Virus record (IMG/VR): IMGVR_UViG_3300027278_000003
DNA length: 64,000 nucleotides
Source: a virus
Lineage: Duplodnaviria > Caudoviricetes
Strand: one strand, 5' to 3'
This document shows positions 1-64,000 of this stretch, one piece after another (positions within the stretch are counted from its first letter, which is position 1; every line of letters starts with the position of its first letter). The notes below the pieces were generated by a model. The model saw only the letters and a program-made list of their open reading frames with translations. It was not told the DNA's origin and searched no databases. The position numbers and the translations under genes are program-made.

Positions 1-1
1 G

Positions 2-532
2 CGCGGGGTATATGATTACACTGATGCGTATTGGAGTCCGCAGATTGGATTCAGGAATCGAGTTATTTTTCCATTCTGGCAAGGTGATCGTATAGTTGGA
101 TACAGCGCACGTGATTACACTAACAAAGCCGAATCCAAATATATGATGAAAGTCAATGCTGGGTTTATATACAATATTGATAGAATAAAAGAAAACACTG
201 CATATCTAATTGTAGTTGAAGGTGTTATTGAAGCGGCAGCATTGGATGCAGTTGGGGTACTAACTAACGAAGCGTCACAGGACCAAATTGATTATATCAA
301 TCAATTCAAGGGAGAAGTGATCGTTTGCCCAGATAGAGATAAGCCGGGCGAGAAACTAGTAAAGCAAGCACAGGAAAATGGCTGGAGTGTATCATTCCCA
401 AATTGGGAAAGCGACTTGAAAGACGCGGCAGATGCAGTACAGCGTTATGGAAAGTTGTATACTTTGAAAAGTATTATTGACGGAAGAATAAGTAATAATA
501 CAAAAATCAGCGTAAAGATGCGCTTAAAATAA
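2..532 (+). CDS. DNA primase, C-terminal part (T4 gp61-like, TOPRIM); 5' end outside window
   Basis: Frame is open from nt 2 (RVIFPF..GYSAR..KY), then TOPRIM motifs VVEGVIEA and CPDRDKPG; next to a helicase. Confidence 0.85.
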   Translation, partial: RGVYDYTDAYWSPQIGFRNRVIFPFWQGDRIVGYSARDYTNKAESKYMMKVNAGFIYNIDRIKENTAYLIVVEGVIEAAALDAVGVLTNEASQDQIDYINQFKGEVIVCPDRDKPGEKLVKQAQENGWSVSFPNWESDLKDAADAVQRYGKLYTLKSIIDGRISNNTKISVKMRLK

Positions 533-536
533 GGAC

Positions 537-1223
537 ATGAAAATGGCTAAAGAGACTAAGAAGAAAAAAGTAGAAAAGAAGGAAGAGCCAAAAGTAACGC
601 CAAGTGTTATCCCAACACCGCGCGAAACTCCGACTCCTCCCCCACCCCCACCGCAGATGATGCCACCAAGCCCACCAAAGCAACCGGGTGAGTATCTACG
701 TGATAACGGTGTCCTGTTCATGGACAAAGAATTCAATCAAGAAAACTGTATGCCACTGGTAAAGATGATCCTAGAATGGAACTTGATGCCAGAAGACAAG
801 CGTCCAGAAATCATTCACTTGTATATCAACTCACCGGGCGGCTACGTAGCAAGTGCGTGGCATTTGATTGATACTATTAAGCAATCAAAAATCCCAGTAT
901 ACACTTATGCGATGGGTATGGCAGCATCATGTGGTTGTCTACTACTAATGAGTGGCGAAAAAGGTCACCGTTATGTAACGCAAAACACAACAGTCATGTC
1001 ACACGTTTATAGTGCGGGTTCTGGTGGTAAAGAATTTGATCTATATGCACGTGTTAAGAGTTTTGAACAAACATCAAAGAACATGGTTGAGCATTACAAA
1101 AAATGCACTGGTAAGAGCGAAGAATACATTCGCAAAAATCTACTACCAGCAGAAGATGTTTGGCTATCACCAGAAGAAGCAGTCAAGCATGGTGTAGTAG
1201 ATCACATCATCCAAACTTACTAA
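537..1223 (+). CDS. clpP: ATP-dependent Clp protease proteolytic subunit with Pro-rich N-terminal extension
   Basis: LYINSPGG, MGMAASCG (catalytic Ser), MSH (His), EDVWLSPEEAVKHGVVD. Confidence 0.9.
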   Translation: MKMAKETKKKKVEKKEEPKVTPSVIPTPRETPTPPPPPPQMMPPSPPKQPGEYLRDNGVLFMDKEFNQENCMPLVKMILEWNLMPEDKRPEIIHLYINSPGGYVASAWHLIDTIKQSKIPVYTYAMGMAASCGCLLLMSGEKGHRYVTQNTTVMSHVYSAGSGGKEFDLYARVKSFEQTSKNMVEHYKKCTGKSEEYIRKNLLPAEDVWLSPEEAVKHGVVDHIIQTY

Positions 1224-1258
1224 TTGACAATCATCAACAATTTTGATATAGTATAAGA

Positions 1259-2665
1259 ATGTCCGAAATAAAAGATTATAACATTGATGTCCAAAGACTG
1301 TTCGTACAGTTTATGTTAACTGATCCCGAACTCTATACAAGGGTTCGGGGCATTGTAAAACCAGAATATTTTGATAGAGGTATTCGTAACGTTGTTACAA
1401 TGCTTGTTGAGCATAGTGAAAAGTATGCTACACTCCCTACGATTGAAATGATCAAGGCCGAGACCGGGCAGACAGTTGAACTACTGGCAAATACGGCCCA
1501 ACATAGCGATTGGTTTGTGGACGAGTTTGAATCTTTTTGTAGACATAAAGCACTTGAGAAGGCTATCATCGAAAGTGCCGATCTTCTGGAAGTTGGAAAA
1601 TACGGCGAAGTGGAGTTGAGGATCAAAGAAGCAGTACAGATTGGTCTAGCGAGATCATTGGGTACTGACTACTTTGAAGATCCGAGGTCGCGGCTTGAAA
1701 AGCTAAAGGACGGAAACGGTCAGATCAGCACTGGCTGGAAAGGTCTAGACGACAAATTGTATGGGGGCATCAATCGTGGGGAGATCACGATTTTTGCAGG
1801 TGGTTCCGGCGCAGGTAAATCTCTATTCATGCAGAATATGTCACTGAACTGGGCACAGTTGGGCCTGAACTGCGTCTATTTTACACTAGAACTTTCGGAA
1901 GAACTCTCTGCGATGCGTATGGATGCGATGTTAACAGATCGTAGTACAAAACGCATTTTCAAGGAGTTGGATGATGTTGAACTAGAAGTTAAAACAAAAG
2001 GCAAAAAATCTGGTATGCTAAGGGTTAAATATCTCCCTTCTGGTTCAACAATCAACGATTTGCGTTCGTATCTAAAAGAATTGCAAATTCAAACAGGTAA
2101 GAAGGTCGATTGTATGTGTATCGACTATCTCGACCTTCTTATGCCAGCAACAAAGAAAGTACCAGCAAGCGACTTGTTCATCAAAGACAAATTTGTGACA
2201 GAAGAAGTTCGCAACTTTGCAATGGAAATGCAAACAGTGGTTGTTACTGCGTCACAGTTGAACCGTAGCGCAGTCGAAGAAATCGAATTCGATCACTCTC
2301 ACATCGCAGGTGGTATTTCTAAGATTCAGACTGCGGATAACGTGATCGGTATCTTTACATCAAACGCAATGCGTGAGCGTGGTCAATATCAGCTACAGCT
2401 ACTAAAGACACGTTCATCAAGTGGTGTTGGATCAAAAGTAAATCTAATTTTCAATCGTGACAGTCTTAAAATTATGGATGACACTTCCGAAGACGGTAGT
2501 GTAGATTCTAGCGCAACTACTATGAGTGTAGTAGATACACTTAGAAAGAAAACTATTGTGAACAAAACTGAAAAGTCAGAAGAACCAGCAGAGAAAAATG
2601 ACTCTGCCGCAAGTCTTCGTGCAATGTTAAAGTCAAAAACGCGTTCTGCATTTGACGAGATTTGA
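1259..2665 (+). CDS. Replicative DNA helicase (T4 gp41/DnaB-like)
   Basis: Walker A GGSGAGKS, CIDYLDL, TASQLNRSA, SHIAGGISK, LKTR. Confidence 0.92.
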   Translation: MSEIKDYNIDVQRLFVQFMLTDPELYTRVRGIVKPEYFDRGIRNVVTMLVEHSEKYATLPTIEMIKAETGQTVELLANTAQHSDWFVDEFESFCRHKALEKAIIESADLLEVGKYGEVELRIKEAVQIGLARSLGTDYFEDPRSRLEKLKDGNGQISTGWKGLDDKLYGGINRGEITIFAGGSGAGKSLFMQNMSLNWAQLGLNCVYFTLELSEELSAMRMDAMLTDRSTKRIFKELDDVELEVKTKGKKSGMLRVKYLPSGSTINDLRSYLKELQIQTGKKVDCMCIDYLDLLMPATKKVPASDLFIKDKFVTEEVRNFAMEMQTVVVTASQLNRSAVEEIEFDHSHIAGGISKIQTADNVIGIFTSNAMRERGQYQLQLLKTRSSSGVGSKVNLIFNRDSLKIMDDTSEDGSVDSSATTMSVVDTLRKKTIVNKTEKSEEPAEKNDSAASLRAMLKSKTRSAFDEI

Positions 2666-2934
2666 TAAATACATTAACGGAGATTTTTCTTATGACTAGA
2701 AACAGAAAGAGCCTTTTTGAAGAACTAAACTCGCTGGCTATGACAGGCGAGAAGGATCGTCTTATTGAACAAAAAGGTGAACATATCATCACTGGCGCAA
2801 TCAACCTTATCGAATATATTCAACGTGAATATGACGAGGAAACTGCGAATGACCTTGTGAAGCGTTTAGTCAATAGTATTAAATCACAAGACCCACGCAA
2901 GTTTAAACGCGGTTGTGGCAGTTTGAAGAAATGA
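2662..2934 (+). CDS. Hypothetical protein (true start probably a downstream ATG)
   Basis: ORF in co-oriented block with phage-like codon use. Confidence 0.7.
   Translation: MINTLTEIFLMTRNRKSLFEELNSLAMTGEKDRLIEQKGEHIITGAINLIEYIQREYDEETANDLVKRLVNSIKSQDPRKFKRGCGSLKK
2664..2671 (+). promoter_or_regulatory. Putative late promoter GATAAATA
   Basis: Variant of T4 late TATAAATA that recurs just upstream of gene starts. Confidence 0.55.
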
Positions 2935-2935
2935 T

Positions 2936-3154
2936 ATGGATTTTGCAGAACAGTTAAAGAAACTTAAAGTACTAGCTGGAATTTATCAACCATATAAGAT
3001 TGATAATACACAAGAAAATATGTCTGATACTGGTATGGAAAAAGGCGAGTATCAGCGTAAGCATAATATTCAGCCTGGAACTCCGGAATGGTTTAAACTG
3101 TGGTTCGCTCGTCCAACAATGACGGGTGAAGATCCATATGGGAAGAAAAAATGA
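2936..3154 (+). CDS. Hypothetical protein
   Basis: ORF, stop overlaps next ATG; IQPGTPEWFKLWF motif. Confidence 0.7.
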   Translation: MDFAEQLKKLKVLAGIYQPYKIDNTQENMSDTGMEKGEYQRKHNIQPGTPEWFKLWFARPTMTGEDPYGKKK

Positions 3155-4509
3155 AGATTAGCGAAATTATACTAGGTGCAGGATTAGAGCGTAGATTTAG
3201 AGGCCCACGTAAGCCTCGCCTAAAGCAAGTAGGCTTTCACAGTAGATTGAAAGCAAAAGGTCTATTAGACGCAGACTTAAACGAAGCAGATGGCAAGAAC
3301 ACACACCTAGATCATGCCGAAGAACTTGTATTCATGTATGGTACTGATGGTATCAAGCGTGTTGTTACAACGTTTGCGGGCTTACTAGATTCTCTTGATG
3401 GTGCAGGTGGTGGCGATGCTGTTACTACAAAGTGGGATGGTTCACCTGCGGTGTTTGCTGGCACTGATCCGGCAGATGGACAATTCTTTGTTGGTACAAA
3501 GGGCGTATTCGCAAAGAATGCAAAGCTAAACAAGACACAAGACGATATCGAACGAAATCACCCTGACACCACAAATAAAGGTGAAGCAGTAAGTAAGCAA
3601 GGCCTGCGTGATAAGCTAAGTGTGTCACTTGAAAATTTAAAAAATCTAGGTATCAAGGGTGTGCTACAAGGCGATCTACTGTTTACTAAAGGTGATCTAA
3701 AGCAAGTAACAGTTGATGGCGAAAAGTATATCGCATTTAAGCCAAACACTATTACATACATGGTACCTGCAAATAGTCAGACTGCAAGAGAAATGCTTGC
3801 GGCAGATATGGGTATTGTATTCCACACAGCATATAACGGTGACAGCATTGAGGACATGGAAGCGACTTTTGGCTTCGATGCAAGTTCTCTGCGTAAAAAC
3901 CCAAAAGTGTGGTTTACAGATGCTAGAATTAAAGACGTATCGGGTCAAGTAAATCTTTCAAAACAAGAAAGTGCAGCAATTCGCGCAGCAATTAAAGATT
4001 TGGCAAGTATGTCAGTTGATGCAAAAGCATTCAAAATTCTAGACAATCAACTTCCAATTAATCTAGTACAAGAACTAAAAGCACACGCAAACTTGCCAAT
4101 TCGTTCTGGCCAAGCACTAGAACCTGATGCAGATAAATTTGCAGCAGATTTTATACAGCGTTTGGGTGACAAGTTTGACGCAGATGTTGCTAAACTGAAA
4201 ACTGGTCCTGAAGGTAAAGCTGGACAAGCGAAACTAGCAGCAAAGCAGCAAACACTAGATTTCCTAGAACAAAATAAACAAAACATTGCACAAATGTATC
4301 GTGCATATATTAAAACAGAAGCAATCAAAATGATGTTCCAGCGTCAAATGAAGCACATCAAAGCGATTGATAGTTTCATTGAACAGCCAGATGGCTCATT
4401 CAAAGTTACTGATCCTGAGGGATTTGTAATTGTAGATCATCTAGGTCGTGCAATTAAGATTGTAGATAGATTAGAATTTAGCGCAGCAAACTTCGCGCCG
4501 AGAGATTAA
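3151..4509 (+). CDS. DUF6267-like protein with ligase/nucleotidyltransferase-like motifs
   Basis: KNTHLDHAEE, TTKWDGSPA, VLQGDLLF, EGFV..AIKIVDRLEFS. Confidence 0.7.
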   Translation: MKISEIILGAGLERRFRGPRKPRLKQVGFHSRLKAKGLLDADLNEADGKNTHLDHAEELVFMYGTDGIKRVVTTFAGLLDSLDGAGGGDAVTTKWDGSPAVFAGTDPADGQFFVGTKGVFAKNAKLNKTQDDIERNHPDTTNKGEAVSKQGLRDKLSVSLENLKNLGIKGVLQGDLLFTKGDLKQVTVDGEKYIAFKPNTITYMVPANSQTAREMLAADMGIVFHTAYNGDSIEDMEATFGFDASSLRKNPKVWFTDARIKDVSGQVNLSKQESAAIRAAIKDLASMSVDAKAFKILDNQLPINLVQELKAHANLPIRSGQALEPDADKFAADFIQRLGDKFDADVAKLKTGPEGKAGQAKLAAKQQTLDFLEQNKQNIAQMYRAYIKTEAIKMMFQRQMKHIKAIDSFIEQPDGSFKVTDPEGFVIVDHLGRAIKIVDRLEFSAANFAPRD

Positions 4510-4510
4510 T

Positions 4511-4723
4511 ATGTTTAGTAAAAAGTGTAGACAACATTATAAAGATAACAACATGACATGCTGGGAACATTTTCGTTTTGCATGGTGGTTCTTAATTCAA
4601 TTAAAGAAAGCGGAACTGGCGTTGTTTATACATTCGTTTGCACCACAGTACTTTCAAACATATGCGAGTGACAAAGTTAAAGAATTAGCAAAACTGTTGG
4701 AGAATCATAATGGAAGAAAATAA
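4511..4723 (+). CDS. Small protein, DUF6356-like
   Basis: WEHFRFA...LFIHSFAPQYFQTYAS pattern. Confidence 0.5.
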   Translation: MFSKKCRQHYKDNNMTCWEHFRFAWWFLIQLKKAELALFIHSFAPQYFQTYASDKVKELAKLLENHNGRK

Positions 4724-5498
4724 AAAGCTACAATTGATCAATACTCTAACAGAGAGTAGATTGTTTAGAAACAAAAATATCGCAAGTGAAGTAAACGTAG
4801 ATGACGCGGCAGAATTAGCGTTTGTATATTTGATGACACTGAATATGTGGAATAAAGACTATGATTTTGCTCCTCTTGCAAAAGAGTATGCAGCACGTAC
4901 AGCCGCATTTGGTAACTTCAATACTTTCAGAACTAGTGGTACAGATTTGTATATTGCATTGAACAGACTTCTAGGTACTGATCAATCGTATGATAATGAC
5001 AAAGACAAGGTTGCTATAGACAGAATTAAAGTGTCACAGCAGGAACTTAAAAAATATCTACAGCATATTGCAACGAATAGTGTTGATCCTGCGTTTGAAC
5101 AACGTATGCTTTTACGTTTTCAAAAAGGACTTAATATTCAAGATGCAATGCTAAAGTCAATTCGTAGACTAGTAGGTGATTGGGATAATCTAAATCAACA
5201 TCAACGTGCGCTAGTTGTAACACGCTTAACACAGTACACACGTAGTAAAGCAATGCGCAGTGAAATGATGCAGCCTCTATTAAAGTTTCAAAAGCGCGGA
5301 AATTATATTGTAGACGACAGCGCAGATACTAAAAAGAGTTTGTGGGACAAGCCGATTGTGAAAGCAGCGGCGGCAGCCGGCGCGATTTATGGTGCAGGTA
5401 AATTGGGTAAGCAATTAGCAAAATCCACATACAAAACACAGCGTACAGGTCTTGCTCATAGATTTGGCGCAACAGATAAAAGTAATAAACCAAAATAA
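4710..5498 (+). CDS. Hypothetical protein, possible head-packaged protein
   Basis: ORF with N-terminal LTE-S motif in late block. Confidence 0.7.
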   Translation: MEENKKLQLINTLTESRLFRNKNIASEVNVDDAAELAFVYLMTLNMWNKDYDFAPLAKEYAARTAAFGNFNTFRTSGTDLYIALNRLLGTDQSYDNDKDKVAIDRIKVSQQELKKYLQHIATNSVDPAFEQRMLLRFQKGLNIQDAMLKSIRRLVGDWDNLNQHQRALVVTRLTQYTRSKAMRSEMMQPLLKFQKRGNYIVDDSADTKKSLWDKPIVKAAAAAGAIYGAGKLGKQLAKSTYKTQRTGLAHRFGATDKSNKPK

Positions 5499-5517
5499 CC
5501 CTTTAGGGTACAAAAAA

Positions 5518-5525
5518 GATAAATA
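5518..5525 (+). promoter_or_regulatory. Putative late promoter GATAAATA
   Basis: Motif about 50 nt upstream of ATG 5572. Confidence 0.55.
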
Positions 5526-5571
5526 AAAGTATAGAGATACAATATCTCAACAGACATTATGGAGAAATAAA

Positions 5572-5838
5572 ATGGTAGCAAAAGTACACGAATCATTCGA
5601 CGCAGGTCAGTTCCTAACAGGTTCACTAGTTCACTTCGGTATCGCATATGACGATGGTGCAGGTGACACAACAGTAAACATGAAAACACTAGTTGAAACA
5701 GTTGGTACACGTGCAACTGTTGTAATCCTAGGCGCAGACGGCGCACGTATCGCAGTTGAAAACAACGGCGCATGGGATGCAGCAGGTCTAGAAGCAGCAC
5801 TAGGTGCAGACTGGACAGTAACAGACTTCGCATACTAA
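5572..5838 (+). CDS. Small, probably abundant virion protein
   Basis: GGAGA RBS, strongly biased codons, followed by a terminator. Confidence 0.75.
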   Translation: MVAKVHESFDAGQFLTGSLVHFGIAYDDGAGDTTVNMKTLVETVGTRATVVILGADGARIAVENNGAWDAAGLEAALGADWTVTDFAY

Positions 5839-5861
5839 TCTTTTAGCGAAAGCTAGATTAA

Positions 5862-5893
5862 AAAGACCCAGCAATTGCTGGGTCTTTCCTTTT
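5862..5893 (+). terminator. Rho-independent terminator
   Basis: AAGACCCAGC-AATT-GCTGGGTCTT followed by T-rich tail. Confidence 0.85.
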
Positions 5894-5903
5894 GTAATTA
5901 ACG

Positions 5904-5911
5904 TATAAATA
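5904..5911 (+). promoter_or_regulatory. T4-type late promoter TATAAATA
   Basis: Exact T4 late consensus upstream of ATG 5940. Confidence 0.65.
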
Positions 5912-5939
5912 CTTCTATATAAGATCATGGAGAACTATC

Positions 5940-6335
5940 ATGGCAAGAATTCATGGCGCAGCCCGCGCAGGCGAAAATCTTTCAGGTAATATTAATTTTT
6001 ATACACTTTACGTAAACGGTGGTCTGGATATCACTGCGACAGGCAGCATTGCAGATCAAACACAGCAAAACTTTGATGACGTTATTAACTTAATCAATCT
6101 AGTAGCACAGCCGGTGATTATGAATAACCCAATCGGTGTAGATTTGACTGGTATAGCACCTTCACTAGTAGGTCCGGGTTTCATCTTCAAGTTTGCAGTT
6201 GAACACGGTCGTATCTTTGAACGTAATGGCGACCCGGTTGCAGTACTGGGTGAGCTATTTGATGGTGTCACAATTGATGGTATTCTGCTATCAATTGTGA
6301 CAAATATCGAATTTGCAATGTCAGACCTACTATAA
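5940..6335 (+). CDS. Small putative virion protein, paralog-like to 5572 ORF
   Basis: MARIHGAARAGENLSGNINFYTL resembles MVAKVHESFDAGQFLTGSLVHFGI. Confidence 0.7.
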   Translation: MARIHGAARAGENLSGNINFYTLYVNGGLDITATGSIADQTQQNFDDVINLINLVAQPVIMNNPIGVDLTGIAPSLVGPGFIFKFAVEHGRIFERNGDPVAVLGELFDGVTIDGILLSIVTNIEFAMSDLL

Positions 6336-6394
6336 TGCCACGCGTTATTGTGGAATAACTCCCTTTTTAATAGTAAGCTAAATCAATAATGCCC

Positions 6395-6428
6395 CCCAGA
6401 GGCCTACGGGCTTCTGGGCTTTATTTTG
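6395..6428 (+). terminator. Terminator-like hairpin with cUACGg tetraloop
   Basis: CCAGAGGCC-TACG-GGCTTCTGG then CTTTATTTT. Confidence 0.7.
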
Positions 6429-6456
6429 TGCGAAGATAAATAGACACGTTCTAAAT

Positions 6457-6464
6457 GATAAATA
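6457..6464 (+). promoter_or_regulatory. Putative late promoter GATAAATA (second copy at 6435-6442)
   Basis: Tandem motif upstream of 6490 ORF. Confidence 0.5.
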
Positions 6465-6489
6465 CAAGTATCGGCAACAGTTAAATTAA

Positions 6490-6753
6490 GTGCCTTCGGA
6501 GTATATAATGGATATCGACCCAAGACTAGCGCAGTTGGAAACAGAAAGTCTAGAAACGCATGTAGCAGTAAACCATGAACGTTTCAAAGCACTGGATGCA
6601 AGTATTGTTCGTGTAGAACATTCAGTTGAAAAACTTGCGAGTGACACAAAAGAACAGTTTAACGAATTAAAGAAAATTGTAGTATGGTCAGCATCAACAT
6701 TGTTTGGTACACTTCTAATCGCACTACTAACATCAGTATTTAAGGTAATCTAA
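6490..6753 (+). CDS. Coiled-coil protein with C-terminal transmembrane helix (holin/XhlA-like architecture)
   Basis: Heptad-like N-terminus, hydrophobic IVVWSASTLFGTLLIALLTSVF. Confidence 0.6.
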   Translation: MPSEYIMDIDPRLAQLETESLETHVAVNHERFKALDASIVRVEHSVEKLASDTKEQFNELKKIVVWSASTLFGTLLIALLTSVFKVI

Positions 6754-7034
6754 TGCTTATAGAAGAAATCATATCAGAAGAAGAACTAGAGGAAGCGAAA
6801 CTTGTTTATGCACGTAAGGGTAAAACAATTGTTCGTAAGTACCGTTGTTCTGCTGGTAGATTAAAAGGTAAGACAGTTGCAACTCCGACAGCATGTTTTA
6901 AGCCAGTTGATATTAAGAAACGTTTTACACTTGCACGTACAAAAGCGAAAATGGGTTCACGTATTGCAAGAAAGTCAAAGATGACACGAAAGATGAACCC
7001 AGCAAGTAGAAGACTAAAGAGTCTAAACAAGTGA
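6753..7034 (+). CDS. Basic hypothetical protein with acidic N-terminal leader
   Basis: MLIEEIISEEELEEA then K/R-rich body. Confidence 0.75.
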   Translation: MLIEEIISEEELEEAKLVYARKGKTIVRKYRCSAGRLKGKTVATPTACFKPVDIKKRFTLARTKAKMGSRIARKSKMTRKMNPASRRLKSLNK

Positions 7035-7042
7035 GATAAAAA

Positions 7043-7576
7043 ATGAGTTTGAGAAAAGATATTGAAAAAAGTATGTTTGTTGAAATGAAGGGCACCCGCA
7101 TTGAAAGTATTGCGGAACTAATCGGTGCAGACATTCAAACAACTCAGGCTCGAATGAAAGAATTGGGGTTCAAAGAGTATGTTGATCTTATGAGAGCATT
7201 GCGCGACCAAGACGAATACACTGCGAAACAAATCATGGGCATGAGTGATGATGTTGAAGAAGCATACAACATGGGTGGAACAGTAGCACCAGGTCAGATG
7301 CGCCAACAGCAACAAGCGGATGCAGAAGACGAAGAATCTTCGATGCTAAGTAAACAAAAGAAAACAATGGCAATGCAACGTTTAGGTCGTAAAAACTTGG
7401 GAGGTTCAACTGCACAGCAAGCAGCGGCAGCAGTTGACCAAGCACAACAAGGAAAAGCACTTACCCCAATTCAACGTAAGGCGATGGCAGCACAAGCAGC
7501 AAACATGGACGCACTTGCAAGCGACCCACGTACTGCACAGCAATTTAGAAATTTGTTAAACAAGTTAAATCGTTAA
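7043..7576 (+). CDS. Hypothetical protein, Gln/Ala-rich
   Basis: ORF in operon. Confidence 0.75.
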   Translation: MSLRKDIEKSMFVEMKGTRIESIAELIGADIQTTQARMKELGFKEYVDLMRALRDQDEYTAKQIMGMSDDVEEAYNMGGTVAPGQMRQQQQADAEDEESSMLSKQKKTMAMQRLGRKNLGGSTAQQAAAAVDQAQQGKALTPIQRKAMAAQAANMDALASDPRTAQQFRNLLNKLNR

Positions 7577-7593
7577 CTTAGGAGTCCTATTTA

Positions 7594-7788
7594 ATGCGAC
7601 TAACAGAAGTTTTAGGTGGTCTATATGTTATGATCACAGAAGAAGAAAACGACCTAGTTGTTAAATTCTTCGCTGAAAACGAATATGTGAATGAATCACA
7701 ACTGTCAGAGCGCGAAGCTCTATTAGCGGACAGCCTTGTGCGCAAGGGTGTTCTTGTACCTACACTACGTGGGTTCAGAATAAACTAA
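7594..7788 (+). CDS. Hypothetical protein
   Basis: AGGAG RBS, ORF. Confidence 0.65.
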   Translation: MRLTEVLGGLYVMITEEENDLVVKFFAENEYVNESQLSEREALLADSLVRKGVLVPTLRGFRIN

Positions 7789-7803
7789 CGAAGAGGAAAC
7801 AAA

Positions 7804-8433
7804 ATGACTGCACCAAGCAGAAAAGACGTAGATGCAATGGCAAACATTCTGAAGGCGCTTAATGGTAATTCTTCAGGTGTCAAAGCAGAAGCAGAAGCAA
7901 CCCGTTCTGCACAAGCGGCATCTGGTGAAATTGATCTAACTCCGGGCATAGGTGCTACGGACATTAAAGCTATGGAAAACATTCTAAAGAGTTTTCACGG
8001 CGCGTCACAGAACGTAGCAAGTAAAGTAGCAACAACAATAAACGAGTCAAAGAGAACTCAAACAGGCGTAGATATCGGACTATACTCAGTGGAGAAAAAT
8101 GCCGATGAATATTACGACATACGTGATAATCGTACTAACGATACCTTGTTTGAAGATGTACGTCTATATGAAACTGCTTTCATACTTGCAAAACACCTCA
8201 ATGAAGGTAAAAAAATCAATTCGCCTGAAATCACGAAAATAATTTCTTCTAATGCGATTTTTGAGCAATATTATCATGATGCGATACAACACAAGCGTAC
8301 ATACAATACTGCAAAAACGCGTGGCGATTTTGCAAAGATGGATATTGCAGAAGCAAGATTTGACAAAGCAAAACAAGATGCTTCAATCACAAAGCGTCAT
8401 ATTAAGTCAATATACGAATCCCTAAACAAGTAA
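7804..8433 (+). CDS. Hypothetical protein
   Basis: GAGGA RBS, ORF. Confidence 0.75.
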   Translation: MTAPSRKDVDAMANILKALNGNSSGVKAEAEATRSAQAASGEIDLTPGIGATDIKAMENILKSFHGASQNVASKVATTINESKRTQTGVDIGLYSVEKNADEYYDIRDNRTNDTLFEDVRLYETAFILAKHLNEGKKINSPEITKIISSNAIFEQYYHDAIQHKRTYNTAKTRGDFAKMDIAEARFDKAKQDASITKRHIKSIYESLNK

Positions 8434-8446
8434 TAATTAACAAAAA

Positions 8447-8454
8447 GATAAATA
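8447..8454 (+). promoter_or_regulatory. Putative late promoter GATAAATA
   Basis: Motif upstream of ATG 8488. Confidence 0.55.
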
Positions 8455-8487
8455 CATAATATAAATTTATGTATTGGGGCTAATACC

Positions 8488-9729
8488 ATGAAAAATTCAT
8501 TTTTTAAAACAAACACAGTTATGATTTCATCACGTATGAATGAGTATCTAAAGAATAACTTCGGTTATGAAATCGAAGGCGACCTCGCTTCCCTACGTGA
8601 AGCGAAAGCGAGTCTAGAAGCACAGAAGCGTGACATGAGAGCAGATCATCAGGATCGTGCGTATGTCGAAAACATGCTAATGCTTGAAACAATAAAATCA
8701 TTACTTAAAGCGCATGTTGCTGAAGGTGAACTGCCGCCAGGACTTAAGGCTTACCAAGATAAGAAAAAAGGTAAGAAAAAAGGTCCGCTAGATGCAGGCA
8801 AAGTAGAAGATAAAGTCGAAGAAGGCACAAAACTTGATGAAGTTTCAAATGCAGTTAAAGATCAGTTGGCCAACATTGACTTGTCAATTCGTGATTGGAC
8901 AAGACGTTGGAAAAATAAGAGTGCTGGCAATCCAAATGATATGAAAGCACCTCAGAAAATCAAGGATCTGAAAGCTCAAAAAGCTGCACTTATGAAAAAG
9001 CACGGCATCACAGAAGAAAATGTATCAGAAGCAGCGGAACGTCCTTATGTTTGCGTACATGCTAAAAAAGGTAAACATAGCTGCACAGCAGGATCATCAT
9101 ACGAAGCAGCAAAGAAAGCAGCTAAAGCATGGGGTCTAAAATCAACAGCAGGTATCGATGCTCACCTAGCAGATGTTAAGCATACTGCAACTGAATCAGT
9201 ACAGCCTAAGGTTGATACAAATAAGAAGAATTATGAAAATTCTTATAAAGCACCAAAGGAATATAAGATGAAAAAGACAAAACTAGAAGAAGGTCTACTA
9301 GCACAACTAAATGCGCTTCTAGAAGGTGATGCAGCGGAAGCAGAAATCATAATGGCAGCGCGTGGTATCGTAGACGAACTACAAGACATCATCGAAAAGC
9401 TAGGTAAAATTCAAAACGATCAACTTGGTCCTCTAGCAGATGAAATGAGCTATACACACGGTCCTGAACAGGCAGATGCGTTCAAAGCGTCAACTGATGC
9501 AGCAATCTCAACACTACTTGATACAGCGCGTCAAACAAAAGACGAAGTAAACAACGCAGTACTAGTTCTAAACGGTCAAGCACCAGCAACAGACATGACA
9601 GCGGGTGAGCCTGAACTAGGTGGCGACATGGGCGATGATTTTGAATCAGATATCGAAGTTGATGCAATGGGCGGCGATGAAGCAACATCAGGTCCAGTTG
9701 ATGACCCACTAGGTCGTGCAAAGAGATAA
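8488..9729 (+). CDS. Probable prohead core/scaffold-type or internal head protein
   Basis: Coiled-coil blocks, many (I/L/V)-X-E|G/A sites, acidic tail; function inferred. Confidence 0.55.
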   Translation: MKNSFFKTNTVMISSRMNEYLKNNFGYEIEGDLASLREAKASLEAQKRDMRADHQDRAYVENMLMLETIKSLLKAHVAEGELPPGLKAYQDKKKGKKKGPLDAGKVEDKVEEGTKLDEVSNAVKDQLANIDLSIRDWTRRWKNKSAGNPNDMKAPQKIKDLKAQKAALMKKHGITEENVSEAAERPYVCVHAKKGKHSCTAGSSYEAAKKAAKAWGLKSTAGIDAHLADVKHTATESVQPKVDTNKKNYENSYKAPKEYKMKKTKLEEGLLAQLNALLEGDAAEAEIIMAARGIVDELQDIIEKLGKIQNDQLGPLADEMSYTHGPEQADAFKASTDAAISTLLDTARQTKDEVNNAVLVLNGQAPATDMTAGEPELGGDMGDDFESDIEVDAMGGDEATSGPVDDPLGRAKR

Positions 9730-9731
9730 TC

Positions 9732-10058
9732 ATGAAAATTAAAACACTTTTAAGCGAAAACTCAAACTATGATGCGCAGTTACGCAATGACATAAATGCG
9801 TATCTTGTTCGCTTAAAGGCGAACGGTATCCCATCAATTGATACCGAGATAATTACACGTGAACTAGAAGATATGGGGTACAGTGTTACCCCAGAATCTT
9901 TAGTTGACATTTTGGCTAATAGTAAATACATTCAAAAAGTTACAATAGACACAATTGACCTTGCAGGAGCCCCAAACTCGCAAGGCCAAGATGCGGAGAA
10001 GGGCAAAGAGCAAGTTAGAAAGCTCGCTGTTAAGACAGCAAAAAATAGGATGAAATAA
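9732..10058 (+). CDS. Hypothetical protein
   Basis: ORF in late block; MKIKTLLSE leader. Confidence 0.75.
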   Translation: MKIKTLLSENSNYDAQLRNDINAYLVRLKANGIPSIDTEIITRELEDMGYSVTPESLVDILANSKYIQKVTIDTIDLAGAPNSQGQDAEKGKEQVRKLAVKTAKNRMK

Positions 10059-10196
10059 ATGGCACTAGTCGTTAAAGGTCAAACAAACATTATCTCTAAA
10101 AAAGATATGCGTAAAGCAGATGCAGAACGTGCAGCAAAAGCACTAGCAACAAAAGAAGCAAACGCAAAAGCAGCAGCTAAACCAAGAGGAAAATAA
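10059..10196 (+). CDS. Unlisted 45-aa Lys/Ala-rich protein MALVVKGQTNIISKKDMRKADAERAAKALATKEANAKAAAKPRGK
   Basis: Fills the gap exactly between two genes; shares its N-terminus with the next ORF. Confidence 0.75.
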   Translation: MALVVKGQTNIISKKDMRKADAERAAKALATKEANAKAAAKPRGK

Positions 10197-10197
10197 T

Positions 10198-10596
10198 ATG
10201 CCACTGATTGTCAAAGGTCAAACTAACATTATTTCAAAAAAAGAAATGGAAGAAAAGTTAGCAATTGAGAATGACAAAAAGGATCCACTTGAAGGACTTT
10301 CTGAATCTCAAAAAGAAATACGAAAAGAAATTCAAGCCGCAAAGCGTCACAGAGAATTCATGGAGCGCGTTGCAAAGAACGAAGTAGAAACTATTGCAAC
10401 AAGCGAAATCGTAACAGTTGCAAATCAAGAAATTGTAAAATTTTCACTTTCTGACATGCCGCGCGTTGCACTACCAGAATTCGAAACGATGACAAAAGCA
10501 CAGATCGGTACGTGGGCAGAAGAAAATCTTGGATTAGTGCTTGATCTTAGAAAGTTAAAAGCATCTTTGATCGAAGAACTAAAAAATCACTTGTAA
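10198..10596 (+). CDS. Hypothetical protein
   Basis: GAGGA RBS; N-terminus MPLIVKGQTNIISKKEM. Confidence 0.75.
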   Translation: MPLIVKGQTNIISKKEMEEKLAIENDKKDPLEGLSESQKEIRKEIQAAKRHREFMERVAKNEVETIATSEIVTVANQEIVKFSLSDMPRVALPEFETMTKAQIGTWAEENLGLVLDLRKLKASLIEELKNHL

Positions 10597-10625
10597 TATT
10601 CTTTCATTTATAGTATACTTTACGT

Positions 10626-11315
10626 ATGCTAAAAAATGTTTACAAATACGACCCCCTGAGTAGAGTAGTAATCGACGGAAGCCGACACTACCAGACACCG
10701 GGGGGTCAACCATTACCAAGCGTCACTACAATTCTAGATGCGCTTAAAGATAAAACTGCACTACTTGAATGGAAAAAACGTGTTGGCGACGAAGAAGCCG
10801 CCCGCATAACTAAACTTGCGACAAACATTGGTACGCAAGTTCACTTACACATTGAAAAATACATTCTTGAAGAAAATCGTCCATCTGGGTCGAACCTTAT
10901 TCATGAAATGGCGAAAGAGTTGTCAGACATTGTTATTAATGAAGGACTTTCCAATGTAAACGAAATGTGGGGGACAGAAGTTCCGCTATATTATCCCGGT
11001 CTATATGCTGGTACAACTGACTGTGTTGGTGTATGGAAGGGTAAACAAGCGATTATTGACTTTAAGACTACGCGTAAACCCAAGAAACGCGAATGGATCG
11101 AAGACTATTTTCTTCAAGGCGCAGCATATGCGGCAGCCCACAATGAAGTATATGGTACTGATATTAAGACAATTGTTATCATGATGATTGGGTGGGACGC
11201 GGAAGCAGATAATCTAGGAAATTATCAAGAATTTGTTGTAGAAGGTGACGAATTTGAACACTATTCCCGTGAGTGGGCATTAAAAGTTCAAGCGTACTTT
11301 GATAAATACATGTAA
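10626..11315 (+). CDS. PD-(D/E)XK exonuclease (MGME1/Cas4-like phage exonuclease)
   Basis: PSVTTIL, GTQVH, YAGTTD, IIDFKT, YFLQGAAYA. Confidence 0.85.
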   Translation: MLKNVYKYDPLSRVVIDGSRHYQTPGGQPLPSVTTILDALKDKTALLEWKKRVGDEEAARITKLATNIGTQVHLHIEKYILEENRPSGSNLIHEMAKELSDIVINEGLSNVNEMWGTEVPLYYPGLYAGTTDCVGVWKGKQAIIDFKTTRKPKKREWIEDYFLQGAAYAAAHNEVYGTDIKTIVIMMIGWDAEADNLGNYQEFVVEGDEFEHYSREWALKVQAYFDKYM

Positions 11316-11332
11316 TTCAGGAGTTACATGAA

Positions 11333-12115
11333 ATGGCAACAGAAAACGTAAAAATTCTACTAAGACGCGGATTGCGGTCAGAACTAACAAGTGCAGCATT
11401 AGACCCATCAGAAATGGGCGTTACATCCGATACAAACCAAGTGTATGTTGGTACAGAAAATGCGATTGATGAAATCATATTTGATCCATTTGCTAATGCA
11501 CATGCGGTTGTACAGTCTTGGTTGGATTCACCGGATAACCCAGAGCCGGGTCTGTTTATTGAAGAGGACCTAGTTATCAGAAACGTAGAAGACGTTGATG
11601 CACTGTTGCTTGCGATGTTCGAAACTGGTCCGTTTAACGTGTCGGAATATGGCAGACCTAGAAAACACGTTGAAGTCTTAACTGAAAACTCCTATACACA
11701 ATTGTTTACAGAACAGCATTTGACATCACGTGACGCAATTACAGGTCGCCGCCCTAGTCTTTACATGAAAACTCTAGACACGACCGCTGGAACATTTCTA
11801 ACATATGATAGAGACATATGCACTACATATTTTGTGGACTATTCACTAAAGCAAACAGATGGTGTAGTTACATATGTTCGTGTGGGTACGTTACAGATAA
11901 TCAATGGTGCACCTCATGGAATAGAACAAGTCAAATTAACAGACAACAACACTGAAATTTGGCAAGATGATAGTGACGGTATCGCAGAGGCAGACGAATT
12001 TTCTAACATTTCATTCTTTGCGACACTTGATGCTGACAACATGTATGTAAGTTATACACAGGATGCTGATTTTACAACAGAAATTAGCTATACAATTAAA
12101 CGCTGGTCAATGTAA
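11333..12115 (+). CDS. Tail-associated protein with Mtd_N-like N-terminus
   Basis: KILLRRG..LDPSEMGVTSDTNQVYVG matches the major tropism determinant N-terminal pattern. Confidence 0.6.
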   Translation: MATENVKILLRRGLRSELTSAALDPSEMGVTSDTNQVYVGTENAIDEIIFDPFANAHAVVQSWLDSPDNPEPGLFIEEDLVIRNVEDVDALLLAMFETGPFNVSEYGRPRKHVEVLTENSYTQLFTEQHLTSRDAITGRRPSLYMKTLDTTAGTFLTYDRDICTTYFVDYSLKQTDGVVTYVRVGTLQIINGAPHGIEQVKLTDNNTEIWQDDSDGIAEADEFSNISFFATLDADNMYVSYTQDADFTTEISYTIKRWSM

Positions 12116-12124
12116 GGAAACCAA

Positions 12125-12571
12125 ATGAAAGATACTGCTACTCTATTGTATGAATGGCGGCAACACAGACTAAAATTAAAAGATAATTTTAATGAAGAAA
12201 ACTTACAGAATGCGATGGATTGGTGGAATGCGTTAAATCCTCGCGCACACGGCTTCGACTTTGATCACTTGGACACTTGGCCTGATGTTTGGGAATATAT
12301 AACGGAAGGGTTCTATACTGTATCGGGAAACGGACTCGGTATGTTCTACACTGTTTTACATGCAGATGAAACGAAAGACGTAGAAATATGGGCAATACAC
12401 GATTTGCTAAACACTGATATGTATCTTATCGCAGTAGTTGACGGATATGTACTAAACCGTACGAGTGGTAAGGTTGAAAAGCTAGAAGATGTAAAAAGTG
12501 ACCTAAACATTTTAGCAAAGCACACAAAAGACGAAGTAATAACAGAATTAAAATACAGCAGAGGCGAATAA
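12125..12571 (+). CDS. Hypothetical protein
   Basis: AAGGA RBS, ORF. Confidence 0.75.
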   Translation: MKDTATLLYEWRQHRLKLKDNFNEENLQNAMDWWNALNPRAHGFDFDHLDTWPDVWEYITEGFYTVSGNGLGMFYTVLHADETKDVEIWAIHDLLNTDMYLIAVVDGYVLNRTSGKVEKLEDVKSDLNILAKHTKDEVITELKYSRGE

Positions 12572-12882
12572 TGTTAACAGAAACAAAATATAAAGCAAAC
12601 GATATAGTTACAGTTGCACTAATTACAGGGCAAGAACTTATTGGTAAGTTTGTAAGCGAAAACGAAAAAGAAATAAAAGTCAAAAAGCCACTATCATTGA
12701 TAGTAGGCCCTCAGGGCGCAGCATTCCAGCCATTCACAATGACAGGTGACAGTGATAACGAAGTATCAGTTCGTATTACTACCGTGGTTTCGGTATTAAA
12801 ATCGCGCAGTGACGTTGCAACTGCATATTCCGGTGCAACATCAGGTCTAGTAGTACCAGAACAACAAGGATTAATTCTCTAA
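12571..12882 (+). CDS. Sm-like fold hypothetical protein
   Basis: DIVTVALITGQELIGK...IKVKKPLSL beta-rich pattern. Confidence 0.55.
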   Translation: MLTETKYKANDIVTVALITGQELIGKFVSENEKEIKVKKPLSLIVGPQGAAFQPFTMTGDSDNEVSVRITTVVSVLKSRSDVATAYSGATSGLVVPEQQGLIL

Positions 12883-13193
12883 TGGGCAAGCCAGCAGCAC
12901 GAACAACAGATCCAATCTCCGCACACTCACCTTGCGGTCCTGGCCAATGTGGTGTTGGCTCCCCAACTGTTTTTATTGAAAACAAAATGGCATATTGTGT
13001 GGGAGATACTACGTTCCCACACGATTTTCCAGAGCCAGCTGCATTTGGTACATCATGCCGACCGCACACAAGCACTCTAGTAGCTGGGTCGTCTAAGGTT
13101 TTCGTCGGCGGCAAGGCTCTAGGTAGAGTTGGAGATGCACACGGCTGCGGCGCCTCTATCACGGCAGGTGCGTCTAAGGTAATAGTAGGTTAA
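12882..13193 (+). CDS. PAAR-domain spike tip protein (T4 gp5.4-like)
   Basis: MGKPAARTTD, GSPTVFIE, GSSKVFVGGKALGRVGDAHGCG. Confidence 0.9.
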   Translation: MGKPAARTTDPISAHSPCGPGQCGVGSPTVFIENKMAYCVGDTTFPHDFPEPAAFGTSCRPHTSTLVAGSSKVFVGGKALGRVGDAHGCGASITAGASKVIVG

Positions 13194-13195
13194 AA

Positions 13196-14914
13196 ATGGC
13201 AAGCGAAGCAGAATATGAACGATTATATCAGGAATTTGTTTTAAGAAACGGTGGTACGTATACATTTGATGGCGCAAGTATGACGCCAGCAGAGTACTAC
13301 AATCTCACTAGCGAGAGCGATTTAACTCCTGAGCAGGTCGCACAGCTAGAAGCGGCACAAGAACAATTTAATAGACAGCAGGCGTTGAATACAATCGCAG
13401 CAGAATTAGCAGCAGCATCTTCTGGTAGTGGTGCGACTGCATTCACTAATCCGTACATTTCTGTTTCAACCGTGGGCATTGCAAACTACACTACACTGCA
13501 ATCTGATCCGGGTTATATCGCGTTGTCAGATGCAACTGCTAATTTGCAGTCATTGGGTAGACTTGATGTTCTGCACCCAACAGTAAGCACTGATGGTTCA
13601 TTCACTCCAAGTGAACACGGTGCTTATTATTTGTTAGAACAGCCAGATCCTACGATTGCAATGTACAATCAGCTAAGAACTCACACTGATGCACAAATTG
13701 CCGATCTTCCAAAGATAATGCAAGATGCAACAAACTTAGCAAACATGAATAAGCAGTTTAGTGAACAAGGTGCAGGTAACAGTTGTGATTTGTTTAATCA
13801 GATATTGGGCATTCTAGCGGGTAAGTTTAATATATCATTTGACTTTCTTAATGATATCACCAAAGTAATTAAAGATTTACTTGCGCCAATTACCGATGTA
13901 CTGAATCAACTTGCATCTGCGGTTGCAGGTGCGATTGATGCTATTCTTGCACCAGTAAAAGCCATGTTTGACAAGATTATGGCAACTATTGGAAACATAG
14001 CTGGACAAATTGCAGGATTAGTAAAAGGGATTACAGATCAAATTTTAGGTGAATTGTCGGGATTGCTCAATCTTGCAAATGATCTACTTGCAAAAGCACA
14101 AGCATTGATTATGGCTGCGTCTGCATTTGACCCATGCCAACTAGCGGTACTATTGGCTACCGGTAATTCTAATATCACGGGTGCGTTGAATACGTTACTA
14201 ACACCACTGTCATCCCCTCGACCGGCAGTACCTACAAGCACTGATAGCCGTGCAGATCCATCGACAGTCATGTCAACTGTTGCTGCCGCAGGCAGAGCAG
14301 CATTTGCAGCACCTGGCGTACCACAATCTCCAATGACCGCAGCGGCAAAATTATATCAACCTATGAGTGCATACTTACACGCCGCCGCAGCAGAAGTTTC
14401 TGGATTCTTGAATAATGCGCTTGGTGATTTACAATCAAATCTCAATATCGGAAATATCATCGGTGGCGCACTTAGCGGAGTGACTGGAAGTAGCACATCT
14501 ACATCTGGAAAATCATCGGTTGTCACCAACGCAAAAGTAGAAAGTGCGGCATATAGAGATTTTGAAATTGTATTCTTGAACGATTTGCTTTCTAGTAGAA
14601 ATAAATTAAAAACTCTTAGACTTGAAATGTCTTCTGGCATTAACAACGTGCGTGAAGAAAATTATAGAGACGTACAGGTATTGATGGAATCTTTGCAGAA
14701 TGAAGAAACAACGATAACAAATCAATTGTCTTATGCACGTGAAAACTTAATTTATACAGCACCTAGTAACGCAAACAAAGACGAAACAAAAGAATCTAAG
14801 TGCAAAGAAATATACAATGCACGTATCAAACCAAACGCAACGGCTACAGTTGCACGTTCGGCACAGTTGTTATCTAATACCACAGCGACATGGAATGGTC
14901 TTAAAGGTGTATAA
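13196..14914 (+). CDS. Large Ala-rich helical protein, probably baseplate/tail-associated
   Basis: Follows PAAR; amphipathic helical stretch; role inferred. Confidence 0.65.
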   Translation: MASEAEYERLYQEFVLRNGGTYTFDGASMTPAEYYNLTSESDLTPEQVAQLEAAQEQFNRQQALNTIAAELAAASSGSGATAFTNPYISVSTVGIANYTTLQSDPGYIALSDATANLQSLGRLDVLHPTVSTDGSFTPSEHGAYYLLEQPDPTIAMYNQLRTHTDAQIADLPKIMQDATNLANMNKQFSEQGAGNSCDLFNQILGILAGKFNISFDFLNDITKVIKDLLAPITDVLNQLASAVAGAIDAILAPVKAMFDKIMATIGNIAGQIAGLVKGITDQILGELSGLLNLANDLLAKAQALIMAASAFDPCQLAVLLATGNSNITGALNTLLTPLSSPRPAVPTSTDSRADPSTVMSTVAAAGRAAFAAPGVPQSPMTAAAKLYQPMSAYLHAAAAEVSGFLNNALGDLQSNLNIGNIIGGALSGVTGSSTSTSGKSSVVTNAKVESAAYRDFEIVFLNDLLSSRNKLKTLRLEMSSGINNVREENYRDVQVLMESLQNEETTITNQLSYARENLIYTAPSNANKDETKESKCKEIYNARIKPNATATVARSAQLLSNTTATWNGLKGV

Positions 14915-14940
14915 CGCAAAATAAAATAATTACTCCCAAT

Positions 14941-14948
14941 GATAAATA
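14941..14948 (+). promoter_or_regulatory. Putative late promoter GATAAATA
   Basis: Motif upstream of ATG 14974. Confidence 0.55.
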
Positions 14949-14973
14949 CATATAACATTGGGAGTAATAACAA

Positions 14974-15651
14974 ATGCGTATCGAAGAAATCTTATCACCC
15001 GTAGAAGAAGGTGTAAATGATCCCCACATTTTTAAAGCAGTATTCATGGCTGGTGGTCCCGGCTCTGGTAAATCTTTTATTGCCAGCAAACTACTTGTCG
15101 GCACAGGTCTAAAAACTGTAAACAGTGATGAAATTTATGAATGGCTAATGCAAAAAGCAGACATGCCACTTGATCCAGAGACAATTGCAAGTCCAAAAGG
15201 TCAAGAAACACGTAATCGTGCAAAAGAACTTACAAAGAAGCGTGAAAATCATTATCTTGATGTTCGTCTAGGATTAATCATCGACGGTACTGGTAAAGAT
15301 GTAGCAAAAGTTTCAAAAGCAAATGAAAAGCTAAAAGAACTTGGCTACGATACAATGATGCTATTTGTAAACACAAGCGAAGAAGTAGCACAAGAGCGCA
15401 ATCTTCAACGCGCAAGATCAATCCCAAAAGAAATGGTAGCAAAGATGTGGAATGCGGTTCAACAGAACCTTATGAAATTCCAGCAAGTCTTTGGTGCTGC
15501 AAACTTCCACGTTGTGGATAACTCAGGTGGTCTGGAAGATCCAGATCGCAAACAAAACTTCATGAATGTTGATAAATCAATCAATAGATTCTTATCAACT
15601 CCTCCAAAAATGCCAGCTGCAAAACAGTGGATACAATCACAAAAAAGATAA
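14974..15651 (+). CDS. Zeta-toxin-like/AAA_33 P-loop kinase
   Basis: FMAGGPGSGKS, VNSD, LIIDGTG, VAQERNLQRAR. Confidence 0.8.
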   Translation: MRIEEILSPVEEGVNDPHIFKAVFMAGGPGSGKSFIASKLLVGTGLKTVNSDEIYEWLMQKADMPLDPETIASPKGQETRNRAKELTKKRENHYLDVRLGLIIDGTGKDVAKVSKANEKLKELGYDTMMLFVNTSEEVAQERNLQRARSIPKEMVAKMWNAVQQNLMKFQQVFGAANFHVVDNSGGLEDPDRKQNFMNVDKSINRFLSTPPKMPAAKQWIQSQKR

Positions 15652-15703
15652 TTGACTTTCTTAACAAAATATCGTATTCTTATATAGAGTGAAGGAGAAA
15701 ACG

Positions 15704-16012
15704 ATGGCGACAATTAAAGTTACAGATTCAAAAGGTAAAACTTGGAATTGCGATTTTGAAGTTGATGGTATTGTCATAGTAGTTAATCCAATTGGTTATA
15801 ACAAACAATGGCCATTCAAACTAACAAAAGATAAAACGTTTGTAAATAACGTTAAAGAAGAATTTAAAAAGATGGGCATGACAAAGAATGTTCGTCAATA
15901 TAATAAAGATAGCGAAGACAGTATTGGGTTCATTGGTGATGGTGTTAAAGAACTTGCCAATGTGTTCAAGAAAAAATCGAAACCGTCATTTAGGGACGTT
16001 TTCAAATATTAA
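15704..16012 (+). CDS. Hypothetical protein
   Basis: AAGGAG RBS before ATG 15704. Confidence 0.7.
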   Translation: MATIKVTDSKGKTWNCDFEVDGIVIVVNPIGYNKQWPFKLTKDKTFVNNVKEEFKKMGMTKNVRQYNKDSEDSIGFIGDGVKELANVFKKKSKPSFRDVFKY

Positions 16013-16023
16013 CAGGGTAGAAC

Positions 16024-16869
16024 ATGACAAATTTAATGGATCAACTTGCGTCTTATCGTAAGGAAATCGATCTAGATTTTATAAAGAACACACATGTACA
16101 TTACTGCACACCATGTTATGGTGGACAAGTTACAGAGCCATTCTTCCGTTCGTGGAGCCGCGCCCATATGATGTACACAAAATACAACATTCCATACTCA
16201 GTAACAACTAGTGCCAACGAGTCTCTTATTTCAAGGGCTCGTTGTCACATGGTTGCATATTTCCTAGCAAATCCAAAAGCAACACACTTGATGTTCATCG
16301 ATGCGGACATCAATTTTGATGCTTTGGACATTTTGCATATGCTACAACACGATAAAGATATTATTGTCGGTGCATACCCAAAGAAAGAATTGGATTGGCG
16401 AAATATCTATAAACGTGCAGATATGGGAATTAAAAATGGTGATGAACTAAAAGATGCAGGTGCAAACTATGCATTGAACTTTGAATGGAATTTCAAAGAA
16501 GATAATACTCGAAATCTAAAGATTGAAAACGGACTAGTCAAGCTGAAAGACGCAGCTACTGGTTTTATGTTAATCAAGCGTAGTGTATTCGACAGAATGA
16601 TTGAAGCGTACCCAGAACTATACTTCAATAACGACTTGAACTTAGATGCAGAATTTGCAAAGTGGACATATCTATTTTTCGATTGTATGCACGAACAAGA
16701 CACCAAGCGTTATCTCTCGGAAGACTATGCGTTTTGTCGTCGTTGGCAAAAAATCGGCGGTGAAGTATGGTTAGATCCACTAGTGAAACTAGATCACGTT
16801 GGTCATTACACTTTTAACGGTAATGTCAGTAAGATTTTTCTATCTTCTGATGATACTGATTTGAGTTGA
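16024..16869 (+). CDS. GT-A fold glycosyltransferase-like protein
   Basis: TPCYGG, NESLISRAR, THLMFIDAD, YLSEDYAFC, LDHVG. Confidence 0.75.
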   Translation: MTNLMDQLASYRKEIDLDFIKNTHVHYCTPCYGGQVTEPFFRSWSRAHMMYTKYNIPYSVTTSANESLISRARCHMVAYFLANPKATHLMFIDADINFDALDILHMLQHDKDIIVGAYPKKELDWRNIYKRADMGIKNGDELKDAGANYALNFEWNFKEDNTRNLKIENGLVKLKDAATGFMLIKRSVFDRMIEAYPELYFNNDLNLDAEFAKWTYLFFDCMHEQDTKRYLSEDYAFCRRWQKIGGEVWLDPLVKLDHVGHYTFNGNVSKIFLSSDDTDLS

Positions 16870-16894
16870 CACGAATCGCAAATACAAGTATTAT
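16866..16894 (+). promoter_or_regulatory. Sigma70 promoter with CGAATCG (GANTC) in spacer, upstream of prkA operon
   Basis: TTGACA-CGAATCGCAAATACAAG-TATTAT, 17-nt spacer. Confidence 0.65.
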
Positions 16895-16927
16895 TAAAAC
16901 ATCATAGAAAAGCGGAGAATATATTAT

Positions 16928-18862
16928 ATGGGCGTTCTAGAAAAGTTTACCAAAGTTTATGCTAGTAAGCAAGAAGATGAAATGTCAATTGCTGAATACT
17001 TAGAACTTTGTAAGACAGATCGGCTTGCATATGCTACAGCGGCGGAGCGTATGCTACAAGCAATCGGTGAACCTGAAATTGTTGACACAAGTTCAGATCC
17101 ACGACTAAGCCGTATCTTCTTAAACCGTACTATTAAAGTTTATCCAGCATTCAAAGATTTCTTTGGAATGGAAGAAACAATTGAGCGCCTGGTCGCTTAT
17201 TTCCGACATTCTGCACAAGGTCTAGAAGAAAAGAAACAAGTACTTTATCTTCTTGGTCCAGTTGGTGGTGGTAAATCATCACTCGCAGAGCGTTTAAAAG
17301 AACTAATGGAAGTACATCCAATCTATGTACTAAAAGCAGGCGACGAACTATCGCCAATATTTGAAACTCCTCTAGGATTGTTTGAACCAAAGCAGTTCGC
17401 AGCAGACCTAGAAGAAGAATATGGTATCTCAAAGCGTTATATCAACGGTCTACTTTCACCGTGGGCAGTAAAGCGTCTTGATGAATTTAGTGGTGATATT
17501 ACAAAGTTCTCAGTAGTCAAGATGTACCCAAGTAAGTTGAAGCAAATTGGCATCATGAAAACTGAACCCGGTGATGATAACAACCAAGACATTTCATCAC
17601 TAGTAGGCAAGACTGATATTCGTAAACTAGAATATTTCTCACAAAACGATCCGGACTCATACGCATTCTCCGGTGGTCTCTGCCGAGGCAACCAAGGTAT
17701 GATGGAGTTCGTTGAAATGTTCAAAGCACCAATTAAAGTGCTTCACCCACTACTTACTGCAACGCAGGAAGGCAACTACATGGGGACAGAAGGCATTTCA
17801 GCTATTCCATTCAACGGTGTAGTAGTTGCACACTCTAACGAAAGCGAATGGGAAGCATTCCGCAACAACAAGAACAACGAAGCGTTCTTGGATCGTGTTT
17901 ACATTGTTAAAGTTCCATACTGCTTGCGCACAGATGAAGAAACACACATCTATGCAAAGATGCTACAGTCTTCTGGTCTAGACAATTCGAAGTGCGCACC
18001 TCACACACTTGAAATGCTTGCACAGTTCACAGTTCTGTCACGTTTGAAAGAACACACAAACTCAAATCTTCCAGCGAAGATGCGAGTGTACAATGGCGAA
18101 AATCTACAAGATGTTGACCCAAGAGCAAAGACGATGCAAGAATATAAAGATGTTGCAGGTGTTGATGAAGGTATGAGTGGTATTTCTACTCGTTTCGCTT
18201 TCAAAATTCTGTCACAGACATTCAACTTTGACACAAATGAAGTTAGTGCAGACCCAGTACACTTGATGTATGTTCTAGAAACCGCAATCAAGCGTGAACA
18301 ATTCCCAGAAGAAACGGAGCAACGTCTTCTTTCATACATCAAAGACTATCTAAGTGTTCGTTATGCAGAGCAAGTAGGTAATGAAATTCAGAAAGCATAT
18401 CTAGAAAGTTATAACGAATATGGACAGAACTTGTTTGATCGTTATCTAGATTATGCGGATCACTGGATTCAAAATATTGATTACAAAGATCCCGATACCG
18501 GTAACCTCTTTGATCGTTCAATTCTAAATGAAGAACTTGAAAAGATTGAAAAACCAGCTGGCATCGCAAATCCAAAAGACTTCCGTAATGAAGTCGTTAA
18601 TTGGGTTCTTCGTGCGCGAGTTAAATATGACGGTAACAACCCACCTTGGACTGCATACGAAAAGATGCGTGAAGTTATCGAAAACAAGATGTTCGCAGGA
18701 ACAGAAGAACTACTTCCAGTTATTTCTTTCGGCAGCAAAAAGTCAAAAGAAGAAGAACAGAAGCACAACGACTTTGTTTCACGCATGATCGAAAAGGGTT
18801 ATACCGGGCGTCAGGTAAAACGACTAGTAGAATGGTATATGCGCGTACAAAAGTCTAACTAA
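16928..18862 (+). CDS. prkA: PrkA/YeaG family AAA+ serine protein kinase
   Basis: LLGPVGGGKSSLAERLK, TEPGDDNNQDIS, EFVEMFK, NEAFLDR. Confidence 0.95.
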   Translation: MGVLEKFTKVYASKQEDEMSIAEYLELCKTDRLAYATAAERMLQAIGEPEIVDTSSDPRLSRIFLNRTIKVYPAFKDFFGMEETIERLVAYFRHSAQGLEEKKQVLYLLGPVGGGKSSLAERLKELMEVHPIYVLKAGDELSPIFETPLGLFEPKQFAADLEEEYGISKRYINGLLSPWAVKRLDEFSGDITKFSVVKMYPSKLKQIGIMKTEPGDDNNQDISSLVGKTDIRKLEYFSQNDPDSYAFSGGLCRGNQGMMEFVEMFKAPIKVLHPLLTATQEGNYMGTEGISAIPFNGVVVAHSNESEWEAFRNNKNNEAFLDRVYIVKVPYCLRTDEETHIYAKMLQSSGLDNSKCAPHTLEMLAQFTVLSRLKEHTNSNLPAKMRVYNGENLQDVDPRAKTMQEYKDVAGVDEGMSGISTRFAFKILSQTFNFDTNEVSADPVHLMYVLETAIKREQFPEETEQRLLSYIKDYLSVRYAEQVGNEIQKAYLESYNEYGQNLFDRYLDYADHWIQNIDYKDPDTGNLFDRSILNEELEKIEKPAGIANPKDFRNEVVNWVLRARVKYDGNNPPWTAYEKMREVIENKMFAGTEELLPVISFGSKKSKEEEQKHNDFVSRMIEKGYTGRQVKRLVEWYMRVQKSN

Positions 18863-18871
18863 GGACTTATA

Positions 18872-20161
18872 ATGGCAAACACTATCATTGATCGAAGAAA
18901 AAATCCTGGCGGAAAAAGTTCAGGTAATCGTCAAAAGTTCATTAAAAGAACTAAAGATGAAATTAGAAAAAGCATCCACGAGTCTTTAGGCAAACGCAGC
19001 ATCAAAGGTTCGGGGGACGATCAAGAAGTGGTCATTACTCGTAAAGGTATAAGTGAACCGCAATTCAATCACAAGAGCGATAGCGGTTCACGTGATATTG
19101 TTCTCCCAGGAAACGAAGATTTCGTAGAAGGGGACTTGCTACAGAAACCAAAAGGTGGAGGCTCTGGTGGAGGCTCTGGTGAAGGGAAAGCAAGCAATGA
19201 GGGCGAAGGCGAAGACGAATTTGGTTTTGCTCTCAGCAATGACGAATTTATCAATATACTTTTCGAAGACCTAGAACTTCCTCACATGATTAGCAAAGAG
19301 AACAAAACAGTAGAACGTTTTGAAATGTCTCGCAGTGGCTATACCAATGAAGGTAACCCCGCACAGCTAAATCTAGAACAGAGTATGATTAATTCAATGG
19401 GTCGTAAGATCGCATTGAAAACGCCAAAGCTACGTAAGATACGTGAACTTGAAGCGATACTTGAAACTGAGGAAGACGAAGATAAGCGTTTAGAACTTGA
19501 AGAAGAAATTCGTAAACTACGAATTCGTGCAAATTCGGTAGCATTCGTTGATCCAGTAGATTTACGTTACAATAACTTTTCCAAGAAACCTAGACCTACT
19601 TCACAAGCTGTTGTGTTTTTTGTTATGGACGTTTCTGCGTCTATGACAGAGTTTCATAAAGAACTTGCAAAACGCTATTTCATGCTATTGAACTTGTTTA
19701 TTTCTCGCAAGTATAAGCGAGTAGAATGTGTGTTCATTAGGCACCACATTACTGCACGTGAATGTTCCGAAGAAGAATTCTTCAATCTCAGGGAAAACGG
19801 TGGTACAACCGTAAGTAGTGCATTTGAACTTGCGAAAGATATTCTTAAAGATAGGTATTCGCCAAATGAGTGGAACATCTATTTCGCACAAGCAAGCGAT
19901 GGTGACAACTGGAGTGAAGACAACGAAAAATTGAAGAATATTCTGTCAAAAGATATTCTACCAATCACACAGTATTTTAGTTATATTCAGGTTGGTGAAA
20001 TGCGTAAAGGTAGCTATTACGCGTCTGGTAACCTAATTGACGAATACAAGAAGCTAGAAAGCACACACAAAAATCTCATATCTAAGTATATTGAGAATAG
20101 ATCAGACATCTATCCAGTATTCCGAGAAATATTTAAGAAACAGGACGCAAAAGCTAAATGA
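18872..20161 (+). CDS. yeaH: YeaH/YhbH (DUF444) vWA-like protein
   Basis: IIDRRKNP, VLPGNEDFVEGD, MDVSASM, FIRHH, ASDGDN. Confidence 0.93.
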   Translation: MANTIIDRRKNPGGKSSGNRQKFIKRTKDEIRKSIHESLGKRSIKGSGDDQEVVITRKGISEPQFNHKSDSGSRDIVLPGNEDFVEGDLLQKPKGGGSGGGSGEGKASNEGEGEDEFGFALSNDEFINILFEDLELPHMISKENKTVERFEMSRSGYTNEGNPAQLNLEQSMINSMGRKIALKTPKLRKIRELEAILETEEDEDKRLELEEEIRKLRIRANSVAFVDPVDLRYNNFSKKPRPTSQAVVFFVMDVSASMTEFHKELAKRYFMLLNLFISRKYKRVECVFIRHHITARECSEEEFFNLRENGGTTVSSAFELAKDILKDRYSPNEWNIYFAQASDGDNWSEDNEKLKNILSKDILPITQYFSYIQVGEMRKGSYYASGNLIDEYKKLESTHKNLISKYIENRSDIYPVFREIFKKQDAKAK

Positions 20162-21657
20162 GTAATCTACTATACACCGGTACACATTGGGACTTCGACA
20201 AACTTTATAGCGTCATGGATGCGTGTGAAGAAATCGCAGTCAACGATATGGGACTAGATTGCTTCCCAAACCAAATTGAAATTATCACAGTAGAACAGAT
20301 GCTTGATGCTTACAGCAGTGTTGGCATGCCGCTAATGTATAATCATTGGAGTTTTGGTAAGAGTTTCATCGGAAACATGCAACAGTATCGCAAAGGCCAC
20401 ATGGGCCTTGCATACGAACTTGTTATTAATAGTAATCCTTGCATCAACTATTTGATGGAAGAAAACTCTATGACTACGCAGGCACTTGTTATTGCACATG
20501 CTGCATTCGGTCACAATCACTTCTTTAAGAACAACTATTTGTTCAAGCAGTGGACATCGCCTGATGCCATTGTAGATTATCTTGTATTTGCTAAAAATTA
20601 TATTCGTGAATGCGAAGAACGTTACGGTGAAGCACTCGTTGAGGAAACTCTTGATGCTTGCCACGCAATTCAATATCAGAGTATTAACAAGTATAAGCGT
20701 CCTACGAAGTTGAACGCAAAACTTGAAGCAGAAAAACAACGTGAACGTAGTCAATATCTACAATCGCAGGTGAATGACCTTTGGAGAACAGTACCAAAGA
20801 AAGAAGAAGATAAGAAAGCAGAAAAACGAGTATGGCCAAGTGAACCAGAAGAAAATCTACTTTACTTCTTAGAAAAGCATTCTCCGGTACTTCGTCCATG
20901 GCAACGTGAGATTTGTCGCATTGTTAGACGTATTGCACAATACTTCTATCCGCAATATCAAACAAAAGTTATGAACGAAGGTTTTGCAAGTTTCACGCAT
21001 CACTACATCTTCAATGAACTTTATAATCAAGGAAAAGTTGACGATGGTGCGATGATTGAATTCTTCAAATTGCACAGTGCGGTGTTGTATCAACCAAACT
21101 TCAATTCAAAGCATTACAGTGGATTCAATCCATATGCTCTTGGATTTGCAATTCTAAAAGATGTACAACGTGCATGTGAGACACCTGACAAAGAAGATGA
21201 AGAATGGTTCCCACATATTGTCGGAACTGATTGGCGCGAAACTATTCGTGACATTGTTGCGAATTATCGTGACGAAAGTGCAATTCGTCAATTCTTAGGT
21301 CCAAAAGTAATTCGTGATTGGAAATTGTTCACTCTGCACGATGAAGAATATTTTGACAACTATGTTGTTACAAGTATTCACAATGAAAAAGGATATCGTG
21401 ATGTTCGTAAGAGTCTTAGCGCACAGTACGAAACAGCAGCGATGATTCCAGATATTCAGGTCACGGAAGCAGATATCACAGAAACACGTGAGTTGACACT
21501 TACTCACCACAGTTATCAAGGTCGCAGATTGAATAAGAAAGATGCAGATCAAGTTCTTATCAATATTCAAAAGCTGTGGGGATACGATGTTAGATTGTAC
21601 AGTATGTACAACGATGAAACGTTAGATGTATATGAATGTAAACGTCTCATAAAATAA
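20158..21657 (+). CDS. ycgB: SpoVR/YcgB family protein
   Basis: GMPLMYNHWSFGK, AYELVINSNPC, HAAFGHNHFFKNN, TKVMNEGFAS. Confidence 0.95.
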   Translation: MSNLLYTGTHWDFDKLYSVMDACEEIAVNDMGLDCFPNQIEIITVEQMLDAYSSVGMPLMYNHWSFGKSFIGNMQQYRKGHMGLAYELVINSNPCINYLMEENSMTTQALVIAHAAFGHNHFFKNNYLFKQWTSPDAIVDYLVFAKNYIRECEERYGEALVEETLDACHAIQYQSINKYKRPTKLNAKLEAEKQRERSQYLQSQVNDLWRTVPKKEEDKKAEKRVWPSEPEENLLYFLEKHSPVLRPWQREICRIVRRIAQYFYPQYQTKVMNEGFASFTHHYIFNELYNQGKVDDGAMIEFFKLHSAVLYQPNFNSKHYSGFNPYALGFAILKDVQRACETPDKEDEEWFPHIVGTDWRETIRDIVANYRDESAIRQFLGPKVIRDWKLFTLHDEEYFDNYVVTSIHNEKGYRDVRKSLSAQYETAAMIPDIQVTEADITETRELTLTHHSYQGRRLNKKDADQVLINIQKLWGYDVRLYSMYNDETLDVYECKRLIK

Positions 21658-21661
21658 TAAT

Positions 21662-21692
21662 AAAAGCCGCTTCAAAGAGCGGCTTTTATTTT
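21662..21692. terminator. Bidirectional terminator between convergent operons
   Basis: AAAAGCCGCT-TCAAAG-AGCGGCTTTT with A/T tracts on both sides. Confidence 0.8.
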
Positions 21693-21791
21693 TATCCAAA
21701 AATTATGTTCTAGTACTGGTATGGCGAACAACCAAGGTTTTTTATTTGGTAATGAAATAAAATCCCATTCTTCATCATTATAAGGCCACAT
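21672..21791 (-). CDS. Unlisted 39-aa protein MWPYNDEEWDFISLPNKKPWLFAIPVLEHNFWIKIKAAL
   Basis: TAATG overlap with upstream ORF; ends in terminator. Confidence 0.6.
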   Translation of the reverse strand: MWPYNDEEWDFISLPNKKPWLFAIPVLEHNFWIKIKAAL

Positions 21792-21946
21792 TAGTCTCTC
21801 AAACTTTTAACTTGCATCATGCAGTTTTTTGCTTCTGCATGATATCCTAGACGGGTTAGCTCACGTGCTGCACGTGCGTATCCTAGAATTTCAAATGCAA
21901 TCTTTACTCTATGCCAAAATGATGGCTTATTGGAAATAGATGTCAT
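21791..21946 (-). CDS. Unlisted 51-aa protein MTSISNKPSFWHRVKIAFEILGYARAARELTRLGYHAEAKNCMMQVKSLRD
   Basis: GGAG RBS, ATGA overlap with upstream ORF. Confidence 0.7.
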   Translation of the reverse strand: MTSISNKPSFWHRVKIAFEILGYARAARELTRLGYHAEAKNCMMQVKSLRD

Positions 21947-22101
21947 AGTTTTACTCCAGATACTGGTTGTTTACCATTGATTAGTTGGTAGTAAGCATAC
22001 TGCCAATCTTTACCATATTCTACTTTAGCAAGATTCATCAATTGATGTTCACGCATTTTACGGTCTTCTCTAATAAAACTCAAAAACTTTTTAAACATCA
22101 T
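21943..22101 (-). CDS. Unlisted 52-aa protein MMFKKFLSFIREDRKMREHQLMNLAKVEYGKDWQYAYYQLINGKQPVSGVKL
   Basis: TAATG overlap with upstream ORF. Confidence 0.7.
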   Translation of the reverse strand: MMFKKFLSFIREDRKMREHQLMNLAKVEYGKDWQYAYYQLINGKQPVSGVKL

Positions 22102-22277
22102 TATACCCACCCGTTTAAATTTTTATTTTGTTGTTGCCATGGGGCTTGTCCACGATCCATCTGACGCACACGGCGTTCAAGATCAACTAGGTCTGTCGAT
22201 TCTGCCAAATATGCTTCTTTTATATCTTTATAATAATCACGGGCTGTAAACAGTCTTGAGAAAAATCTTTTAATCAT
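22101..22277 (-). CDS. Unlisted 58-aa DUF3563-like protein
   Basis: EAYLAESTDLVDLERRVRQMDR motif; GGAGG RBS; ATGA overlap with DUF1127 gene. Confidence 0.75.
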   Translation of the reverse strand: MIKRFFSRLFTARDYYKDIKEAYLAESTDLVDLERRVRQMDRGQAPWQQQNKNLNGWV

Positions 22278-22492
22278 TTGTATGCCTCCATTGCTACTGA
22301 ACGGATCATACTGCGTGAAATGCCAATATCTGCAAGTTCACGGTCTGTTAGTTTGTTTAGTTCTTTAATAGCGATAGCAGTTGCACGGTCTGTGATAATT
22401 TTGTCGCGTAGTGACTTGTATGAGGATATGATTGGGTCGAACACTGAACCCAGATCAAGAATTGCTACCATTGCTGTAACGAATTGTGTCAT
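22274..22492 (-). CDS. DUF1127 (YjiS-like) small protein
   Basis: IKELNKLTDRELADIGISRSMI signature. Confidence 0.9.
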   Translation of the reverse strand: MTQFVTAMVAILDLGSVFDPIISSYKSLRDKIITDRATAIAIKELNKLTDRELADIGISRSMIRSVAMEAYK

Positions 22493-22562
22493 TTTTTCTT
22501 CCTATATATATGTGTGTGTAAATAACGTATGCTGCATCGCAGCGTCTACTATTATTTATTAC

Positions 22563-22591
22563 AATATAGCACTCCAAAACTCAATTTTCAA
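22563..22591 (-). promoter_or_regulatory. Sigma70 promoter of the DUF1127 operon
   Basis: Minus strand TTGAAA-N17-TATATT. Confidence 0.7.
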
Positions 22592-22613
22592 CTGTTGTTA
22601 GCGCAATGCCGCC

Positions 22614-22628
22614 ATGCGAGAAATGCAT
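22614..22628. promoter_or_regulatory. Palindromic LysR-type (T-N11-A) box ATGC-N7-GCAT
   Basis: ATGCGAGAAATGCAT, centred about -65 from the minus-strand promoter and between divergent promoters. Confidence 0.6.
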
Positions 22629-22642
22629 AGCACAATTAGTAC

Positions 22643-22671
22643 TTGTAATACGTGTAGTGTTATGATATAAT
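22643..22671 (+). promoter_or_regulatory. Sigma70 promoter of the yggX operon
   Basis: TTGTAA-N17-TATAAT. Confidence 0.65.
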
Positions 22672-22695
22672 GTTTCTATTATTATGGAGGTAGAC

Positions 22696-22980
22696 ATGAC
22701 TACAGTATTTTGCGCAAAGTACAAGCAAGAACTCCCCGCGCAATCAAAGGCGCCGTTCCCAGGTGCGGCAGGAGTGGAAATTCTGAATACAATTTCAGAG
22801 AAAGCATGGAATGAATGGCTATCATTTCAAACAATGGTGATCAACGAAGAACGTCTTAATATGATGGATCCCAACGCACGTGCGTTTTTGACGGAATTAC
22901 GGTACAAGTTTTTCTATGAAGATGTTGAATTAGAAACACCAGAAGATTTTGTTGATCCTAACATTCCAAATTTGAGGTAA
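22696..22980 (+). CDS. yggX: Fe(II)-trafficking/oxidative damage protection protein
   Basis: TVFCAKY, PFPGAAG, ISEKAWNEWLSFQTMVINEERLNMMDP; GGAGG RBS before ATG 22696. Confidence 0.9.
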   Translation: MTTVFCAKYKQELPAQSKAPFPGAAGVEILNTISEKAWNEWLSFQTMVINEERLNMMDPNARAFLTELRYKFFYEDVELETPEDFVDPNIPNLR

Positions 22981-23895
22981 TTGATGCAGCTAAAAGGTAA
23001 AGTACTAGTGACAGGCGGCGCCGGGTATATCGGTACGGAGTTAGTGTCACAGTTAATAAGAGATGGATATCAAGTTTCGGTTCTTGATAAAAAAGAAAAA
23101 CCGCAAGGATGGGAGCATATCAAGTATATCAAAGGCGATATACAAAATGCAGCAAAATGCGTTATGGCTTGTGCCGGCCAAGACTATGTTATACACTTAG
23201 CCGCAAAGCCTCGTATCCCTGAAAGTTTCATCAACCCAGATGATTATTACGACAATAACGTGACTGGTACGAAAAATATGCTAACTGCCGCAGCCGCAGT
23301 TGGTGTGCGAAAGTTTGTTTATGCGAGTAGTTCAAGTGTATACGGTAACAATCCCGCCCCGCACAAACCGTACCACAAACCTGACCCATTGAATTATTAT
23401 GCTATGACCAAGTTGTTTGGGGAGCATCTTTGTAAACAGTACAAGAATATGTTCGATTTGAACTACAATGTGCTTCGTTTCTTTACCGTATATTCAGAAG
23501 ATCAGCCCAACACAAATGAAGGTGGTTTGATGATTGGTAAGTTTGCTCGACTAGCAAAAGAGGGTGAGCCTCTAACAATTCATGGTGAAGGGGATTACAT
23601 GCGAGATTACGTACACGTGACCGATGTTGCACGTGCGTGTATTGCAAGTATGGAAAGCAAAGTAAAGAGTGAAATTTTCAACGTTGGTACTGGTACGAAT
23701 ATATCAGTGAATGCTGTTGTAGAAATTCTTCGAAAGTATGCGCCTAATCTAGAGACTATAAATATAGATAACCCAAAAGGGTATGCTAAAGAGACTTTAG
23801 CAGACATATCAAAAATTAAAAAACTACTAGATTGGCATCCGACTGTTTCAATCGCAGACGGAATAGACAGGACTTTTAAGAATCTATTACAATGA
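22981..23895 (+). CDS. NAD-dependent epimerase/dehydratase
   Basis: VTGGAGYIG, HLAA, ASSSSVYG, YAMTK, RDYVHVTDVA. Confidence 0.92.
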   Translation: MMQLKGKVLVTGGAGYIGTELVSQLIRDGYQVSVLDKKEKPQGWEHIKYIKGDIQNAAKCVMACAGQDYVIHLAAKPRIPESFINPDDYYDNNVTGTKNMLTAAAAVGVRKFVYASSSSVYGNNPAPHKPYHKPDPLNYYAMTKLFGEHLCKQYKNMFDLNYNVLRFFTVYSEDQPNTNEGGLMIGKFARLAKEGEPLTIHGEGDYMRDYVHVTDVARACIASMESKVKSEIFNVGTGTNISVNAVVEILRKYAPNLETINIDNPKGYAKETLADISKIKKLLDWHPTVSIADGIDRTFKNLLQ

Positions 23896-24797
23896 AACAT
23901 GCAACATATCACACTAGAGAAAAACATAAATCAGAAACCGTATTGAAGTGGTCGATTGTACTACTTTCAATATTCATAATAATAGAAGTGTGGGGCTGGG
24001 TCATCACAAACTCACTTGCCCTACTAGGAGATGCTGGGCATTTGGCAACAGATGTACTTGCCTTGTGTGTTACTCTCTTCGGCTTCTATGTAGGCAAGAG
24101 GAAACCAACCGACGAATATTCTTATGGGTACAGACGTAGTGAAGTACTCGCTGCACTCTTTAATGCCATAGCGTGGTTTGTTCTATTCGGGTTTATTATA
24201 TATGAATCAATACGGCGAATAGTCCATGTTGAGGCAGTTGATCCTCTACCGATGATTGGCATTGCGGTTATTGGTCTACTAGCAAATATTGTAGTATTTA
24301 AATTACTACATGCCGGGCATTCGCATGACAATATAAACATGCGTGGAGCAATATTACATGTTCTCATGGATATATTCGGAAGTGTTGCAGCTATTGTTGC
24401 AGGTATAATTATATATTTTACAGATTGGTATTATGCTGATCCTATCATGTCTGTCATACTAGCAGGTATTATTTTACGTAGTGGTTGGGAATTATTACGC
24501 GACAGTGTAAACATTCTTATGGAACGCAAACCGGATAACATAGATATTAAAAAACTCAAAGAAACATTAATGACATACGTAGACGATGTTATCGATGTTC
24601 ATCATATACATATATGGGAAATATCAAGTGGTCAGGTTGCGGCAACACTACACATATCGCTAATTGATGGTGGTAGCTGCAATGATGCAATTTATAATGC
24701 AAAGAAAACATTACATAAAGAATTTGGAATAGTACATGCAACTATTCAAGCGGAGCATGGAAATTGCCCAGACGAGGAATTATTTTATGACGTATGA
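23892..24797 (+). CDS. CDF family Zn/Co/Cd efflux transporter (ZitB/CzcD-like)
   Basis: SLALLGDAGHLATD, YGYRRSEVLAA, NMRGAILHVLMD, HHIHIW, HATIQ. Confidence 0.92.
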   Translation: MKHATYHTREKHKSETVLKWSIVLLSIFIIIEVWGWVITNSLALLGDAGHLATDVLALCVTLFGFYVGKRKPTDEYSYGYRRSEVLAALFNAIAWFVLFGFIIYESIRRIVHVEAVDPLPMIGIAVIGLLANIVVFKLLHAGHSHDNINMRGAILHVLMDIFGSVAAIVAGIIIYFTDWYYADPIMSVILAGIILRSGWELLRDSVNILMERKPDNIDIKKLKETLMTYVDDVIDVHHIHIWEISSGQVAATLHISLIDGGSCNDAIYNAKKTLHKEFGIVHATIQAEHGNCPDEELFYDV

Positions 24798-25299
24798 GTT
24801 AGTAAAAGAAACAGATCCAATATTGAAGCAGAAATGTCAAGAGCATATTATTTCAGAAGAAACTAAGGATTTAGTTTACAGTATGATTGTTACTATGCAA
24901 GAACACGATGGAATCGGTCTAGCGGCACCACAAGTTGGTGTAGCAGAACGCGTATTCGTTATTGGTCATCGTGACACTGGTTATGTTGTATGTATAAATC
25001 CAAAGTGGGAACCAACCGAAGACAGTGAGGAAGAACTATTCCTCGAAGGGTGTTTGAGTTTTCCACATTTGCAGATGAAAGTAAAGCGTCATAACAAAGT
25101 GCGTTGTGAGTTTACAGACGTTAACGGTGTTAGAAAGACTTCTGAGTTTGTAGGTGTATGGGCACAGGCAATCCAACATGAGTATGATCATCTTGAAGGA
25201 GTCACATTCGATGAACGTGCGGGTTCTACTGCACTTTCTATTGCAAAATCTAAACGCAGAGAAAAGTTGAAGCGAATTGGAAGAAAATCAAAAAAATGA
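24787..25299 (+). CDS. def: Peptide deformylase
   Basis: GIGLAAPQVG, EGCLSFP, QHEYDHLEG; start taken at ATG 24787. Confidence 0.95.
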   Translation: MTYELVKETDPILKQKCQEHIISEETKDLVYSMIVTMQEHDGIGLAAPQVGVAERVFVIGHRDTGYVVCINPKWEPTEDSEEELFLEGCLSFPHLQMKVKRHNKVRCEFTDVNGVRKTSEFVGVWAQAIQHEYDHLEGVTFDERAGSTALSIAKSKRREKLKRIGRKSKK

Positions 25300-26195
25300 A
25301 TTGGGACGATTATACACTTTATAGTTTTGGGGATAGTTTTACATTTGGTCAGGGGTTAGTTGCCGAAAAATTTATTAACAGTGGTTTTTCTGAATTTGAT
25401 GATTATGCGGCAGAAACTCATAAACTTGCTTATACCAACAAGTTGAAAAACAAACTTGGCTTTAAAGCTGCTTATAATTTTGGAATACCTGCAGGTTCGA
25501 ACCAACGGACGTATCAAGAACTGTTAAGATTTGTGTATAACACTCCTTCGGTATCAGCCGATAACAGTTTTGTTCTTATTGCACTTACATATCCATTGAC
25601 AAGAACAATGGTGGGGCACCAGTATGATGATAACCACTATTATGCAGATTTTACACAGACCGCATTTTTGCAAGGATTTCATCAATTATCAAAAATTGGT
25701 GATAATCGTATATCATTGTCGAAGAATGATTCATTTACAATATCTGAAATTTTATTTGACAAACTTGCCATGTTATATACATACGTACAAACTGTAATGT
25801 CTATAAAAGTTCTGTTAGAATCTAGGGGATTAAAATATTATATGTTTGACCTGATGAATGACTTCGGCGAACATGACTATATAGAAAAATATAAAAATCA
25901 CAGCCTGCCTTCGAATTCATATCATAAGTATCAACATGATCGTGATACTTTGTTGAATACATTTAGTGATATGCTACAGCGAGGTGATTTTAAATATTAC
26001 GATTGTTTCAAATACACACTACCAGACAAACCGGGTATATATAATTATTTGTATTACATGTTCGATTATGCATTGCAATCCGGAGATGATTTTGTGTCTA
26101 AATACACTGTACCTGACGGTCATTGGAATGAGTTAGGACATGAACTTGCAGCAAATATAATATGTGAACGTATGAATTTATACGATTACTCTTAG
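25296..26195 (+). CDS. SGNH/GDSL-like hydrolase domain protein
   Basis: FGDSFTFG, NFGIPAGSN, DGHWN. Confidence 0.6.
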   Translation: MNWDDYTLYSFGDSFTFGQGLVAEKFINSGFSEFDDYAAETHKLAYTNKLKNKLGFKAAYNFGIPAGSNQRTYQELLRFVYNTPSVSADNSFVLIALTYPLTRTMVGHQYDDNHYYADFTQTAFLQGFHQLSKIGDNRISLSKNDSFTISEILFDKLAMLYTYVQTVMSIKVLLESRGLKYYMFDLMNDFGEHDYIEKYKNHSLPSNSYHKYQHDRDTLLNTFSDMLQRGDFKYYDCFKYTLPDKPGIYNYLYYMFDYALQSGDDFVSKYTVPDGHWNELGHELAANIICERMNLYDYS

Positions 26196-26203
26196 GAGAC
26201 AGA

Positions 26204-26458
26204 ATGAACCATATTTACGCACAGTATGCGGCATACGCAAAAAAAGCAGTAAAAGAAAAAAACCCAAACAGAGTGTTGGGTGGGCTACGTGGTAGTGGTA
26301 CCGAATCACTGACGATGGTAGCAGAAGATGGCAGCGAACAAAAGTTACCGTCAATGAACTATGTCCGAGGCCTGGAATCAAAGCTACGTGAGCAAGATAA
26401 AAAAATTCAGCAGTTGGAACGACAGGTTCAAATGCTATTAAACGGAGAGAAACGATGA
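26204..26458 (+). CDS. Hypothetical protein with C-terminal coiled coil
   Basis: AGGAG RBS, ORF. Confidence 0.7.
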   Translation: MNHIYAQYAAYAKKAVKEKNPNRVLGGLRGSGTESLTMVAEDGSEQKLPSMNYVRGLESKLREQDKKIQQLERQVQMLLNGEKR

Positions 26459-26661
26459 TTACATCATTGATTACTAATTGGATAAAAGAGCGCCTAGCAG
26501 AGCGTTCAACTTTTTACGGTGCAGTAATGGTTGCAGTAGGTGCAGCGATTATCGTCTTTGGTCCACTAACGAAAATTCTTGCATATTGTGCTATTGCATA
26601 TTGTGCTATTGCATATTGTGCTATTGCGTACGGTGCATACACAATGTGGCGTCAGGGATGA
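26455..26661 (+). CDS. Small two-helix membrane protein with AYCAI repeat expansion
   Basis: Hydrophobic; contains 15-bp tandem repeat. Confidence 0.65.
   Translation: MITSLITNWIKERLAERSTFYGAVMVAVGAAIIVFGPLTKILAYCAIAYCAIAYCAIAYGAYTMWRQG
26581..26625. repeat. 3 x 15-bp perfect tandem repeat GCATATTGTGCTATT
   Basis: Read directly from sequence. Confidence 0.95.
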
Positions 26662-26885
26662 ATTGGTTAGAAATAGATCGTATTATCCTTAACTATATGT
26701 CATTGCATACTGACAAAGATAAGTTGTATGCAGACATAAAAAAGAAGTTCAGTTGGACACAGCGACAAGCAGAAGTTGCAGTGGATCCACTATTGGTCAG
26801 ATATGACTGGTTCAGCAAAAAAGTTGATAAAAAAGAAGCACCAAAAAAGAGCCATGTTCGCGCAAACAAACAGAAGTCTAAGTAA
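26658..26885 (+). CDS. Hypothetical protein (MNWLEIDRII...)
   Basis: ATGA overlap with upstream stop; 3' part of listed ORF 26478-26885. Confidence 0.65.
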   Translation: MNWLEIDRIILNYMSLHTDKDKLYADIKKKFSWTQRQAEVAVDPLLVRYDWFSKKVDKKEAPKKSHVRANKQKSK

Positions 26886-26911
26886 ATATCTTTGTTAAAC
26901 GGAGGTGAACA

Positions 26912-27256
26912 ATGTCACCAGAAGAATTCAAAGAAGCAAACAGACTAATGTGGATAGTCAAAGGCCATCTAATACCAAAAGAATATAGCGAAAACGATAT
27001 TGAATCTGTGCTTAGAAGTTATTTCGCAAGATTGTGGCATAACGAGGAAGCATATGTAAATGAAGAAGGGTTCGAAGAGGCCTGGGAGAAACGTTATGGT
27101 ATCAAGCAAAATAAACAATCTGAGCGTAGAGGAACTAGAGTACCTAGACAAACTATTACACCGAGAACTACTGGAAACATATCCAAAGAACGCAGAAAAG
27201 ATCAGACGGTTACTGTCAGCAGTACACAGTCAAAAGAATTTGCTGAACATCGGTAA
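26912..27256 (+). CDS. Hypothetical protein; C-terminal part overlaps next gene
   Basis: GGAGGTG RBS. Confidence 0.65.
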   Translation: MSPEEFKEANRLMWIVKGHLIPKEYSENDIESVLRSYFARLWHNEEAYVNEEGFEEAWEKRYGIKQNKQSERRGTRVPRQTITPRTTGNISKERRKDQTVTVSSTQSKEFAEHR

Positions 27257-27263
27257 GTGGTAA
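27096..27263 (+). CDS. Hypothetical protein MVSSKINNLSVEELEYLDKLL...
   Basis: Protein-like helical ORF nested in another frame of 26912 ORF. Confidence 0.5.
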   Translation: MVSSKINNLSVEELEYLDKLLHRELLETYPKNAEKIRRLLSAVHSQKNLLNIGKW

Positions 27264-27320
27264 ATCTGTTACATTTATACAACACAATAACTTATAAATC
27301 TTATTTTTGTAAACAAATCA

Positions 27321-27349
27321 TTGAAATATAGGCTATAGTGTATTATATT
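27321..27349 (+). promoter_or_regulatory. Sigma70 promoter of porin gene
   Basis: TTGAAA-N17-TATATT; leader hairpin AGAGAAGCC-GAAA-GGCTTCTCT at 27378-27399. Confidence 0.6.
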
Positions 27350-27426
27350 AATATTAATGAAGATAAGTATATCTTCTAGAGAAGCCGAAAGGCTTCTCTT
27401 TATCATGTAATATTAAAGGAAATATA

Positions 27427-28179
27427 ATGATTAAAACACTAATTACCGCATCAGCATTCGCACTCGCAGCAGGCGCAGCATCAGCAGCACCTCTTTCATT
27501 TGGTATTGAAACAGATTATTCAACAACCGGTGGTGTATCTTCAACTTCCGTAACTGCATCAGTAGACGGTAACGTTGATCGTTTCGTAGCAGGCGTAAAA
27601 GCAGATGTAGAAACACAAGACCTAACTGGTTGGTATGTAGGCGCGCACGTAGGCGAAGCAGTGCTAACATATGGCGACCAAGACGGTGTATTCTCATTCG
27701 GCGGTGGTCTAAACACTGTAGGTGGTTCAATTCTAGCAACTGCATCAACTTCTGACCGTACTCTAACTGTAGATGGTCTTTACGGTTTCGGCGTATCAGT
27801 AGGTCTAGACACTGGCACAGACGTACAAAACATCCAAGCGACAGCACAATACGCTGGCGTTGTTGTGGGCGTGGACTATGACGTTGATACGAAAGATTAC
27901 ATTCTAGCTGCATCATATGCACAGCTAGTAGCAGAAGACCTTTCAATCGGCGGTATCATTACTTATGACACTGACGTAGCAGTAGAACTAAACGCGTCAT
28001 ATGCGACACTCGGTGGTACTGTAAACGGTTTCACAACCGTAGATACAACTGGCTTTGATGCTCTAGGCGTTGGCTATGATCTTGAACTATCAGCAAATGC
28101 ATCTGCGTATGTAGAAGGTGCACGTGATCTGAACACCGATGCGAACACTATCGCAGTAGGCGTTTCATTCGCATTCTAA
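27427..28179 (+). CDS. Outer-membrane beta-barrel porin-like protein (Rhodobacterales type)
   Basis: Signal peptide MIKTLITASAFALAAGAASA, alternating beta-strand pattern, C-terminal VGVSFAF. Confidence 0.8.
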   Translation: MIKTLITASAFALAAGAASAAPLSFGIETDYSTTGGVSSTSVTASVDGNVDRFVAGVKADVETQDLTGWYVGAHVGEAVLTYGDQDGVFSFGGGLNTVGGSILATASTSDRTLTVDGLYGFGVSVGLDTGTDVQNIQATAQYAGVVVGVDYDVDTKDYILAASYAQLVAEDLSIGGIITYDTDVAVELNASYATLGGTVNGFTTVDTTGFDALGVGYDLELSANASAYVEGARDLNTDANTIAVGVSFAF

Positions 28180-28207
28180 TTTATCGTTAAAGATAAAAAC
28201 AGATATC

Positions 28208-28232
28208 AAAGTGCGCTTCGGCGCACTTTTTT
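28208..28232 (+). terminator. Rho-independent terminator with cUUCGg loop
   Basis: AAAGTGCGC-TTCG-GCGCACTTT-TTT. Confidence 0.9.
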
Positions 28233-28233
28233 A

Positions 28234-28262
28234 TTGACATCTAATACTTTATATGCTATAAA
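28234..28262 (+). promoter_or_regulatory. Sigma70 promoter of tmRNA
   Basis: TTGACA-N17-TATAAA. Confidence 0.75.
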
Positions 28263-28268
28263 TAAACT

Positions 28269-28622
28269 GTTAGCGTTGAAGCAACGTGGACACATACTGG
28301 ACTCGGGTGCGAATCCCGACAGCTCCACCACAAACACACTTTGAAAGCGTATGTTATACAGCAAAAGCAAGGTGGTCTAGGAACGGTAGTACGATGAGGA
28401 ACCCTAGTACGATTACAGGTTCAAATCCTGTAAAGTGTGTTTTTGATGGGGCTGAATTAGGAATCGACAGGTGTGAAGATAGAGTGGAGTTAACCGTGGT
28501 GACCTACGTTATTCGGTCAAACTTTATAACTGCAAACACAAACGCAGCGCCAGCAATGGCAAAACTAGCGGCTTAATAGCACGTGGGGGTTGGCAACTTA
28601 CCTAGCAACAGAAAAGTTGCAA
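28269..28622 (+). ncRNA. ssrA: Circularly permuted (two-piece) tmRNA; tag ANTNAAPAMAKLAA
   Basis: 3' acceptor piece first (T-arm TCGGG-TGCGAAT-CCCGA, CAGCTCC-ACCA ending 28330); 5' GGGGCTG at 28448 pairs with it including G3.U70; tag frame 28532-28576 after ATAACT; outer ends approximate. Confidence 0.93.
28332..28442 (+). ncRNA. tRNA-like element inside the tmRNA intervening segment
   Basis: 11-bp closing stem AAACACACTTT/AAAGTGTGTTT, canonical T-arm ACAGG-TTCAAAT-CCTGT, D-arm-like TGGTCTAG..GGTA. Confidence 0.55.
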
Positions 28623-28639
28623 CTTAACGGAGTTTATAT

Positions 28640-28972
28640 ATGTCAGAAGAATTTGGTATTGGTCCAGATGAACTTAGAGGTCTAATTGGTGGTATTTTGA
28701 TCATCGTTGATATTCGCGACGAGGATAATGTTGATGCCCAAGGACGCATTAAAGATGCGTTCGAAATAGAAGAATACGATCTTCCAAATCACGTTTCTGC
28801 GGTACCGATGTACTTTAGAACTGCAAACTGTGTTATCATTTGTGAAACCGGCGAGGTTGCACGTAAATGGGTAGAAACATATCGTAGTCAAGATGATGAT
28901 GTTCAACTTCTTCGCTACTATATTGGTGGTTCTGCCGCACTCTTTGAGGAAGTACCGGAGTTAGTATCGTAA
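28640..28972 (+). CDS. Rhodanese-like domain protein
   Basis: IIVDIRDE..GRIKDA..VIICETG..YYIGGSAA. Confidence 0.6.
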   Translation: MSEEFGIGPDELRGLIGGILIIVDIRDEDNVDAQGRIKDAFEIEEYDLPNHVSAVPMYFRTANCVIICETGEVARKWVETYRSQDDDVQLLRYYIGGSAALFEEVPELVS

Positions 28973-28973
28973 T

Positions 28974-29699
28974 ATGGAATTGATGGGTAAAGCCAATCGC
29001 AGAAGCCAAGCGAACTATTACGAGGCATGGTCTAAATCTAAAGGCAAGAAGTATGAGCCTACCGAAGAAGATTTAAAATGCGAAATGCAACTTGGCGCAA
29101 TTGGTTCGTTTGAACCTTTGATGTGGAAATTCGATATTAATCAATTTAAACGAGAAATTGAACCTTGGAATAATAGTTGGGTTCCGTACTTACAGCGCGA
29201 AGGGTGGAGCAATAATCGTGAAGGTCTATGTCTTGTGGGTCTTGAAGGTGACAACCCCAACGACAGTTTGAGCATGCCAGAAGCGGTGTTCCGTGCAAAA
29301 CGGAAATTAAAAGAAACAGACTTCAATGCGCCGACTGCACTATATAATGATTTGCCAGTATTGCATGATATGTTAGATTACTTTTCTCCTCTCGGTAGAA
29401 CAATGCTAATCAAATCAAACGCTGGAGGTTGGTTCCCGCCACATAGAGATAACCCAAGTCTTACAAGAGAGACATTTAGAATTGTCGCATTTCTTTCAGA
29501 TAATACTACTCATGAATCATACGAGTGGGAAATGGAAGGTCGCAAAATGAATATCGTTCCGGGCAGAGCGTACTATGTTGATACACGAAAAACACATAGA
29601 ACATCTAGTTGGATGGATAACTCAATTCACTTGATAGTGAATGTTCCCAAAACATGGGAAAACGTTCTAAAGTTGATTAGTTCAACTGAGAACTATTAA
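28974..29699 (+). CDS. 2OG-Fe(II) oxygenase (Asp/Asn beta-hydroxylase-like)
   Basis: GGWFPPHRD, YYVDTRKTH, IHLIVNV. Confidence 0.7.
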   Translation: MELMGKANRRSQANYYEAWSKSKGKKYEPTEEDLKCEMQLGAIGSFEPLMWKFDINQFKREIEPWNNSWVPYLQREGWSNNREGLCLVGLEGDNPNDSLSMPEAVFRAKRKLKETDFNAPTALYNDLPVLHDMLDYFSPLGRTMLIKSNAGGWFPPHRDNPSLTRETFRIVAFLSDNTTHESYEWEMEGRKMNIVPGRAYYVDTRKTHRTSSWMDNSIHLIVNVPKTWENVLKLISSTENY

Positions 29700-29724
29700 T
29701 ACACACATACACAGGAGAAATATA

Positions 29725-30081
29725 ATGTTTGATGTAAAACAAATGACAGAAATGGCAGAGAAATTTGCAGAACTATACACAACGACTGGTGTTCAACCGG
29801 AAGCATTTGCAGAAGCATTCACTAAGATGATGCCAAAAGCACCAGAAATGCCAAAAGTATCATTCAACAAGAATGGTTATGAAATTCGCGCACAGATGCT
29901 AGAAATGGCACAATCACAACTATGGCAAGATTATCATGCTAAAGTTGGCGAGTACGAAGCATCAGTTAAAAAAGAAGGTGGCGAAGTTGTAACTAAAGTT
30001 GCAATGCCAACCGTCCCAGGAACTGAGGCTGTTCTAGACGCAGCAGAGAAGTTCTACAACTTTGTAAACGGTAAAAAATAA
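29725..30081 (+). CDS. Hypothetical protein (KNGYEIRAQMLEMA motif)
   Basis: Strong AGGAG RBS, biased codons. Confidence 0.8.
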   Translation: MFDVKQMTEMAEKFAELYTTTGVQPEAFAEAFTKMMPKAPEMPKVSFNKNGYEIRAQMLEMAQSQLWQDYHAKVGEYEASVKKEGGEVVTKVAMPTVPGTEAVLDAAEKFYNFVNGKK

Positions 30082-30137
30082 TAACAATAAATACTATAGG
30101 GTGGTTCGACCACCCTATTCTTATGGAGTAATAGTGA

Positions 30138-30476
30138 ATGACATATGTAGTAACACAAGATTGTATTAAATGCAAATATACCGACTGCGTGGCTGTTTGC
30201 CCAGTTGATTGTTTTTATGAAGGCGAAGACATGCTAGTAATCAATCCTGATGAATGTATTGATTGCGGTGTTTGTGAACCGGAATGTCCTGCAAACGCTA
30301 TCATTCCAGATACGGATCATAAGTTCACACAGCGACTATATGACATTAATAAAAAATGGTCTAATGTATGGGACGTTATCACAGAGCAAAAAGATCCACT
30401 TCCTGATGCAGATTCTTTGAATCCAGCAAAAGGTTATACAGAAGACAAAACAAATCTACTAGACGACTATGACTAA
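30138..30476 (+). CDS. fdxA: 7Fe/8Fe ferredoxin (FdxA type)
   Basis: [46 protein letters not shown]. Confidence 0.95.
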
Positions 30477-30606
30477 TAAAGATAAATAACTTACTAAGTT
30501 ATTATTAATTATTTCGTTCTGGACACTGCATTTCATTCCAGAATTTTATAAAGCACATTATATTAAAGAAAAGGCTTGTAGATCCTCTGCGAGTCTTTTC
30601 CATTAT

Positions 30607-30614
30607 GATAAATA
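30607..30614 (+). promoter_or_regulatory. Putative late promoter GATAAATA
   Basis: Directly upstream of ATG 30620. Confidence 0.5.
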
Positions 30615-30619
30615 CATCT

Positions 30620-31555
30620 ATGAGATACAGCGAACTAACTGAAAAGAAACTAGAACGTAAAGACTTGTTAAAAAGTCAAGCAAGACTTGCCAAATTCATA
30701 CAGAAGTATGAAGCAGGTGAAGCATTTGTTCTGGCAGGTCAAACAGAACCTTCAGTCCGCTTGAAGCGTGACGAAGATACACTTGCACGTTTAAAATCTG
30801 GTTATATTCCAGACACGTTTGAAACCGAAGATGGTCGCACCGTTCGCTTAACTTCACTAGAAAAAACTGGCGAATTCGGTGGTAAAGGCGCAGGCTTTTC
30901 AACACGCGACGAAGATGCTGCACTAAACGCACTTAATGAAATGTTCGCTAAAATGAAGGGCAATCGCCCAGAATTAGAAATTCAAATCGGTGATCGCACT
31001 GTATCAGTATCACAATTTGTCACAACTCCAGGACCCCCAAAATCAGATTTTCATGCAGTAGATGCAAACGGAAATGCAGTTGCTTGGATCTCACACAAAA
31101 AGGGTTCTAAAGCAACCGACTTCGGTCAATGGGGCGGTATGAGTGATAGAGAAATGAAGCAAGTATATGCATCATTCCCAGAAGCAAAAGAAGAAATTCT
31201 TGCATTTGCGCGTGATGTTATCGCAAAGTATCCAGATGGTGCAATACCAAATGCAACAACGCTTGCCCGCAAAATCAAAAATGGTAAACTTCGTGGTATC
31301 GCAGTTTACGGTAATGGCTTCGGTGGCGAACGCAGCGCACAAAACGTTGATCTAGTAATTCAGGGTGATCCAGTGTTTAAAGGTAATCAACTTGTAGCAA
31401 CTGGCTCGGTACATGCAAATGGCGACCGTGTAGAACAGGCATTTGAACCAGTTCTAATGGCAATGTATAAAGGCGACCGTGACAACTTTGGTGTTAAAGG
31501 TGCGCGTTTCTCAATCTACCCGGCAGGTGGTAGAAAAATATCCGAATGGATATAA
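30620..31555 (+). CDS. Hypothetical protein with PD-(D/E)XK nuclease-like motif
   Basis: PKSDFHAV...WISHKKG; start moved to ATG 30620. Confidence 0.55.
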   Translation: MRYSELTEKKLERKDLLKSQARLAKFIQKYEAGEAFVLAGQTEPSVRLKRDEDTLARLKSGYIPDTFETEDGRTVRLTSLEKTGEFGGKGAGFSTRDEDAALNALNEMFAKMKGNRPELEIQIGDRTVSVSQFVTTPGPPKSDFHAVDANGNAVAWISHKKGSKATDFGQWGGMSDREMKQVYASFPEAKEEILAFARDVIAKYPDGAIPNATTLARKIKNGKLRGIAVYGNGFGGERSAQNVDLVIQGDPVFKGNQLVATGSVHANGDRVEQAFEPVLMAMYKGDRDNFGVKGARFSIYPAGGRKISEWI

Positions 31556-31562
31556 TTTTTCC

Positions 31563-31591
31563 TTGACATAATGGACGAATCACTCTATACA
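31563..31591 (+). promoter_or_regulatory. Sigma70 promoter with CGAATCA (GANTC) in spacer
   Basis: TTGACA-TAATGGA-CGAATCA-CTC-TATACA. Confidence 0.7.
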
Positions 31592-31614
31592 TATATATGT
31601 AAGTGATAAAGGAC

Positions 31615-32010
31615 ATGAAAATGAACACTGTTGTAGATACCGTCGCAGCCATCGCAGATTCATTCGAATACTGGGGCAAACAGCAATCCGCACTGGGTTA
31701 TGAATCAATCTGGTCAATTTACGATGCTGGTAACGTAGACCTCGACTTTGAAATTTTCAATAACAAAATGCGTCAAGTGCGCTATGAATATATTCGTCCT
31801 GATGCAACGACCGAAGAATTAATGACAGACCTACGCGATGGTGGAAAGCGTTCATCAGCAGAAGTTACGATGTTTGCAACAGACGGTTCTGTTAAGTCTC
31901 TTTGGTTCGCTGCCGAATCTTGCATTCGTCAGAGCGGTACACATCATCGCTATATCGAAGATTTTGAAATGCAAGAAGATGGTTCTCTTATGCTAATCAC
32001 AGGTTCGTAA
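31615..32010 (+). CDS. Hypothetical protein
   Basis: AAGGA RBS, downstream of promoter. Confidence 0.75.
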   Translation: MKMNTVVDTVAAIADSFEYWGKQQSALGYESIWSIYDAGNVDLDFEIFNNKMRQVRYEYIRPDATTEELMTDLRDGGKRSSAEVTMFATDGSVKSLWFAAESCIRQSGTHHRYIEDFEMQEDGSLMLITGS

Positions 32011-32303
32011 TGAAAATCATACATTACTATCGCTATGACTCATATGTTGCCGAAGTTTATGGTCTGCCATTAGCAGAGATTGAAACTCGGTATATTCGTG
32101 GTGATTATCCTATTGCAGATGATCTTAGTCGGATGGCGTCAATGAGTAAAATGTACAACGCAGGCAAAGTATGGCGAAAGATTGATAACGAACCTATAAC
32201 AATAATTAAATCGCGTGATGGAAATAATGAGTTTGACGAACACGAATTCATTCAAATGCTATTCCTTGCAGAAATTGCAGGACCAGTAAGCCTAGGTGCA
32301 TGA
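32010..32303 (+). CDS. Hypothetical protein
   Basis: TAATG coupling. Confidence 0.65.
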   Translation: MKIIHYYRYDSYVAEVYGLPLAEIETRYIRGDYPIADDLSRMASMSKMYNAGKVWRKIDNEPITIIKSRDGNNEFDEHEFIQMLFLAEIAGPVSLGA

Positions 32304-32644
32304 TGGAAAAATGGCAGAAGCAACTTATCAACGGTATGTATGGTATAAAAAAAGGTGAGATGAATATTGTGTCATATGGTGGGCGTGGTTCTGGCAAGTC
32401 GTTATTATTACAAAAATTCATTGAATCATTTCAAGCACAAACCAAACTTATGGAACAATGTATCGAAAAAGGCTATACAACAGTTGTCATTAACCCATCC
32501 CAAATGACCACTGCAAATCGTAATGCAATGATTGAATGGTGCAAACAAAACTGTGAAAAAGATTTCAGTTCATTTGTAGCGGCTTATGGATTCTTCTTTT
32601 TTGAAAGCCAAAAGGATGCGGAGTTCTTTGCACTAGTTTGGTAG
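32300..32644 (+). CDS. Hypothetical protein (degenerate P-loop GGRGSGKS)
   Basis: ATGA coupling. Confidence 0.6.
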   Translation: MMEKWQKQLINGMYGIKKGEMNIVSYGGRGSGKSLLLQKFIESFQAQTKLMEQCIEKGYTTVVINPSQMTTANRNAMIEWCKQNCEKDFSSFVAAYGFFFFESQKDAEFFALVW

Positions 32645-32667
32645 TTACGATTTTTTCTCCTAAAAAT

Positions 32668-32675
32668 GATAAATA
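32668..32675 (+). promoter_or_regulatory. Putative late promoter GATAAATA
   Basis: Upstream of ATG 32711. Confidence 0.5.
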
Positions 32676-32710
32676 CAGTTGAGGTCTGATATTATCAGAG
32701 GAGATTAAAA

Positions 32711-34222
32711 ATGATATTTCCAATTATTACCTTTATGGTCGCAATTTGTATTGCGTTCATCGCAGGATGGTTTTCAATCGCTGGTCTTATGGCGATTTTT
32801 GCCGCCTCTGCAATACCAGTTGCCATCATGGCTGGCGCACTTGAAGTAGGTAAACTTGTTTCCGCTTCATGGGTATATCGTAATTGGAAGAGGGCACCGT
32901 TTCTACTGAAAAGCTACCTAACAATGGCTACAGTAGTTCTTATGTTCATTACATCTATGGGCATTTTTGGCTTTTTGTCAAGAGCGCACTTAGAACAAGC
33001 TGCACAGGGACAAGAAAATGCAGCACGTATTGAACGTAGTGAAAATGATATTCTCAGAAATGAAGAATTGATCACTCGCACAGAAGCAAAAATCGAAAAA
33101 CTGGATAGTGAATCTGCAAATGATACAAGTGCAGTACAAGCACAAATCGATGCAGAACAAGCACGTATGGATCAAGCATATGCACGTATCCAACCAGCAA
33201 TTGATGATCAAAATGCTATCATTGCAAGTGAAAACTCAAACGAAGATGTTCAAGTTTACATGGACCAAATCAAAAGAGTTGACGAAAAACTTGATTTAAT
33301 TCAACAGTATGTTTCAAACAATCAAATTCGTGAACTTCAAGGTCTAGTTGGCGTTCCTCAAGATGGGAACTACGGTTCACAAACTGCATCCGCAGTTGAT
33401 CGTTTCCGTACAAATCAACTTGCAGAAAAACAACGTCTACAAGGTGTAATTGAGCAACTACGCAATTCAGTTGATAGTGATGCAGTTATTGCAGCACGTG
33501 CGGAAATCGCACGTTTGCGTTCTATTGCAGAAGTTGAAGTTGCGACTTCACAGGAAACTATTAGTCGTTTGAGACAAGAGCTTGCATCAAGTGCAGAGAT
33601 TGACAACACAGCAGAGATTGAACTTCTAATTGCTAAAATTGGCGAGACAGAAAGTGCTATTGGCGTTCTACAGGACGAAAAGTTTGCACTAGAAAGTGAA
33701 ATTCGCAAACTTGAAGCAGAAGTTGGCCCAATCAAATACATCGCTGAATTAGTTTATGGTAATACAGAGCGTGATACTATTGATGCAGCCGTACGTTGGC
33801 TTATCATTGTGTTTATTTTTGTGTTCGACCCACTAGCTGTTCTTCTACTAATCGCAGCAAACTTTAGCTTCCAGAACCGCAATGAAGGCGGTAGACAGGA
33901 AGAAATTTTTGATGTTCTTTTTTCTAAAAATCATAATAACGATGAAAAATCACTTGACAAACCGACCTCAATGAGTGATAATATAGTTATTGAAACACCA
34001 AAAGAAACAGATGTGGTAGTGGAAAATAAAGATTTAGCAGAAGTTCGTGCAGGCAAAAAAGAGTATGTACTTCGTGAAAATGCTGCAAAGTCAGTAAATA
34101 TCGAAGACGTAGTTGACAGTGCATCACCAGAAGCATTAGAAAAAATGCAGAAGGCGCTTGAACGAAAGCTAAATACAGAAGCAGTTAAGAAATCTGGTTG
34201 GCTAGACGACCTAAACAACTAA
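32711..34222 (+). CDS. Membrane protein: N-terminal TM helices, long coiled coil with peptidoglycan-binding motif, C-terminal TM
   Basis: Hydrophobic N-terminus; IRELQGLVGVPQDGNYGSQTASAV; WLIIVFIFVFDPLAVLLLIAA. Confidence 0.75.
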   Translation: MIFPIITFMVAICIAFIAGWFSIAGLMAIFAASAIPVAIMAGALEVGKLVSASWVYRNWKRAPFLLKSYLTMATVVLMFITSMGIFGFLSRAHLEQAAQGQENAARIERSENDILRNEELITRTEAKIEKLDSESANDTSAVQAQIDAEQARMDQAYARIQPAIDDQNAIIASENSNEDVQVYMDQIKRVDEKLDLIQQYVSNNQIRELQGLVGVPQDGNYGSQTASAVDRFRTNQLAEKQRLQGVIEQLRNSVDSDAVIAARAEIARLRSIAEVEVATSQETISRLRQELASSAEIDNTAEIELLIAKIGETESAIGVLQDEKFALESEIRKLEAEVGPIKYIAELVYGNTERDTIDAAVRWLIIVFIFVFDPLAVLLLIAANFSFQNRNEGGRQEEIFDVLFSKNHNNDEKSLDKPTSMSDNIVIETPKETDVVVENKDLAEVRAGKKEYVLRENAAKSVNIEDVVDSASPEALEKMQKALERKLNTEAVKKSGWLDDLNN

Positions 34223-34232
34223 TCGAGGAAAA

Positions 34233-35471
34233 ATGTCAGAGAAAAAAGAGTACACGTGTTCGTTTTGTGGGAAACATAAAACAGACATTAAAACATTGAT
34301 TGCAGGACCTGGAATATATATCTGTAATGAATGCGTCGATCTATGTTATGAGATTATACACGATACCAAATCTGATGTTGATACTACACACGTAGACGGC
34401 ATCCCAACGCCTGAGCAAATTAAAGACCATTTGGACAAATACATTATTGGTCAAGATGAAGCTAAGGAAGTGTTGAGCGTTGCCGTCTACAACCATTATA
34501 AGCGTATCAACTCAAAGTCAAAAGATGTCGAACTAGAAAAATCAAACGTGATGGTTATGGGACCGTCTGGTACTGGTAAGACTCTTATTGCAAAATCAAT
34601 CGCAAAATTGCTGGATGTGCCGTTCGCACAGGTGGACGCAACTACTCTAACAGAGAGTGGTTATGTGGGCGAGGACGTTGAAAACGTTATTCAACGTCTA
34701 CTTATGGCAAGTGACTTTGATGTAAAGAAAGCAGAGCGCGGAATTGTGTATATCGATGAAGTCGATAAGAAAGCAAAAAAAGGCGAAAACATTTCAATCA
34801 GTAAGGATGTATCCGGAGAAGGTGTACAGCAAGCATTGCTAAAGATTGTCGAAGGTACTACTGTGCGCGTCCCACCTGGCGGTGGGCGTAAGCATCCGGG
34901 GCAAGATATGATTGAAGTCAAGACTGACGAAATTCTGTTCATTGTCGGTGGGGCTTTTGTTGGTATCGATAAAGTGATTGAAAAGAGACTAGCCACTGGG
35001 GCGTCTATTGGTTTCGGTGCAGATGTTAAAACTCCATCAGACAGTAAAGTCAACATTCGTGAAAATGTAACTCCACAAGATGTTATCAAATATGGTATGA
35101 TTCCAGAATTCATGGGACGTTTCCCAATCGTAGTTGGACTTGATCCACTCAACGCAGAACAACTTGTTCGGGTTCTAACTGAGCCAAAGAACAATCTAGT
35201 AAGTCAGTTTAAACGTCTTTTTGATCTAGACAATGTTGAACTAGAATTTACACCAGAATCACTACAAGCAATCGCAGACAATGCTGTCGAAAACAAAACT
35301 GGCGCCAGAGGACTTCGTAGTGTAATTGAGAAGGCGCTACTTAAAATTCAATTTAAACTTCCGACACTAGCCAAAGATGGTCTAGAAAAAGTCGTAGTCA
35401 CACAGGAATTCATTCAACATGGTGGTGATCCTGTGCTAGTATTCAAGCAAGAAAAGGAAATGCAAAAATAA
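34233..35471 (+). CDS. clpX: ATP-dependent Clp protease ATP-binding subunit ClpX
   Basis: CSFCGK..CNECVDLC Zn finger, GPSGTGKT, TESGYVGEDVEN, RDV-like SKDVSGEGVQQ, GARGLRS. Confidence 0.97.
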   Translation: MSEKKEYTCSFCGKHKTDIKTLIAGPGIYICNECVDLCYEIIHDTKSDVDTTHVDGIPTPEQIKDHLDKYIIGQDEAKEVLSVAVYNHYKRINSKSKDVELEKSNVMVMGPSGTGKTLIAKSIAKLLDVPFAQVDATTLTESGYVGEDVENVIQRLLMASDFDVKKAERGIVYIDEVDKKAKKGENISISKDVSGEGVQQALLKIVEGTTVRVPPGGGRKHPGQDMIEVKTDEILFIVGGAFVGIDKVIEKRLATGASIGFGADVKTPSDSKVNIRENVTPQDVIKYGMIPEFMGRFPIVVGLDPLNAEQLVRVLTEPKNNLVSQFKRLFDLDNVELEFTPESLQAIADNAVENKTGARGLRSVIEKALLKIQFKLPTLAKDGLEKVVVTQEFIQHGGDPVLVFKQEKEMQK

Positions 35472-35476
35472 TTACT

Positions 35477-36019
35477 ATGGATAAGTACAATCGTGGATCG
35501 CGCGGCAATGATCAACCCATTGCAAACGAGCGCATTAGATACAATGAGTTAAGAGTTGTCGGTGATGATAATGAACAACTTGGGATTATGTCAAAGCGTG
35601 ACGCGCTTGATCTAGCGATGCAACAGGACAAAGACTTGGTAATAATTACCGAAAAAAGTAGTCCTCCCGTAGCAAGAATTGTTGATTTGAATAAATATAA
35701 CTACGAACTTAAAAAGCGTGAAAAGGAAGCCGCTAAAAAGGCAAGAGAGAACGCTATTGAGATTAAGGAAGTAAAATTCAGACCCGGCATCGGTGAACAT
35801 GATTTGGATATTAAAGTAAAACAAATCGCTAAGTTTATTGAGAAGGGTGCAAAAGTAAAAATAACAGTCCAGCTTAGAGGCAGAGAAATCACCAAAGGAA
35901 ATGAGGTTAAAGCTAATCTCGTGTCAGAGTTTTCTGTACGTCTAACTGGATTTAAGTATGAGCAAGTACTAACTCAAGCAGGCAATAGAATAACAGGTGT
36001 AATTATAAAAGATGTCTAA
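35477..36019 (+). CDS. infC: Translation initiation factor IF-3
   Basis: NERIR..VGDDNEQLGI..PPVARI, KEVKFRPGIGEHD, LRGRE. Confidence 0.93.
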   Translation: MDKYNRGSRGNDQPIANERIRYNELRVVGDDNEQLGIMSKRDALDLAMQQDKDLVIITEKSSPPVARIVDLNKYNYELKKREKEAAKKARENAIEIKEVKFRPGIGEHDLDIKVKQIAKFIEKGAKVKITVQLRGREITKGNEVKANLVSEFSVRLTGFKYEQVLTQAGNRITGVIIKDV

Positions 36020-36260
36020 ACACTATCAAAAAGGTAACGACGAAGATCGTTTCGCGAAGTCAGGCACCACAGTAAGTGTTCGTGGTGGTAATATAGAAAA
36101 AGCAATCAGACGCTTTAAGAAAAAATGCGTCGAAGAAAATATCGTGATGGAATATCGCGAAAGACAGCATTATGTTGGTGGTTCAGAGAAACGCCGCACA
36201 GCAAAGGAAGCTGGCCGTCAACGCTGGTTGCGTACATTACGTGAAATGTCACGCTGGTAA
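36012..36260 (+). CDS. rpsU: 30S ribosomal protein bS21
   Basis: VSVRGGNIEKAIRRFKKK..EYRERQHY..SEKRR. Confidence 0.88.
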   Translation: MSKHYQKGNDEDRFAKSGTTVSVRGGNIEKAIRRFKKKCVEENIVMEYRERQHYVGGSEKRRTAKEAGRQRWLRTLREMSRW

Positions 36261-36261
36261 A

Positions 36262-36288
36262 AAATAAGAGGGCGGTGCCCTCTTATTT
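36262..36288. terminator. Bidirectional terminator
   Basis: AAATAAGAGGGC-GGT-GCCCTCTTATTT between convergent genes. Confidence 0.85.
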
Positions 36289-36311
36289 AATTTAACGATG
36301 GGAAGATTTTA

Positions 36312-36605
36312 TTACAAATCTTCTTTGGTTATGTAAATTGCGACATTATCCACATCGCTAAACACTGGATCTCCGTGCAACTCGTTTTCTGCTTCCAAAC
36401 CATCTTGCCTAGTATTGTAGATTACTTCTGTGATTAAGCATAACTTGTCGTCAGATAGTTTTATGTTATACGCAATACCTCTACGTATGCTAAGATCATG
36501 TAAAAACTGGTAATAGTTTCTGAGACCGTTATTGTCGATAAAATCGTCGGCTGATGAATGTTCTCTGATTAATCGTGGATAATATTTAAGTGTTTGCTTG
36601 TACAT
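36312..36605 (-). CDS. Hypothetical protein
   Basis: GGAG RBS and GATAAATA (36634-36641, minus strand) upstream. Confidence 0.6.
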   Translation of the reverse strand: MYKQTLKYYPRLIREHSSADDFIDNNGLRNYYQFLHDLSIRRGIAYNIKLSDDKLCLITEVIYNTRQDGLEAENELHGDPVFSDVDNVAIYITKEDL

Positions 36606-36662
36606 ATTTTACTCCATGGTGTATTATATAATATATTTATCTAAAATTAAAAGGATTGCGTA

Positions 36663-36902
36663 ATGACAATTGATGTTGAAACACTAGACTTGCGAACACT
36701 ACAGCGTGAAGCAACTAGAGCATTAATGACAATGGATAGTACCAGTCATGGTATTTCAAAGTTTAACAAAATGGCACATCATAATTCTCAGTTATGGTAT
36801 AAAGCAGTAGTACAGCATTATATTGATGAACATGGTGGATTACCAAAAGATATTGGTCCAGCAAAAAATATTGTACTTTTTTCTGAAAAACTTGGTGTAT
36901 GA
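36663..36902 (+). CDS. Hypothetical protein
   Basis: AAGGA RBS, ORF. Confidence 0.7.
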   Translation: MTIDVETLDLRTLQREATRALMTMDSTSHGISKFNKMAHHNSQLWYKAVVQHYIDEHGGLPKDIGPAKNIVLFSEKLGV

Positions 36903-36917
36903 TACTTGACATTTTGA

Positions 36918-36925
36918 GATAAATA
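36918..36925 (+). promoter_or_regulatory. GATAAATA late motif embedded in a TTGACA-type promoter
   Basis: TTGACATTTTGAGATAAATACACTATATT. Confidence 0.5.
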
Positions 36926-36956
36926 CACTATATTAAAATTCAAAGGAGTAATTTGA

Positions 36957-37490
36957 ATGGCACAAGTACAAGAAGCATCATTGTCACGTGTTTGGCAACA
37001 TGCCAAGTCAGACAGACCTATCGCACTACTGACTGCGTTCCGTGGCGAGTATGGTCGTGAAGAAAATATACAACGTAACAAAGCACTAGCAGCGACTATT
37101 CGCAAACTAGGTTACGGCTTCTTCTTCGTAGATGGTTACTGGATTGAAAATCAAGGCACCGACAATGAAGTACATGTGTCAGAGGATTCACTTTTCGTTA
37201 TTGCTCCAGAGGGAACAGACGAAAAGTTTCGTCAACAGATGATTGAACTTGGTGGTAAGTACAATCAAGACGGCGTGCTAGTCAAAGATAAAGATGGTGC
37301 AAAAGTCTATGATAAATCTGGTGGCGTAATGTTTGACGTGGGTACACTATCACCAGGCAAAGCGGGTGAAATGTACACCAAGTTGCGTAACAACAAAAAG
37401 TCAAACACTTTTGTTTTTGAAGGCGAACGTGATGATACAGGCTTCATCGGTCGTCTACAAAAACTTGCAGGTGTTGCTAAGGATCAGTGA
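36957..37490 (+). CDS. Hypothetical protein (DUF3293-like)
   Basis: EASLSRVWQH..IALLTAFRGE..YNQDGVL. Confidence 0.65.
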   Translation: MAQVQEASLSRVWQHAKSDRPIALLTAFRGEYGREENIQRNKALAATIRKLGYGFFFVDGYWIENQGTDNEVHVSEDSLFVIAPEGTDEKFRQQMIELGGKYNQDGVLVKDKDGAKVYDKSGGVMFDVGTLSPGKAGEMYTKLRNNKKSNTFVFEGERDDTGFIGRLQKLAGVAKDQ

Positions 37491-37581
37491 CACTTGACAA
37501 TTATGTGCAGCAACCAAAAGTTTGATGCACACGGGTTGCCAAATGGGACCCATCATTCTTGCTTATTAAAGGAGAAACAAC

Positions 37582-37998
37582 ATGACAAGAATTACAACAC
37601 TAAACCTTCCTGATTTTCACCGCTCACTAGTAGGATTTGATCGTCTAGTTGAGGATTTCACAAATCTTAACAACAGTGGATACCCTCCATATAATGTTGA
37701 GACAGTGGGTGAAACACAATATCAAATTACATTGGCACTTGCAGGATTCAAACGTGATGAATTGAACATCACTGTAAAAGAAGGCCTGTTGACAATCGAA
37801 GGCAACAAAGCAGAAGTCGAGTCAGAAGACCGCAAGTATTTGCATCGCGGCATCGCAAATCGTAACTTCACACGTTCTTGGAAACTTGCAGAGTACGTAG
37901 AAGTTCTAGATGCAACTATGGAAGATGGTATGCTTTATGTACTTCTAGAGCGTAAAGTTCCAGAAGCAAAAATGCCTAAACGTATTGACATTCGCTAA
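37582..37998 (+). CDS. ibpA: Small heat-shock protein Hsp20 (IbpA-like)
   Basis: SGYPPYNVE, LALAGF, YLHRGIANRNFTRSW, MEDGMLYVLLER. Confidence 0.95.
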   Translation: MTRITTLNLPDFHRSLVGFDRLVEDFTNLNNSGYPPYNVETVGETQYQITLALAGFKRDELNITVKEGLLTIEGNKAEVESEDRKYLHRGIANRNFTRSWKLAEYVEVLDATMEDGMLYVLLERKVPEAKMPKRIDIR

Positions 37999-38018
37999 AT
38001 GTTTTGATATACTACAGG

Positions 38019-38046
38019 GAGAGGAGAGCAATTCTCCTCTCTTTTT
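38019..38046 (+). terminator. Rho-independent terminator
   Basis: GAGAGGAGA-GCAAT-TCTCCTCTC-TTTTT. Confidence 0.85.
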
Positions 38047-38086
38047 GATAAATATGTTACCAACACGAAACGGATTAAATTCAAAC

Positions 38087-38410
38087 ATGTCAATTATAGA
38101 CTCACAAAGCGAATCAAAGGTATCAGTAAGCAGCCATTCGCTAATTTCAATCGATGAACCAAAGCGTTATTATGTATTCATGCATAATGATGATAAAACA
38201 CCTTTTGATTTTGTTATTGATGTTCTGATTGAATTGTATAGACACGATGAACAAACTGCCGCAGATTTGGCAAATAAAATTCACGTAGAACAACGTGCAA
38301 TTGTTGGTATGTACAATCTCGAAATCGCAGAACAAAAAGTTGAAGAAACAGTTAGAGTTGCAAGAGCAAACAACTATCCATTAGCAGTTACATTGGAACT
38401 CGCAGACTAA
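38087..38410 (+). CDS. clpS: Clp protease adaptor ClpS
   Basis: YVFMHNDDKTPFDFVIDVL..IHVEQRAIVG..EIAEQK..YPL; start uncertain (38054 or 38087). Confidence 0.9.
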   Translation: MSIIDSQSESKVSVSSHSLISIDEPKRYYVFMHNDDKTPFDFVIDVLIELYRHDEQTAADLANKIHVEQRAIVGMYNLEIAEQKVEETVRVARANNYPLAVTLELAD

Positions 38411-38420
38411 CGAGGTATAA

Positions 38421-39134
38421 ATGACAGTAGGTGTAATCTCGGCTATTCCCGAGGAATACTCAAAACTAGAGTGGGATTCCCCACCGCGCACAGAAACAAT
38501 CAATACAAAAATATTTCAATTTGGATCCATTAATGGAGTCGAGGTTGTAGCAGCAGAAAGTGGCATTGGTAAAGTAAATGCCTCCATGACTACTAGCCTG
38601 CTATTGGGGCACTTTAATTGCACTAGTATTGCATTTAGTGGTGTTGCAGGTGGAGTTAATCCAAAATATAAAATTGGCGATGTCATTGTTGCAGAACAAC
38701 TTATTCAACACGACTACGGTGCAATTGTCGAAGGGCAATTGATCAGTGCCATTCCTGGAAGTTTCCCATCACTGACAGATGATGATACAGATGTTGCATA
38801 TAAAATGTCTCCAGAATTACGCGCAGCAATCAAGTCACAAGTTGGCGATCTAGTACACTTTGGTAGAGTTATCACTGGTGATACATATCTTGCGTGTAGC
38901 GACACACGTTCTATGTTCTTTAAACAATTCAAAGCAGATGCAGTCGAAATGGAAGGTGCTGCAATCGCACAAGTGTGTTGCAACTGGCACAAGCCATTCG
39001 TAGTTGTTCGCGTATTGAGTGATCTTGCGGGTGATGAATCACATATTGACTTTGACGATTTCGTTGATGACAGTAGTAAGAAAGCAGCAAACATTGTGAA
39101 GCGTTTGCTACCGGTACTTGACGCATGGGAATAG
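38421..39134 (+). CDS. mtnN: 5'-methylthioadenosine/S-adenosylhomocysteine nucleosidase
   Basis: SGIGKVNAS, SGVAGG, GDTY, AVEMEGAAIAQV, VRVLSDLAG. Confidence 0.93.
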   Translation: MTVGVISAIPEEYSKLEWDSPPRTETINTKIFQFGSINGVEVVAAESGIGKVNASMTTSLLLGHFNCTSIAFSGVAGGVNPKYKIGDVIVAEQLIQHDYGAIVEGQLISAIPGSFPSLTDDDTDVAYKMSPELRAAIKSQVGDLVHFGRVITGDTYLACSDTRSMFFKQFKADAVEMEGAAIAQVCCNWHKPFVVVRVLSDLAGDESHIDFDDFVDDSSKKAANIVKRLLPVLDAWE

Positions 39135-39586
39135 ACAAACCAAATATAGAACGCTTCGAAAACTCTCCGTTTGAAACTAGCGGACAAGAGAAAGTAGAAG
39201 AAAATTTCTACTATGCAGTGTTCAATGACAGATGGCCAGTATGTGACGGTCATCTGTTGTTTGTACCAAAAGAAAATAATATTAAATTTATAACAATGGC
39301 ACTTGAAGCAACTGTTGAATATGGTGACAGACTTCGAAGTGAAGGAAAAATAGACGGATACCATTTTGGAATGAATATCGGTGGTTGCGCAGGACAAACA
39401 GTGATGTGGCCACATATTCATTTTATTCCAAGATATCACGGAGATGTTGATGGATTCCCGGGAAGTGTAAGACTTGCACATCGAAATGGTCGCGGTGCAA
39501 AATACTACATGGAACATCCTGATTACAAAGACGAATATATTGAAAAGCATAAAGAACACACAACCATAAAAGGATTTAAGGAATGA
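39125..39586 (+). CDS. HIT family hydrolase
   Basis: PVCDGHLLFVPK, AGQTVMWPHIHFIPR. Confidence 0.88.
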   Translation: MGIDKPNIERFENSPFETSGQEKVEENFYYAVFNDRWPVCDGHLLFVPKENNIKFITMALEATVEYGDRLRSEGKIDGYHFGMNIGGCAGQTVMWPHIHFIPRYHGDVDGFPGSVRLAHRNGRGAKYYMEHPDYKDEYIEKHKEHTTIKGFKE

Positions 39587-40989
39587 GCTACGAAACAAAC
39601 TCTGCGATTGTTGTGCTATACGATTCGAAAGAATTTAAAGCACTTGATAAGAAAACTTCTGGTCAGCTATCAAGTGTTGCAAAGATGAAGAAGTTTGATG
39701 AAAATGAAACTGCGGAAGTTACAATTTCATTCCCATCAAAAGTAAATGTTGATAGCATTACTGTTGTAAAAACTAATGCAACATCGGACCAAGACTGGCG
39801 AGATTTCGGCGGTAAGTATGCAAAAGCATATAAAGGAAAAGCAGACAATCTTTACTTTGATATCGACGGTTCTCACAATGAAAGCATTTATGAAGGCGCA
39901 ATGCTGGCACTTTATACTTTCAACAAATACAAAACTGTAAAGAAGGATGATGCAAACCTTGCAGTGCATATTGATGCAGTCGAGGAACACTCAATTCACG
40001 AAAGTGTTTATTTTGCACGTGATCTAATTACAGAACCCGGTAATGTATTATATCCGGCAGAATACGCGCAACGTATTAATGACACTCTTACTCCGCTAGG
40101 TGTAAATGTTCGCATCTTCCACCAGTCACAATTGGAATCTATGGGTTTTGATTTGCTACTAAGCGTTGGCCAAGGATCGACAAAAGACAGTTATGTAGTT
40201 GTGATGGAATGGCTAAATGGTGGCGATGAACGCCCAACTGCACTTGTTGGTAAAGGTGTATGTTTTGACACTGGCGGTATCAGCATCAAGCCTAGTGCAG
40301 GTATGGGTGATATGAAATATGACATGGGTGGTTCTGGTGCAGTAGTTGGCGCAATGCACGCCATTGCATCGCACGACATTCAGTCAAACGTAGTTGGTAT
40401 TGTAGGTCTTGTTGAAAACATGCCAGACGGTAATGCAGTGAAGCCGGGTGACGTTGTGACTTCTCTATCGGGTATGACTGTAGAAAATCTAAACACCGAT
40501 GCAGAAGGTCGCCTAGTTCTTGCAGACATTCTAACATACATTCAACGCGAATACGATCCTAGCCGAATTGTTGATCTAGCAACACTAACTGGTGCGATTG
40601 TAGTTTCACTTGGTGAGGAAGCGGCTGGCTTGTTCACAAACTCAACCTCATGGGGCGAAGCAGTTAAATCAGCAGGTAAAAAATCTGGCGAAGATTACTG
40701 GCGTATGCCAATGGGTAAAAACTGGAACGCGATGATTGATAGTGATATCGCAGATATGAAAAACATCGGCGGTGGGCGTAACGGTGGTTCAACAACTGCG
40801 GCAGAGTTCTTATATCGTTTCGTAGATAAAGAACGTGCCTGGGCGCACCTAGACATTGCAGGTGTGTGCTGGGATGCAAAGGGTAAAGTAACTGTTCCTG
40901 CTGGTGCAGTGGGATTCGGCGTTCGCACGTTATTCAATCTTGTGCAAGACACAACAGAACATTCAATTGACGAAGATATGAAGTATTAA
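39583..40989 (+). CDS. pepA: M17 leucyl aminopeptidase
   Basis: VGKGVCFDTGG, MKYDMGG, NTDAEGRL, DLATLTGA, WAHLDIAG. Confidence 0.96.
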   Translation: MSYETNSAIVVLYDSKEFKALDKKTSGQLSSVAKMKKFDENETAEVTISFPSKVNVDSITVVKTNATSDQDWRDFGGKYAKAYKGKADNLYFDIDGSHNESIYEGAMLALYTFNKYKTVKKDDANLAVHIDAVEEHSIHESVYFARDLITEPGNVLYPAEYAQRINDTLTPLGVNVRIFHQSQLESMGFDLLLSVGQGSTKDSYVVVMEWLNGGDERPTALVGKGVCFDTGGISIKPSAGMGDMKYDMGGSGAVVGAMHAIASHDIQSNVVGIVGLVENMPDGNAVKPGDVVTSLSGMTVENLNTDAEGRLVLADILTYIQREYDPSRIVDLATLTGAIVVSLGEEAAGLFTNSTSWGEAVKSAGKKSGEDYWRMPMGKNWNAMIDSDIADMKNIGGGRNGGSTTAAEFLYRFVDKERAWAHLDIAGVCWDAKGKVTVPAGAVGFGVRTLFNLVQDTTEHSIDEDMKY

Positions 40990-41264
40990 TGGGTGCTAGG
41001 TTCTACAAAGAAAATCAATACATTGATCAGTTTATCAGTACCTTTGATTTTGTTGTAGACCTAGAAACATCTGGTATATCAAGTACAATTGTAGACTATT
41101 GTGATGAAACATATGGAAGTGCCAATCCCAATTGGCACTTCAAACATTTAGACAAAGACACATCGAAAGTATTTGTAAGTTTTAAAAATGAAAATGATGC
41201 TTTTGAGTTTTGGTGGTGGTATCAAATAAATGGAAACGAAAATATATTCAACATGCCAACGTAG
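40989..41264 (+). CDS. Hypothetical protein
   Basis: TAATG coupling. Confidence 0.6.
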   Translation: MGARFYKENQYIDQFISTFDFVVDLETSGISSTIVDYCDETYGSANPNWHFKHLDKDTSKVFVSFKNENDAFEFWWWYQINGNENIFNMPT

Positions 41265-41736
41265 AGGATATGAATTGACTGACATTCAAATCTGGGAAGT
41301 TACTAAAGGCAGAGAACACTTGGGGTACGAGCGGTTCGGAGAACCATGTGATCCGCCCCAATACATACAAACTGACCCAACTGAACATGAACGAATTCTT
41401 CCAAAAGGTGCAACAGTAATTGCGCAAAGGTTTACTAAAGTGACAAAAACTACAGGTAATATTGTCGAACAAGTAGCAGCACTCGTAGAAGAAAATGAAA
41501 GATTAAAAGCACAAGTAGCAGAACTAAAGAAACAACCAAAAGGGCCAGATGTTGAATTATTTGACAGATGGCGACTTGAATACAGTTGGAAAGGATCTGC
41601 TGGAGACATTGTGCAAGAATGGGGATTTCATAGTTCTAAATCAGCAACAGAACGAATGGAACGAATACAAGAAATGTGCAAAGATTTCAAGTTCGATGAC
41701 GTAAGAGCAGTCCCATATAAAACTAACGAATCATAA
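41230..41736 (+). CDS. Hypothetical protein (start uncertain)
   Basis: ORF in operon. Confidence 0.6.
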   Translation: METKIYSTCQRRGYELTDIQIWEVTKGREHLGYERFGEPCDPPQYIQTDPTEHERILPKGATVIAQRFTKVTKTTGNIVEQVAALVEENERLKAQVAELKKQPKGPDVELFDRWRLEYSWKGSAGDIVQEWGFHSSKSATERMERIQEMCKDFKFDDVRAVPYKTNES

Positions 41737-41758
41737 CACACACACACGGAGAAATATT

Positions 41759-42286
41759 ATGACTAAAGTAGGAACTCACGTCCCAAACGTGACATTCAAA
41801 ACACGTGTCCGCGATGAAAGTATTGCAGGGCCAAACCCATATCGTTGGCAAGATGTAACAACAGCAGACTATTTTGCTGGTAAACGTGTGGTAGTATTTT
41901 CACTACCTGGCGCATTTACACCAACTTGTTCAACATATCAGCTACCTGGCTTTGAATCTATGCAGCCAGAATTTAAAGAAAAAGGCATTGACGAAATCTA
42001 TTGTGTAAGTGTTAATGATGCATTCGTTATGAACAAATGGGCAAAAGATCAGTGCGTAGAGCGTGTAAAAGTTATCCCAGACGGCAACGGTGAATTCACT
42101 GAAGGCTTGGATATGCTTGTAAACAAAAAGCACCTTGGCTTTGGCTACCGTAGCTGGCGATATGCAATGATTGTTGATGATGGTGTAATCACACATTGGT
42201 TCGAAGAACCCGGCAAGAATCAAACTGGTGCAGACACGGATCCATATGGCGAAACATCACCTGAGAATGTAATCGCTGTACTATAA
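41759..42286 (+). CDS. Peroxiredoxin (Prx5/redoxin type)
   Basis: FSLPGAFTPTCS, CVSVNDAFVM, DGNGEF, RSWRYAM. Confidence 0.95.
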   Translation: MTKVGTHVPNVTFKTRVRDESIAGPNPYRWQDVTTADYFAGKRVVVFSLPGAFTPTCSTYQLPGFESMQPEFKEKGIDEIYCVSVNDAFVMNKWAKDQCVERVKVIPDGNGEFTEGLDMLVNKKHLGFGYRSWRYAMIVDDGVITHWFEEPGKNQTGADTDPYGETSPENVIAVL

Positions 42287-42305
42287 TAATTGAAATATAA
42301 GATAC

Positions 42306-42330
42306 AAAGCGGGGCAATGCTCCGCTTTTT
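42306..42330 (+). terminator. Rho-independent terminator
   Basis: AAAGCGGGGC-AAT-GCTCCGCTTT-TT. Confidence 0.8.
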
Positions 42331-42339
42331 CCATATGCA

Positions 42340-42347
42340 GATAAATA
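42340..42347 (+). promoter_or_regulatory. Putative late promoter GATAAATA
   Basis: Upstream of lipase-nuclease-endolysin block. Confidence 0.55.
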
Positions 42348-42371
42348 CCACAGAGTTGAGGAGGTACTGCT

Positions 42372-43361
42372 ATGGTATGGTTAATACAATACTTGTTGCG
42401 GTGGTTTGTGCAAGGATGGATTATTGCACAACTTGCAAAAGCGGCGCGGAGATGGCTGGTAGGTAAATACGCACTAGACGAAACATTTCAGCAGAGTTTC
42501 ACAAAAGACCATGAACCTGATTGGAATACAATACGATGGTTTGCAGAGTTCGCGAGATACGCATACAAACGAGACCATTCAGTTATTAAACAACAGTATC
42601 AAGGTTATGACATTGTTTACGTTAATACGATAAACAAAATACAATATATCCTTCTAGCGGATCAAAGTAACAAAGTTTACTATATTGCTATTCGTGGAAC
42701 GGATAATTCGCATAACGCGTTACAAGACATTCATTTTCTAAAAGACAAAAGTTTCAGATTGGGCATAGAATTGCACACTGGATTTCACAGAACTGCGGAA
42801 ATGATTGCAGACGATTTATTAAGTCGTATGGATAAAACATGGACTTCATATATCACTGGTCATAGTTTGGGCGGCGCATCTGCATTAATCGTTGCATGGT
42901 ATCTAGATTACAGTGGACATAATATTTCTGAATGTATAACTTTTGGTCAACCTAAAGTTACTGACTCGCATGGTGTTCGTAAAATGCGCGGAAAAATTAA
43001 GTTGACACGTGTAGTCAATGAAACTGACGTTGTTGCTCTTATACCGCCAGCTGGTACGCATATGAACAGATATGCACATAATGGTGAATTGATAAAGTTG
43101 CTTGATCATGGAAAGTATTGCTTCTTGGAAGAACCAGATAGTTTGAACTTTGGTGTAAACAGTTTCTGGTTGTGGAGTGCAAGAGAAAGTTTCTCATTCT
43201 ATGAAATGGGAAAAGAATTACCAGATCACTACATGGACAGTTATCTAGAAAATATTGATAAAATCACCGAAAACGGAGAAGAAGTTCCGTGGGCAGATAG
43301 ATTGCAATATATTGAAGATGGTGGCATTCTGGGTGAATGGGAATACAAAAAATATAAGTGA
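42372..43361 (+). CDS. Class 3 lipase (alpha/beta hydrolase)
   Basis: IAIRGT, LHTGF, ITGHSLGG, TFGQPKV, VNETDVV, H in PDHYM. Confidence 0.88.
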   Translation: MVWLIQYLLRWFVQGWIIAQLAKAARRWLVGKYALDETFQQSFTKDHEPDWNTIRWFAEFARYAYKRDHSVIKQQYQGYDIVYVNTINKIQYILLADQSNKVYYIAIRGTDNSHNALQDIHFLKDKSFRLGIELHTGFHRTAEMIADDLLSRMDKTWTSYITGHSLGGASALIVAWYLDYSGHNISECITFGQPKVTDSHGVRKMRGKIKLTRVVNETDVVALIPPAGTHMNRYAHNGELIKLLDHGKYCFLEEPDSLNFGVNSFWLWSARESFSFYEMGKELPDHYMDSYLENIDKITENGEEVPWADRLQYIEDGGILGEWEYKKYK

Positions 43362-43369
43362 GATAATTT

Positions 43370-43795
43370 ATGTATGAGTATAAATGTAAAATTCTTCGTG
43401 TAGTAGACGGAGATACAATTGATGTGGACATTGATCTAGGTTTTGGTATTTGGAAGCGAGGAGAACGCGTCCGCGTCATAGGTATTGATACTCCAGAAAG
43501 TAGAACTAAAGATTTAACTGAAAAGAAATTCGGTATCGCAGCAAAGGACTTTGTAAAAGGACTGCTTCCGATCGGCAGTGCGCAAATAATTAAGACACAT
43601 AAAGACGAAACTGGTAAGTTCGGAAGAATACTCGGAGACTTTGTGTTACCAAACGATAAGCTACTTTCCGCTCATATGATAGAAAATTATCACGCAGTTG
43701 CATATAATGGTGAAAATAAAGAAGACGTAAAAGAGTTACATATGCTAAATAGAAACAAGCTACTGGAAAGTGGCATAGTCAAATTGGAGGACTAA
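43370..43795 (+). CDS. Thermonuclease (SNase-like)
   Basis: RVVDGDTIDV, VRVIGIDTPE, GKFGRILG. Confidence 0.9.
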   Translation: MYEYKCKILRVVDGDTIDVDIDLGFGIWKRGERVRVIGIDTPESRTKDLTEKKFGIAAKDFVKGLLPIGSAQIIKTHKDETGKFGRILGDFVLPNDKLLSAHMIENYHAVAYNGENKEDVKELHMLNRNKLLESGIVKLED

Positions 43796-43796
43796 A

Positions 43797-44249
43797 ATGG
43801 CGTACAAATTAAGCAAGCGCAGCCTTGCAAGATTAGAGGGCGTAGATGAAAGACTAGTTCGTGTTGTGAAACGTGCGATTGAACTTACAACTGTTGATTT
43901 TGGGGTAGTTCAGGGTTTAAGAACCGTCGAAGAACAGCGTGAACTTGTTGCAAAAGGCGCATCACAGACTATGAAGTCAAAACATATTGACGGCATTGCC
44001 GTAGATTTAATGGCATATGTTGGCGGCAAGGCATCATGGGAACTGTCACTATATGACAACATCGCAGACGCGATGAAACTTGCAGCTATGGAAGAGGGAG
44101 TTGCAATACGTTGGGGCGCGGCATGGCAAGTATCCGATATCAGAGAATGGGACGGCACCATGCAAGATGCATCTAACGCGTATATCGACCTAAGAAGAAG
44201 TCAAGGAAAAAGACCATTCATTGATGGCCCGCATTTTGAATTGATGTGA
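43797..44249 (+). CDS. Peptidase M15 endolysin (L-Ala-D-Glu peptidase type)
   Basis: GLRTVEEQ, SKHIDGIAVD, IRWG, DGPHFE. Confidence 0.9.
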   Translation: MAYKLSKRSLARLEGVDERLVRVVKRAIELTTVDFGVVQGLRTVEEQRELVAKGASQTMKSKHIDGIAVDLMAYVGGKASWELSLYDNIADAMKLAAMEEGVAIRWGAAWQVSDIREWDGTMQDASNAYIDLRRSQGKRPFIDGPHFELM

Positions 44250-44272
44250 TAAAAATTACAAATAGAATACTA

Positions 44273-44299
44273 AAAAGGGAGCAATGCTCCCTTTTCTTT
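44273..44299. terminator. Bidirectional terminator
   Basis: AAAAGGGAGC-AAT-GCTCCCTTTT. Confidence 0.85.
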
Positions 44300-44538
44300 T
44301 ATGGTCTGATATTTTGTTTTCGTGGGTTACCCCAAATTTCACGTGCATTGACCCGAATGAACTTACGATTGGTTTCATTCTTGTTTGGGTTCTCAATAGT
44401 TAGAACAACGTTCTTGCCTTTTGCCCAAGCCGCACGTTGATTAACAATGCGTGTACCTGGAGTACGAATACTAGTCTTCATTGATCCGCCATGAACACCC
44501 TGTGATGTTTGCGTAGCTCTTTGCTTTTTCTTGCCCAT
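44299..44538 (-). CDS. Basic hypothetical protein
   Basis: GAGGA RBS; MGKKKQRATQTSQG. Confidence 0.7.
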   Translation of the reverse strand: MGKKKQRATQTSQGVHGGSMKTSIRTPGTRIVNQRAAWAKGKNVVLTIENPNKNETNRKFIRVNAREIWGNPRKQNIRP

Positions 44539-44552
44539 TTTGATTTCCTCTT

Positions 44553-44780
44553 TTAGAATTTTTTATTGTTTGGGATTATTTTTTGTTCTTTATTTATTTC
44601 TTCTGGTTCGTTGCATTTGTCACAACTACAGTGGTTACATACTTGTATTTCTCGTAACGCACCACCGTCTACCGAATAGTCTCTTACCGTCATAGTAGTG
44701 GGCCCACCACAATGTGATGGGTGCCCGCATATTTCACAGTGAGTAGCAGTTTGCTTTGTTGATAGTGGGGTTATGGTCAT
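44553..44780 (-). CDS. Small Cys/His-rich (Zn-binding) protein
   Basis: CEICGHPSHC..CNHCSCDKC. Confidence 0.6.
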   Translation of the reverse strand: MTITPLSTKQTATHCEICGHPSHCGGPTTMTVRDYSVDGGALREIQVCNHCSCDKCNEPEEINKEQKIIPNNKKF

Positions 44781-45514
44781 TTCTTACCCATAAGATTTTT
44801 TTCAACCCACTTGATTGCTTTACGGTACATGCCATCATAGCCTGAACCACTAACATCGACACCATCCTCAAAATCTAGATTTTCTAAATGGTCCACAAAT
44901 TTCGCAATGTCTTCTTTTGAATACTGTGACCAATTTACTTTTGGTAGATTGTTGAAGTCGTAGTCGATTCCGTTTGGTAGATCACCACCTAGAATATCAT
45001 GCCAACTTGCACTTTCTTCTTTAACAGGAATATCTCGTTCATCTTTCATGCCACTGTAGTCTGTATCCATCTGACGAAATTCTTCATATGAAAGATACAT
45101 GTCGCGGTCTTTGTCGTAATACTTTCCTTCTTTTGGATCGTAATAAACAACTGCACCGTTTAGTGTGCGGAACGGACCTTCTAGTCCATTGATTTCAGGA
45201 TACTTGTCGTTGTCGATTTGTGGAAGAATTTTGTAACCTTCCTGTAGGTCTTCGCCATCCATATAGTCTGCAACAGCCTGAAGATAATCTTCAGCCATTG
45301 TAATCTTTGATGCTACCCAACCTTCGAGGCCTTCTTCTTCGCTTAGATTTTTTAGATGCTTTGCAATACGTGTTGCACTCTTTACTGTTGACAGTAGTTG
45401 CGACTTTGCCATAGATACTTCGTGATCAGTGTAGTCTGTGTCTTCTACTGGATTTTCAACGATAGCTTTGCTTGCACTTTCTATAAGCTGTTTCCATTTT
45501 TTCATATCTGACAT
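44777..45514 (-). CDS. Modular acidic protein, possible head-packaged protein
   Basis: GATAAATA upstream; KQLIES leader; DHEVSMA..EGWVASKITMAEDYL module. Confidence 0.7.
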   Translation of the reverse strand: MSDMKKWKQLIESASKAIVENPVEDTDYTDHEVSMAKSQLLSTVKSATRIAKHLKNLSEEEGLEGWVASKITMAEDYLQAVADYMDGEDLQEGYKILPQIDNDKYPEINGLEGPFRTLNGAVVYYDPKEGKYYDKDRDMYLSYEEFRQMDTDYSGMKDERDIPVKEESASWHDILGGDLPNGIDYDFNNLPKVNWSQYSKEDIAKFVDHLENLDFEDGVDVSGSGYDGMYRKAIKWVEKNLMGKK

Positions 45515-45542
45515 GGTGAATTCCTTTACAAAATATTTTATG

Positions 45543-45550
45543 TATTTATC
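45543..45550 (-). promoter_or_regulatory. Putative late promoter GATAAATA (minus strand)
   Basis: Upstream of ATG 45514. Confidence 0.55.
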
Positions 45551-46259
45551 TATATGAAGCGAAAATACTCAATCCGGTCTTTTCCATTATGCCATTCCTA
45601 GTAAACGCGCTTGCACAATGTATTCTAGCGCAATCAAAAACAATAACATCGCCGGGAACCCAGTTGCAAGTCTTTTCTATACTGAATCCTTCTAGCCAAC
45701 GTTTTTGCATAAGATGCTTGAAGTTTCCTTCTGGCTTTCTGCAATCTTCGTGTATACCATATATGTCTGAATAATCGTATAGTGGAATGTTAAACGGTGA
45801 GTCCATTTCTGGTCCACCTTTGTAGCATTTCACTGGACCTTCAACGTACATTTGATCGAATACATAAAACTGTGCATCGTCATCTCTGTGTTCCCAGTCA
45901 TCTCTGTATATCTTTTCCAGTGGTATTACAATGCACTTTGCTGGAATAGTAGAATGATCATCTTTTGGTACATCGTTATGAATGCCATGTGGGACTTTGA
46001 CGTTGAAATAGTTACCACCAAATATTTCAAGTTCGACATTCATATCTGTGCATACACGATCAACTATACTTTTGAATACTGCATCGTCCCAAGGAGGGAT
46101 ACCATTGACAGGTCCACTCGACTTGAAAATCTTTTCATTATCTCGTTTGAAGATGCCGAGCAAATGTGACACTTCGTCGGCGGTCAGATACTTTTCAAAC
46201 ACAACTGTTTCGCCAGTCCGTGAGATTATTTCATCAATTTGTTCTTGTGATCTTTTCAT
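45546..46259 (-). CDS. 2OG-Fe(II) oxygenase-like protein
   Basis: HGIHND ... DVIVFDCARIHC facial-triad-like pattern. Confidence 0.6.
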   Translation of the reverse strand: MKRSQEQIDEIISRTGETVVFEKYLTADEVSHLLGIFKRDNEKIFKSSGPVNGIPPWDDAVFKSIVDRVCTDMNVELEIFGGNYFNVKVPHGIHNDVPKDDHSTIPAKCIVIPLEKIYRDDWEHRDDDAQFYVFDQMYVEGPVKCYKGGPEMDSPFNIPLYDYSDIYGIHEDCRKPEGNFKHLMQKRWLEGFSIEKTCNWVPGDVIVFDCARIHCASAFTRNGIMEKTGLSIFASYR

Positions 46260-46326
46260 AATATTTTCCTTGACACGATGCTATTTATTTCATATAATGA
46301 TTGCATATAAAATATTGGAGTATGCC

Positions 46327-46575
46327 ATGACACATGAATTTAAGTTTGCGTTCACTTCCCGTGATCAGTTTTATGCTGTTGTTAAGTTTCTTAATTATGA
46401 ATGTGGAAAGGGAAACTGGACCATCAAAGGGAAAGTTTTGAAGGGATTGAAACGTATTGAACAATATAGTCAATATTACAAGAGTTACCACAATTCAGTT
46501 GAAAAAGTGGTTGTAATTCCGGAAGATAAGAGCTATGTTGAAGCTATGATTCGTTTTGTACATGGTGGAGAATAA
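46327..46575 (+). CDS. Hypothetical protein (MTHEFKF...)
   Basis: TTGACA-N17-TATAAT-like promoter and GGAG RBS upstream; 3' part of listed ORF 46048-46575. Confidence 0.65.
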   Translation: MTHEFKFAFTSRDQFYAVVKFLNYECGKGNWTIKGKVLKGLKRIEQYSQYYKSYHNSVEKVVVIPEDKSYVEAMIRFVHGGE

Positions 46576-46576
46576 T

Positions 46577-47593
46577 ATGACAGTACGCAAAGTGGGTTTT
46601 GCATGTAAGTACATGCACGCCGATCGTTCCCTACAAGCAAAAGTTCTAAAGGAAACAGAGCAACCACTTAACTTTCGCGGTACCACTATCAAGTGGCTAC
46701 GCGAAAATCAAGACGAAGCAGAGCGCCGTGTCTATGAGATTGTTGAACATAATTTGAATGCTACTGAGCGTTTGGTGGATTATGTTAGCACTCTTCCGCT
46801 AGAACAGCGTATGCTTCGTCTTGGTAGCGACATGCTCCCTGCTTACACTGAAAAGCAGTTTGGTAATTTGACTAAAACTAAATATATCACCGATCTTATC
46901 GAACGGCGTCTTGCATCAATCGGCGATAAAGCACGGTTGAATGATGTCAGACTATCAATGCATCCCGGACAGTTTTGTGTGCTTGCATCAGATAATCCAG
47001 ACATTGTTCAAAACAGCATTGAGGAATTTGAATATCATGTTGATATCGCAAGATGGATGGGCTACGGCAAGCAATTTCAAGACTTCAAAATCAATGTCCA
47101 CATCAGTGGCCGCCAAGGTCCAGCCGGTATCAAAGCCGCGCTTAAACGTCTCTCACCAGAGGCAAGAAACACTATTACAATCGAAAACGACGAAAACAAA
47201 TGGGGAATTGGAGACAGTCTTGAGCTTGCAAACGATCTCGCTCTGGTGCTAGACATTCACCATCATTGGTGTCATTCAGGAGGCGAATATATTGAAGCAA
47301 CGGACGATAGGGTTAAACGAGTTATTGATAGCTGGCGCGGTGTGCGTCCCGTTATTCACTACAGCGTATCTAGAGAAGATTTACTTACCGAGCATTCGAC
47401 AACAGACCGTCCAGACTTTGGATCCCTGTTTGATCGAGGATTTAAAAAGGCAAAACTTCGCGCACACAGCGACTACATGTGGAACAGCGCAGTCAACGAA
47501 TGGGCTGGAACATTTAGAGAAACATGCGATATCATGGTAGAGGCAAAGTGTAAGAACTTGGCTAGTATTCCATTCGAGGAGGCAACACGGTAA
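46577..47593 (+). CDS. uvsE: UV damage endonuclease UvsE/UVDE
   Basis: GFACKY, LRLGSDMLP, RLSMHPGQFCVLAS, KINVHISG, TIENDE, LDIHHHW, RAHSDY, IMVEAKCKNLA. Confidence 0.95.
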   Translation: MTVRKVGFACKYMHADRSLQAKVLKETEQPLNFRGTTIKWLRENQDEAERRVYEIVEHNLNATERLVDYVSTLPLEQRMLRLGSDMLPAYTEKQFGNLTKTKYITDLIERRLASIGDKARLNDVRLSMHPGQFCVLASDNPDIVQNSIEEFEYHVDIARWMGYGKQFQDFKINVHISGRQGPAGIKAALKRLSPEARNTITIENDENKWGIGDSLELANDLALVLDIHHHWCHSGGEYIEATDDRVKRVIDSWRGVRPVIHYSVSREDLLTEHSTTDRPDFGSLFDRGFKKAKLRAHSDYMWNSAVNEWAGTFRETCDIMVEAKCKNLASIPFEEATR

Positions 47594-48144
47594 TGAGTAG
47601 AGATATCTGGGTAATCAGCGACACCCACTTATTTCACAGCAACATTCTAAACTTTAAGGACAAAGACGGCGTTCGTTTTCGTGGTGAACTGTTTGACAAT
47701 GTTGACCAAATGAATGAGTGTATGCTTGAAAACTGGAACAGTGTCGTTAAGCAAGGTGATATCGTGTATCACCTTGGCGATGTCTTTATGGGCGATAAAG
47801 AAGACTTCAAGAAACTGTGGCCCAAATTCAATGGCAGCAAACGTCTCATTGTTGGCAATCACGATGATATTAAGTTTCTATCAAGTGGTGGGTTCTTTGC
47901 AAAAGTTCAAATGTGGAGAATGTTTCCAGAATTTGGTTTGATGTTTAGTCACGTCCCCCTTCACGAAAGTGGATTGCTACAACAGACAGACAAAACAAAA
48001 GTGTGGCCTGATGGATGTGAAACACTGCTAAATGTTCACGGGCATATTCACCAACACGATAGCCCAGAAGGTCCATACCGCAACGTATCAGTTGAAAAAA
48101 TTAACTACACACCAGTAAACATTGAGGAACTTCGCAAATGGTAG
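47593..48144 (+). CDS. Calcineurin-like metallophosphoesterase
   Basis: ISDTHLFH, HLGDVF, VGNHD, SHVP, NVHGHIH. Confidence 0.9.
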   Translation: MSRDIWVISDTHLFHSNILNFKDKDGVRFRGELFDNVDQMNECMLENWNSVVKQGDIVYHLGDVFMGDKEDFKKLWPKFNGSKRLIVGNHDDIKFLSSGGFFAKVQMWRMFPEFGLMFSHVPLHESGLLQQTDKTKVWPDGCETLLNVHGHIHQHDSPEGPYRNVSVEKINYTPVNIEELRKW

Positions 48145-48386
48145 AAAAGGTTATGGTTGCTGCGATTAGCATTGGTCTTGATAAAGAAATCAGAGGTACA
48201 TGCCGTAACGTTCTGCTTGGCTTCTGTAAGACGGAACCGGGACAATATTTGGTAGAACATGCACAACGGGTGTATGATTCTTTTTGCGCCATCGGCGATT
48301 ATGAAGGTGGCACAGTAAACATCTGGGCGGAATTTGAAAATATGAATGATGCAATGATGTATGTAATGAGGTATGGAAATGATTGA
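48138..48386 (+). CDS. Hypothetical protein
   Basis: ORF in operon. Confidence 0.6.
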   Translation: MVEKVMVAAISIGLDKEIRGTCRNVLLGFCKTEPGQYLVEHAQRVYDSFCAIGDYEGGTVNIWAEFENMNDAMMYVMRYGND

Positions 48387-48624
48387 TCCGAACACTTTAA
48401 TTGAACTAGCAGAGACCATGGGAATACAAGATTCTATTGATTGGGATAAGTCTATGCTAGACAAAGAAGTGGCATATGAAAGTATGTCCATAACTACGCT
48501 TGAAATGTTTGAAAACATCCAATCTTCGGATGACAAAGAAGTATTGCTACTTGCGACTATTCTAAAGTTGATGGTAGAGAATTTGGCACTTAAAATTGAT
48601 GCACAAAATCAAACGGATAATTAA
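48373..48624 (+). CDS. Hypothetical protein
   Basis: ORF in operon. Confidence 0.6.
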   Translation: MEMIDPNTLIELAETMGIQDSIDWDKSMLDKEVAYESMSITTLEMFENIQSSDDKEVLLLATILKLMVENLALKIDAQNQTDN

Positions 48625-48844
48625 AACATTCAACATAAACGATGGATCAGAAGATCCAGGTATGTATGCAAGTCTAGCAATACAGGATTGGGTAGAAGAA
48701 AACGAATGGATTCGTGAAAAGATTTCCACTGGTGACGTGGAACTAGATATGGTTCGTAATCCAGCAACACTTCAACTTTGCTATCGTATAGTGTTGAATG
48801 CAACGCAGGAGGAACATGCTTACTACATGTTTACAAACGAATGA
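48596..48844 (+). CDS. Hypothetical protein
   Basis: ORF in operon. Confidence 0.55.
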   Translation: MMHKIKRIIKTFNINDGSEDPGMYASLAIQDWVEENEWIREKISTGDVELDMVRNPATLQLCYRIVLNATQEEHAYYMFTNE

Positions 48845-49305
48845 AAAATAATGACACATATCATCCAATAACAAATGAAATCAGAGACAAGATAAAACTC
48901 TTGTTGTCTGATTTTTCCCATTCTGCACTAGGGACTATAAACGCAGAATTCCCAATGGTGACCAAAGTAGTCCCAATGATATTAAACGATGAAATCTATT
49001 TGTTGCTTAGTGATCTAAGTGAACACACACGAAATATTTCAGATAATAAACGCTGTAGTGTATATTTTGCTGGTGTAGAATTTCACAAAACAAAAATGAA
49101 TAATCCTCGCGTTACATTTAGCGGCACGATTGAAAAACTTTTGCTTGATAAATCGTCAAATGAATATCAAAATCTGTTAAGTGAATATTGCAAAGTAGAT
49201 AGCGGTGCGCAGATGTGGGGAATGTTCGGGGATTTCAACTTTTATAAACTTACAGTTAGTCGTACTCTTTATGTTGAAGGTTTTGCAAAAGCATATGTAG
49301 AATAA
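48841..49305 (+). CDS. Pyridoxamine 5'-phosphate oxidase-like FMN split-barrel protein (HugZ/HutZ-like)
   Basis: ALGTI..LLSDLSEHTRNI..PRVTFSG..FGDFNFYKL..YVEGFAKA. Confidence 0.75.
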   Translation: MKNNDTYHPITNEIRDKIKLLLSDFSHSALGTINAEFPMVTKVVPMILNDEIYLLLSDLSEHTRNISDNKRCSVYFAGVEFHKTKMNNPRVTFSGTIEKLLLDKSSNEYQNLLSEYCKVDSGAQMWGMFGDFNFYKLTVSRTLYVEGFAKAYVE

Positions 49306-49307
49306 AC

Positions 49308-49335
49308 TTGACATCCTCGCGAATCATGCTATAAC
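49308..49335 (+). promoter_or_regulatory. Sigma70 promoter with CGAATCA (GANTC) in spacer
   Basis: TTGACA-TCCTCG-CGAATCA-TGC-TATAAC. Confidence 0.7.
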
Positions 49336-49369
49336 TAATATGTAAGCAAAGAGAAGGATTGGAAGAATA

Positions 49370-49819
49370 ATGCTGGTAGTATTTGACATTGACGGAACCT
49401 TAGCAAACATCGAGCATCGGCTGGATTATGTTCGCAGCAAACCAAAGAACTGGAAGGCGTTTGACGCTGGCATTCCGAATGATGTTGTGAATCCACATGT
49501 GGCAGCAGCGTTCTTTGCTCTGCGTGATGCTGGTCACGACATTGTGTTTGCCAGTGGTCGTAACGAGCGTAGCGGTGATGCTACTGTAGCATGGCTGGAT
49601 GCTAATGGCTTTTGGAGCGTTGATTCGCATCTGTTCATGCGTAAGGCAGACGACTTCCGCAGCGATGACATTGTCAAGCAAGAAATCTTGGATCAAATCA
49701 TTGCGGACTACGGTAAAAAGCCTGACATGGTGTTTGATGATCGTCCACGTGTTGTGCGCATGTGGCGTGATAACGGTATCTTTGTTTTTAATGTATATCA
49801 AGGTGAAGAGGACTTCTAA
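49370..49819 (+). CDS. HAD 3'-phosphatase (T4 Pnk/PseT C-terminal domain as stand-alone protein)
   Basis: VFDIDGTLA, ASGR, MRKADDFRSDDIVK, FDDRPRVVRMWR. Confidence 0.88.
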   Translation: MLVVFDIDGTLANIEHRLDYVRSKPKNWKAFDAGIPNDVVNPHVAAAFFALRDAGHDIVFASGRNERSGDATVAWLDANGFWSVDSHLFMRKADDFRSDDIVKQEILDQIIADYGKKPDMVFDDRPRVVRMWRDNGIFVFNVYQGEEDF

Positions 49820-50148
49820 TGTCACTAATTGAAAAACTTAAATGGTTCTGGAACCCACAAACCGAAGCAGAGAAGGCTTACGAAACCGACCCTCTTCGTC
49901 GGCGTAATCAATTATTGAAAGTTTATATCAAAGGAGTTGACAACCCATTTATCAGAGTGTATAGTCAAGAGGATGTTAGGGGTCGTGATTGGGTGTTTAG
50001 AAACGCTAACGAGAATTCGTTTAACTCTGATCTTAATAGTTGGCTTGATAAACGTGGTAGTGACGGAATTCGTATTGGTAACGTTTGGCATGCTCCAGAA
50101 TCAATTGATCGAATCGAACTAGGTCAACAAACTGTAGAGGAACTGTAA
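49819..50148 (+). CDS. Hypothetical protein
   Basis: TAATG coupling. Confidence 0.65.
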   Translation: MSLIEKLKWFWNPQTEAEKAYETDPLRRRNQLLKVYIKGVDNPFIRVYSQEDVRGRDWVFRNANENSFNSDLNSWLDKRGSDGIRIGNVWHAPESIDRIELGQQTVEEL

Positions 50149-50318
50149 TGCTCGGAGTTACACTAGCTATTATGTTTGCGGGCTATATGATTGCTGACGC
50201 TATTCTATTCGTGAATGGATATAAAAGTTGGATCTTTTACGCCAAAACTGATCAAGAAAAAGCAGTTCGCCAGAGGTGGTTCCGAGACCGAGAAATTCAA
50301 TGGGATGAAGAACAATGA
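50148..50318 (+). CDS. Unlisted 56-aa membrane protein MLGVTLAIMFAGYMIADAILF...
   Basis: Coupled TAATG/ATGA overlaps; N-terminal hydrophobic helix. Confidence 0.6.
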   Translation: MLGVTLAIMFAGYMIADAILFVNGYKSWIFYAKTDQEKAVRQRWFRDREIQWDEEQ

Positions 50319-50941
50319 GTGCTTATCCTTGGTCTAGAATACAATACACTGATCTGGCAACCGAAGCATATGTTCTTATGAATGAGAACGAAATCAACGG
50401 TTGCGAGTATCACAACAACAGTCATATTGAAGCGATGTATCAGTATCTTGAAGATACAAACGTTCCATACGATTCCAATCTTGATTGGGCAGTAATGTTT
50501 CACGACATTGTGTATGATAATCAACCAGATAAAGAAGAACGTTCTGCATTGCTATTCTACGATATGTGTAAACAATATAGCGGATTTAGCAATTATGAAG
50601 TTGATTTGATTGAGATTGGTATTCTTATCGGGCAGACTATTCGCCACGAAGTCACAACTTGGTCAAAAGATACTCATAAAGCACTTATTCGTGCAGACCT
50701 TCACGCATTGACTGACAAAGTGCAAACAACAAATAACTTTGTAAGGATTATGAATGAGTCTATGAACTTGTATGGTTGCACGGTTGAAGAATTTGCACGA
50801 AACAACATTTCGTTTATGCAAAAACTCAAAGAAACTATGATGCTGAATATTTTGGTTGACAATGTGAACGAATCATTCTATAACAGTGTCATAGAGGGTA
50901 TTGACACAACTCGCAAACTAGCACAAGCATTGGAGAAATAA
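50315..50941 (+). CDS. HD-domain metal-dependent phosphohydrolase
   Basis: YHNNSHI, FHDIVYD, EERSA, IRADL. Confidence 0.75.
   Translation: MSAYPWSRIQYTDLATEAYVLMNENEINGCEYHNNSHIEAMYQYLEDTNVPYDSNLDWAVMFHDIVYDNQPDKEERSALLFYDMCKQYSGFSNYEVDLIEIGILIGQTIRHEVTTWSKDTHKALIRADLHALTDKVQTTNNFVRIMNESMNLYGCTVEEFARNNISFMQKLKETMMLNILVDNVNESFYNSVIEGIDTTRKLAQALEK
50856..50884 (+). promoter_or_regulatory. Intragenic sigma70 promoter with CGAATCA (GANTC) in spacer
   Basis: TTGACA-ATGTGAA-CGAATCA-TTC-TATAAC inside HD gene, upstream of kinase. Confidence 0.6.
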
Positions 50942-51477
50942 TGTCTGAACCTATTTGTTATGTAATGGTTGGCTTGCCTGGTTTGGGCAAATCCACTATT
51001 GTAAATGGTATGTATAAAGATGTTGATACTTTCATTTACAGCACTGACCAATTCATTGAAGAAGCGGCCGCCAACTTTGGTAAGACTTATAATGAAGCGT
51101 TTGAAGATAACATCAAAGCAGCAACAGAGTCCATGAACGCACTGTTAGATGATGCAATTAAAGAACAGCGAGACATCATCTGGGACCAAACCAACCTTGG
51201 TGAAGGCAAGCGTAAGAAAATCATCAACCGTATGAAGCAAGCGGGATACCAAGTTCGTTGTGAATGTATCATTCCACCAGAAGCAGGGTGGTTCGATGAT
51301 CAAAAAGCGTGGGCCTATCGCTTGCGCAATCGTCCTGGAAAAACTATTCCACAAAACATCTTGACTAATATGATCGAATCATTTACTGTCCCTACTGTAG
51401 CGGAAGGTTTTGATATGATCACTTTCTACAATATGCATGGTGCCTTGCTTGGCATTGATTATGGAGTTGACGAATGA
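50941..51477 (+). CDS. P-loop kinase (polynucleotide-kinase-like, AAA_33)
   Basis: MVGLPGLGKST, YSTD, IIWDQTNL, RLRNRPGKTIP. Confidence 0.85.
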   Translation: MSEPICYVMVGLPGLGKSTIVNGMYKDVDTFIYSTDQFIEEAAANFGKTYNEAFEDNIKAATESMNALLDDAIKEQRDIIWDQTNLGEGKRKKIINRMKQAGYQVRCECIIPPEAGWFDDQKAWAYRLRNRPGKTIPQNILTNMIESFTVPTVAEGFDMITFYNMHGALLGIDYGVDE

Positions 51478-51623
51478 AGCAGTACATTGTTGAAGTTTAC
51501 GTTGCAGATCAAAAAGTAAAACAGTTTGTAACTGAATCCTACGATATTGCCGAAACCATCGCAGAAAACATTGCTGACGATATTACTGACACACGTATCA
51601 AAGAAGTAGAACTAGGAGCATAA
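51474..51623 (+). CDS. Unlisted 49-aa protein
   Basis: GGAG RBS, ATGA overlap. Confidence 0.55.
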   Translation: MKQYIVEVYVADQKVKQFVTESYDIAETIAENIADDITDTRIKEVELGA

Positions 51624-51626
51624 GAT

Positions 51627-52757
51627 ATGCACTACAAGTTTCCAGAAATTCGCCATCTTGACGATGTTCTGCCTTACATTCAAACTCGCGGGGAATTCAT
51701 TCTAGCGGAGCGTGAAGGTTACAAGGTAGTAAACTACGTTGTTGCTATGGCTGATACGTTTGATATGACTGGACCTGATGATTTAGGTGGTGCTATTCGC
51801 CGTGAATGCCGTGGCCTTATTTTTGACCGTGAAGGCTATATTATTTCGCGTCCATTCCACAAGTTCTTCAACATCAATGAACGTGAAGAAACTCAATCTC
51901 ACGTGGTTGATATGTCGCAAGATCACATCATTATGGAAAAGATGGATGGTTCAATGATCCGTCCTATCGTGGTTGACGGCTATCTTCGTCTTGCTACCAA
52001 GATGGGTGTAACCGAGGTTGCGATGCAAGCAGAAACGTGGCTTGCTGCACAAGACCCCGCCAAAAAAGAGTGGATGCGTGACGCTTTTGACCGCAATGAA
52101 ACTCCTATCTTTGAGTGGATTAGCCCGTTCAACCAGATTGTTCTTGCATACGAAGAAGCAGACCTTGTTTACCTTGGTAGCCGTAATAACTTTACTGGTG
52201 AATACATGTTTGACGAAGCGGCACCGTTCACCAAGGTTCCTCGTTATGGTTCGGTAGAAGGTAATATTAGTGACTACATTGCCCGCCAGCGTCAAGCAGA
52301 AGGTCGTGAAGGTGACATCATCCGTTTTGCTGATGGACACATGCTGAAAGTTAAAAACGATTGGTATGTACGTATCCACAAGACTGTGGATCGCATTGTG
52401 TTTGAACGTAATATCGTTAACTTGATTATCAATGAAGAAATCGACGATGTTATGCCGATGCTGCCGGTTGTTCAAGCTAACCGTGTTCGTAACTTTGAAA
52501 TTCGTTTCTGGAAAGCGTTTAAGCAAACTGAAAACCGTCTCTATGGTCTTCGTATGGCGTGTGATCAATCGTATGAGGGTGACCGCAAAGCAATCGCTAC
52601 GCAGTTTGTTCCGACTGTGGAAGACAAGCAAATGGTTCCTCTGTTGTTCCGTGTTCTTGATGGTAACGATGTTCGTGATGTTCTAATGCAGCACGTAGAA
52701 AAGCAACTGTTTACTAACGTCAAGTGGGACGCTTGTGCAAAATGGATGGGGATGTAA
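51627..52757 (+). CDS. RNA ligase, T4 Rnl1 family
   Basis: RECRGLIF, RPFHKFFN, motif I EKMDGS, FEW, EG, KVKN. Confidence 0.92.
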   Translation: MHYKFPEIRHLDDVLPYIQTRGEFILAEREGYKVVNYVVAMADTFDMTGPDDLGGAIRRECRGLIFDREGYIISRPFHKFFNINEREETQSHVVDMSQDHIIMEKMDGSMIRPIVVDGYLRLATKMGVTEVAMQAETWLAAQDPAKKEWMRDAFDRNETPIFEWISPFNQIVLAYEEADLVYLGSRNNFTGEYMFDEAAPFTKVPRYGSVEGNISDYIARQRQAEGREGDIIRFADGHMLKVKNDWYVRIHKTVDRIVFERNIVNLIINEEIDDVMPMLPVVQANRVRNFEIRFWKAFKQTENRLYGLRMACDQSYEGDRKAIATQFVPTVEDKQMVPLLFRVLDGNDVRDVLMQHVEKQLFTNVKWDACAKWMGM

Positions 52758-52773
52758 AAATCCCCATCTTTTT
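52745..52773 (+). terminator. Rho-independent terminator
   Basis: GATGGGGAT-GTAAAA-ATCCCCATC-TTTTT. Confidence 0.8.
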
Positions 52774-52774
52774 C

Positions 52775-52802
52775 TTGACATCCTTGCGAATCATGCTATA
52801 TT
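52775..52802 (+). promoter_or_regulatory. Sigma70 promoter with CGAATCA (GANTC) in spacer
   Basis: TTGACA-TCCTTG-CGAATCA-TGC-TATATT; near-copy of 49308 promoter. Confidence 0.7.
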
Positions 52803-52832
52803 AATAGAGTAGTCAAGAGAAGGAATCAAGAC

Positions 52833-53072
52833 ATGATGCAGTTCAAAGTTGTTAGCGAAACTGTTGCTGTTGCTACTAACAGCATTAAACCTGTTCGTAT
52901 CGAACGCTTTGTTGATACAAACAACTATGATCGCAACCATTGGATGCTGTATACGCCAGAAGGTGGACTTGATGATGCGTTTACGTCTCGTGGGCCGTTC
53001 GTTTCATTTGATGCTGCAAAGCGCAACGCCGAAATGAATGTTGGTGTGACGATGACCTGGGAGGCAGCATAA
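52833..53072 (+). CDS. Hypothetical protein
   Basis: AAGGA RBS, downstream of promoter. Confidence 0.7.
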   Translation: MMQFKVVSETVAVATNSIKPVRIERFVDTNNYDRNHWMLYTPEGGLDDAFTSRGPFVSFDAAKRNAEMNVGVTMTWEAA

Positions 53073-53243
53073 TGGCATTGATGTCGCAAAGGCGAACTGG
53101 TTGGATACGGGGTTGTTCCAAGTAGCAGTTATGACCCACGTAAAGATTCACACACGTATGTTCCAGAACCTCCGAAATCAACAACTAAAAAACCTGACGC
53201 AGAAGTCATTCCGTTCAATGTGATTAAAGGCGATAAAGTATGA
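53072..53243 (+). pseudogene. Small gene apparently frameshifted near its start
   Basis: ATG 53072 frame stops after 17 codons; another frame (53082-53243) is open for 53 codons without a start and ends overlapping next ATG. Confidence 0.4.
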
Positions 53244-53581
53244 AAGTAGAAACTCCTGCAACTGGCATCCTCAAGCAAGGAGACTTTGGTGATGCAATGT
53301 TTTATTACGTGCAGTGCGATTGTGGCAGCGAAGATTGCGCACATACGATTGAAGTAGAGGCAGATGATAGCCACGTACAAGTTCACTTATACCACACGCA
53401 GCATACCAAGTGGTGGGAAAAAAACCGTTGGAAACAGATTTGGCAGATCGTTACCAAAGGTTACGCCGAAATGCAGACTACGATTGTGCTAACCGAACAA
53501 ACTGCATTGAACTACAGTGCAGTATTGGAAAGTGCCGTAAAAGATGTATCAGATTTCCGTGATGCAAGAAAGAAGCAATGA
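53240..53581 (+). CDS. Hypothetical protein (CDCG..C..H motif)
   Basis: ORF. Confidence 0.7.
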   Translation: MKVETPATGILKQGDFGDAMFYYVQCDCGSEDCAHTIEVEADDSHVQVHLYHTQHTKWWEKNRWKQIWQIVTKGYAEMQTTIVLTEQTALNYSAVLESAVKDVSDFRDARKKQ

Positions 53582-53736
53582 TTCAAGGCTGTTGCGATAA
53601 CACAGATATTGTCCGCGAAGAAATCAATGTGGAACTTCGCGGGTTTACCTTTAAAGTTATTATCACATTCTGTAAATCTTGTGGTAGCAAAAAGCATACT
53701 AGTGGAATAAGCGATGGTAAACATATCAGCAAATGA
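53578..53736 (+). CDS. Unlisted 52-aa Cys-rich protein (CC..CxxC)
   Basis: ATGA overlap; MIQGCCDNTD..FCKSCGSKK. Confidence 0.5.
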   Translation: MIQGCCDNTDIVREEINVELRGFTFKVIITFCKSCGSKKHTSGISDGKHISK

Positions 53737-54040
53737 ATTAATACTTGAAAGTTTGATGTTTCAGATAGACGCAACTGAAAACTACCTTAGTTATCCATAT
53801 GATGATGTTGTGACAGAACATACCACCAACGATGGTTGGAAATATTGTAAAAACTCCAGAAATGAGTTGCATAATCGTAAAGGACCTGCTATAATAACTA
53901 GTGAAAATACTGGAACTTTTTACATCAACGGCATTGAACTTGATCCACATGACTGGGTTCGTTATGCTGAGATTACAGATGAAGAAAAAGCGTATCTATT
54001 ATTTGTTGTAGATGCACAACCTGTGAAGTTAGGACCATGA
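53714..54040 (+). CDS. Hypothetical protein with LHxxxGPA repeat unit
   Basis: ELHNRKGPAII. Confidence 0.6.
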   Translation: MVNISANELILESLMFQIDATENYLSYPYDDVVTEHTTNDGWKYCKNSRNELHNRKGPAIITSENTGTFYINGIELDPHDWVRYAEITDEEKAYLLFVVDAQPVKLGP

Positions 54041-54304
54041 ATGAACACATATCAAGAATTATTAGCACTCACCGCAGAAGAATGCGGGGAACTTGTACAA
54101 GTTTGTATGAAACATCTGCGTAAATTTGAAAAGAAAAGTGAGGTTGATGAAAAATGGCAATCCAAACTTATCGAAGAAGCAGGTGATGTGTATTGTATGC
54201 TTGAACTACTGGTTGAACATGGACTTGTCACAAACAAACAACTTGAAGATCGCGCAAATGTAAAGCGCGAAAAACTAAAGGTATGGAGCAAACTAGTAGA
54301 TTAA
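54041..54304 (+). CDS. MazG-like NTP pyrophosphohydrolase
   Basis: AEECGELVQ..LIEEAGDV. Confidence 0.75.
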   Translation: MNTYQELLALTAEECGELVQVCMKHLRKFEKKSEVDEKWQSKLIEEAGDVYCMLELLVEHGLVTNKQLEDRANVKREKLKVWSKLVD

Positions 54305-54540
54305 TGTCAAATAGTAAAAAGCCAAACCCGCTGAACAGTTTTAAAGTTACGCGCACTGCGGAAGAAAGTAACTTGACAACTGACGATTTTGCGTTTATAT
54401 TTGACATGAACGGAAACATTCGTTGCGTTCAAATGCCAGCGTTCCTAGCAGACGACGACTTGCTTCCTGACGATATTTCAAAGATGTTGGAATATGTATC
54501 TGCTATGGATTTGATGAAGCCAAAGAAAGTAATGCATTAA
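54304..54540 (+). CDS. Hypothetical protein
   Basis: TAATG coupling. Confidence 0.65.
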   Translation: MSNSKKPNPLNSFKVTRTAEESNLTTDDFAFIFDMNGNIRCVQMPAFLADDDLLPDDISKMLEYVSAMDLMKPKKVMH

Positions 54541-54541
54541 G

Positions 54542-55729
54542 ATGCTAGAAATTTACGAAATTTTAGACAGATTTGAAATTTTATATCCAGACAACGAAGA
54601 TATCGCAAATCTTCGCCGCGCGTATGTGGATAAAGATTTGCCGAGTATTTTTAAAGTTGTTCGCGACGATGAAGTTGGCGATTATGGCGATTTGGATGAA
54701 TTGCGCAAAGCAGTAGTTGAAGAAAATCTATATAGTATATTTCGTGTTCTAGGTCGTTATGTTGATGATGAATTTGTAGAAGAACTTCGCAGCGCCGCGA
54801 CAGAAAACAATCTACATAGCATTTTTAGAATTATGGAAACGGTAAACGGGGATGACACCGCACTTGACAATTTACGCCGCGCCGTTACAGAAAAGAACAC
54901 GCGCTGTATATTCAGACTGGTGGCAAAGTTCAATGTGCCAGAAGTAGAGGACTTACGTGCGGCTGTAACAGAGAAAAACTTACACAGTCTGTTTAGATTA
55001 ATCGATGATGAAGACCTGCGTAAAGTTCTCCTAGAAGACAACATGTGGTCATTGTGGAAGTTACTAGAGAGATATGTAGACACGCAATTCGTACCGGCAT
55101 TAAAATCTTTGATTTCTGTGAATGAAGTCAAATTCAGTCCAGACTGTATGGCACGTGGTCAACTCGCAAGTAAGCGTTGGCTAGTTCGCACAGTAGAAGA
55201 TTTTGGCATTGATCTTGGTACTGTATTCTTGTGTGCAGGATGGTATGGTATTCTATCCACTATGATGTTTGAAAGTAAAGTAAAGTTTGACAAAATTCGC
55301 AGTTTTGACATTGACGATACATGCGTAGACATTGCAGAAGTATTTAATAAGCCTTGGTTTAAAAACGAATGGCAATTTAAATCAATAACACAAGATATTA
55401 TGGACATTAATTATAATGAACATACTTGGCAGTATTGGAGTAATGCAAATGATAGAATGAGCCATCCAATTACGGATAATCCAAATACTGTAATCAATAC
55501 AAGTTGTGAACACATTGAAAATTTTGACGCATGGTGGGAGAAGATACCAGCTGGTATGTTGGTGATACTACAGAACAATGATTTTGTCGAACATGATGAT
55601 GATAGTGTGGTGAACACAATCACAAATGTTGACGAATTCGCTGAAAAACTAAAACTATCGCGTACCATCTTCAAAGGTACACTTGCACTTGAAAAATACA
55701 ATCGATTCATGATCATTGGAAGGAAATAA
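54542..55729 (+). CDS. Helical-repeat N-terminus fused to class I SAM-methyltransferase-like domain
   Basis: About six LRxAVxExNLxSIFR repeats; FLCAGWYG, SFDID, INTSCEH, ILQNND. Confidence 0.7.
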   Translation: MLEIYEILDRFEILYPDNEDIANLRRAYVDKDLPSIFKVVRDDEVGDYGDLDELRKAVVEENLYSIFRVLGRYVDDEFVEELRSAATENNLHSIFRIMETVNGDDTALDNLRRAVTEKNTRCIFRLVAKFNVPEVEDLRAAVTEKNLHSLFRLIDDEDLRKVLLEDNMWSLWKLLERYVDTQFVPALKSLISVNEVKFSPDCMARGQLASKRWLVRTVEDFGIDLGTVFLCAGWYGILSTMMFESKVKFDKIRSFDIDDTCVDIAEVFNKPWFKNEWQFKSITQDIMDINYNEHTWQYWSNANDRMSHPITDNPNTVINTSCEHIENFDAWWEKIPAGMLVILQNNDFVEHDDDSVVNTITNVDEFAEKLKLSRTIFKGTLALEKYNRFMIIGRK

Positions 55730-56573
55730 TATGTCTAATAATATTTTTGCACAAATAGAACAAGCAACATGGGAACAGGACGACAGAGACCACACTGTCA
55801 AAAATCGCAGACAATTTAAGGTTCAGGCTGATCCACTTGCACTCGTTGTATATTGGAGAAAGACAAATATTCTTGAGACGTTGATGGGAACTGATATGCA
55901 TTACACTTATGACATGTGTAGAGCATTAGAAGGCAATCTGTTTCGAATCACAGATGACTCTTACATTTCAGAATTGTATAAACCTGACGAAGAAAGTATC
56001 GCAGAAGCAAAACAAATTCGTGATAAATTGTATAAACCTGACGAAGAAAGTATCGCAGAAGCAAAACAAATTCGTGATTATTATAAATCACGTCTCGGTT
56101 TTCGTGCAATGATGAATGAACGTGTCGGTGATTTTGATAAAAAATTGTCCGAGTTTTTGGACCAAGATCGCGGTTACATTCTTGAAGATCAACTTGGTAT
56201 GGTAGTTAAATTGCCAGAAATGTATCAGACTGATTTGGTGTACGATAAACTGCGTGATGAATACACAAGCGTTGCAGTAAAAAAGAAAAACAAGTTTCAT
56301 GCATCGTCAATTGGACCAACCGCTATGCGTCTTCGATATGTGACTAAAACAAAGCACAGGGAAAAACGCCGAAACTATGTAATGTATTGGTTTAGCTATG
56401 ATGGCAAACTTTACAATCTACCAGTAGAAGCGAATAACTATCTGCGTCCATTTATTGAGCGTGAAATCAAGAAGCCAGAATTCGATATCACTGGATATGT
56501 CAGTGTTGCGCATTTACATCCAAATAGCGATTTTTGGGTATTCAGAATTGGATCAGATTTCGAGGTAATGTAA
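55716..56573 (+). CDS. Hypothetical protein with internal 18-aa duplication
   Basis: ORF. Confidence 0.7.
   Translation: MEGNNMSNNIFAQIEQATWEQDDRDHTVKNRRQFKVQADPLALVVYWRKTNILETLMGTDMHYTYDMCRALEGNLFRITDDSYISELYKPDEESIAEAKQIRDKLYKPDEESIAEAKQIRDYYKSRLGFRAMMNERVGDFDKKLSEFLDQDRGYILEDQLGMVVKLPEMYQTDLVYDKLRDEYTSVAVKKKNKFHASSIGPTAMRLRYVTKTKHREKRRNYVMYWFSYDGKLYNLPVEANNYLRPFIEREIKKPEFDITGYVSVAHLHPNSDFWVFRIGSDFEVM
55972..56078. repeat. 54-bp period tandem duplication (2 copies)
   Basis: AATTGTATAAACCTGACGAAGAAAGTATCGCAGAAGCAAAACAAATTCGTGAT at 55972 and 56026. Confidence 0.95.
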
Positions 56574-57295
56574 TGAAAGTACGCATATGCAAATATACAA
56601 ATTATTTCGGGCCATATCAACTTGCAGAAAAGTTGATGTTCTGGGTACCAAAAGAAGTAGATGAATACGGTATTAAACGAACCGCGGATCGTGTTCACAA
56701 CTTTGGGGAATGGCTTGCACACGGCAGTGTTCTTCCAGAACCAGAAGTGGGAGAAGAATCTAACGGGTTCAAAGATCGTCCAGAAACTTGGCTTTACAAA
56801 TTGCTATCTTGGATTGACAGTAAAAAGAAACGTAAAATAGAAGTGCATATTGATCGTTGGGACACTTGGGGTATGGTGGAAACACTCGGTTATATTATCC
56901 GTCCTATGCTAAAACAACTTAATGAAAACAAACACGGCGCGCCATTTGTTGACGATGAAGATGTTCCGGAAGAACTACGCAGCACTAGCGCACCACCAAA
57001 AGAAAACGATTGGGATACAGACGACAATCATTTCAAGCGTTGGGATTGGGTGATGGAAGAAATGATTTTTGCATTTGAAAGTCTTGACGGTGGCAGTAAC
57101 GAAAATTGGGAAGAACAGTTTGAGTCAGGTGTATATGATCTAAAATGGATCAAACACGAAGATGGTAACTTCCGAATGACAAAGGGTCTAGATCACACTG
57201 CGGAAACAGATTGGGATGCACGAAAAGCATACGGTGAACGTATTCAAAATGGCTTCCGTCTATTTGGAAAGTATTATCAATCACTTTGGGATTAA
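56573..57295 (+). CDS. Conserved phage hypothetical protein
   Basis: IDRWDTW..KHGAP..DEDVP..RWDWVMEEMIFAF..LFGKYYQSLWD. Confidence 0.8.
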   Translation: MKVRICKYTNYFGPYQLAEKLMFWVPKEVDEYGIKRTADRVHNFGEWLAHGSVLPEPEVGEESNGFKDRPETWLYKLLSWIDSKKKRKIEVHIDRWDTWGMVETLGYIIRPMLKQLNENKHGAPFVDDEDVPEELRSTSAPPKENDWDTDDNHFKRWDWVMEEMIFAFESLDGGSNENWEEQFESGVYDLKWIKHEDGNFRMTKGLDHTAETDWDARKAYGERIQNGFRLFGKYYQSLWD

Positions 57296-57296
57296 C

Positions 57297-57584
57297 ATGA
57301 CTTACAAACTTCCAGTACTATATAGTCGTGCAGATGCGAAACAACGCAGAGAAGTCAGAGAACAATATATACAACAGCAAAATGGACTTTGTTACTGGTG
57401 CAATTGTTCTCTTGATGCTGCTCCACCAAAAGAAATAACAAGTAAGAAAATCAATTGGCGATTATTTCCGCCAAACTTTTTACGTTATCCTGTGCATTTG
57501 CAGCACAATCACGGCACTGATTTAACAGAAGGAGCGGTACACGCATACTGCAACGCAGTTATGTGGCAATACCACGGAAGATAG
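57297..57584 (+). CDS. Endonuclease VII-like (His-Me finger) small nuclease
   Basis: QNGLCYWC..HLQHNH..GAVHAYCN. Confidence 0.7.
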   Translation: MTYKLPVLYSRADAKQRREVREQYIQQQNGLCYWCNCSLDAAPPKEITSKKINWRLFPPNFLRYPVHLQHNHGTDLTEGAVHAYCNAVMWQYHGR

Positions 57585-57585
57585 A

Positions 57586-57756
57586 ATGAATTTAAACAAC
57601 TTGAACGAATCTGAAAAAGATGCTATAATTAAAGAGTTCTTAGAGTTCTTTAATGGGAAAGTTCCAAATCCAGTGAACTATCCCAAGTCGTTTGAGTTCT
57701 ATTTAAAAATGTACCAGTTTCACTTGAAAAACAAAAAGAATAAGGAACGTAAATGA
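57586..57756 (+). CDS. Unlisted 56-aa protein
   Basis: Fills gap; ATGA overlap with DHFR; NPVNYPKSFEFY. Confidence 0.6.
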   Translation: MNLNNLNESEKDAIIKEFLEFFNGKVPNPVNYPKSFEFYLKMYQFHLKNKKNKERK

Positions 57757-58235
57757 TTAGAGCAATTCTAGCATGTGATGATGATTGGGGTATCGGCAAA
57801 GATGGCGACCTACCTTGGCCTCACAATCCAGCGGATTTGAAATGGTTTAAAGAAAAGACTGTAGGTGGGGTTGTTGCAATGGGTAAAGCAACGTGGGACA
57901 GTCTACCGAATAAACCTCTACCCAAACGTAACAATATTGTGGTCACACGTAGTACTGATGATAAGCGGGGGCCTTATCATTTTCTAACATTCGAACAAGC
58001 AGAAACTCATTTGGTTAGTATGAGTAAGTTGCAAAATGTATGGATTATCGGTGGGGCAAAACTTATTGAAGGTTTGTTACCTATCATCGAAGAATTTCAT
58101 CTGAGTAGAATTAGTGGAACATATGAATGTGATACATTTCTACCCAGCACACCTATTCTTGAAAACTATACATTAGTTAGTAGCGAAATGCAGGGAGATG
58201 TCTACGTAGACATTTATCGTCGCCGTGATAATTAA
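57753..58235 (+). CDS. folA: Dihydrofolate reductase
   Basis: GIGKDGDLPWP, DLKWFK, MGKATWDSL, PLPKRNNIV, WIIGG, CDTF. Confidence 0.95.
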   Translation: MIRAILACDDDWGIGKDGDLPWPHNPADLKWFKEKTVGGVVAMGKATWDSLPNKPLPKRNNIVVTRSTDDKRGPYHFLTFEQAETHLVSMSKLQNVWIIGGAKLIEGLLPIIEEFHLSRISGTYECDTFLPSTPILENYTLVSSEMQGDVYVDIYRRRDN

Positions 58236-58458
58236 TTGGTCAGTTGAAGACATAAAGACTGAAATCGAAAAGATTGCTTATAATGAATCCGATCCTCGTA
58301 TGGATGGGTTCGTAACTTGGGGATGCAAAAAAGACTTGTATGAAATTCTTTGGTTTGTGCAAGAAAAGCTAAGTAAGTGCAGCACATATACTGGTGAAGA
58401 AGATTTCATCAAAAAGCGAAACATTGATAAAATGTGGAAGGTATTAAAAGATGAATGA
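58225..58458 (+). CDS. Hypothetical protein
   Basis: ORF; WGCKKDLY motif. Confidence 0.65.
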   Translation: MIINWSVEDIKTEIEKIAYNESDPRMDGFVTWGCKKDLYEILWFVQEKLSKCSTYTGEEDFIKKRNIDKMWKVLKDE

Positions 58459-58825
58459 TGAATTGTATCAATTCCTAGCATGTGACTATTATGCCACAGG
58501 CGAAGGCAGAAGCGTGATGCTACTGATTACTCGTGCTTATCCGCACGTTGATGATTACGAAACTCGTGGTAGCTTTGATAATGGTGTTTATACACCCGGT
58601 ACACTCAAAAAAGGCATGTCTGATAAAACTATTGCTGCAAGAGAATTTGTGGAACATTTTGGCGGCTATTATCTACAAGGTGCAGAAAACCTACCACGCG
58701 AAGAATTCTTAAAACGGTTTGGACATCACTTGCCCGAATATGTTCATAAAATGTTGAACGCAGAAGGCAACGACCGTCCTGGCAACTTCAACTTCGTACA
58801 AAGCGTACACTTTAACTATTCATAA
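58451..58825 (+). CDS. Hypothetical protein
   Basis: ORF; DYYATGEG motif. Confidence 0.7.
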   Translation: MNDELYQFLACDYYATGEGRSVMLLITRAYPHVDDYETRGSFDNGVYTPGTLKKGMSDKTIAAREFVEHFGGYYLQGAENLPREEFLKRFGHHLPEYVHKMLNAEGNDRPGNFNFVQSVHFNYS

Positions 58826-58837
58826 AAGGTTACTATA

Positions 58838-59026
58838 ATGATTAGATGGTATGATTGGGCTGTAGCACTTTTAGCAGCAGACTTACTAATTGCAAATTCA
58901 AAAGTCGCCATATTCGCGGACGTTTGGTATATGAGTATAATCGGCGGGGTTGCCGCATACTTTGTTTGGGATTTGTGGAATGATACCTATATTCCATTCA
59001 GAAAACGCCAAGAGGAAAACAGATGA
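58838..59026 (+). CDS. Small membrane protein
   Basis: MIRWYDW; two hydrophobic segments. Confidence 0.65.
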   Translation: MIRWYDWAVALLAADLLIANSKVAIFADVWYMSIIGGVAAYFVWDLWNDTYIPFRKRQEENR

Positions 59027-59751
59027 TATTAGTAGTTGGTTGTGGTTTTGTAGGTGAAACTGTTGCAGCAAGTCTTGAAGCGGACGAAAAAGAAGTTGTT
59101 CGCATAGACCCAAAGTATAACAATAACAAGATTTCAGACTATCCAAATGCTAGGGGTGCAGTGGTCGCCGTGCCGACACCAACTGTTGAAGGTAAGTGTG
59201 ATGATAGTATTATTCGTAGTGTGATTGCAGAAGTTGGCGACATTCCAATTCTTCTTAAAAGCACAGTACCATTCCCAATGATGGAAACATATCCGTCAAA
59301 TGTGATTTACAATCCAGAGTTTTTGAGAGCGAAAACAGCAGCAGACGACTTTGCAAATCAAAAGTATTTTATTCTTGGTGGCGGGACAAATCTACAGCGT
59401 TTTTTCTGGAAACAAACATTTGGATATCTTGATGTAGAATTCATAGATACAGATCGTAAAACTGCAAGCATGGTAAAGTACATGCATAATGCATGGCTTG
59501 CTACAAAAGTTGCATTCTTCCATGAAGTATTTTGGCAGATCGGTGAACATTATAATCACGAACAGATGATTGATATTCTTTCTAAGTTTGAAAACATCGG
59601 ACCATCACACATGGTCGCTCCAAATGATGAAGGGAAACTTGGATACAGTGGCCACTGTTTCCCCAAAGATACAGAAGCATTCTATGATTTTACTGGAAGT
59701 AGAATTATGCAGAGAGTTATTGAAGTGAATAACTCATTACGGAAAAAATAA
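59023..59751 (+). CDS. UDP-glucose/GDP-mannose dehydrogenase-like (lacks C-terminal UDP-binding domain)
   Basis: VVGCGFVG, AVPTP, LKST, YNPEFLR, KYMHNAWLATKV, GYSGHCFPKD. Confidence 0.85.
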   Translation: MILVVGCGFVGETVAASLEADEKEVVRIDPKYNNNKISDYPNARGAVVAVPTPTVEGKCDDSIIRSVIAEVGDIPILLKSTVPFPMMETYPSNVIYNPEFLRAKTAADDFANQKYFILGGGTNLQRFFWKQTFGYLDVEFIDTDRKTASMVKYMHNAWLATKVAFFHEVFWQIGEHYNHEQMIDILSKFENIGPSHMVAPNDEGKLGYSGHCFPKDTEAFYDFTGSRIMQRVIEVNNSLRKK

Positions 59752-60161
59752 TGTTACTTGGTACACGATTAGAATATTGCGTCAGTGATTTGTTACTAAA
59801 GAAAATAAACGTGAATGACGTTTATGCAATCGTGGGCGATACTCGTATAAACTTTCACAACACAGAAGATGCAACACATTGGTGGAATCGTCAGTTGGAT
59901 CCAATGACTTCACACTTGTCACAAGGTAGAAACTCATTACATCTTTATGATTTTGAAGAAGTATATCAATACATTCTTACACTAATTGACAGTGGTAAGT
60001 TAGTATTGCGAGATAAAGCATTGCCATCACATGCATTCGATGCTATGATATCTGATTTGAAAAATCATTGGTATCAGATAAATCTGAGAGAAGTTGACAT
60101 GGAACCAGCAGTCAAGTTGGCGTGGGAACACTATGTGTTGTTATCGGGATTGTGTAAATAA
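59751..60161 (+). CDS. Hypothetical protein, paralog of 61893 ORF
   Basis: Shared N-terminal pattern and PAxKxAWEHY C-terminus. Confidence 0.7.
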   Translation: MLLGTRLEYCVSDLLLKKINVNDVYAIVGDTRINFHNTEDATHWWNRQLDPMTSHLSQGRNSLHLYDFEEVYQYILTLIDSGKLVLRDKALPSHAFDAMISDLKNHWYQINLREVDMEPAVKLAWEHYVLLSGLCK

Positions 60162-60808
60162 TGTCAAAACTTTATTTTGGTATATGCCCATATGGTTCGC
60201 TAGTTGATGTGTTCATTAATCTGTTAGCAGGTTGGAGTGATAATTGGTTACAACCCTGCGCCCCAGACATAAACCGCAACGGTTACCCAATACACCGAGT
60301 ACATGAACCATATGTGTTACAACTGACTAATAATAAACCGCTAACATTCAGGGATATTGATTGGCGCGGAAGAATGTCGGAAATTGAAGATGTGCTAAGA
60401 AACGCCAACAATAAAGATGTGTGGATAGGTACGTTTGATCCAAGTCAAGCAGAATTAATCAAAAATTATTTTGATGATAATGCAACTATTGTTGGTATTT
60501 CTTATGGGGCAGACCAACGAGAGGTTGTATTAAATAACGCAATATGCTATTATGATTTATCTGATATAGATGATCCTGTATTACGTCAGCCCATGTATTT
60601 GCAAAAATATAAGGCAGACAAAGCCAAATGGGATGCGCGTATACCTAAAGAGTTTATACCAGATGCCGAAATTCTATTTGATATTAAAGATTTCTTTAAT
60701 CCAGAAATTTTTATTGCGCAAGTAGAAGCGTTCAATGGTAAACGAAACGAAAAGCAACTTGCTTACTACTATGATTGGTTTTATAAAAATCAAGGAGATC
60801 GAAAATGA
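60161..60808 (+). CDS. Hypothetical protein
   Basis: TAATG coupling. Confidence 0.7.
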   Translation: MSKLYFGICPYGSLVDVFINLLAGWSDNWLQPCAPDINRNGYPIHRVHEPYVLQLTNNKPLTFRDIDWRGRMSEIEDVLRNANNKDVWIGTFDPSQAELIKNYFDDNATIVGISYGADQREVVLNNAICYYDLSDIDDPVLRQPMYLQKYKADKAKWDARIPKEFIPDAEILFDIKDFFNPEIFIAQVEAFNGKRNEKQLAYYYDWFYKNQGDRK

Positions 60809-61893
60809 AAGTGTCTAAAATACCAGGCTGTGGTAGCTATGGTGTGTTCATAGATGATGTAGATTTTAATACTATGTCAGACGACGAGTGGATGGAAATC
60901 GGAAAAATCCATATGAAGGAACTCGTAACTATTATCCGAAAAACAAATTTAACGCGGGATAATTATCATTCTTGGATGAAAAAGTGGGGCGACGACCGCA
61001 TGACATTCTTTGCACTACTAAAAGAAAAGTATCCAAACTGGGATGGAAAAATATCAAGTATTCCAATGCAATCCGATTGGGATCAAGAAGATATTGATTG
61101 TGTACTAGGTTTTAGCAGAGTAGTCGAAGGTGGCGGTAGAACAAAAGGTCACATAATCCGTGTTAGTGGCAAAAAGGATGAGCATGGTAATCCGCTTGGC
61201 ATGTTTGCAGAGGGGGAACTACTATGGCATAGCAACGAAAGTGGCAACCCTGTATTTGCACCAAATGTATCGCTGCTTGGAGTTGAAGGAACTACTAAAA
61301 GTGCAACTGGTTTCCTGACAACAGTGGACTATTATGAAAGCGTAAGTGAAAGTTTCCGTAGTGAATTAAATGACATGGTTTTATTACACAACTTCACTCC
61401 CGGAAAAATCAATCCCGGTTTAAACGGGTATCAAGATAATATGATGTATAAAAATATGGCTCCATTCCCAAACGAAGAAATTCCGATGGTTATTAAAAGT
61501 CCATACGGTCATGTTGGTCTACACTACAGTTTCAACACTGTGACTGCAATCAAAGATATGTCACAGGCAGAAAGCGACAAGTTATTAGAAAAAATTCGCA
61601 AAGAACTTGAAGTTCCAGAATACATCTACGACCATTGGTATGAACAGGACGGTGATCTATGCTTGTTTGACAATAGTATAACACAACACCGCCGCTTGGG
61701 TGAAACTGACAATCGTTTGTGCCTACGATACCAATATGATCCAAGTCACCTTCAAACTGAACCTTGGATTCCATATCTACAGCAGCCTTATATTGATCGT
61801 TATATTGATCGCATACATTATATTGTACATTCTCTTAAAGGTAACGCATCGTCATATAAACTTCCAAATAAAACTACACAGGAATTGGCATAA
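60805..61893 (+). CDS. TauD/TfdA-like Fe(II)/2OG dioxygenase
   Basis: LWHSNES, DHWYEQDGDLCLFDNSITQHRR. Confidence 0.8.
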   Translation: MKVSKIPGCGSYGVFIDDVDFNTMSDDEWMEIGKIHMKELVTIIRKTNLTRDNYHSWMKKWGDDRMTFFALLKEKYPNWDGKISSIPMQSDWDQEDIDCVLGFSRVVEGGGRTKGHIIRVSGKKDEHGNPLGMFAEGELLWHSNESGNPVFAPNVSLLGVEGTTKSATGFLTTVDYYESVSESFRSELNDMVLLHNFTPGKINPGLNGYQDNMMYKNMAPFPNEEIPMVIKSPYGHVGLHYSFNTVTAIKDMSQAESDKLLEKIRKELEVPEYIYDHWYEQDGDLCLFDNSITQHRRLGETDNRLCLRYQYDPSHLQTEPWIPYLQQPYIDRYIDRIHYIVHSLKGNASSYKLPNKTTQELA

Positions 61894-62282
61894 TGAAAAT
61901 AGGTCTAAGTTTTTCACGTTGCCTACGTGACATCTATACTGGAAAAGTAAAAGAAGAAGATGTTCTTGTCATTATTGCAAGGACAGACTTTGATCCACAT
62001 AATGACAATCATTGGTCTTCTATTTGGGATGGTTACGTCTACGGTGGGTTAAGCAATCCAGAATGGTGGGATTTCAAAGATGAACACGACGACTTTAGAC
62101 GTATGGCAGTAAGACTATATGACACTGGAAAGTTGCACCAACCCCGTAAATTCGGCGCACACCCACCAAGACTTCCATACTATTGGTTAGATTGCGTAGT
62201 AACACCAGAAGACACTGAAAATGTTCCTGCTATCAAACAAGCGTGGGAACATTACCAAATGGTTGCCAATCTTTGTTCTTGA
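61893..62282 (+). CDS. Hypothetical protein, paralog of 59751 ORF
   Basis: MKIGLSFSRCLRDI..PAIKQAWEHY. Confidence 0.75.
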   Translation: MKIGLSFSRCLRDIYTGKVKEEDVLVIIARTDFDPHNDNHWSSIWDGYVYGGLSNPEWWDFKDEHDDFRRMAVRLYDTGKLHQPRKFGAHPPRLPYYWLDCVVTPEDTENVPAIKQAWEHYQMVANLCS

Positions 62283-62334
62283 CAACATAGTGCCAGTGTG
62301 CTATATTGACGGCATAAACAACTAGGAGAATAGT

Positions 62335-62718
62335 ATGTCAGGTATGCACTTACTTGGTCCTGCGTATAGCACAACTAACACACGCAAGCGCAAAGCAAAG
62401 AACAAGACAAAAAAACTACTAGCAGCCGAAGCAGAACACGAAAAGTTCTTGCAAAAAATGGGCGTTGGCAAATCAACACACATGCTCTATGACAAGTGGG
62501 GCAAACGTGTTGGCATTAATGAAATTCCGGACTACCGTGAACATCAATCAACTGCGACATTGAGTAATCGGGTTTCGGCCAATGGCGCTGCCCGTGAACA
62601 ACAAAAGTATACAGGTGACGAAATTGCAGGTATCGTTGTTACACACAAAAGCAATTTGATGCCAGTTCGTAAAGATAATAAACAAGCTGCAAAAGATGCA
62701 GCAAGTATGCGGAGGTAA
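62335..62718 (+). CDS. Conserved basic hypothetical protein
   Basis: AGGAG RBS, upstream TTGACA promoter; YTG..GI...HKSNLMPV. Confidence 0.75.
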   Translation: MSGMHLLGPAYSTTNTRKRKAKNKTKKLLAAEAEHEKFLQKMGVGKSTHMLYDKWGKRVGINEIPDYREHQSTATLSNRVSANGAAREQQKYTGDEIAGIVVTHKSNLMPVRKDNKQAAKDAASMRR

Positions 62719-62720
62719 TA

Positions 62721-62822
62721 ATGAAGCAGATTTTGGATTATATTTTTAAATCCTCAAACACAACAACAGATTTGAGTAAGCATCGTGTTTATACAATTCG
62801 TTATGAGGACTTGTGCCAATGA
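62721..62822 (+). CDS. Unlisted 33-aa protein MKQILDYIFKSSNTTTDLSKHRVYTIRYEDLCQ
   Basis: GGAGG RBS, ATGA overlap with next gene. Confidence 0.55.
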   Translation: MKQILDYIFKSSNTTTDLSKHRVYTIRYEDLCQ

Positions 62823-63010
62823 AGTATGCAGTAAAGATAATGCTTGCCGCCGATGATTGGATTTATATTACAGAAGATACACATGGTAAATGTTGGGATC
62901 TAAACCCTGTTCTGTTTGAAACACAAGAGCAAGCAGAAGATTTCGCTAAGTCATGGCGCAAACGTGGAAAAGAACGTTACGTACAAGTAGTAGAATACGA
63001 TGCATCCTAA
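62819..63010 (+). CDS. Hypothetical protein
   Basis: ATG 62819; DWIYITED motif. Confidence 0.6.
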   Translation: MKYAVKIMLAADDWIYITEDTHGKCWDLNPVLFETQEQAEDFAKSWRKRGKERYVQVVEYDAS

Positions 63011-63173
63011 ATTTAAAGAAGCAGTGAGTTGGGCATTTCATTCTGAGGATGAAGATGCTATTCGCAATGAACTTGGTTATGACGGTGACATGGAAACCGT
63101 ATATGTTGTAGTTGCACTTCTGAATAAGTTAAAAGCAGATTATGACGAAGTACACTATTGGAGTGAAAGTTAG
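63000..63173 (+). CDS. Unlisted 57-aa protein
   Basis: Fills gap; overlaps next start. Confidence 0.5.
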   Translation: MHPKFKEAVSWAFHSEDEDAIRNELGYDGDMETVYVVVALLNKLKADYDEVHYWSES

Positions 63174-63712
63174 TGCCAGTACATGCGATGATCGACTTGG
63201 AAACGCTGGGAACTAAACCTGACTGTCAAGTTCTTACTATTGGCGGAATCAAGTTCGATCCAAATACTAAGGAAGAACCTTGGAGTGAGTTCTACATGCA
63301 ACTTGATATCGATGATCAAGAACACATGGGTAGAAGCGTTGACAATGATACACTTGAATGGTGGGGGAAACAAGAGCCAGAAATCATCGAAGCTGCATTT
63401 ACTCCGCATAATCGTATTCTTCCAAAAACTATGCTTCAAGAATTGAAGAAATGGTGCGTTGGCGTGGATACGTTCTGGGCGCAAGGAGTTTCATTTGATA
63501 TTGTTATCATTGAAAACATGTGCAGAATGTATGATATTCCAATCCCATGGCCATTCTGGAAAGTAAAAGATAGTCGCACGTTGCTTGGTATCGTGTCTAT
63601 GGACCCGCGCAAACGCTACCAGTTTGCTGCACACAATGCACTAGAAGATTGTCGCATTCAAGCAAAGAGTGTACAAGATGCTATTGCAGAACTTGGAATT
63701 CAAATCAGATAG
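63173..63712 (+). CDS. DEDD 3'-5' exonuclease (DexA/DUF5051-like)
   Basis: MIDLETLG, WAQGVSFD, HNALEDC. Confidence 0.88.
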   Translation: MPVHAMIDLETLGTKPDCQVLTIGGIKFDPNTKEEPWSEFYMQLDIDDQEHMGRSVDNDTLEWWGKQEPEIIEAAFTPHNRILPKTMLQELKKWCVGVDTFWAQGVSFDIVIIENMCRMYDIPIPWPFWKVKDSRTLLGIVSMDPRKRYQFAAHNALEDCRIQAKSVQDAIAELGIQIR

Positions 63713-63881
63713 GTGAAACATTGAAGACGTATTGAAATTTATATTTGTGTATCTACTTGGCGCATTCACTGCGATTGGACTGACCGCAATATTGCATATT
63801 GACAGTTGGGAATATTGTAACGCACGTTACGACAATCCCGAAGATGTGTCAGAATGTCAATGGTTACTACACAATATTTGA

Positions 63882-63910
63882 TTGACATTTATATACGAAT
63901 CGTATATAAA
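63882..63910 (+). promoter_or_regulatory. Sigma70 promoter with CGAATCG (GANTC) in spacer
   Basis: TTGACA-TTTATATA-CGAATCG-TA-TATAAA, 17-nt spacer. Confidence 0.6.
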
Positions 63911-63934
63911 AATACACTCAATAAAGGAAAACAA

Positions 63935-64000
63935 ATGACTGACAATGTGATAAACATACGAGACTATTTCGGTAAGAAAGAAGTCAAAGATGATGTGGAG
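63935..64000 (+). CDS. Hypothetical protein, truncated by window end
   Basis: AAGGA RBS; MTDNVINIRDYFGKK. Confidence 0.55.
   Translation, partial: MTDNVINIRDYFGKKEVKDDVE

Follow-up and report, generated by a model that had tools for sequence, protein, structure and literature searches.

In Alphaproteobacteria, GcrA rides on domain 2 of sigma70. The MEME consensus of GcrA sites in Caulobacter, obtained by ChIP, is TGATTCG, with YGAKTCK as its broader form (PMC4647560). Relative to the start site, GcrA boxes are centred at -20 ± 1 or -30 ± 2, or lie from +5 to +30, and the cryo-EM GcrA-promoter scaffold, PcsM, reads TTGACA-CCCGGG-CGAATC-CCTGC-TATAAT on the non-template strand, with its box centred at -20 (PMC9976885). 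Caulobacter phages of the phiCbK type encode a GcrA homologue (PMC3556154), and phage genomes surveyed with a PSSM gave no GcrA-site signal (PMC9437464).

We analysed a 64,000-nt stretch of phage DNA (the window) and the phage's 112-kb contig, in which a recurrent promoter design carries CGAATC(A/G), hereafter the box, within the -35/-10 spacer. These promoters resemble the GcrA-activated, CcrM-methylated promoters of Caulobacter crescentus (PcsM, ctrA P1 and PmipZ): both are of the sigma70 type with one GANTC site fitting YGAKTCK, an asymmetric, monomer-type box in the spacer near -20 on the strand seen in the PcsM scaffold (CGAATC on the non-template strand), and both genomes avoid GANTC in coding DNA. 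They differ in lying on a virulent-type, T4-like jumbo phage rather than on a chromosome, in having -35 and -10 hexamers near the E. coli consensus, and in a nearly invariant box, CGAATCA, that sits one base nearer the -10 element and recurs by the dozen in each genome as an apparently standard early-promoter design; their methylation and GcrA dependence are putative. The phiCbK-like phages offer a precedent for the phage engagement of the host's GcrA/CcrM module that we propose, but they carry the protein, with no GcrA-box promoter class reported, whereas the phage studied here has the cis element and no gcrA.

Further systems are comparable in part. T4 early promoters are likewise strong and of the host-sigma70 type, have consensus hexamers together with additional conserved positions, and in a T4-like genome precede clusters of small ORFs of the host-takeover type, but they need no methylation-reading host co-activator and have no GANTC/GcrA-type spacer element. 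T4 middle promoters (MotA box, AsiA sigma appropriation) also form a class defined by an additional short, asymmetric box whose distance from the -10 element is constant; there, however, the MotA box (TGCTTtA) takes the place of the -35 element near -30 and its reader is the phage's own MotA, whereas the box promoters keep TTGACA intact, have CGAATCA at -19, and no phage-encoded reader was found. T4-type late promoters have TATAAATA at -10 and no -35 element, whereas the box promoters have a -35 element and TATAnn; TATAAATA occurs only four times on the contig's coding strand, never at a box promoter. Finally, the Dam (GATC)-sensitive promoters of Mu mom, P1 cre and IS10 pIN tie a mobile-element promoter to N6-adenine methylation of a short palindrome, a likeness that is here a proposal. 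They involve another methylase and site, few promoters per element, mostly the relief or imposition of repression, and no sigma70-bound co-activator.

Layout of six box promoters in the window

All six TTGACA promoters to which the first-pass annotation had assigned a spacer CGAATC(A/G) are present where it placed them, each with sigma70-type -35/-10 hexamers in a TTGACA-N16/17-TATAnn design and all on the plus strand. In four, as it had also noticed, the 7-mer ends exactly 3 nt upstream of the -10 hexamer. The promoter at 31563-31591 (-35 at 31563-31568, CGAATCA at 31576-31582, -10 TATACA at 31586-31591) is intergenic and has a 17-nt spacer. The promoter at 49308-49335 (-35 at 49308-49313, CGAATCA at 49320-49326, -10 TATAAC at 49330-49335) has a TGc extended -10 and a 16-nt spacer, yet the same 3-nt gap. 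The promoter at 50856-50884 (CGAATCA at 50869-50875, -10 TATAAC at 50879-50884) is indeed intragenic, inside the ORF at 50315-50941, and that at 52775-52802 (CGAATCA at 52787-52793, TGc followed by TATATT at 52797-52802) again has a 16-nt spacer. A box-to--10 distance that is kept with either spacer length is consistent with tethering of the reader to sigma70 domain 2, and a single, non-palindromic 7-bp site suits a monomeric reader.

The other two sites depart from this layout. In the variant at 63882-63910 (CGAATCG at 63896-63902, -10 TATAAA at 63905-63910), the gap is 2 nt, the GAATC centre is at about -18, and a ribosome binding site and ATG follow within ~25 nt of the -10 element. At 16866-16894 (-35 at 16866-16871, -10 TATTAT at 16889-16894, 17-nt spacer), CGAATCG (16872-16878) directly adjoins the -35 hexamer. 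The annotation's set of six is real, but the register of this site is unlike that of the other five: taking the -10 hexamer as -12 to -7, which gives inferred start sites, those five are centred at -19 or -18, while the GAATC of the 16866 site is centred at about -26, within neither the -20 ± 1 nor the -30 ± 2 window of GcrA. The same abutting TTGACA-CGAATC layout is also found in contigs G443 and G410.

Not all sigma70-type promoters carry the box. The promoter at 28234-28262 (+; TTGACA-N17-TATAAA with TGc), which precedes the tmRNA gene, lacks it, as the annotation had stated, and so do promoter-like sites starting at 1224, 36906, 46270 and 62279. CtrA boxes (TTAA-N7-TTAAC) had no match in the window against 1.6 expected.

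The genes downstream are of several kinds. We assigned to the 16866 promoter an operon at 16928-21657 (+) comprising prkA (16928-18862, its ATG 34 nt downstream of the promoter), yeaH/DUF444 (18872-20161) and spoVR (20158-21657); relatives G001 and G002 do not have this operon, and the prkA region had no megablast matches in cultured phages. The 31563 promoter is followed by small ORFs (31603-32644), an ORF at 32711-34222 and clpX at 34233. The 49308 and 50856 promoters were assigned to RNA end-healing and sealing genes at 49370-52757 (+; HAD_PNKP, AAA_33 kinase, RNA_lig_T4_1), the former preceding the HAD_PNKP phosphatase gene (49370-49819) and the latter a P-loop kinase (50941-51477) and a T4 Rnl1-type RNA ligase (51627-52757). 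An intrinsic terminator at 52744-52769 (+; 10-pair stem with 5 G-C pairs, T tract) closes the ligase transcription unit, and the 52775 promoter lies immediately 3′ of its hairpin, ahead of small ORFs from 52833. In one estuary metatranscriptome, a single 169-nt contig is identical to 52999-53167, a match that is evidence neither of transcription nor of a start site. It is plausible that the box promoters serve one temporal class of phage genes, since they stand in front of small-ORF blocks, RNA-repair genes and prkA.

Position, strand and conservation of the box

One alternative is chance or composition, GAATC being common in AT-rich spacers, and the bare word CGAATCR does occur at chance frequency in the window (16 observed, 15.5 expected). 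The signal is purely positional. TTGACA-N5-20-CGAATCR occurs five times in the window (31563, 49308, 50856, 52775 and 63882) against 0.17 ± 0.40 expected, and none of 100 shuffles reached five. The stricter TTGACA-N6/7-CGAATC(A/G)-N3-TATAnn has 14 to 16 matches in the 112-kb contig, every one on the coding strand, while the reversed-pattern control has 0 to 1 against 16. The positional enrichment of GANTC in promoter spacers holds contig-wide: 14 of the 69 coding-strand promoter-like sites have GANTC centred at -19, and none of the 29 on the other strand does. Across three contigs the coding-strand fractions are 14/69, 20/116 and 24/163, and the other strand almost never has it there. Enrichment, reversed control, strict strand bias and a register fixed in 73 promoters from six contigs together refute an origin by chance or composition, to which we give practically no credence.

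That family of 73 was collected with only GANTC fixed; most box promoters escape a generic promoter scan, owing to its requirement for T at -7. Their 7-mers are CGAATCA (62), AGAATCA (5), CGAATCG (2) and others (4). CGAATCA is the exact reverse complement of TGATTCG, the top Caulobacter GcrA consensus, so the annotation's match to the GcrA preference was well founded. All six window sites read TGATTCG or CGATTCG on the bottom strand, and YGAKTCK fits the bottom strand of 69 of the 73 promoters, against 12.5% by chance. The identification of the motif as a GcrA-type box holds up well on sequence, position and strand, and on the genomic bias described next.

The genome as a whole shows a matching bias. 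GANTC is the most depleted of the 16 XYNY′X′ palindromes in the contig (ratio 0.63), with 201 occurrences in coding DNA against 369 expected, while intergenic DNA is spared (29 observed, 26 expected). The same bias has been reported for CcrM-bearing Alphaproteobacteria (PMC3973325).

Conservation exceeds the 7-mer, with R before the box and T at -14, so GcrA alone is an insufficient explanation. This wider conservation, and a stereotyped transcribed leader (GTAAnCAAGAGAGG), would also be expected of a phage-family promoter element whose likeness to a GcrA site is coincidental, read by a phage early co-activator or sigma70-binding protein, or by host sigma70 or core contacting the spacer. Such a reader would need a coincidence of about 1 in 1000, in which the top GcrA consensus 7-mer falls on the same strand and in the same register as in the solved complex. 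The minor box variants are moreover those that YGAKTCK permits, the genome-wide depletion of GANTC would be left unexplained, and no candidate factor was found. We consider a reader other than GcrA rather unlikely.

The spacer position would also be ideal for steric repression, and hexamers already near consensus may need no activator. The box could then be an operator for a phage or host repressor that shuts off early transcription, possibly in a methylation-sensitive manner. Repressor sites are, however, usually dyad-symmetric or repeated, whereas the box is one asymmetric 7-mer; we linked no helix-turn-helix protein to it, and the same coincidence with GcrA would be required. We regard an operator as very improbable.

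Spread of the box, methyltransferases and host

The box promoter is also found in over 100 IMG/VR contigs, some from T4-like phages that are only distantly related and some from jumbo genomes of ~360 kb. Among box-bearing T4-like phages the terminases are only about 32% identical and core genes ~25-38%, a span that also counts against a phage-specific reader; conversely, the box-bearing contigs examined in detail are all T4-like, and a small unannotated factor could be common to them. The box was not found in cultured phage relatives infecting SAR11, OM43, cyanobacteria, Agrobacterium, Sinorhizobium, Pseudomonas or E. coli, and a relative's promoter had only two marginal blastn matches among cultured phages. 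Presence across divergent T4-like phages and absence from cultured relatives on other hosts point to a host-determined reader. The Agrobacterium and Sinorhizobium jumbo phages lack the box although their hosts have GcrA and CcrM, which again favours a reader other than GcrA, as does the fact that an alphaproteobacterial host for the present phage is itself deduced. The absence of the box from SAR11 phages likewise counts against GcrA.

In 401 alphaproteobacterial genomes the strict pattern was not enriched (18 matches, about 23 in the control), in a test of low power. A match upstream of rplU in three alphaproteobacterial genomes was set aside, its box lying 2 nt from the -10 element in a different register.

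Searching for gcrA and ccrM homologues, we found neither gene in the 112-kb fragment. No gcrA was present in the 40 related contigs either (41 in total), so the phage-encoded activator that the annotation had allowed for is not supported. A beta-class (PF01555) methyltransferase gene of the CcrM family is, however, present in all five large related contigs, with CcrM as its best solved and best NCBIfam match; it scores far below the CcrM equivalog cut-off (98 versus 830 bits), so its specificity cannot be inferred from that match. Such a methyltransferase is missing from three relatives without the box, HTVC008M, Melnitz and Mosig. Contig G005 is Melnitz-like.

Indirect evidence suggests an alphaproteobacterial host with GcrA and CcrM. 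The phage has a permuted (two-piece) tmRNA gene of alphaproteobacterial type at 28230-28624 (+; ARAGORN tmRNA*, tag ANTNAAPAMAKLAA), which matches Rfam alpha_tmRNA RF01849 at 91.7 bits (E = 2.3e-25), and three other box-bearing phages also have alpha_tmRNA. This is a weak host marker because Melnitz, a phage of the non-alphaproteobacterial OM43 clade, carries an alpha-type tmRNA too (PMC9004378). BLAST of the phage tmRNA against the 401 genomes returned short T-arm matches only and named no host. The tRNA-His genes of two related box-bearing contigs have A73 and lack G-1, a combination found solely in the RRCH clade and in most SAR11 strains (PMC3937112), but this hint is countered by the canonical G-1/C73 tRNA-His of box-bearing contig G443. 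The phage PrkA places in an alpha-dominated clade.

Proposed mechanism and its implications

The sites are probably phage sigma70 promoters of an early type into which a GcrA box is built. TTGACA and TATAnn would be recognised by host RNA polymerase, and the N-terminal domain of GcrA, as a monomer, would dock on TGATTCG (CGAATCA on the non-template strand). At about -19 the box would occupy the DNA face pointing away from polymerase, where docked GcrA would stabilise both binding and the formation of the open complex. The GANTC adenines would carry N6-methyl groups added by an enzyme of the CcrM family, whether the host's own or a beta-class methyltransferase such as those of the phage relatives; we infer that the box sites are methylated and that GcrA is their reader.

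The annotation's epigenetic timer is speculation. In a far-reaching form that we think unlikely, a widespread group of marine T4-like and jumbo phages would depend for its entire early programme on the GcrA-sigma70 holoenzyme of the host together with a CcrM-like methyltransferase carried by the phage. Firing of the early promoters would then be restricted to methylated DNA (injected or phage-modified genomes), with fresh unmethylated copies falling silent, which would form an epigenetic early-to-late switch, and the box would be a sequence-only marker of a GcrA/CcrM-bearing alphaproteobacterial host.

If the reader is not GcrA, the box still marks a new promoter class, clearly defined and very widespread, in need of a reader. 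If GcrA does read it, this would be the first phage known to build its host's methylation-reading sigma70 cofactor into a standard promoter design. The dozens of natural, near-consensus GcrA-box promoters would be a resource for GcrA biochemistry, the hypothesis of methylation-based timing would become directly testable, and host prediction in a large group of uncultured phages (more than 100 IMG/VR contigs) would gain a sequence marker in cis. Viral infection in the ocean would then be linked to the epigenetic module of the alphaproteobacterial cell cycle.

Promoters of the box design in the window and the contig

The window comes from the minus strand of a 112,630-bp IMG/VR virus record (39.6% G+C), and the window's plus strand bears nearly all genes. 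CheckV places the record at 31% completeness, corresponding to a full genome of roughly 360 kb. The contig carries T4-type genes (tail sheath, tail tube, large terminase, gp32-like SSB, UvsX and class Ia RNR), its terminase shares 50–55% identity with the terminases of jumbo phages PA5oct, Atu_ph07 and Phosso, and marine metagenomes contain the phage's sequence.

The first-pass annotation had described six window promoters with a CGAATC(A/G) box in the −35/−10 spacer. We found all six (16866, 31563, 49308, 50856, 52775 and 63882), including the same count of four sites where 3 nt separate the 7-mer from the −10 element. At 63882 this gap is 2 nt, and at 16866 the box adjoins the −35 element (about −26). 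TTGACA-N5-20-CGAATCR occurs at 5 window sites versus 0.17 expected, and the bare CGAATCR 7-mer is not enriched in the window; the signal is therefore positional. Across the whole contig, there are 14–16 promoters of this design, on the coding strand only. The positional enrichment of GANTC, proposed earlier as a check, was evident: of the 69 promoter-like sites on the contig's coding strand, 14 have GANTC centred at −19, versus 0 of 29 on the opposite strand. The box is missing from roughly half of the window's strong sigma70-like promoters. The promoter at 28234, reported earlier to lack the motif, is indeed box-less and is the tmRNA promoter.

The box promoters all precede a gene start or unannotated stretch by 12–57 nt. 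They are followed by a stereotyped leader, GTAAnCAAGAGAGG, which probably marks a transcription start 7 nt past the −10 element. Throughout the contig (the window and loci L113–L115), the leader after the −10 element reads GTAA(T/G)CAAGAGAGG and runs on into the RBS; this leader may represent a common 5′ UTR element that has a role of its own.

By Pfam assignment, promoters 49308 and 50856 together precede an RNA-repair group consisting of a HAD_PNKP phosphatase (49370), a P-loop kinase (50941) and an Rnl1-type ligase (51627), while DUF444/YeaH and SpoVR lie 3′ of prkA behind promoter 16866. The other box promoters stand before small-ORF blocks without family matches, as is usual for the early regions of T4-like phages. 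None is located at the structural-gene end of the contig. The phage also carries genes for an NAD-dependent epimerase/dehydratase and a cation-efflux (CDF) transporter (22981–24797), both kept in the related contig G001.

Correspondence of the box with the GcrA site

GcrA binds the consensus TGATTCG, or more broadly YGAKTCK (Haakonsen et al., PMC4647560). The phage box is the exact reverse complement of TGATTCG, and the previously proposed fit to GcrA's preference holds across the family. We gathered 73 promoters from six contigs with GANTC alone fixed. Each of the two flanking bases, C and A, is conserved in 67 of the 73 promoters and the central A in 72, and 69 of 73 fit YGAKTCK on the bottom strand, compared to 12.5% by chance. 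YGAKTCK also permits both minor variants, AGAATCA and CGAATCG.

Wu et al. (PMC9976885) give −20 ± 1 or −30 ± 2 as the centres of upstream GcrA boxes, and the non-template strand of their cryo-EM scaffold reads TTGACA-CCCGGG-CGAATC-CCTGC-TATAAT. Compared to this scaffold, the phage box is on the identical strand and its GAATC is one base nearer to the −10 element. In promoters with a 16-nt spacer, the box's distance to the −10 element is held and its distance to the −35 element is not, which is consistent with a reader tied to sigma70 domain 2, the domain bound by GcrA. The arrangement at 16866 is outside the published GcrA windows; it is seen again in other contigs, at times as a double box. 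The main rival explanation, that the box is read by something other than GcrA, appears less likely to us.

Several related designs were observed. Double-box promoters (TTGACA-CGAATCA-CGAATCA-TTA-TA) occur at G443:C1:43917-43941 and 53035-53059 and at locus L009, with one box adjoining the −35 element and the other, 7 bp apart, at −19. In contig G414:C1 (for example, 48828 and 114914), the variants CGAATCG and CGATTCG, called palindromic, are used interchangeably at the same position and followed by TGT-TA. Upstream of rplU in an alphaproteobacterial genome (L251:340-370), and identically in two other genomes, the promoter TTGACT-N8-CGAATCG-C-TATAGT places a GcrA-type word beside the −10 element of a ribosomal-protein operon, in a register unlike that of the phage box.

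Genome composition shows a corresponding bias. Among the 16 XYNY′X′ palindromes, GANTC shows the strongest depletion in the contig (ratio 0.63) and in G001, and ranks second lowest in G002. Coding DNA contains 201 GANTC sites versus 369 expected; intergenic DNA contains 29 versus 26 expected. The same bias is reported for CcrM-bearing Alphaproteobacteria, and a much weaker one elsewhere (Gonzalez et al., PMC3973325). Sequence, strand, position and genome composition together give good support to identifying the motif as a GcrA-type box. By analogy, reading of the box by GcrA would be the probable mechanism, and the epigenetic timer of the first-pass annotation would be a speculative extension of it.

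Spread of the box and source of its reader

The box observation is confirmed and is wider than first noted. An exact-pattern scan of IMG/VR returned at least 112 loci, many with 2–4 copies inside a few kb. Box-bearing contigs include fragments of about 360-kb jumbo genomes (G001–G004, G414, G431 and others) and a separate class of about 150–165 kb (G005, G417, G420, G434 and G443), with 4–19 matches per contig versus 0–1 with a reversed control. G001 is syntenic with the window (50–89% protein identity), core-gene identity is only 25–38% for G005, G417 and G443, and the G005 terminase has 86% identity to its counterpart in the OM43 phage Melnitz. The box is not present in Melnitz, the SAR11 phages HTVC008M and Mosig, cyanophage P-SSM2, PA5oct, 121Q, Atu_ph07 or Phosso. 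Because the box is common to distant phages yet missing in close relatives on other hosts, its distribution suggests that the host supplies the reader.

Pfam GcrA has no match in the contig or in 40 related contigs, so that any GcrA must be the host's; the earlier option of a phage-encoded activator is not borne out. The suggested homologue search gave a divided result: gcrA was negative in all 41 contigs, and the CcrM family (PF01555) was absent from the 112,630-bp contig, itself 31% of the genome, and present in 5 of 5 large relatives tested. The best PDB and NCBIfam match of the relatives' enzymes is CcrM, but with scores far below the equivalog cut-off, so that a CcrM-like specificity is only a possibility. 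G001 and G004 have a 288-aa CcrM-family methyltransferase and a 243-aa ORF between ClpP and DnaB-like genes (G001:C1:123394-124032); the corresponding window junction (1223–1259) has only 35 nt, with a box-less promoter. PF01555 genes are absent from the box-less HTVC008M, Melnitz and Mosig and present in the Melnitz-like, box-bearing G005. P-SSM2 and Atu_ph07 have PF01555 genes without the box, and thus the enzyme alone is not sufficient.

Hosts and relation to known GcrA-box promoters

The window's permuted tmRNA (28230–28624, within the region 28230–28667; tag ANTNAAPAMAKLAA), located behind a box-less consensus promoter, scores best against Rfam alpha_tmRNA, as do those of G001, G005 and G443. 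Melnitz, a phage of a non-alpha host, carries an alpha-type tmRNA (PMC9004378), which makes tmRNA a weak host marker. Every large box-bearing contig examined has a permuted tmRNA, with tags including ANNNYAPEMALAA and ANDNVAFAGYALAA.

Two tRNA-His genes, in G002 (L130, about 57970–58048) and at L099:523-597, have A73 and T at −1. An A73 tRNA-His without G−1 is considered unique to the alphaproteobacterial RRCH clade and most SAR11 strains (PMC3937112). The tRNA-His of G443 (L076:2737-2811) is canonical (G−1/C73), which would fit Rhodospirillales-type or non-alpha hosts. The two kinds hint at hosts on either side of the RRCH/RSR split for the box-bearing phages. CUA-anticodon tRNAs in G002 (about 121642–121718) and G443 (about 94603–94678), labelled Pyl by ARAGORN, may be amber suppressors.

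The prkA-yeaH-spoVR operon is complete (16928–21657) and, among relatives, only in the window phage; its lack in G002 and in the syntenic G001 suggests recent acquisition. PrkA is 69–71% identical to alphaproteobacterial and 67–68% to gammaproteobacterial proteins, and a quick tree places it in an alpha-dominated clade, giving weak evidence for an alphaproteobacterial host.

Promoters with a GcrA box are well documented in Caulobacter. Phages of the phiCbK type carry a gene for a GcrA homologue (PMC3556154), and a PSSM survey of phage genomes detected no GcrA-site signal (PMC9437464). We found no literature report of a phage promoter class with a GcrA-type box. If GcrA is the reader, the phage promoters would constitute a GcrA-box class new relative to those already known.

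What the first reader, a model, noticed from the sequence alone, without database searches (positions are those of the whole stretch)
28331..28447. A tRNA-like RNA nested in the intervening segment of a permuted tmRNA
Seen: the 117-nt spacer between the tmRNA CCA (28330) and the 5' GGGGCTG (28448) is itself structured. It has an 11-bp closing stem (28332-28342 with 28432-28442) and a canonical T-arm, ACAGG-TTCAAAT-CCTGT (28415-28431), stacked directly on a 7-bp acceptor-like helix (ACACTTT/AAAGTGT), which is the tRNA geometry. It also has a D-arm-like TGGTCTAG..GGTA but no clean anticodon arm, no CCA, and a ~30-nt insert after the acceptor strand. Established: two-piece tmRNA processing (RNase P plus 3' trimming) excises the intervening segment, which is usually short and treated as waste. 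Inference: each maturation event would release a second tRNA-mimic RNA. It could act as a decoy for anticodon nucleases or tRNA-sensing defences, a Y-RNA-like scaffold, or a processing aid; it may also be a relic tRNA.
Basis: partly seen in the sequence, partly recalled or inferred. Interest (0 to 1): 0.85.

Follow-up and report, generated by a model that had tools for sequence, protein, structure and literature searches.

The report
T-arm passenger RNA inside phage tmRNA
The spacer normally discarded when this marine phage's two-piece tmRNA matures is a conserved, tRNA-derived structured RNA that other phages carry as a separate gene, so it is probably a small functional RNA of unknown job riding in the tmRNA precursor.

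Summary
A permuted (alphaproteobacterial-type) tmRNA lies at 28237-28667. Its CCA ends at 28330 and its 5' GGGGCTG starts at 28448. The 117-nt spacer has a perfect 11-bp closing stem and a canonical T-arm stacked on it.

It is not a tRNA and not a YrlA-type Y RNA. ARAGORN finds no tRNA, Rfam matches only the T-arm (14.4 bits), and there is no anticodon arm, no CCA and no Ro protein.

It is one member of a small undescribed RNA family, here called module A. Five distinct versions exist:
- three sit in phage tmRNA spacers;
- one is a self-standing gene with its own promoter, a 23-bp stem and a T-run;
- one lies about 415 nt upstream of a GOLLD RNA in a 480-kb phage.

All 11 closing-stem pairs and 4 of 5 T-stem pairs show compensatory changes, while a core of about 42 nt is nearly invariant.

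A second T-loop module from other tmRNA spacers occurs mostly between tRNA genes. Bacterial spacers, and most phage spacers, are plain hairpins.

Best reading (about 0.55): an autonomous tRNA-derived passenger RNA released by tmRNA maturation. Release and function are not shown. This scan has already noted passenger RNAs and small genes in tmRNA and tRNA spacers on other DNA.

The parts
28208..28229 (+). Intrinsic-terminator-like hairpin ending the upstream (porin-like) gene. It marks the tmRNA as a separate transcription unit.
28233..28261 (+). Promoter-like TTGACA-17-TATAAA just upstream of the tmRNA precursor.
   Evidence: sequence; not called
28269..28330 (+). tmRNA acceptor piece: the 3' half of the tRNA-like domain, with its T-arm, ending in CCA at 28330.
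28332..28342 (+). 5' strand of the 11-bp closing stem of the spacer module.
28343..28372 (+). GAAAGC plus hairpin 1 (28347-28362), with the conserved block GTTATACAGC (28353-62) and a linker. Conserved in 4 of 5 versions and replaced by another hairpin in L707.
28373..28414 (+). Nearly invariant core: TGGTCTAGGAACGGTAGTACGATGAGGAACCCTAGTACGATT. It holds the D-loop-like GG, a weakly supported CTAGG/CCTAG helix (28377-81 with 28403-07) and two GTACGAT repeats.
28415..28431 (+). Canonical T-arm: a 5-bp stem and the 7-nt loop TTCAAAT (U54 U55 C56 R57 A58 kept), stacked on the closing stem.
28432..28442 (+). 3' strand of the closing stem.
28443..28447 (+). Conserved TTGAT leader before the RNase P site. 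It is partly complementary to ACCA and is shared by nearly all phage tmRNAs of this type.
28448..28624 (+). tmRNA coding piece: the 5' acceptor strand GGGGCTG and the tag reading frame at 28532-28579.

Best explanation
The 117-nt spacer is one copy of a conserved structured RNA of about 110 nt, here called module A. The module has an 11-bp terminal helix, a four-way junction, a canonical tRNA-type T-arm stacked on the helix, and a nearly invariant core of about 42 nt.

It descends from a tRNA-like RNA but is no longer a tRNA. It exists independently of tmRNA in other phages. In this lineage it is lodged in the loop of the ordinary spacer hairpin of an alphaproteobacterial-type two-piece tmRNA.

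Proposed mechanism:
1. It is transcribed with the tmRNA from the promoter at about 28233-28261.
2. The RNase P cut before G28448 makes its 3' end.
3. The cut and trimming that expose CCA28330 make its 5' end.
4. The blunt helix and tRNA-elbow-like fold protect the released RNA of about 115 nt.
5. That RNA then acts in trans on a partner that reads tRNA-like shape, or its conserved core binds a specific partner.

Shown here: the structure, its conservation, its covariation, and its existence outside tmRNA genes.
Inferred: release, stability and trans action.
Unknown: the partner.
For: 1. The structure is real and beyond chance.

2. There are five distinct homologues.
- The window, L176 and L140 are nested in tmRNA spacers.
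- L215 is a separate gene. It has a TTGACA-16-TATTGT promoter ending about 8 nt before a 23-bp terminal stem, then a T-run, and its tmRNA lies about 6 kb away.
- L707 comes from a complete 480-kb phage. It lies about 415 nt upstream of a GOLLD RNA (184.7 bits), while that phage's tmRNA has a different, T-loop-free spacer.

3. Covariation.
- All 11 closing-stem pairs and 4 of 5 T-stem pairs change on both sides and stay Watson-Crick.
- On a model-fitted alignment, 95.9% of cells are paired, against 72% in shuffles (0 of 500 shuffles reach the observed value) and 24-50% when the partner is slid by 1-3 columns.

4. The 42-nt core and the T-loop signature UUCRA are almost invariant, while the stems differ completely. 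That is more constraint than a processing signal needs.

5. An unrelated T-loop module from other tmRNA spacers occurs in 45 contexts. At most about a quarter of these are tmRNA spacers; the rest are mostly spacers between tRNA genes or free-standing. Its core is invariant and its flanking stems covary. Such modules are therefore cargo in tRNA-type precursors.

6. Sampled bacterial tmRNA spacers are plain 20-60-nt hairpins, some with the same closing-stem consensus. The module is thus an insertion into a pre-existing hairpin.
Against: - No expression or end-mapping data exist. The only RNA-library contig that covers the region spans acceptor piece, spacer and coding piece of a relative, and it may be precursor or DNA.
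- Only five distinct sequences are known, and the effective number is low.
- The interior helix CTAGG/CCTAG is poorly supported: its middle pair is broken in 3 of 6 rows.
- Folding energy is unremarkable (z = -1.48).
- The 16-bp helix does not fit enzymes that measure the 12-bp tRNA top half, so 'tRNA mimic' may be only partial.
- T-arm spacers are rare among phage tmRNAs: 1 of 131 unique spacers in scans that did not require a T-loop. The module is therefore dispensable for tmRNA function.
Confidence: 0.55

Rival explanations
1. Processing or punctuation aid. The T-arm on a long helix makes the spacer a substrate for tRNA-processing enzymes: RNase P at its 5' side, or RNase III on the continuous helix formed by the acceptor stem, the ACCA/TTGAT region and the closing stem. 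The 117-nt 3' trailer would then be cut off next to CCA in one step, much as mascRNA defines the MALAT1 3' end.
For: - The module always lies beside stable-RNA processing sites: tmRNA spacers, upstream of GOLLD, and (for the second module) between tRNA genes.
- The closing helix runs on into the upstream ACCA, both in tmRNA and in tRNA arrays.
- M. smegmatis YrlA, a tRNA-like RNA with a 7-bp stem, is cleaved by RNase P (PMC4201824).
Against: - The helix plus T-stem length is 16, 17 and 28 bp in homologues, not 12. The same paper reports no RNase P cleavage of YrlA or Yrn1 RNAs that lack a 7-bp stem.
- L215 has its own promoter and terminator and no neighbouring stable RNA to process.
- Nearly all bacterial and phage two-piece tmRNAs mature with a plain hairpin.
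- An invariant 42-nt core is not needed for punctuation.
Confidence: 0.2
2. Decoy or sponge for a host factor that senses or attacks tRNA, such as a defence nuclease, a toxin acting on the tRNA body, or a tRNA-modifying enzyme. This would be one specific job for the released RNA.
For: - The T-loop signature and the D-loop-like GG are kept.
- The genome is a large phage that also carries its own tRNAs and tmRNA.
- Similar modules lie in phage tRNA arrays.
Against: - There is no anticodon arm or loop, so it cannot mimic the target of anticodon nucleases.
- There is no CCA end, so it cannot soak up enzymes that act on the 3' end.
- No defence-related gene is linked to it.
- This reading cannot be tested with sequence alone.
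Confidence: 0.1
3. Y-RNA-like (YrlA-type) scaffold that binds a Ro60/Rsr protein through its terminal helix and presents a tRNA-like domain.
For: The architecture resembles YrlA: a long helix formed by the 5' and 3' ends plus a T-arm module.
Against: - No RF02553 hit at E up to 10 on the spacer alone.
- No TROVE gene in the 112.6-kb record.
- No GNCGAA motif in the spacer.
- The terminal helices are perfect duplexes, without the conserved bulged Ro site.
Confidence: 0.04
4. A decaying relic of a tRNA gene that once inserted into the spacer, with no present function.
For: - One permuted tmRNA with an intact tRNA-Ala gene in its intervening sequence is on record (PMC11915505).
- L132 carries a class-II-like D-arm in its spacer.
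Against: - Compensatory changes occur in every closing-stem pair and in the T-stem.
- The core is near-invariant across phages whose stems are unrelated.
- Independent gene copies exist.
Confidence: 0.06

Closest known systems
Permuted tmRNA with an intact tRNA-Ala gene in its intervening sequence (Nawrocki, Petrov and Williams 2025, PMC11915505; reported there as unique)
   Same: A tRNA-type RNA nested between the CCA of the acceptor piece and the 5' end of the coding piece, so that tmRNA maturation would release it.
   Different: That one is a high-scoring, complete tRNA. This one has only the T-arm and a stacked helix, with no anticodon arm and no CCA. It scores 14.4 bits against the tRNA model's gathering score of 29, and it belongs to a conserved non-tRNA family.
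Small stable RNAs co-transcribed with phage tRNA clusters (T4 species 1 and 2 RNAs, rnaC/rnaD; from my own knowledge, not checked here)
   Same: Phage-encoded, tRNA-sized RNAs with tRNA-like features. They are made from tRNA-type precursors and their function is unknown.
   Different: No sequence relation was tested. The T4 RNAs end in CCA and lie in a tRNA operon. This one lies in a tmRNA spacer and lacks CCA.
YrlA (bacterial Y RNA, Rfam RF02553; Chen et al. 2014, PMC4201824)
   Same: A long terminal helix plus a tRNA-like module with a T-arm. One member is cut by RNase P.
   Different: No Ro/Rsr gene, no Rfam hit, no GNCGAA motif and no D-arm.
mascRNA/MALAT1 and MEN-beta tRNA-like 3' elements (Rfam RF01684; mechanism from my own knowledge)
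   Same: A tRNA-like fold directly downstream of a functional RNA, which could both define that RNA's 3' end and be released as a small RNA.
   Different: mascRNA is eukaryotic, has a 7-bp acceptor stem and gains CCA. Here the helix is 11 bp or longer, and cleavage has not been shown.
tRNAs linked to GOLLD RNA in phages (Kretsch et al., bioRxiv 10.1101/2024.12.08.627333)
   Same: One homologue (L707) sits just 5' of a GOLLD RNA, where tRNAs are often found.
   Different: It is not a tRNA. No GOLLD RNA was found in the window itself; the rest of this genome was not scanned.

Membership tests
tRNA | Recognised by tRNA gene finders and by the covariance model | tested here: not met
   ARAGORN at default settings finds no tRNA in the spacer. 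Rfam RF00005 on the spacer alone gives a local T-arm hit only: 14.4 bits against a gathering score of 29, E = 1.1.
tRNA | 7-bp acceptor stem plus 5-bp T-stem (a 12-bp stack), then a discriminator base and CCA | tested here: not met
   The stack is 11 + 5 = 16 bp. The 3' tail is TTGAT, with no CCA. Homologues have 17 and 28 bp.
tRNA | Anticodon arm (5-bp stem, 7-nt loop) and a D-arm with a stem | tested here: not met
   The hairpin in the anticodon-arm position has a 21-nt loop and weak comparative support. The GG-containing block has no flanking stem.
tRNA-type T-arm (T-loop motif) | 5-bp stem closed by a G-C pair, with a 7-nt loop U54-U55-C56-R57-A58 | tested here: met
   ACAGG-TTCAAAT-CCTGT. 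The signature is kept in all homologues (8-nt loop in L707), and 4 of 5 stem pairs show compensatory changes.
YrlA / bacterial Y RNA | Match to Rfam RF02553 | tested here: not met
   No hit at E up to 10 on the spacer alone.
YrlA / bacterial Y RNA | Encoded next to a Ro60/Rsr (TROVE) gene | tested here: not met
   No PF05731 match in the 112.6-kb record. The record is estimated to be 31% complete, so absence from the whole phage is not proven.
YrlA / bacterial Y RNA | Conserved GNCGAAN0-1G motif (PMC4201824) | tested here: not met
   No CGAA occurs in 28331-28447.
Two-piece (permuted) tmRNA, alphaproteobacterial type (the host gene) | Acceptor piece ending in CCA, a spacer, a coding piece starting with GGGG, and a tag reading frame | tested here: met
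   ARAGORN tmRNA* with tag ANTNAAPAMAKLAA; RF04321 101.8 bits; RF01849 91.7 bits.
mascRNA-like 3'-end processing element | RNase P cleavage at its 5' side creates the 3' end of the upstream RNA | not testable with these tools
   Needs in vitro cleavage or end mapping. The laid RNA contigs do not show ends.

The most novel reading that the evidence does not exclude
Phages carry a hidden class of T-loop-bearing passenger RNAs. These ride inside stable-RNA precursors (tmRNA spacers, gaps between tRNAs, GOLLD leaders) and are cut out for free by the host's tRNA-processing enzymes. They would then act as partial tRNA mimics that bind or titrate a host factor reading the tRNA elbow. Module A of this window would be one such family, with a conserved 42-nt core as its specific binding surface.
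Probability: 0.25. Interest if true: 0.8.

Novelty: new variant of a known kind. Interest (0 to 1): 0.6.

Why it matters
The intervening segment of two-piece tmRNA has been treated as waste. One nested tRNA was recently reported as a unique oddity. Here the segment carries a conserved RNA under selection that matches no Rfam family and that also exists as a free gene and beside a GOLLD RNA.

Other phage tmRNA spacers carry a second T-loop module, which is also found between tRNA genes, or small conserved peptide genes. Together these show that phage stable-RNA precursors serve as expression and processing platforms for cargo.

This gives a concrete, testable set of new phage small RNAs. It also offers a cheap way to find more: look in the loops of tmRNA spacers and in the gaps of tRNA arrays.

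Tried and rejected
- **Rfam.** The window at gathering threshold, and the spacer alone at E up to 10, gave only the tmRNA families and a local T-arm hit. The first spacer scan could have hidden tRNA-clan hits under the tmRNA match, so I repeated it on the spacer alone.
- **Relaxed ARAGORN.** It produced only implausible calls, such as tRNA-Pro with a 15-nt intron at the 80% threshold. Disregarded.
- **RAGATH-33.** A weak hit on L215 (13 bits against a gathering score of 120, E = 2) was absent from the window's spacer. Treated as chance.
- **One family for all T-arm spacers.** Neither an nhmmer core profile nor the covariance model R1 found the other T-arm spacer classes (MAL1/MD18, L184, L125, L128 and others) at E up to 1. 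The only exception was a marginal hit in L142. They are therefore separate families.
- **Linked genes.**
  - An RLIG1-type RNA ligase lies about 0.9 kb upstream of the free-standing copy in L215, but none is found in this genome or in L176's record.
  - No SmpB is encoded in the four phage records searched.
  - The proteins downstream of the module in L215 and in the window are unrelated.
- **Structural readings by eye.** A kink-turn at GTAC-GAT-GA fails because the opposite strand lacks the needed GA. The likeness of TAGGAACGG to the tmRNA's own D-loop region TAGGAATCGAC, suggesting a 'mini tRNA-like domain', has no model support.
- **Sequencing runs.** RNA-library contigs cover parts of relatives' tmRNAs. 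One 1008-nt contig bridges acceptor piece, spacer and coding piece. Contigs show neither ends nor levels, so they say nothing about processing.
- **Metagenome scan.** The scan for the module returned only the three variants already known, plus chance hits.
- **Genome-collection scan.** It found one real case, in a Lysobacterales MAG contig of the same type as a viral one.
- **Not tested.** Whether the T-arm and 3' strand copy a host tRNA 3' end (an attP-like relic). Covariation within the spacer makes this unlikely.

Full report
**What is there**

The window is part of a 112.6-kb IMG/VR virus record, estimated to be 31% complete. ARAGORN calls a permuted tmRNA at 28237-28667 with the tag ANTNAAPAMAKLAA. 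Rfam agrees: tmRNA_permuted RF04321 scores 101.8 bits and alpha_tmRNA RF01849 scores 91.7 bits.

The acceptor piece ends with CCA at 28330 and the coding piece begins with GGGGCTG at 28448. Within it:
- 28332-28342 is the exact reverse complement of 28432-28442.
- ACAGG-TTCAAAT-CCTGT at 28415-28431 abuts the 3' stem strand.

The minimum-energy fold is a four-way junction made of the closing stem, a small hairpin at 28347-28362, a hairpin closed by CTAGG/CCTAG, and the T-arm. The energy itself is unremarkable (z = -1.48). However, none of 200,000 shuffles had both a terminal stem of 7 bp or more and a TTCRANN hairpin.

**What it is not**

- ARAGORN at default settings finds no tRNA in this or any related spacer.
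- My first Rfam scan of the region could have hidden tRNA-clan hits under the tmRNA match, so I rescanned the spacer alone. The only result is a local match of the tRNA model to the T-arm: 14.4 bits against a gathering score of 29, E = 1.1. No YrlA or other family appears at E up to 10.
- The helix plus T-stem stack is 16 bp rather than 12. There is no CCA, no D-stem and no 7-nt anticodon loop.
- The genome fragment holds no TROVE/Ro gene.

Membership in tRNA and in YrlA is therefore tested and not met. The T-arm itself is canonical.

**Homologues and covariation**

Two GenBank roseophages, DSS3_MAL1 and MD18, have tmRNAs with a 98-nt spacer of the same layout but unrelated sequence: CCA, one base, an 8-bp stem, an interior, AGCGG-TTCGAAA-CCGTT, the other stem strand, TTGAT, then GGGG.

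Pattern scans of IMG/VR and of the metagenomes then found true homologues of the window's interior:
- **L176** differs by one base in the spacer and has a different tag.
- **L140** has a diverged spacer of 119 nt.
- **L215** is not in a tmRNA.
- **L707** is not in a tmRNA.

All four distinct versions have a perfect 11-bp closing stem of different sequence. Every one of the 11 pairs, and 4 of the 5 T-stem pairs, changes on both sides and remains Watson-Crick.

On an alignment fitted to the covariance model R1, 95.9% of cells are paired. This compares with 72% in shuffles (0 of 500 reach the observed value) and 24-50% when partners are slid by 1-3 columns. The closing helix has 11 of 11 compensatory pairs. 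That alignment is fitted to the structure and holds few sequences, so these numbers lean in favour of the structure. The explicit per-sequence check does not depend on it.

The interior CTAGG/CCTAG helix is weakly supported: its middle pair is broken in 3 of 6 rows.

By contrast, a core of about 42 nt (28373-28414) and the T-loop signature UUCRA are almost invariant.

**The module exists outside tmRNA**

In L215 the module lies between two protein genes.
- A terminator ends the upstream gene.
- A TTGACA-16-TATTGT promoter (10 of 12 matches, with an extended -10 TG) ends about 8 nt before a 23-bp terminal stem.
- The stem is followed by a T-run.
- That phage's tmRNA lies about 6 kb away.

In L707, from a complete 480-kb phage, the module lies on the same strand as a GOLLD RNA match and about 415 nt upstream of it (RF02032, 184.7 bits). 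No ORF of 50 aa or more lies between them on that strand. GOLLD RNAs are often next to or linked with tRNAs (bioRxiv 10.1101/2024.12.08.627333). That phage's tmRNA has a 102-nt spacer with no T-loop.

The module is therefore an autonomous RNA that in three lineages sits in the tmRNA spacer.

**How general is this**

In scans that did not require a T-loop, I recovered 131 unique ARAGORN-confirmed phage spacers of 28-117 nt. Almost all share a 10-11-bp closing stem and the TGAT leader. Only one has a strict T-loop motif.

A scan that did require a T-loop next to the 3' stem found 24 unique tmRNA spacers in several unrelated sequence classes.

One of these classes has the core GTCAGCACTGTGGGAAG...GGTTCGAATCC. 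It occurs in 45 distinct contexts. At most about a quarter of these are tmRNA spacers. The rest mostly lie directly after the CCA of one tRNA and before the next tRNA in phage tRNA arrays, or are free-standing. The core is invariant and the flanking stems covary. It has no Rfam match.

On the bacterial side, 149 of 151 sampled Alphaproteobacteria have a tmRNA match. That tally includes the unpublished genome G042, but I used no sequence from it. The 48 spacers that I extracted from this sample, out of its 30 best-scoring and 20 longest matches, are mostly plain hairpins of 20-60 nt. Some have the same closing-stem consensus, and none has a stacked T-arm.

The closing stem is therefore ancestral and ordinary. 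The T-arm module is an insertion into its loop.

**Mechanism**

The best-supported reading is a passenger RNA.
1. It is transcribed with the tmRNA.
2. It is freed by the RNase P cut at G28448 and by the cut or trimming that exposes CCA28330. These steps are established for two-piece tmRNA.
3. It is protected by its blunt helix and tRNA-like fold.
4. It acts in trans through its conserved core and its T-loop/GG 'elbow'.

The last two steps are inference.

The processing-aid rival draws on three things: the module's constant position beside stable-RNA processing sites, the extension of the helix into ACCA, and RNase P cleavage of M. smegmatis YrlA (PMC4201824). It is weakened by four things:
- the helix length varies (16, 17 and 28 bp);
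- L215 has its own promoter and terminator;
- the module is dispensable in most tmRNAs;
- an invariant core is more than punctuation needs.

A decoy role for anticodon nucleases is unlikely without an anticodon loop. A relic tRNA is contradicted by the covariation.

**Known relatives and novelty**

The tmRNA database paper reports as unique one permuted tmRNA with an intact tRNA-Ala in its intervening sequence. It lists only 79 phage tmRNAs (PMC11915505). I found no paper describing T-arm modules in phage tmRNA spacers.

Earlier notes of this scan, on other DNA, describe related things: a passenger RNA in phage tRNA and tmRNA precursors, a protein gene in a tmRNA spacer, and long-stem spacers after a tRNA's CCA that contain GGTTCGAATCC. 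My searches confirm the last two kinds independently.

I class this as a new variant of a known kind: tRNA-derived small RNAs processed out of stable-RNA precursors.

**Limits**

- No data on expression, RNA ends or binding partners.
- Only five distinct sequences.
- The interior fold is unresolved.
- The collection scans were capped.

Noticed in passing
L006, L007, L034, L070, L081, L104, L013, L470 (tmRNA spacers in IMG/VR contigs): Other phage permuted tmRNAs carry, in the same spacer, a Shine-Dalgarno site, an ATG and a hydrophobic reading frame of 23-30 codons (for example MEKKLMWLAI...YFGYDFR). The peptide is conserved across variants, and its TGA stop ends one base before the coding piece's G1.
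   Followed up: partly
L655 635-722, L670 about 2201-2296, L688, L665, L666; free-standing in L650, L653, L656: A second T-loop module (core GTCAGCACTGTGGGAAG..GACAA.ACTAG.ACAAGGTTCGAATCC) fills gaps in phage tRNA arrays, for example between tRNA-Lys and tRNA-His. Its closing stem pairs with the upstream tRNA's CCA. It also occurs in tmRNA spacers. The core is invariant, two core positions covary (A-T, C-G, G-C), and it has no Rfam match.
   Followed up: partly
L707 9664-10096 (minus strand): A GOLLD RNA (RF02032, 184.7 bits) in a complete 480-kb phage genome, with the window's module about 415 nt upstream on the same strand.
   Followed up: partly
L215 11884-12426: An RLIG1-type RNA ligase gene (PF17720, E = 4e-13) and an NT5C nucleotidase gene lie just upstream of the free-standing module. 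No such ligase is found in the window's own record.
   Followed up: partly
L142, L164 (tmRNA spacers): Two phage tmRNA spacers each contain two separate T-arm hairpins. L132's spacer has a class-II-tRNA-like D-arm (CCC-GAGTGGTCTAA-GGG), yet no tRNA finder calls it.
   Followed up: no
window 28376 and 28395: An estuary metatranscriptome contig of a close relative differs at T28376A (as in L176) and at T28395C, inside the otherwise invariant GATGAGG block.
   Followed up: no
own genome outside the window, G000:C1 1993-4969: A small tRNA cluster (Met x2, Leu, Arg). It also holds two long calls with odd anticodons: 'Phe' aaa (96 nt) and 'Ser' act (90 nt).
   Followed up: no
window 28413-28447: The T-arm plus the T-rich 3' stem strand and TTGAT scores as terminator-like. 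In L215 the equivalent long stem plus T-run sits directly before a Shine-Dalgarno site and ATG, an arrangement that also resembles a riboswitch-type leader.
   Followed up: no
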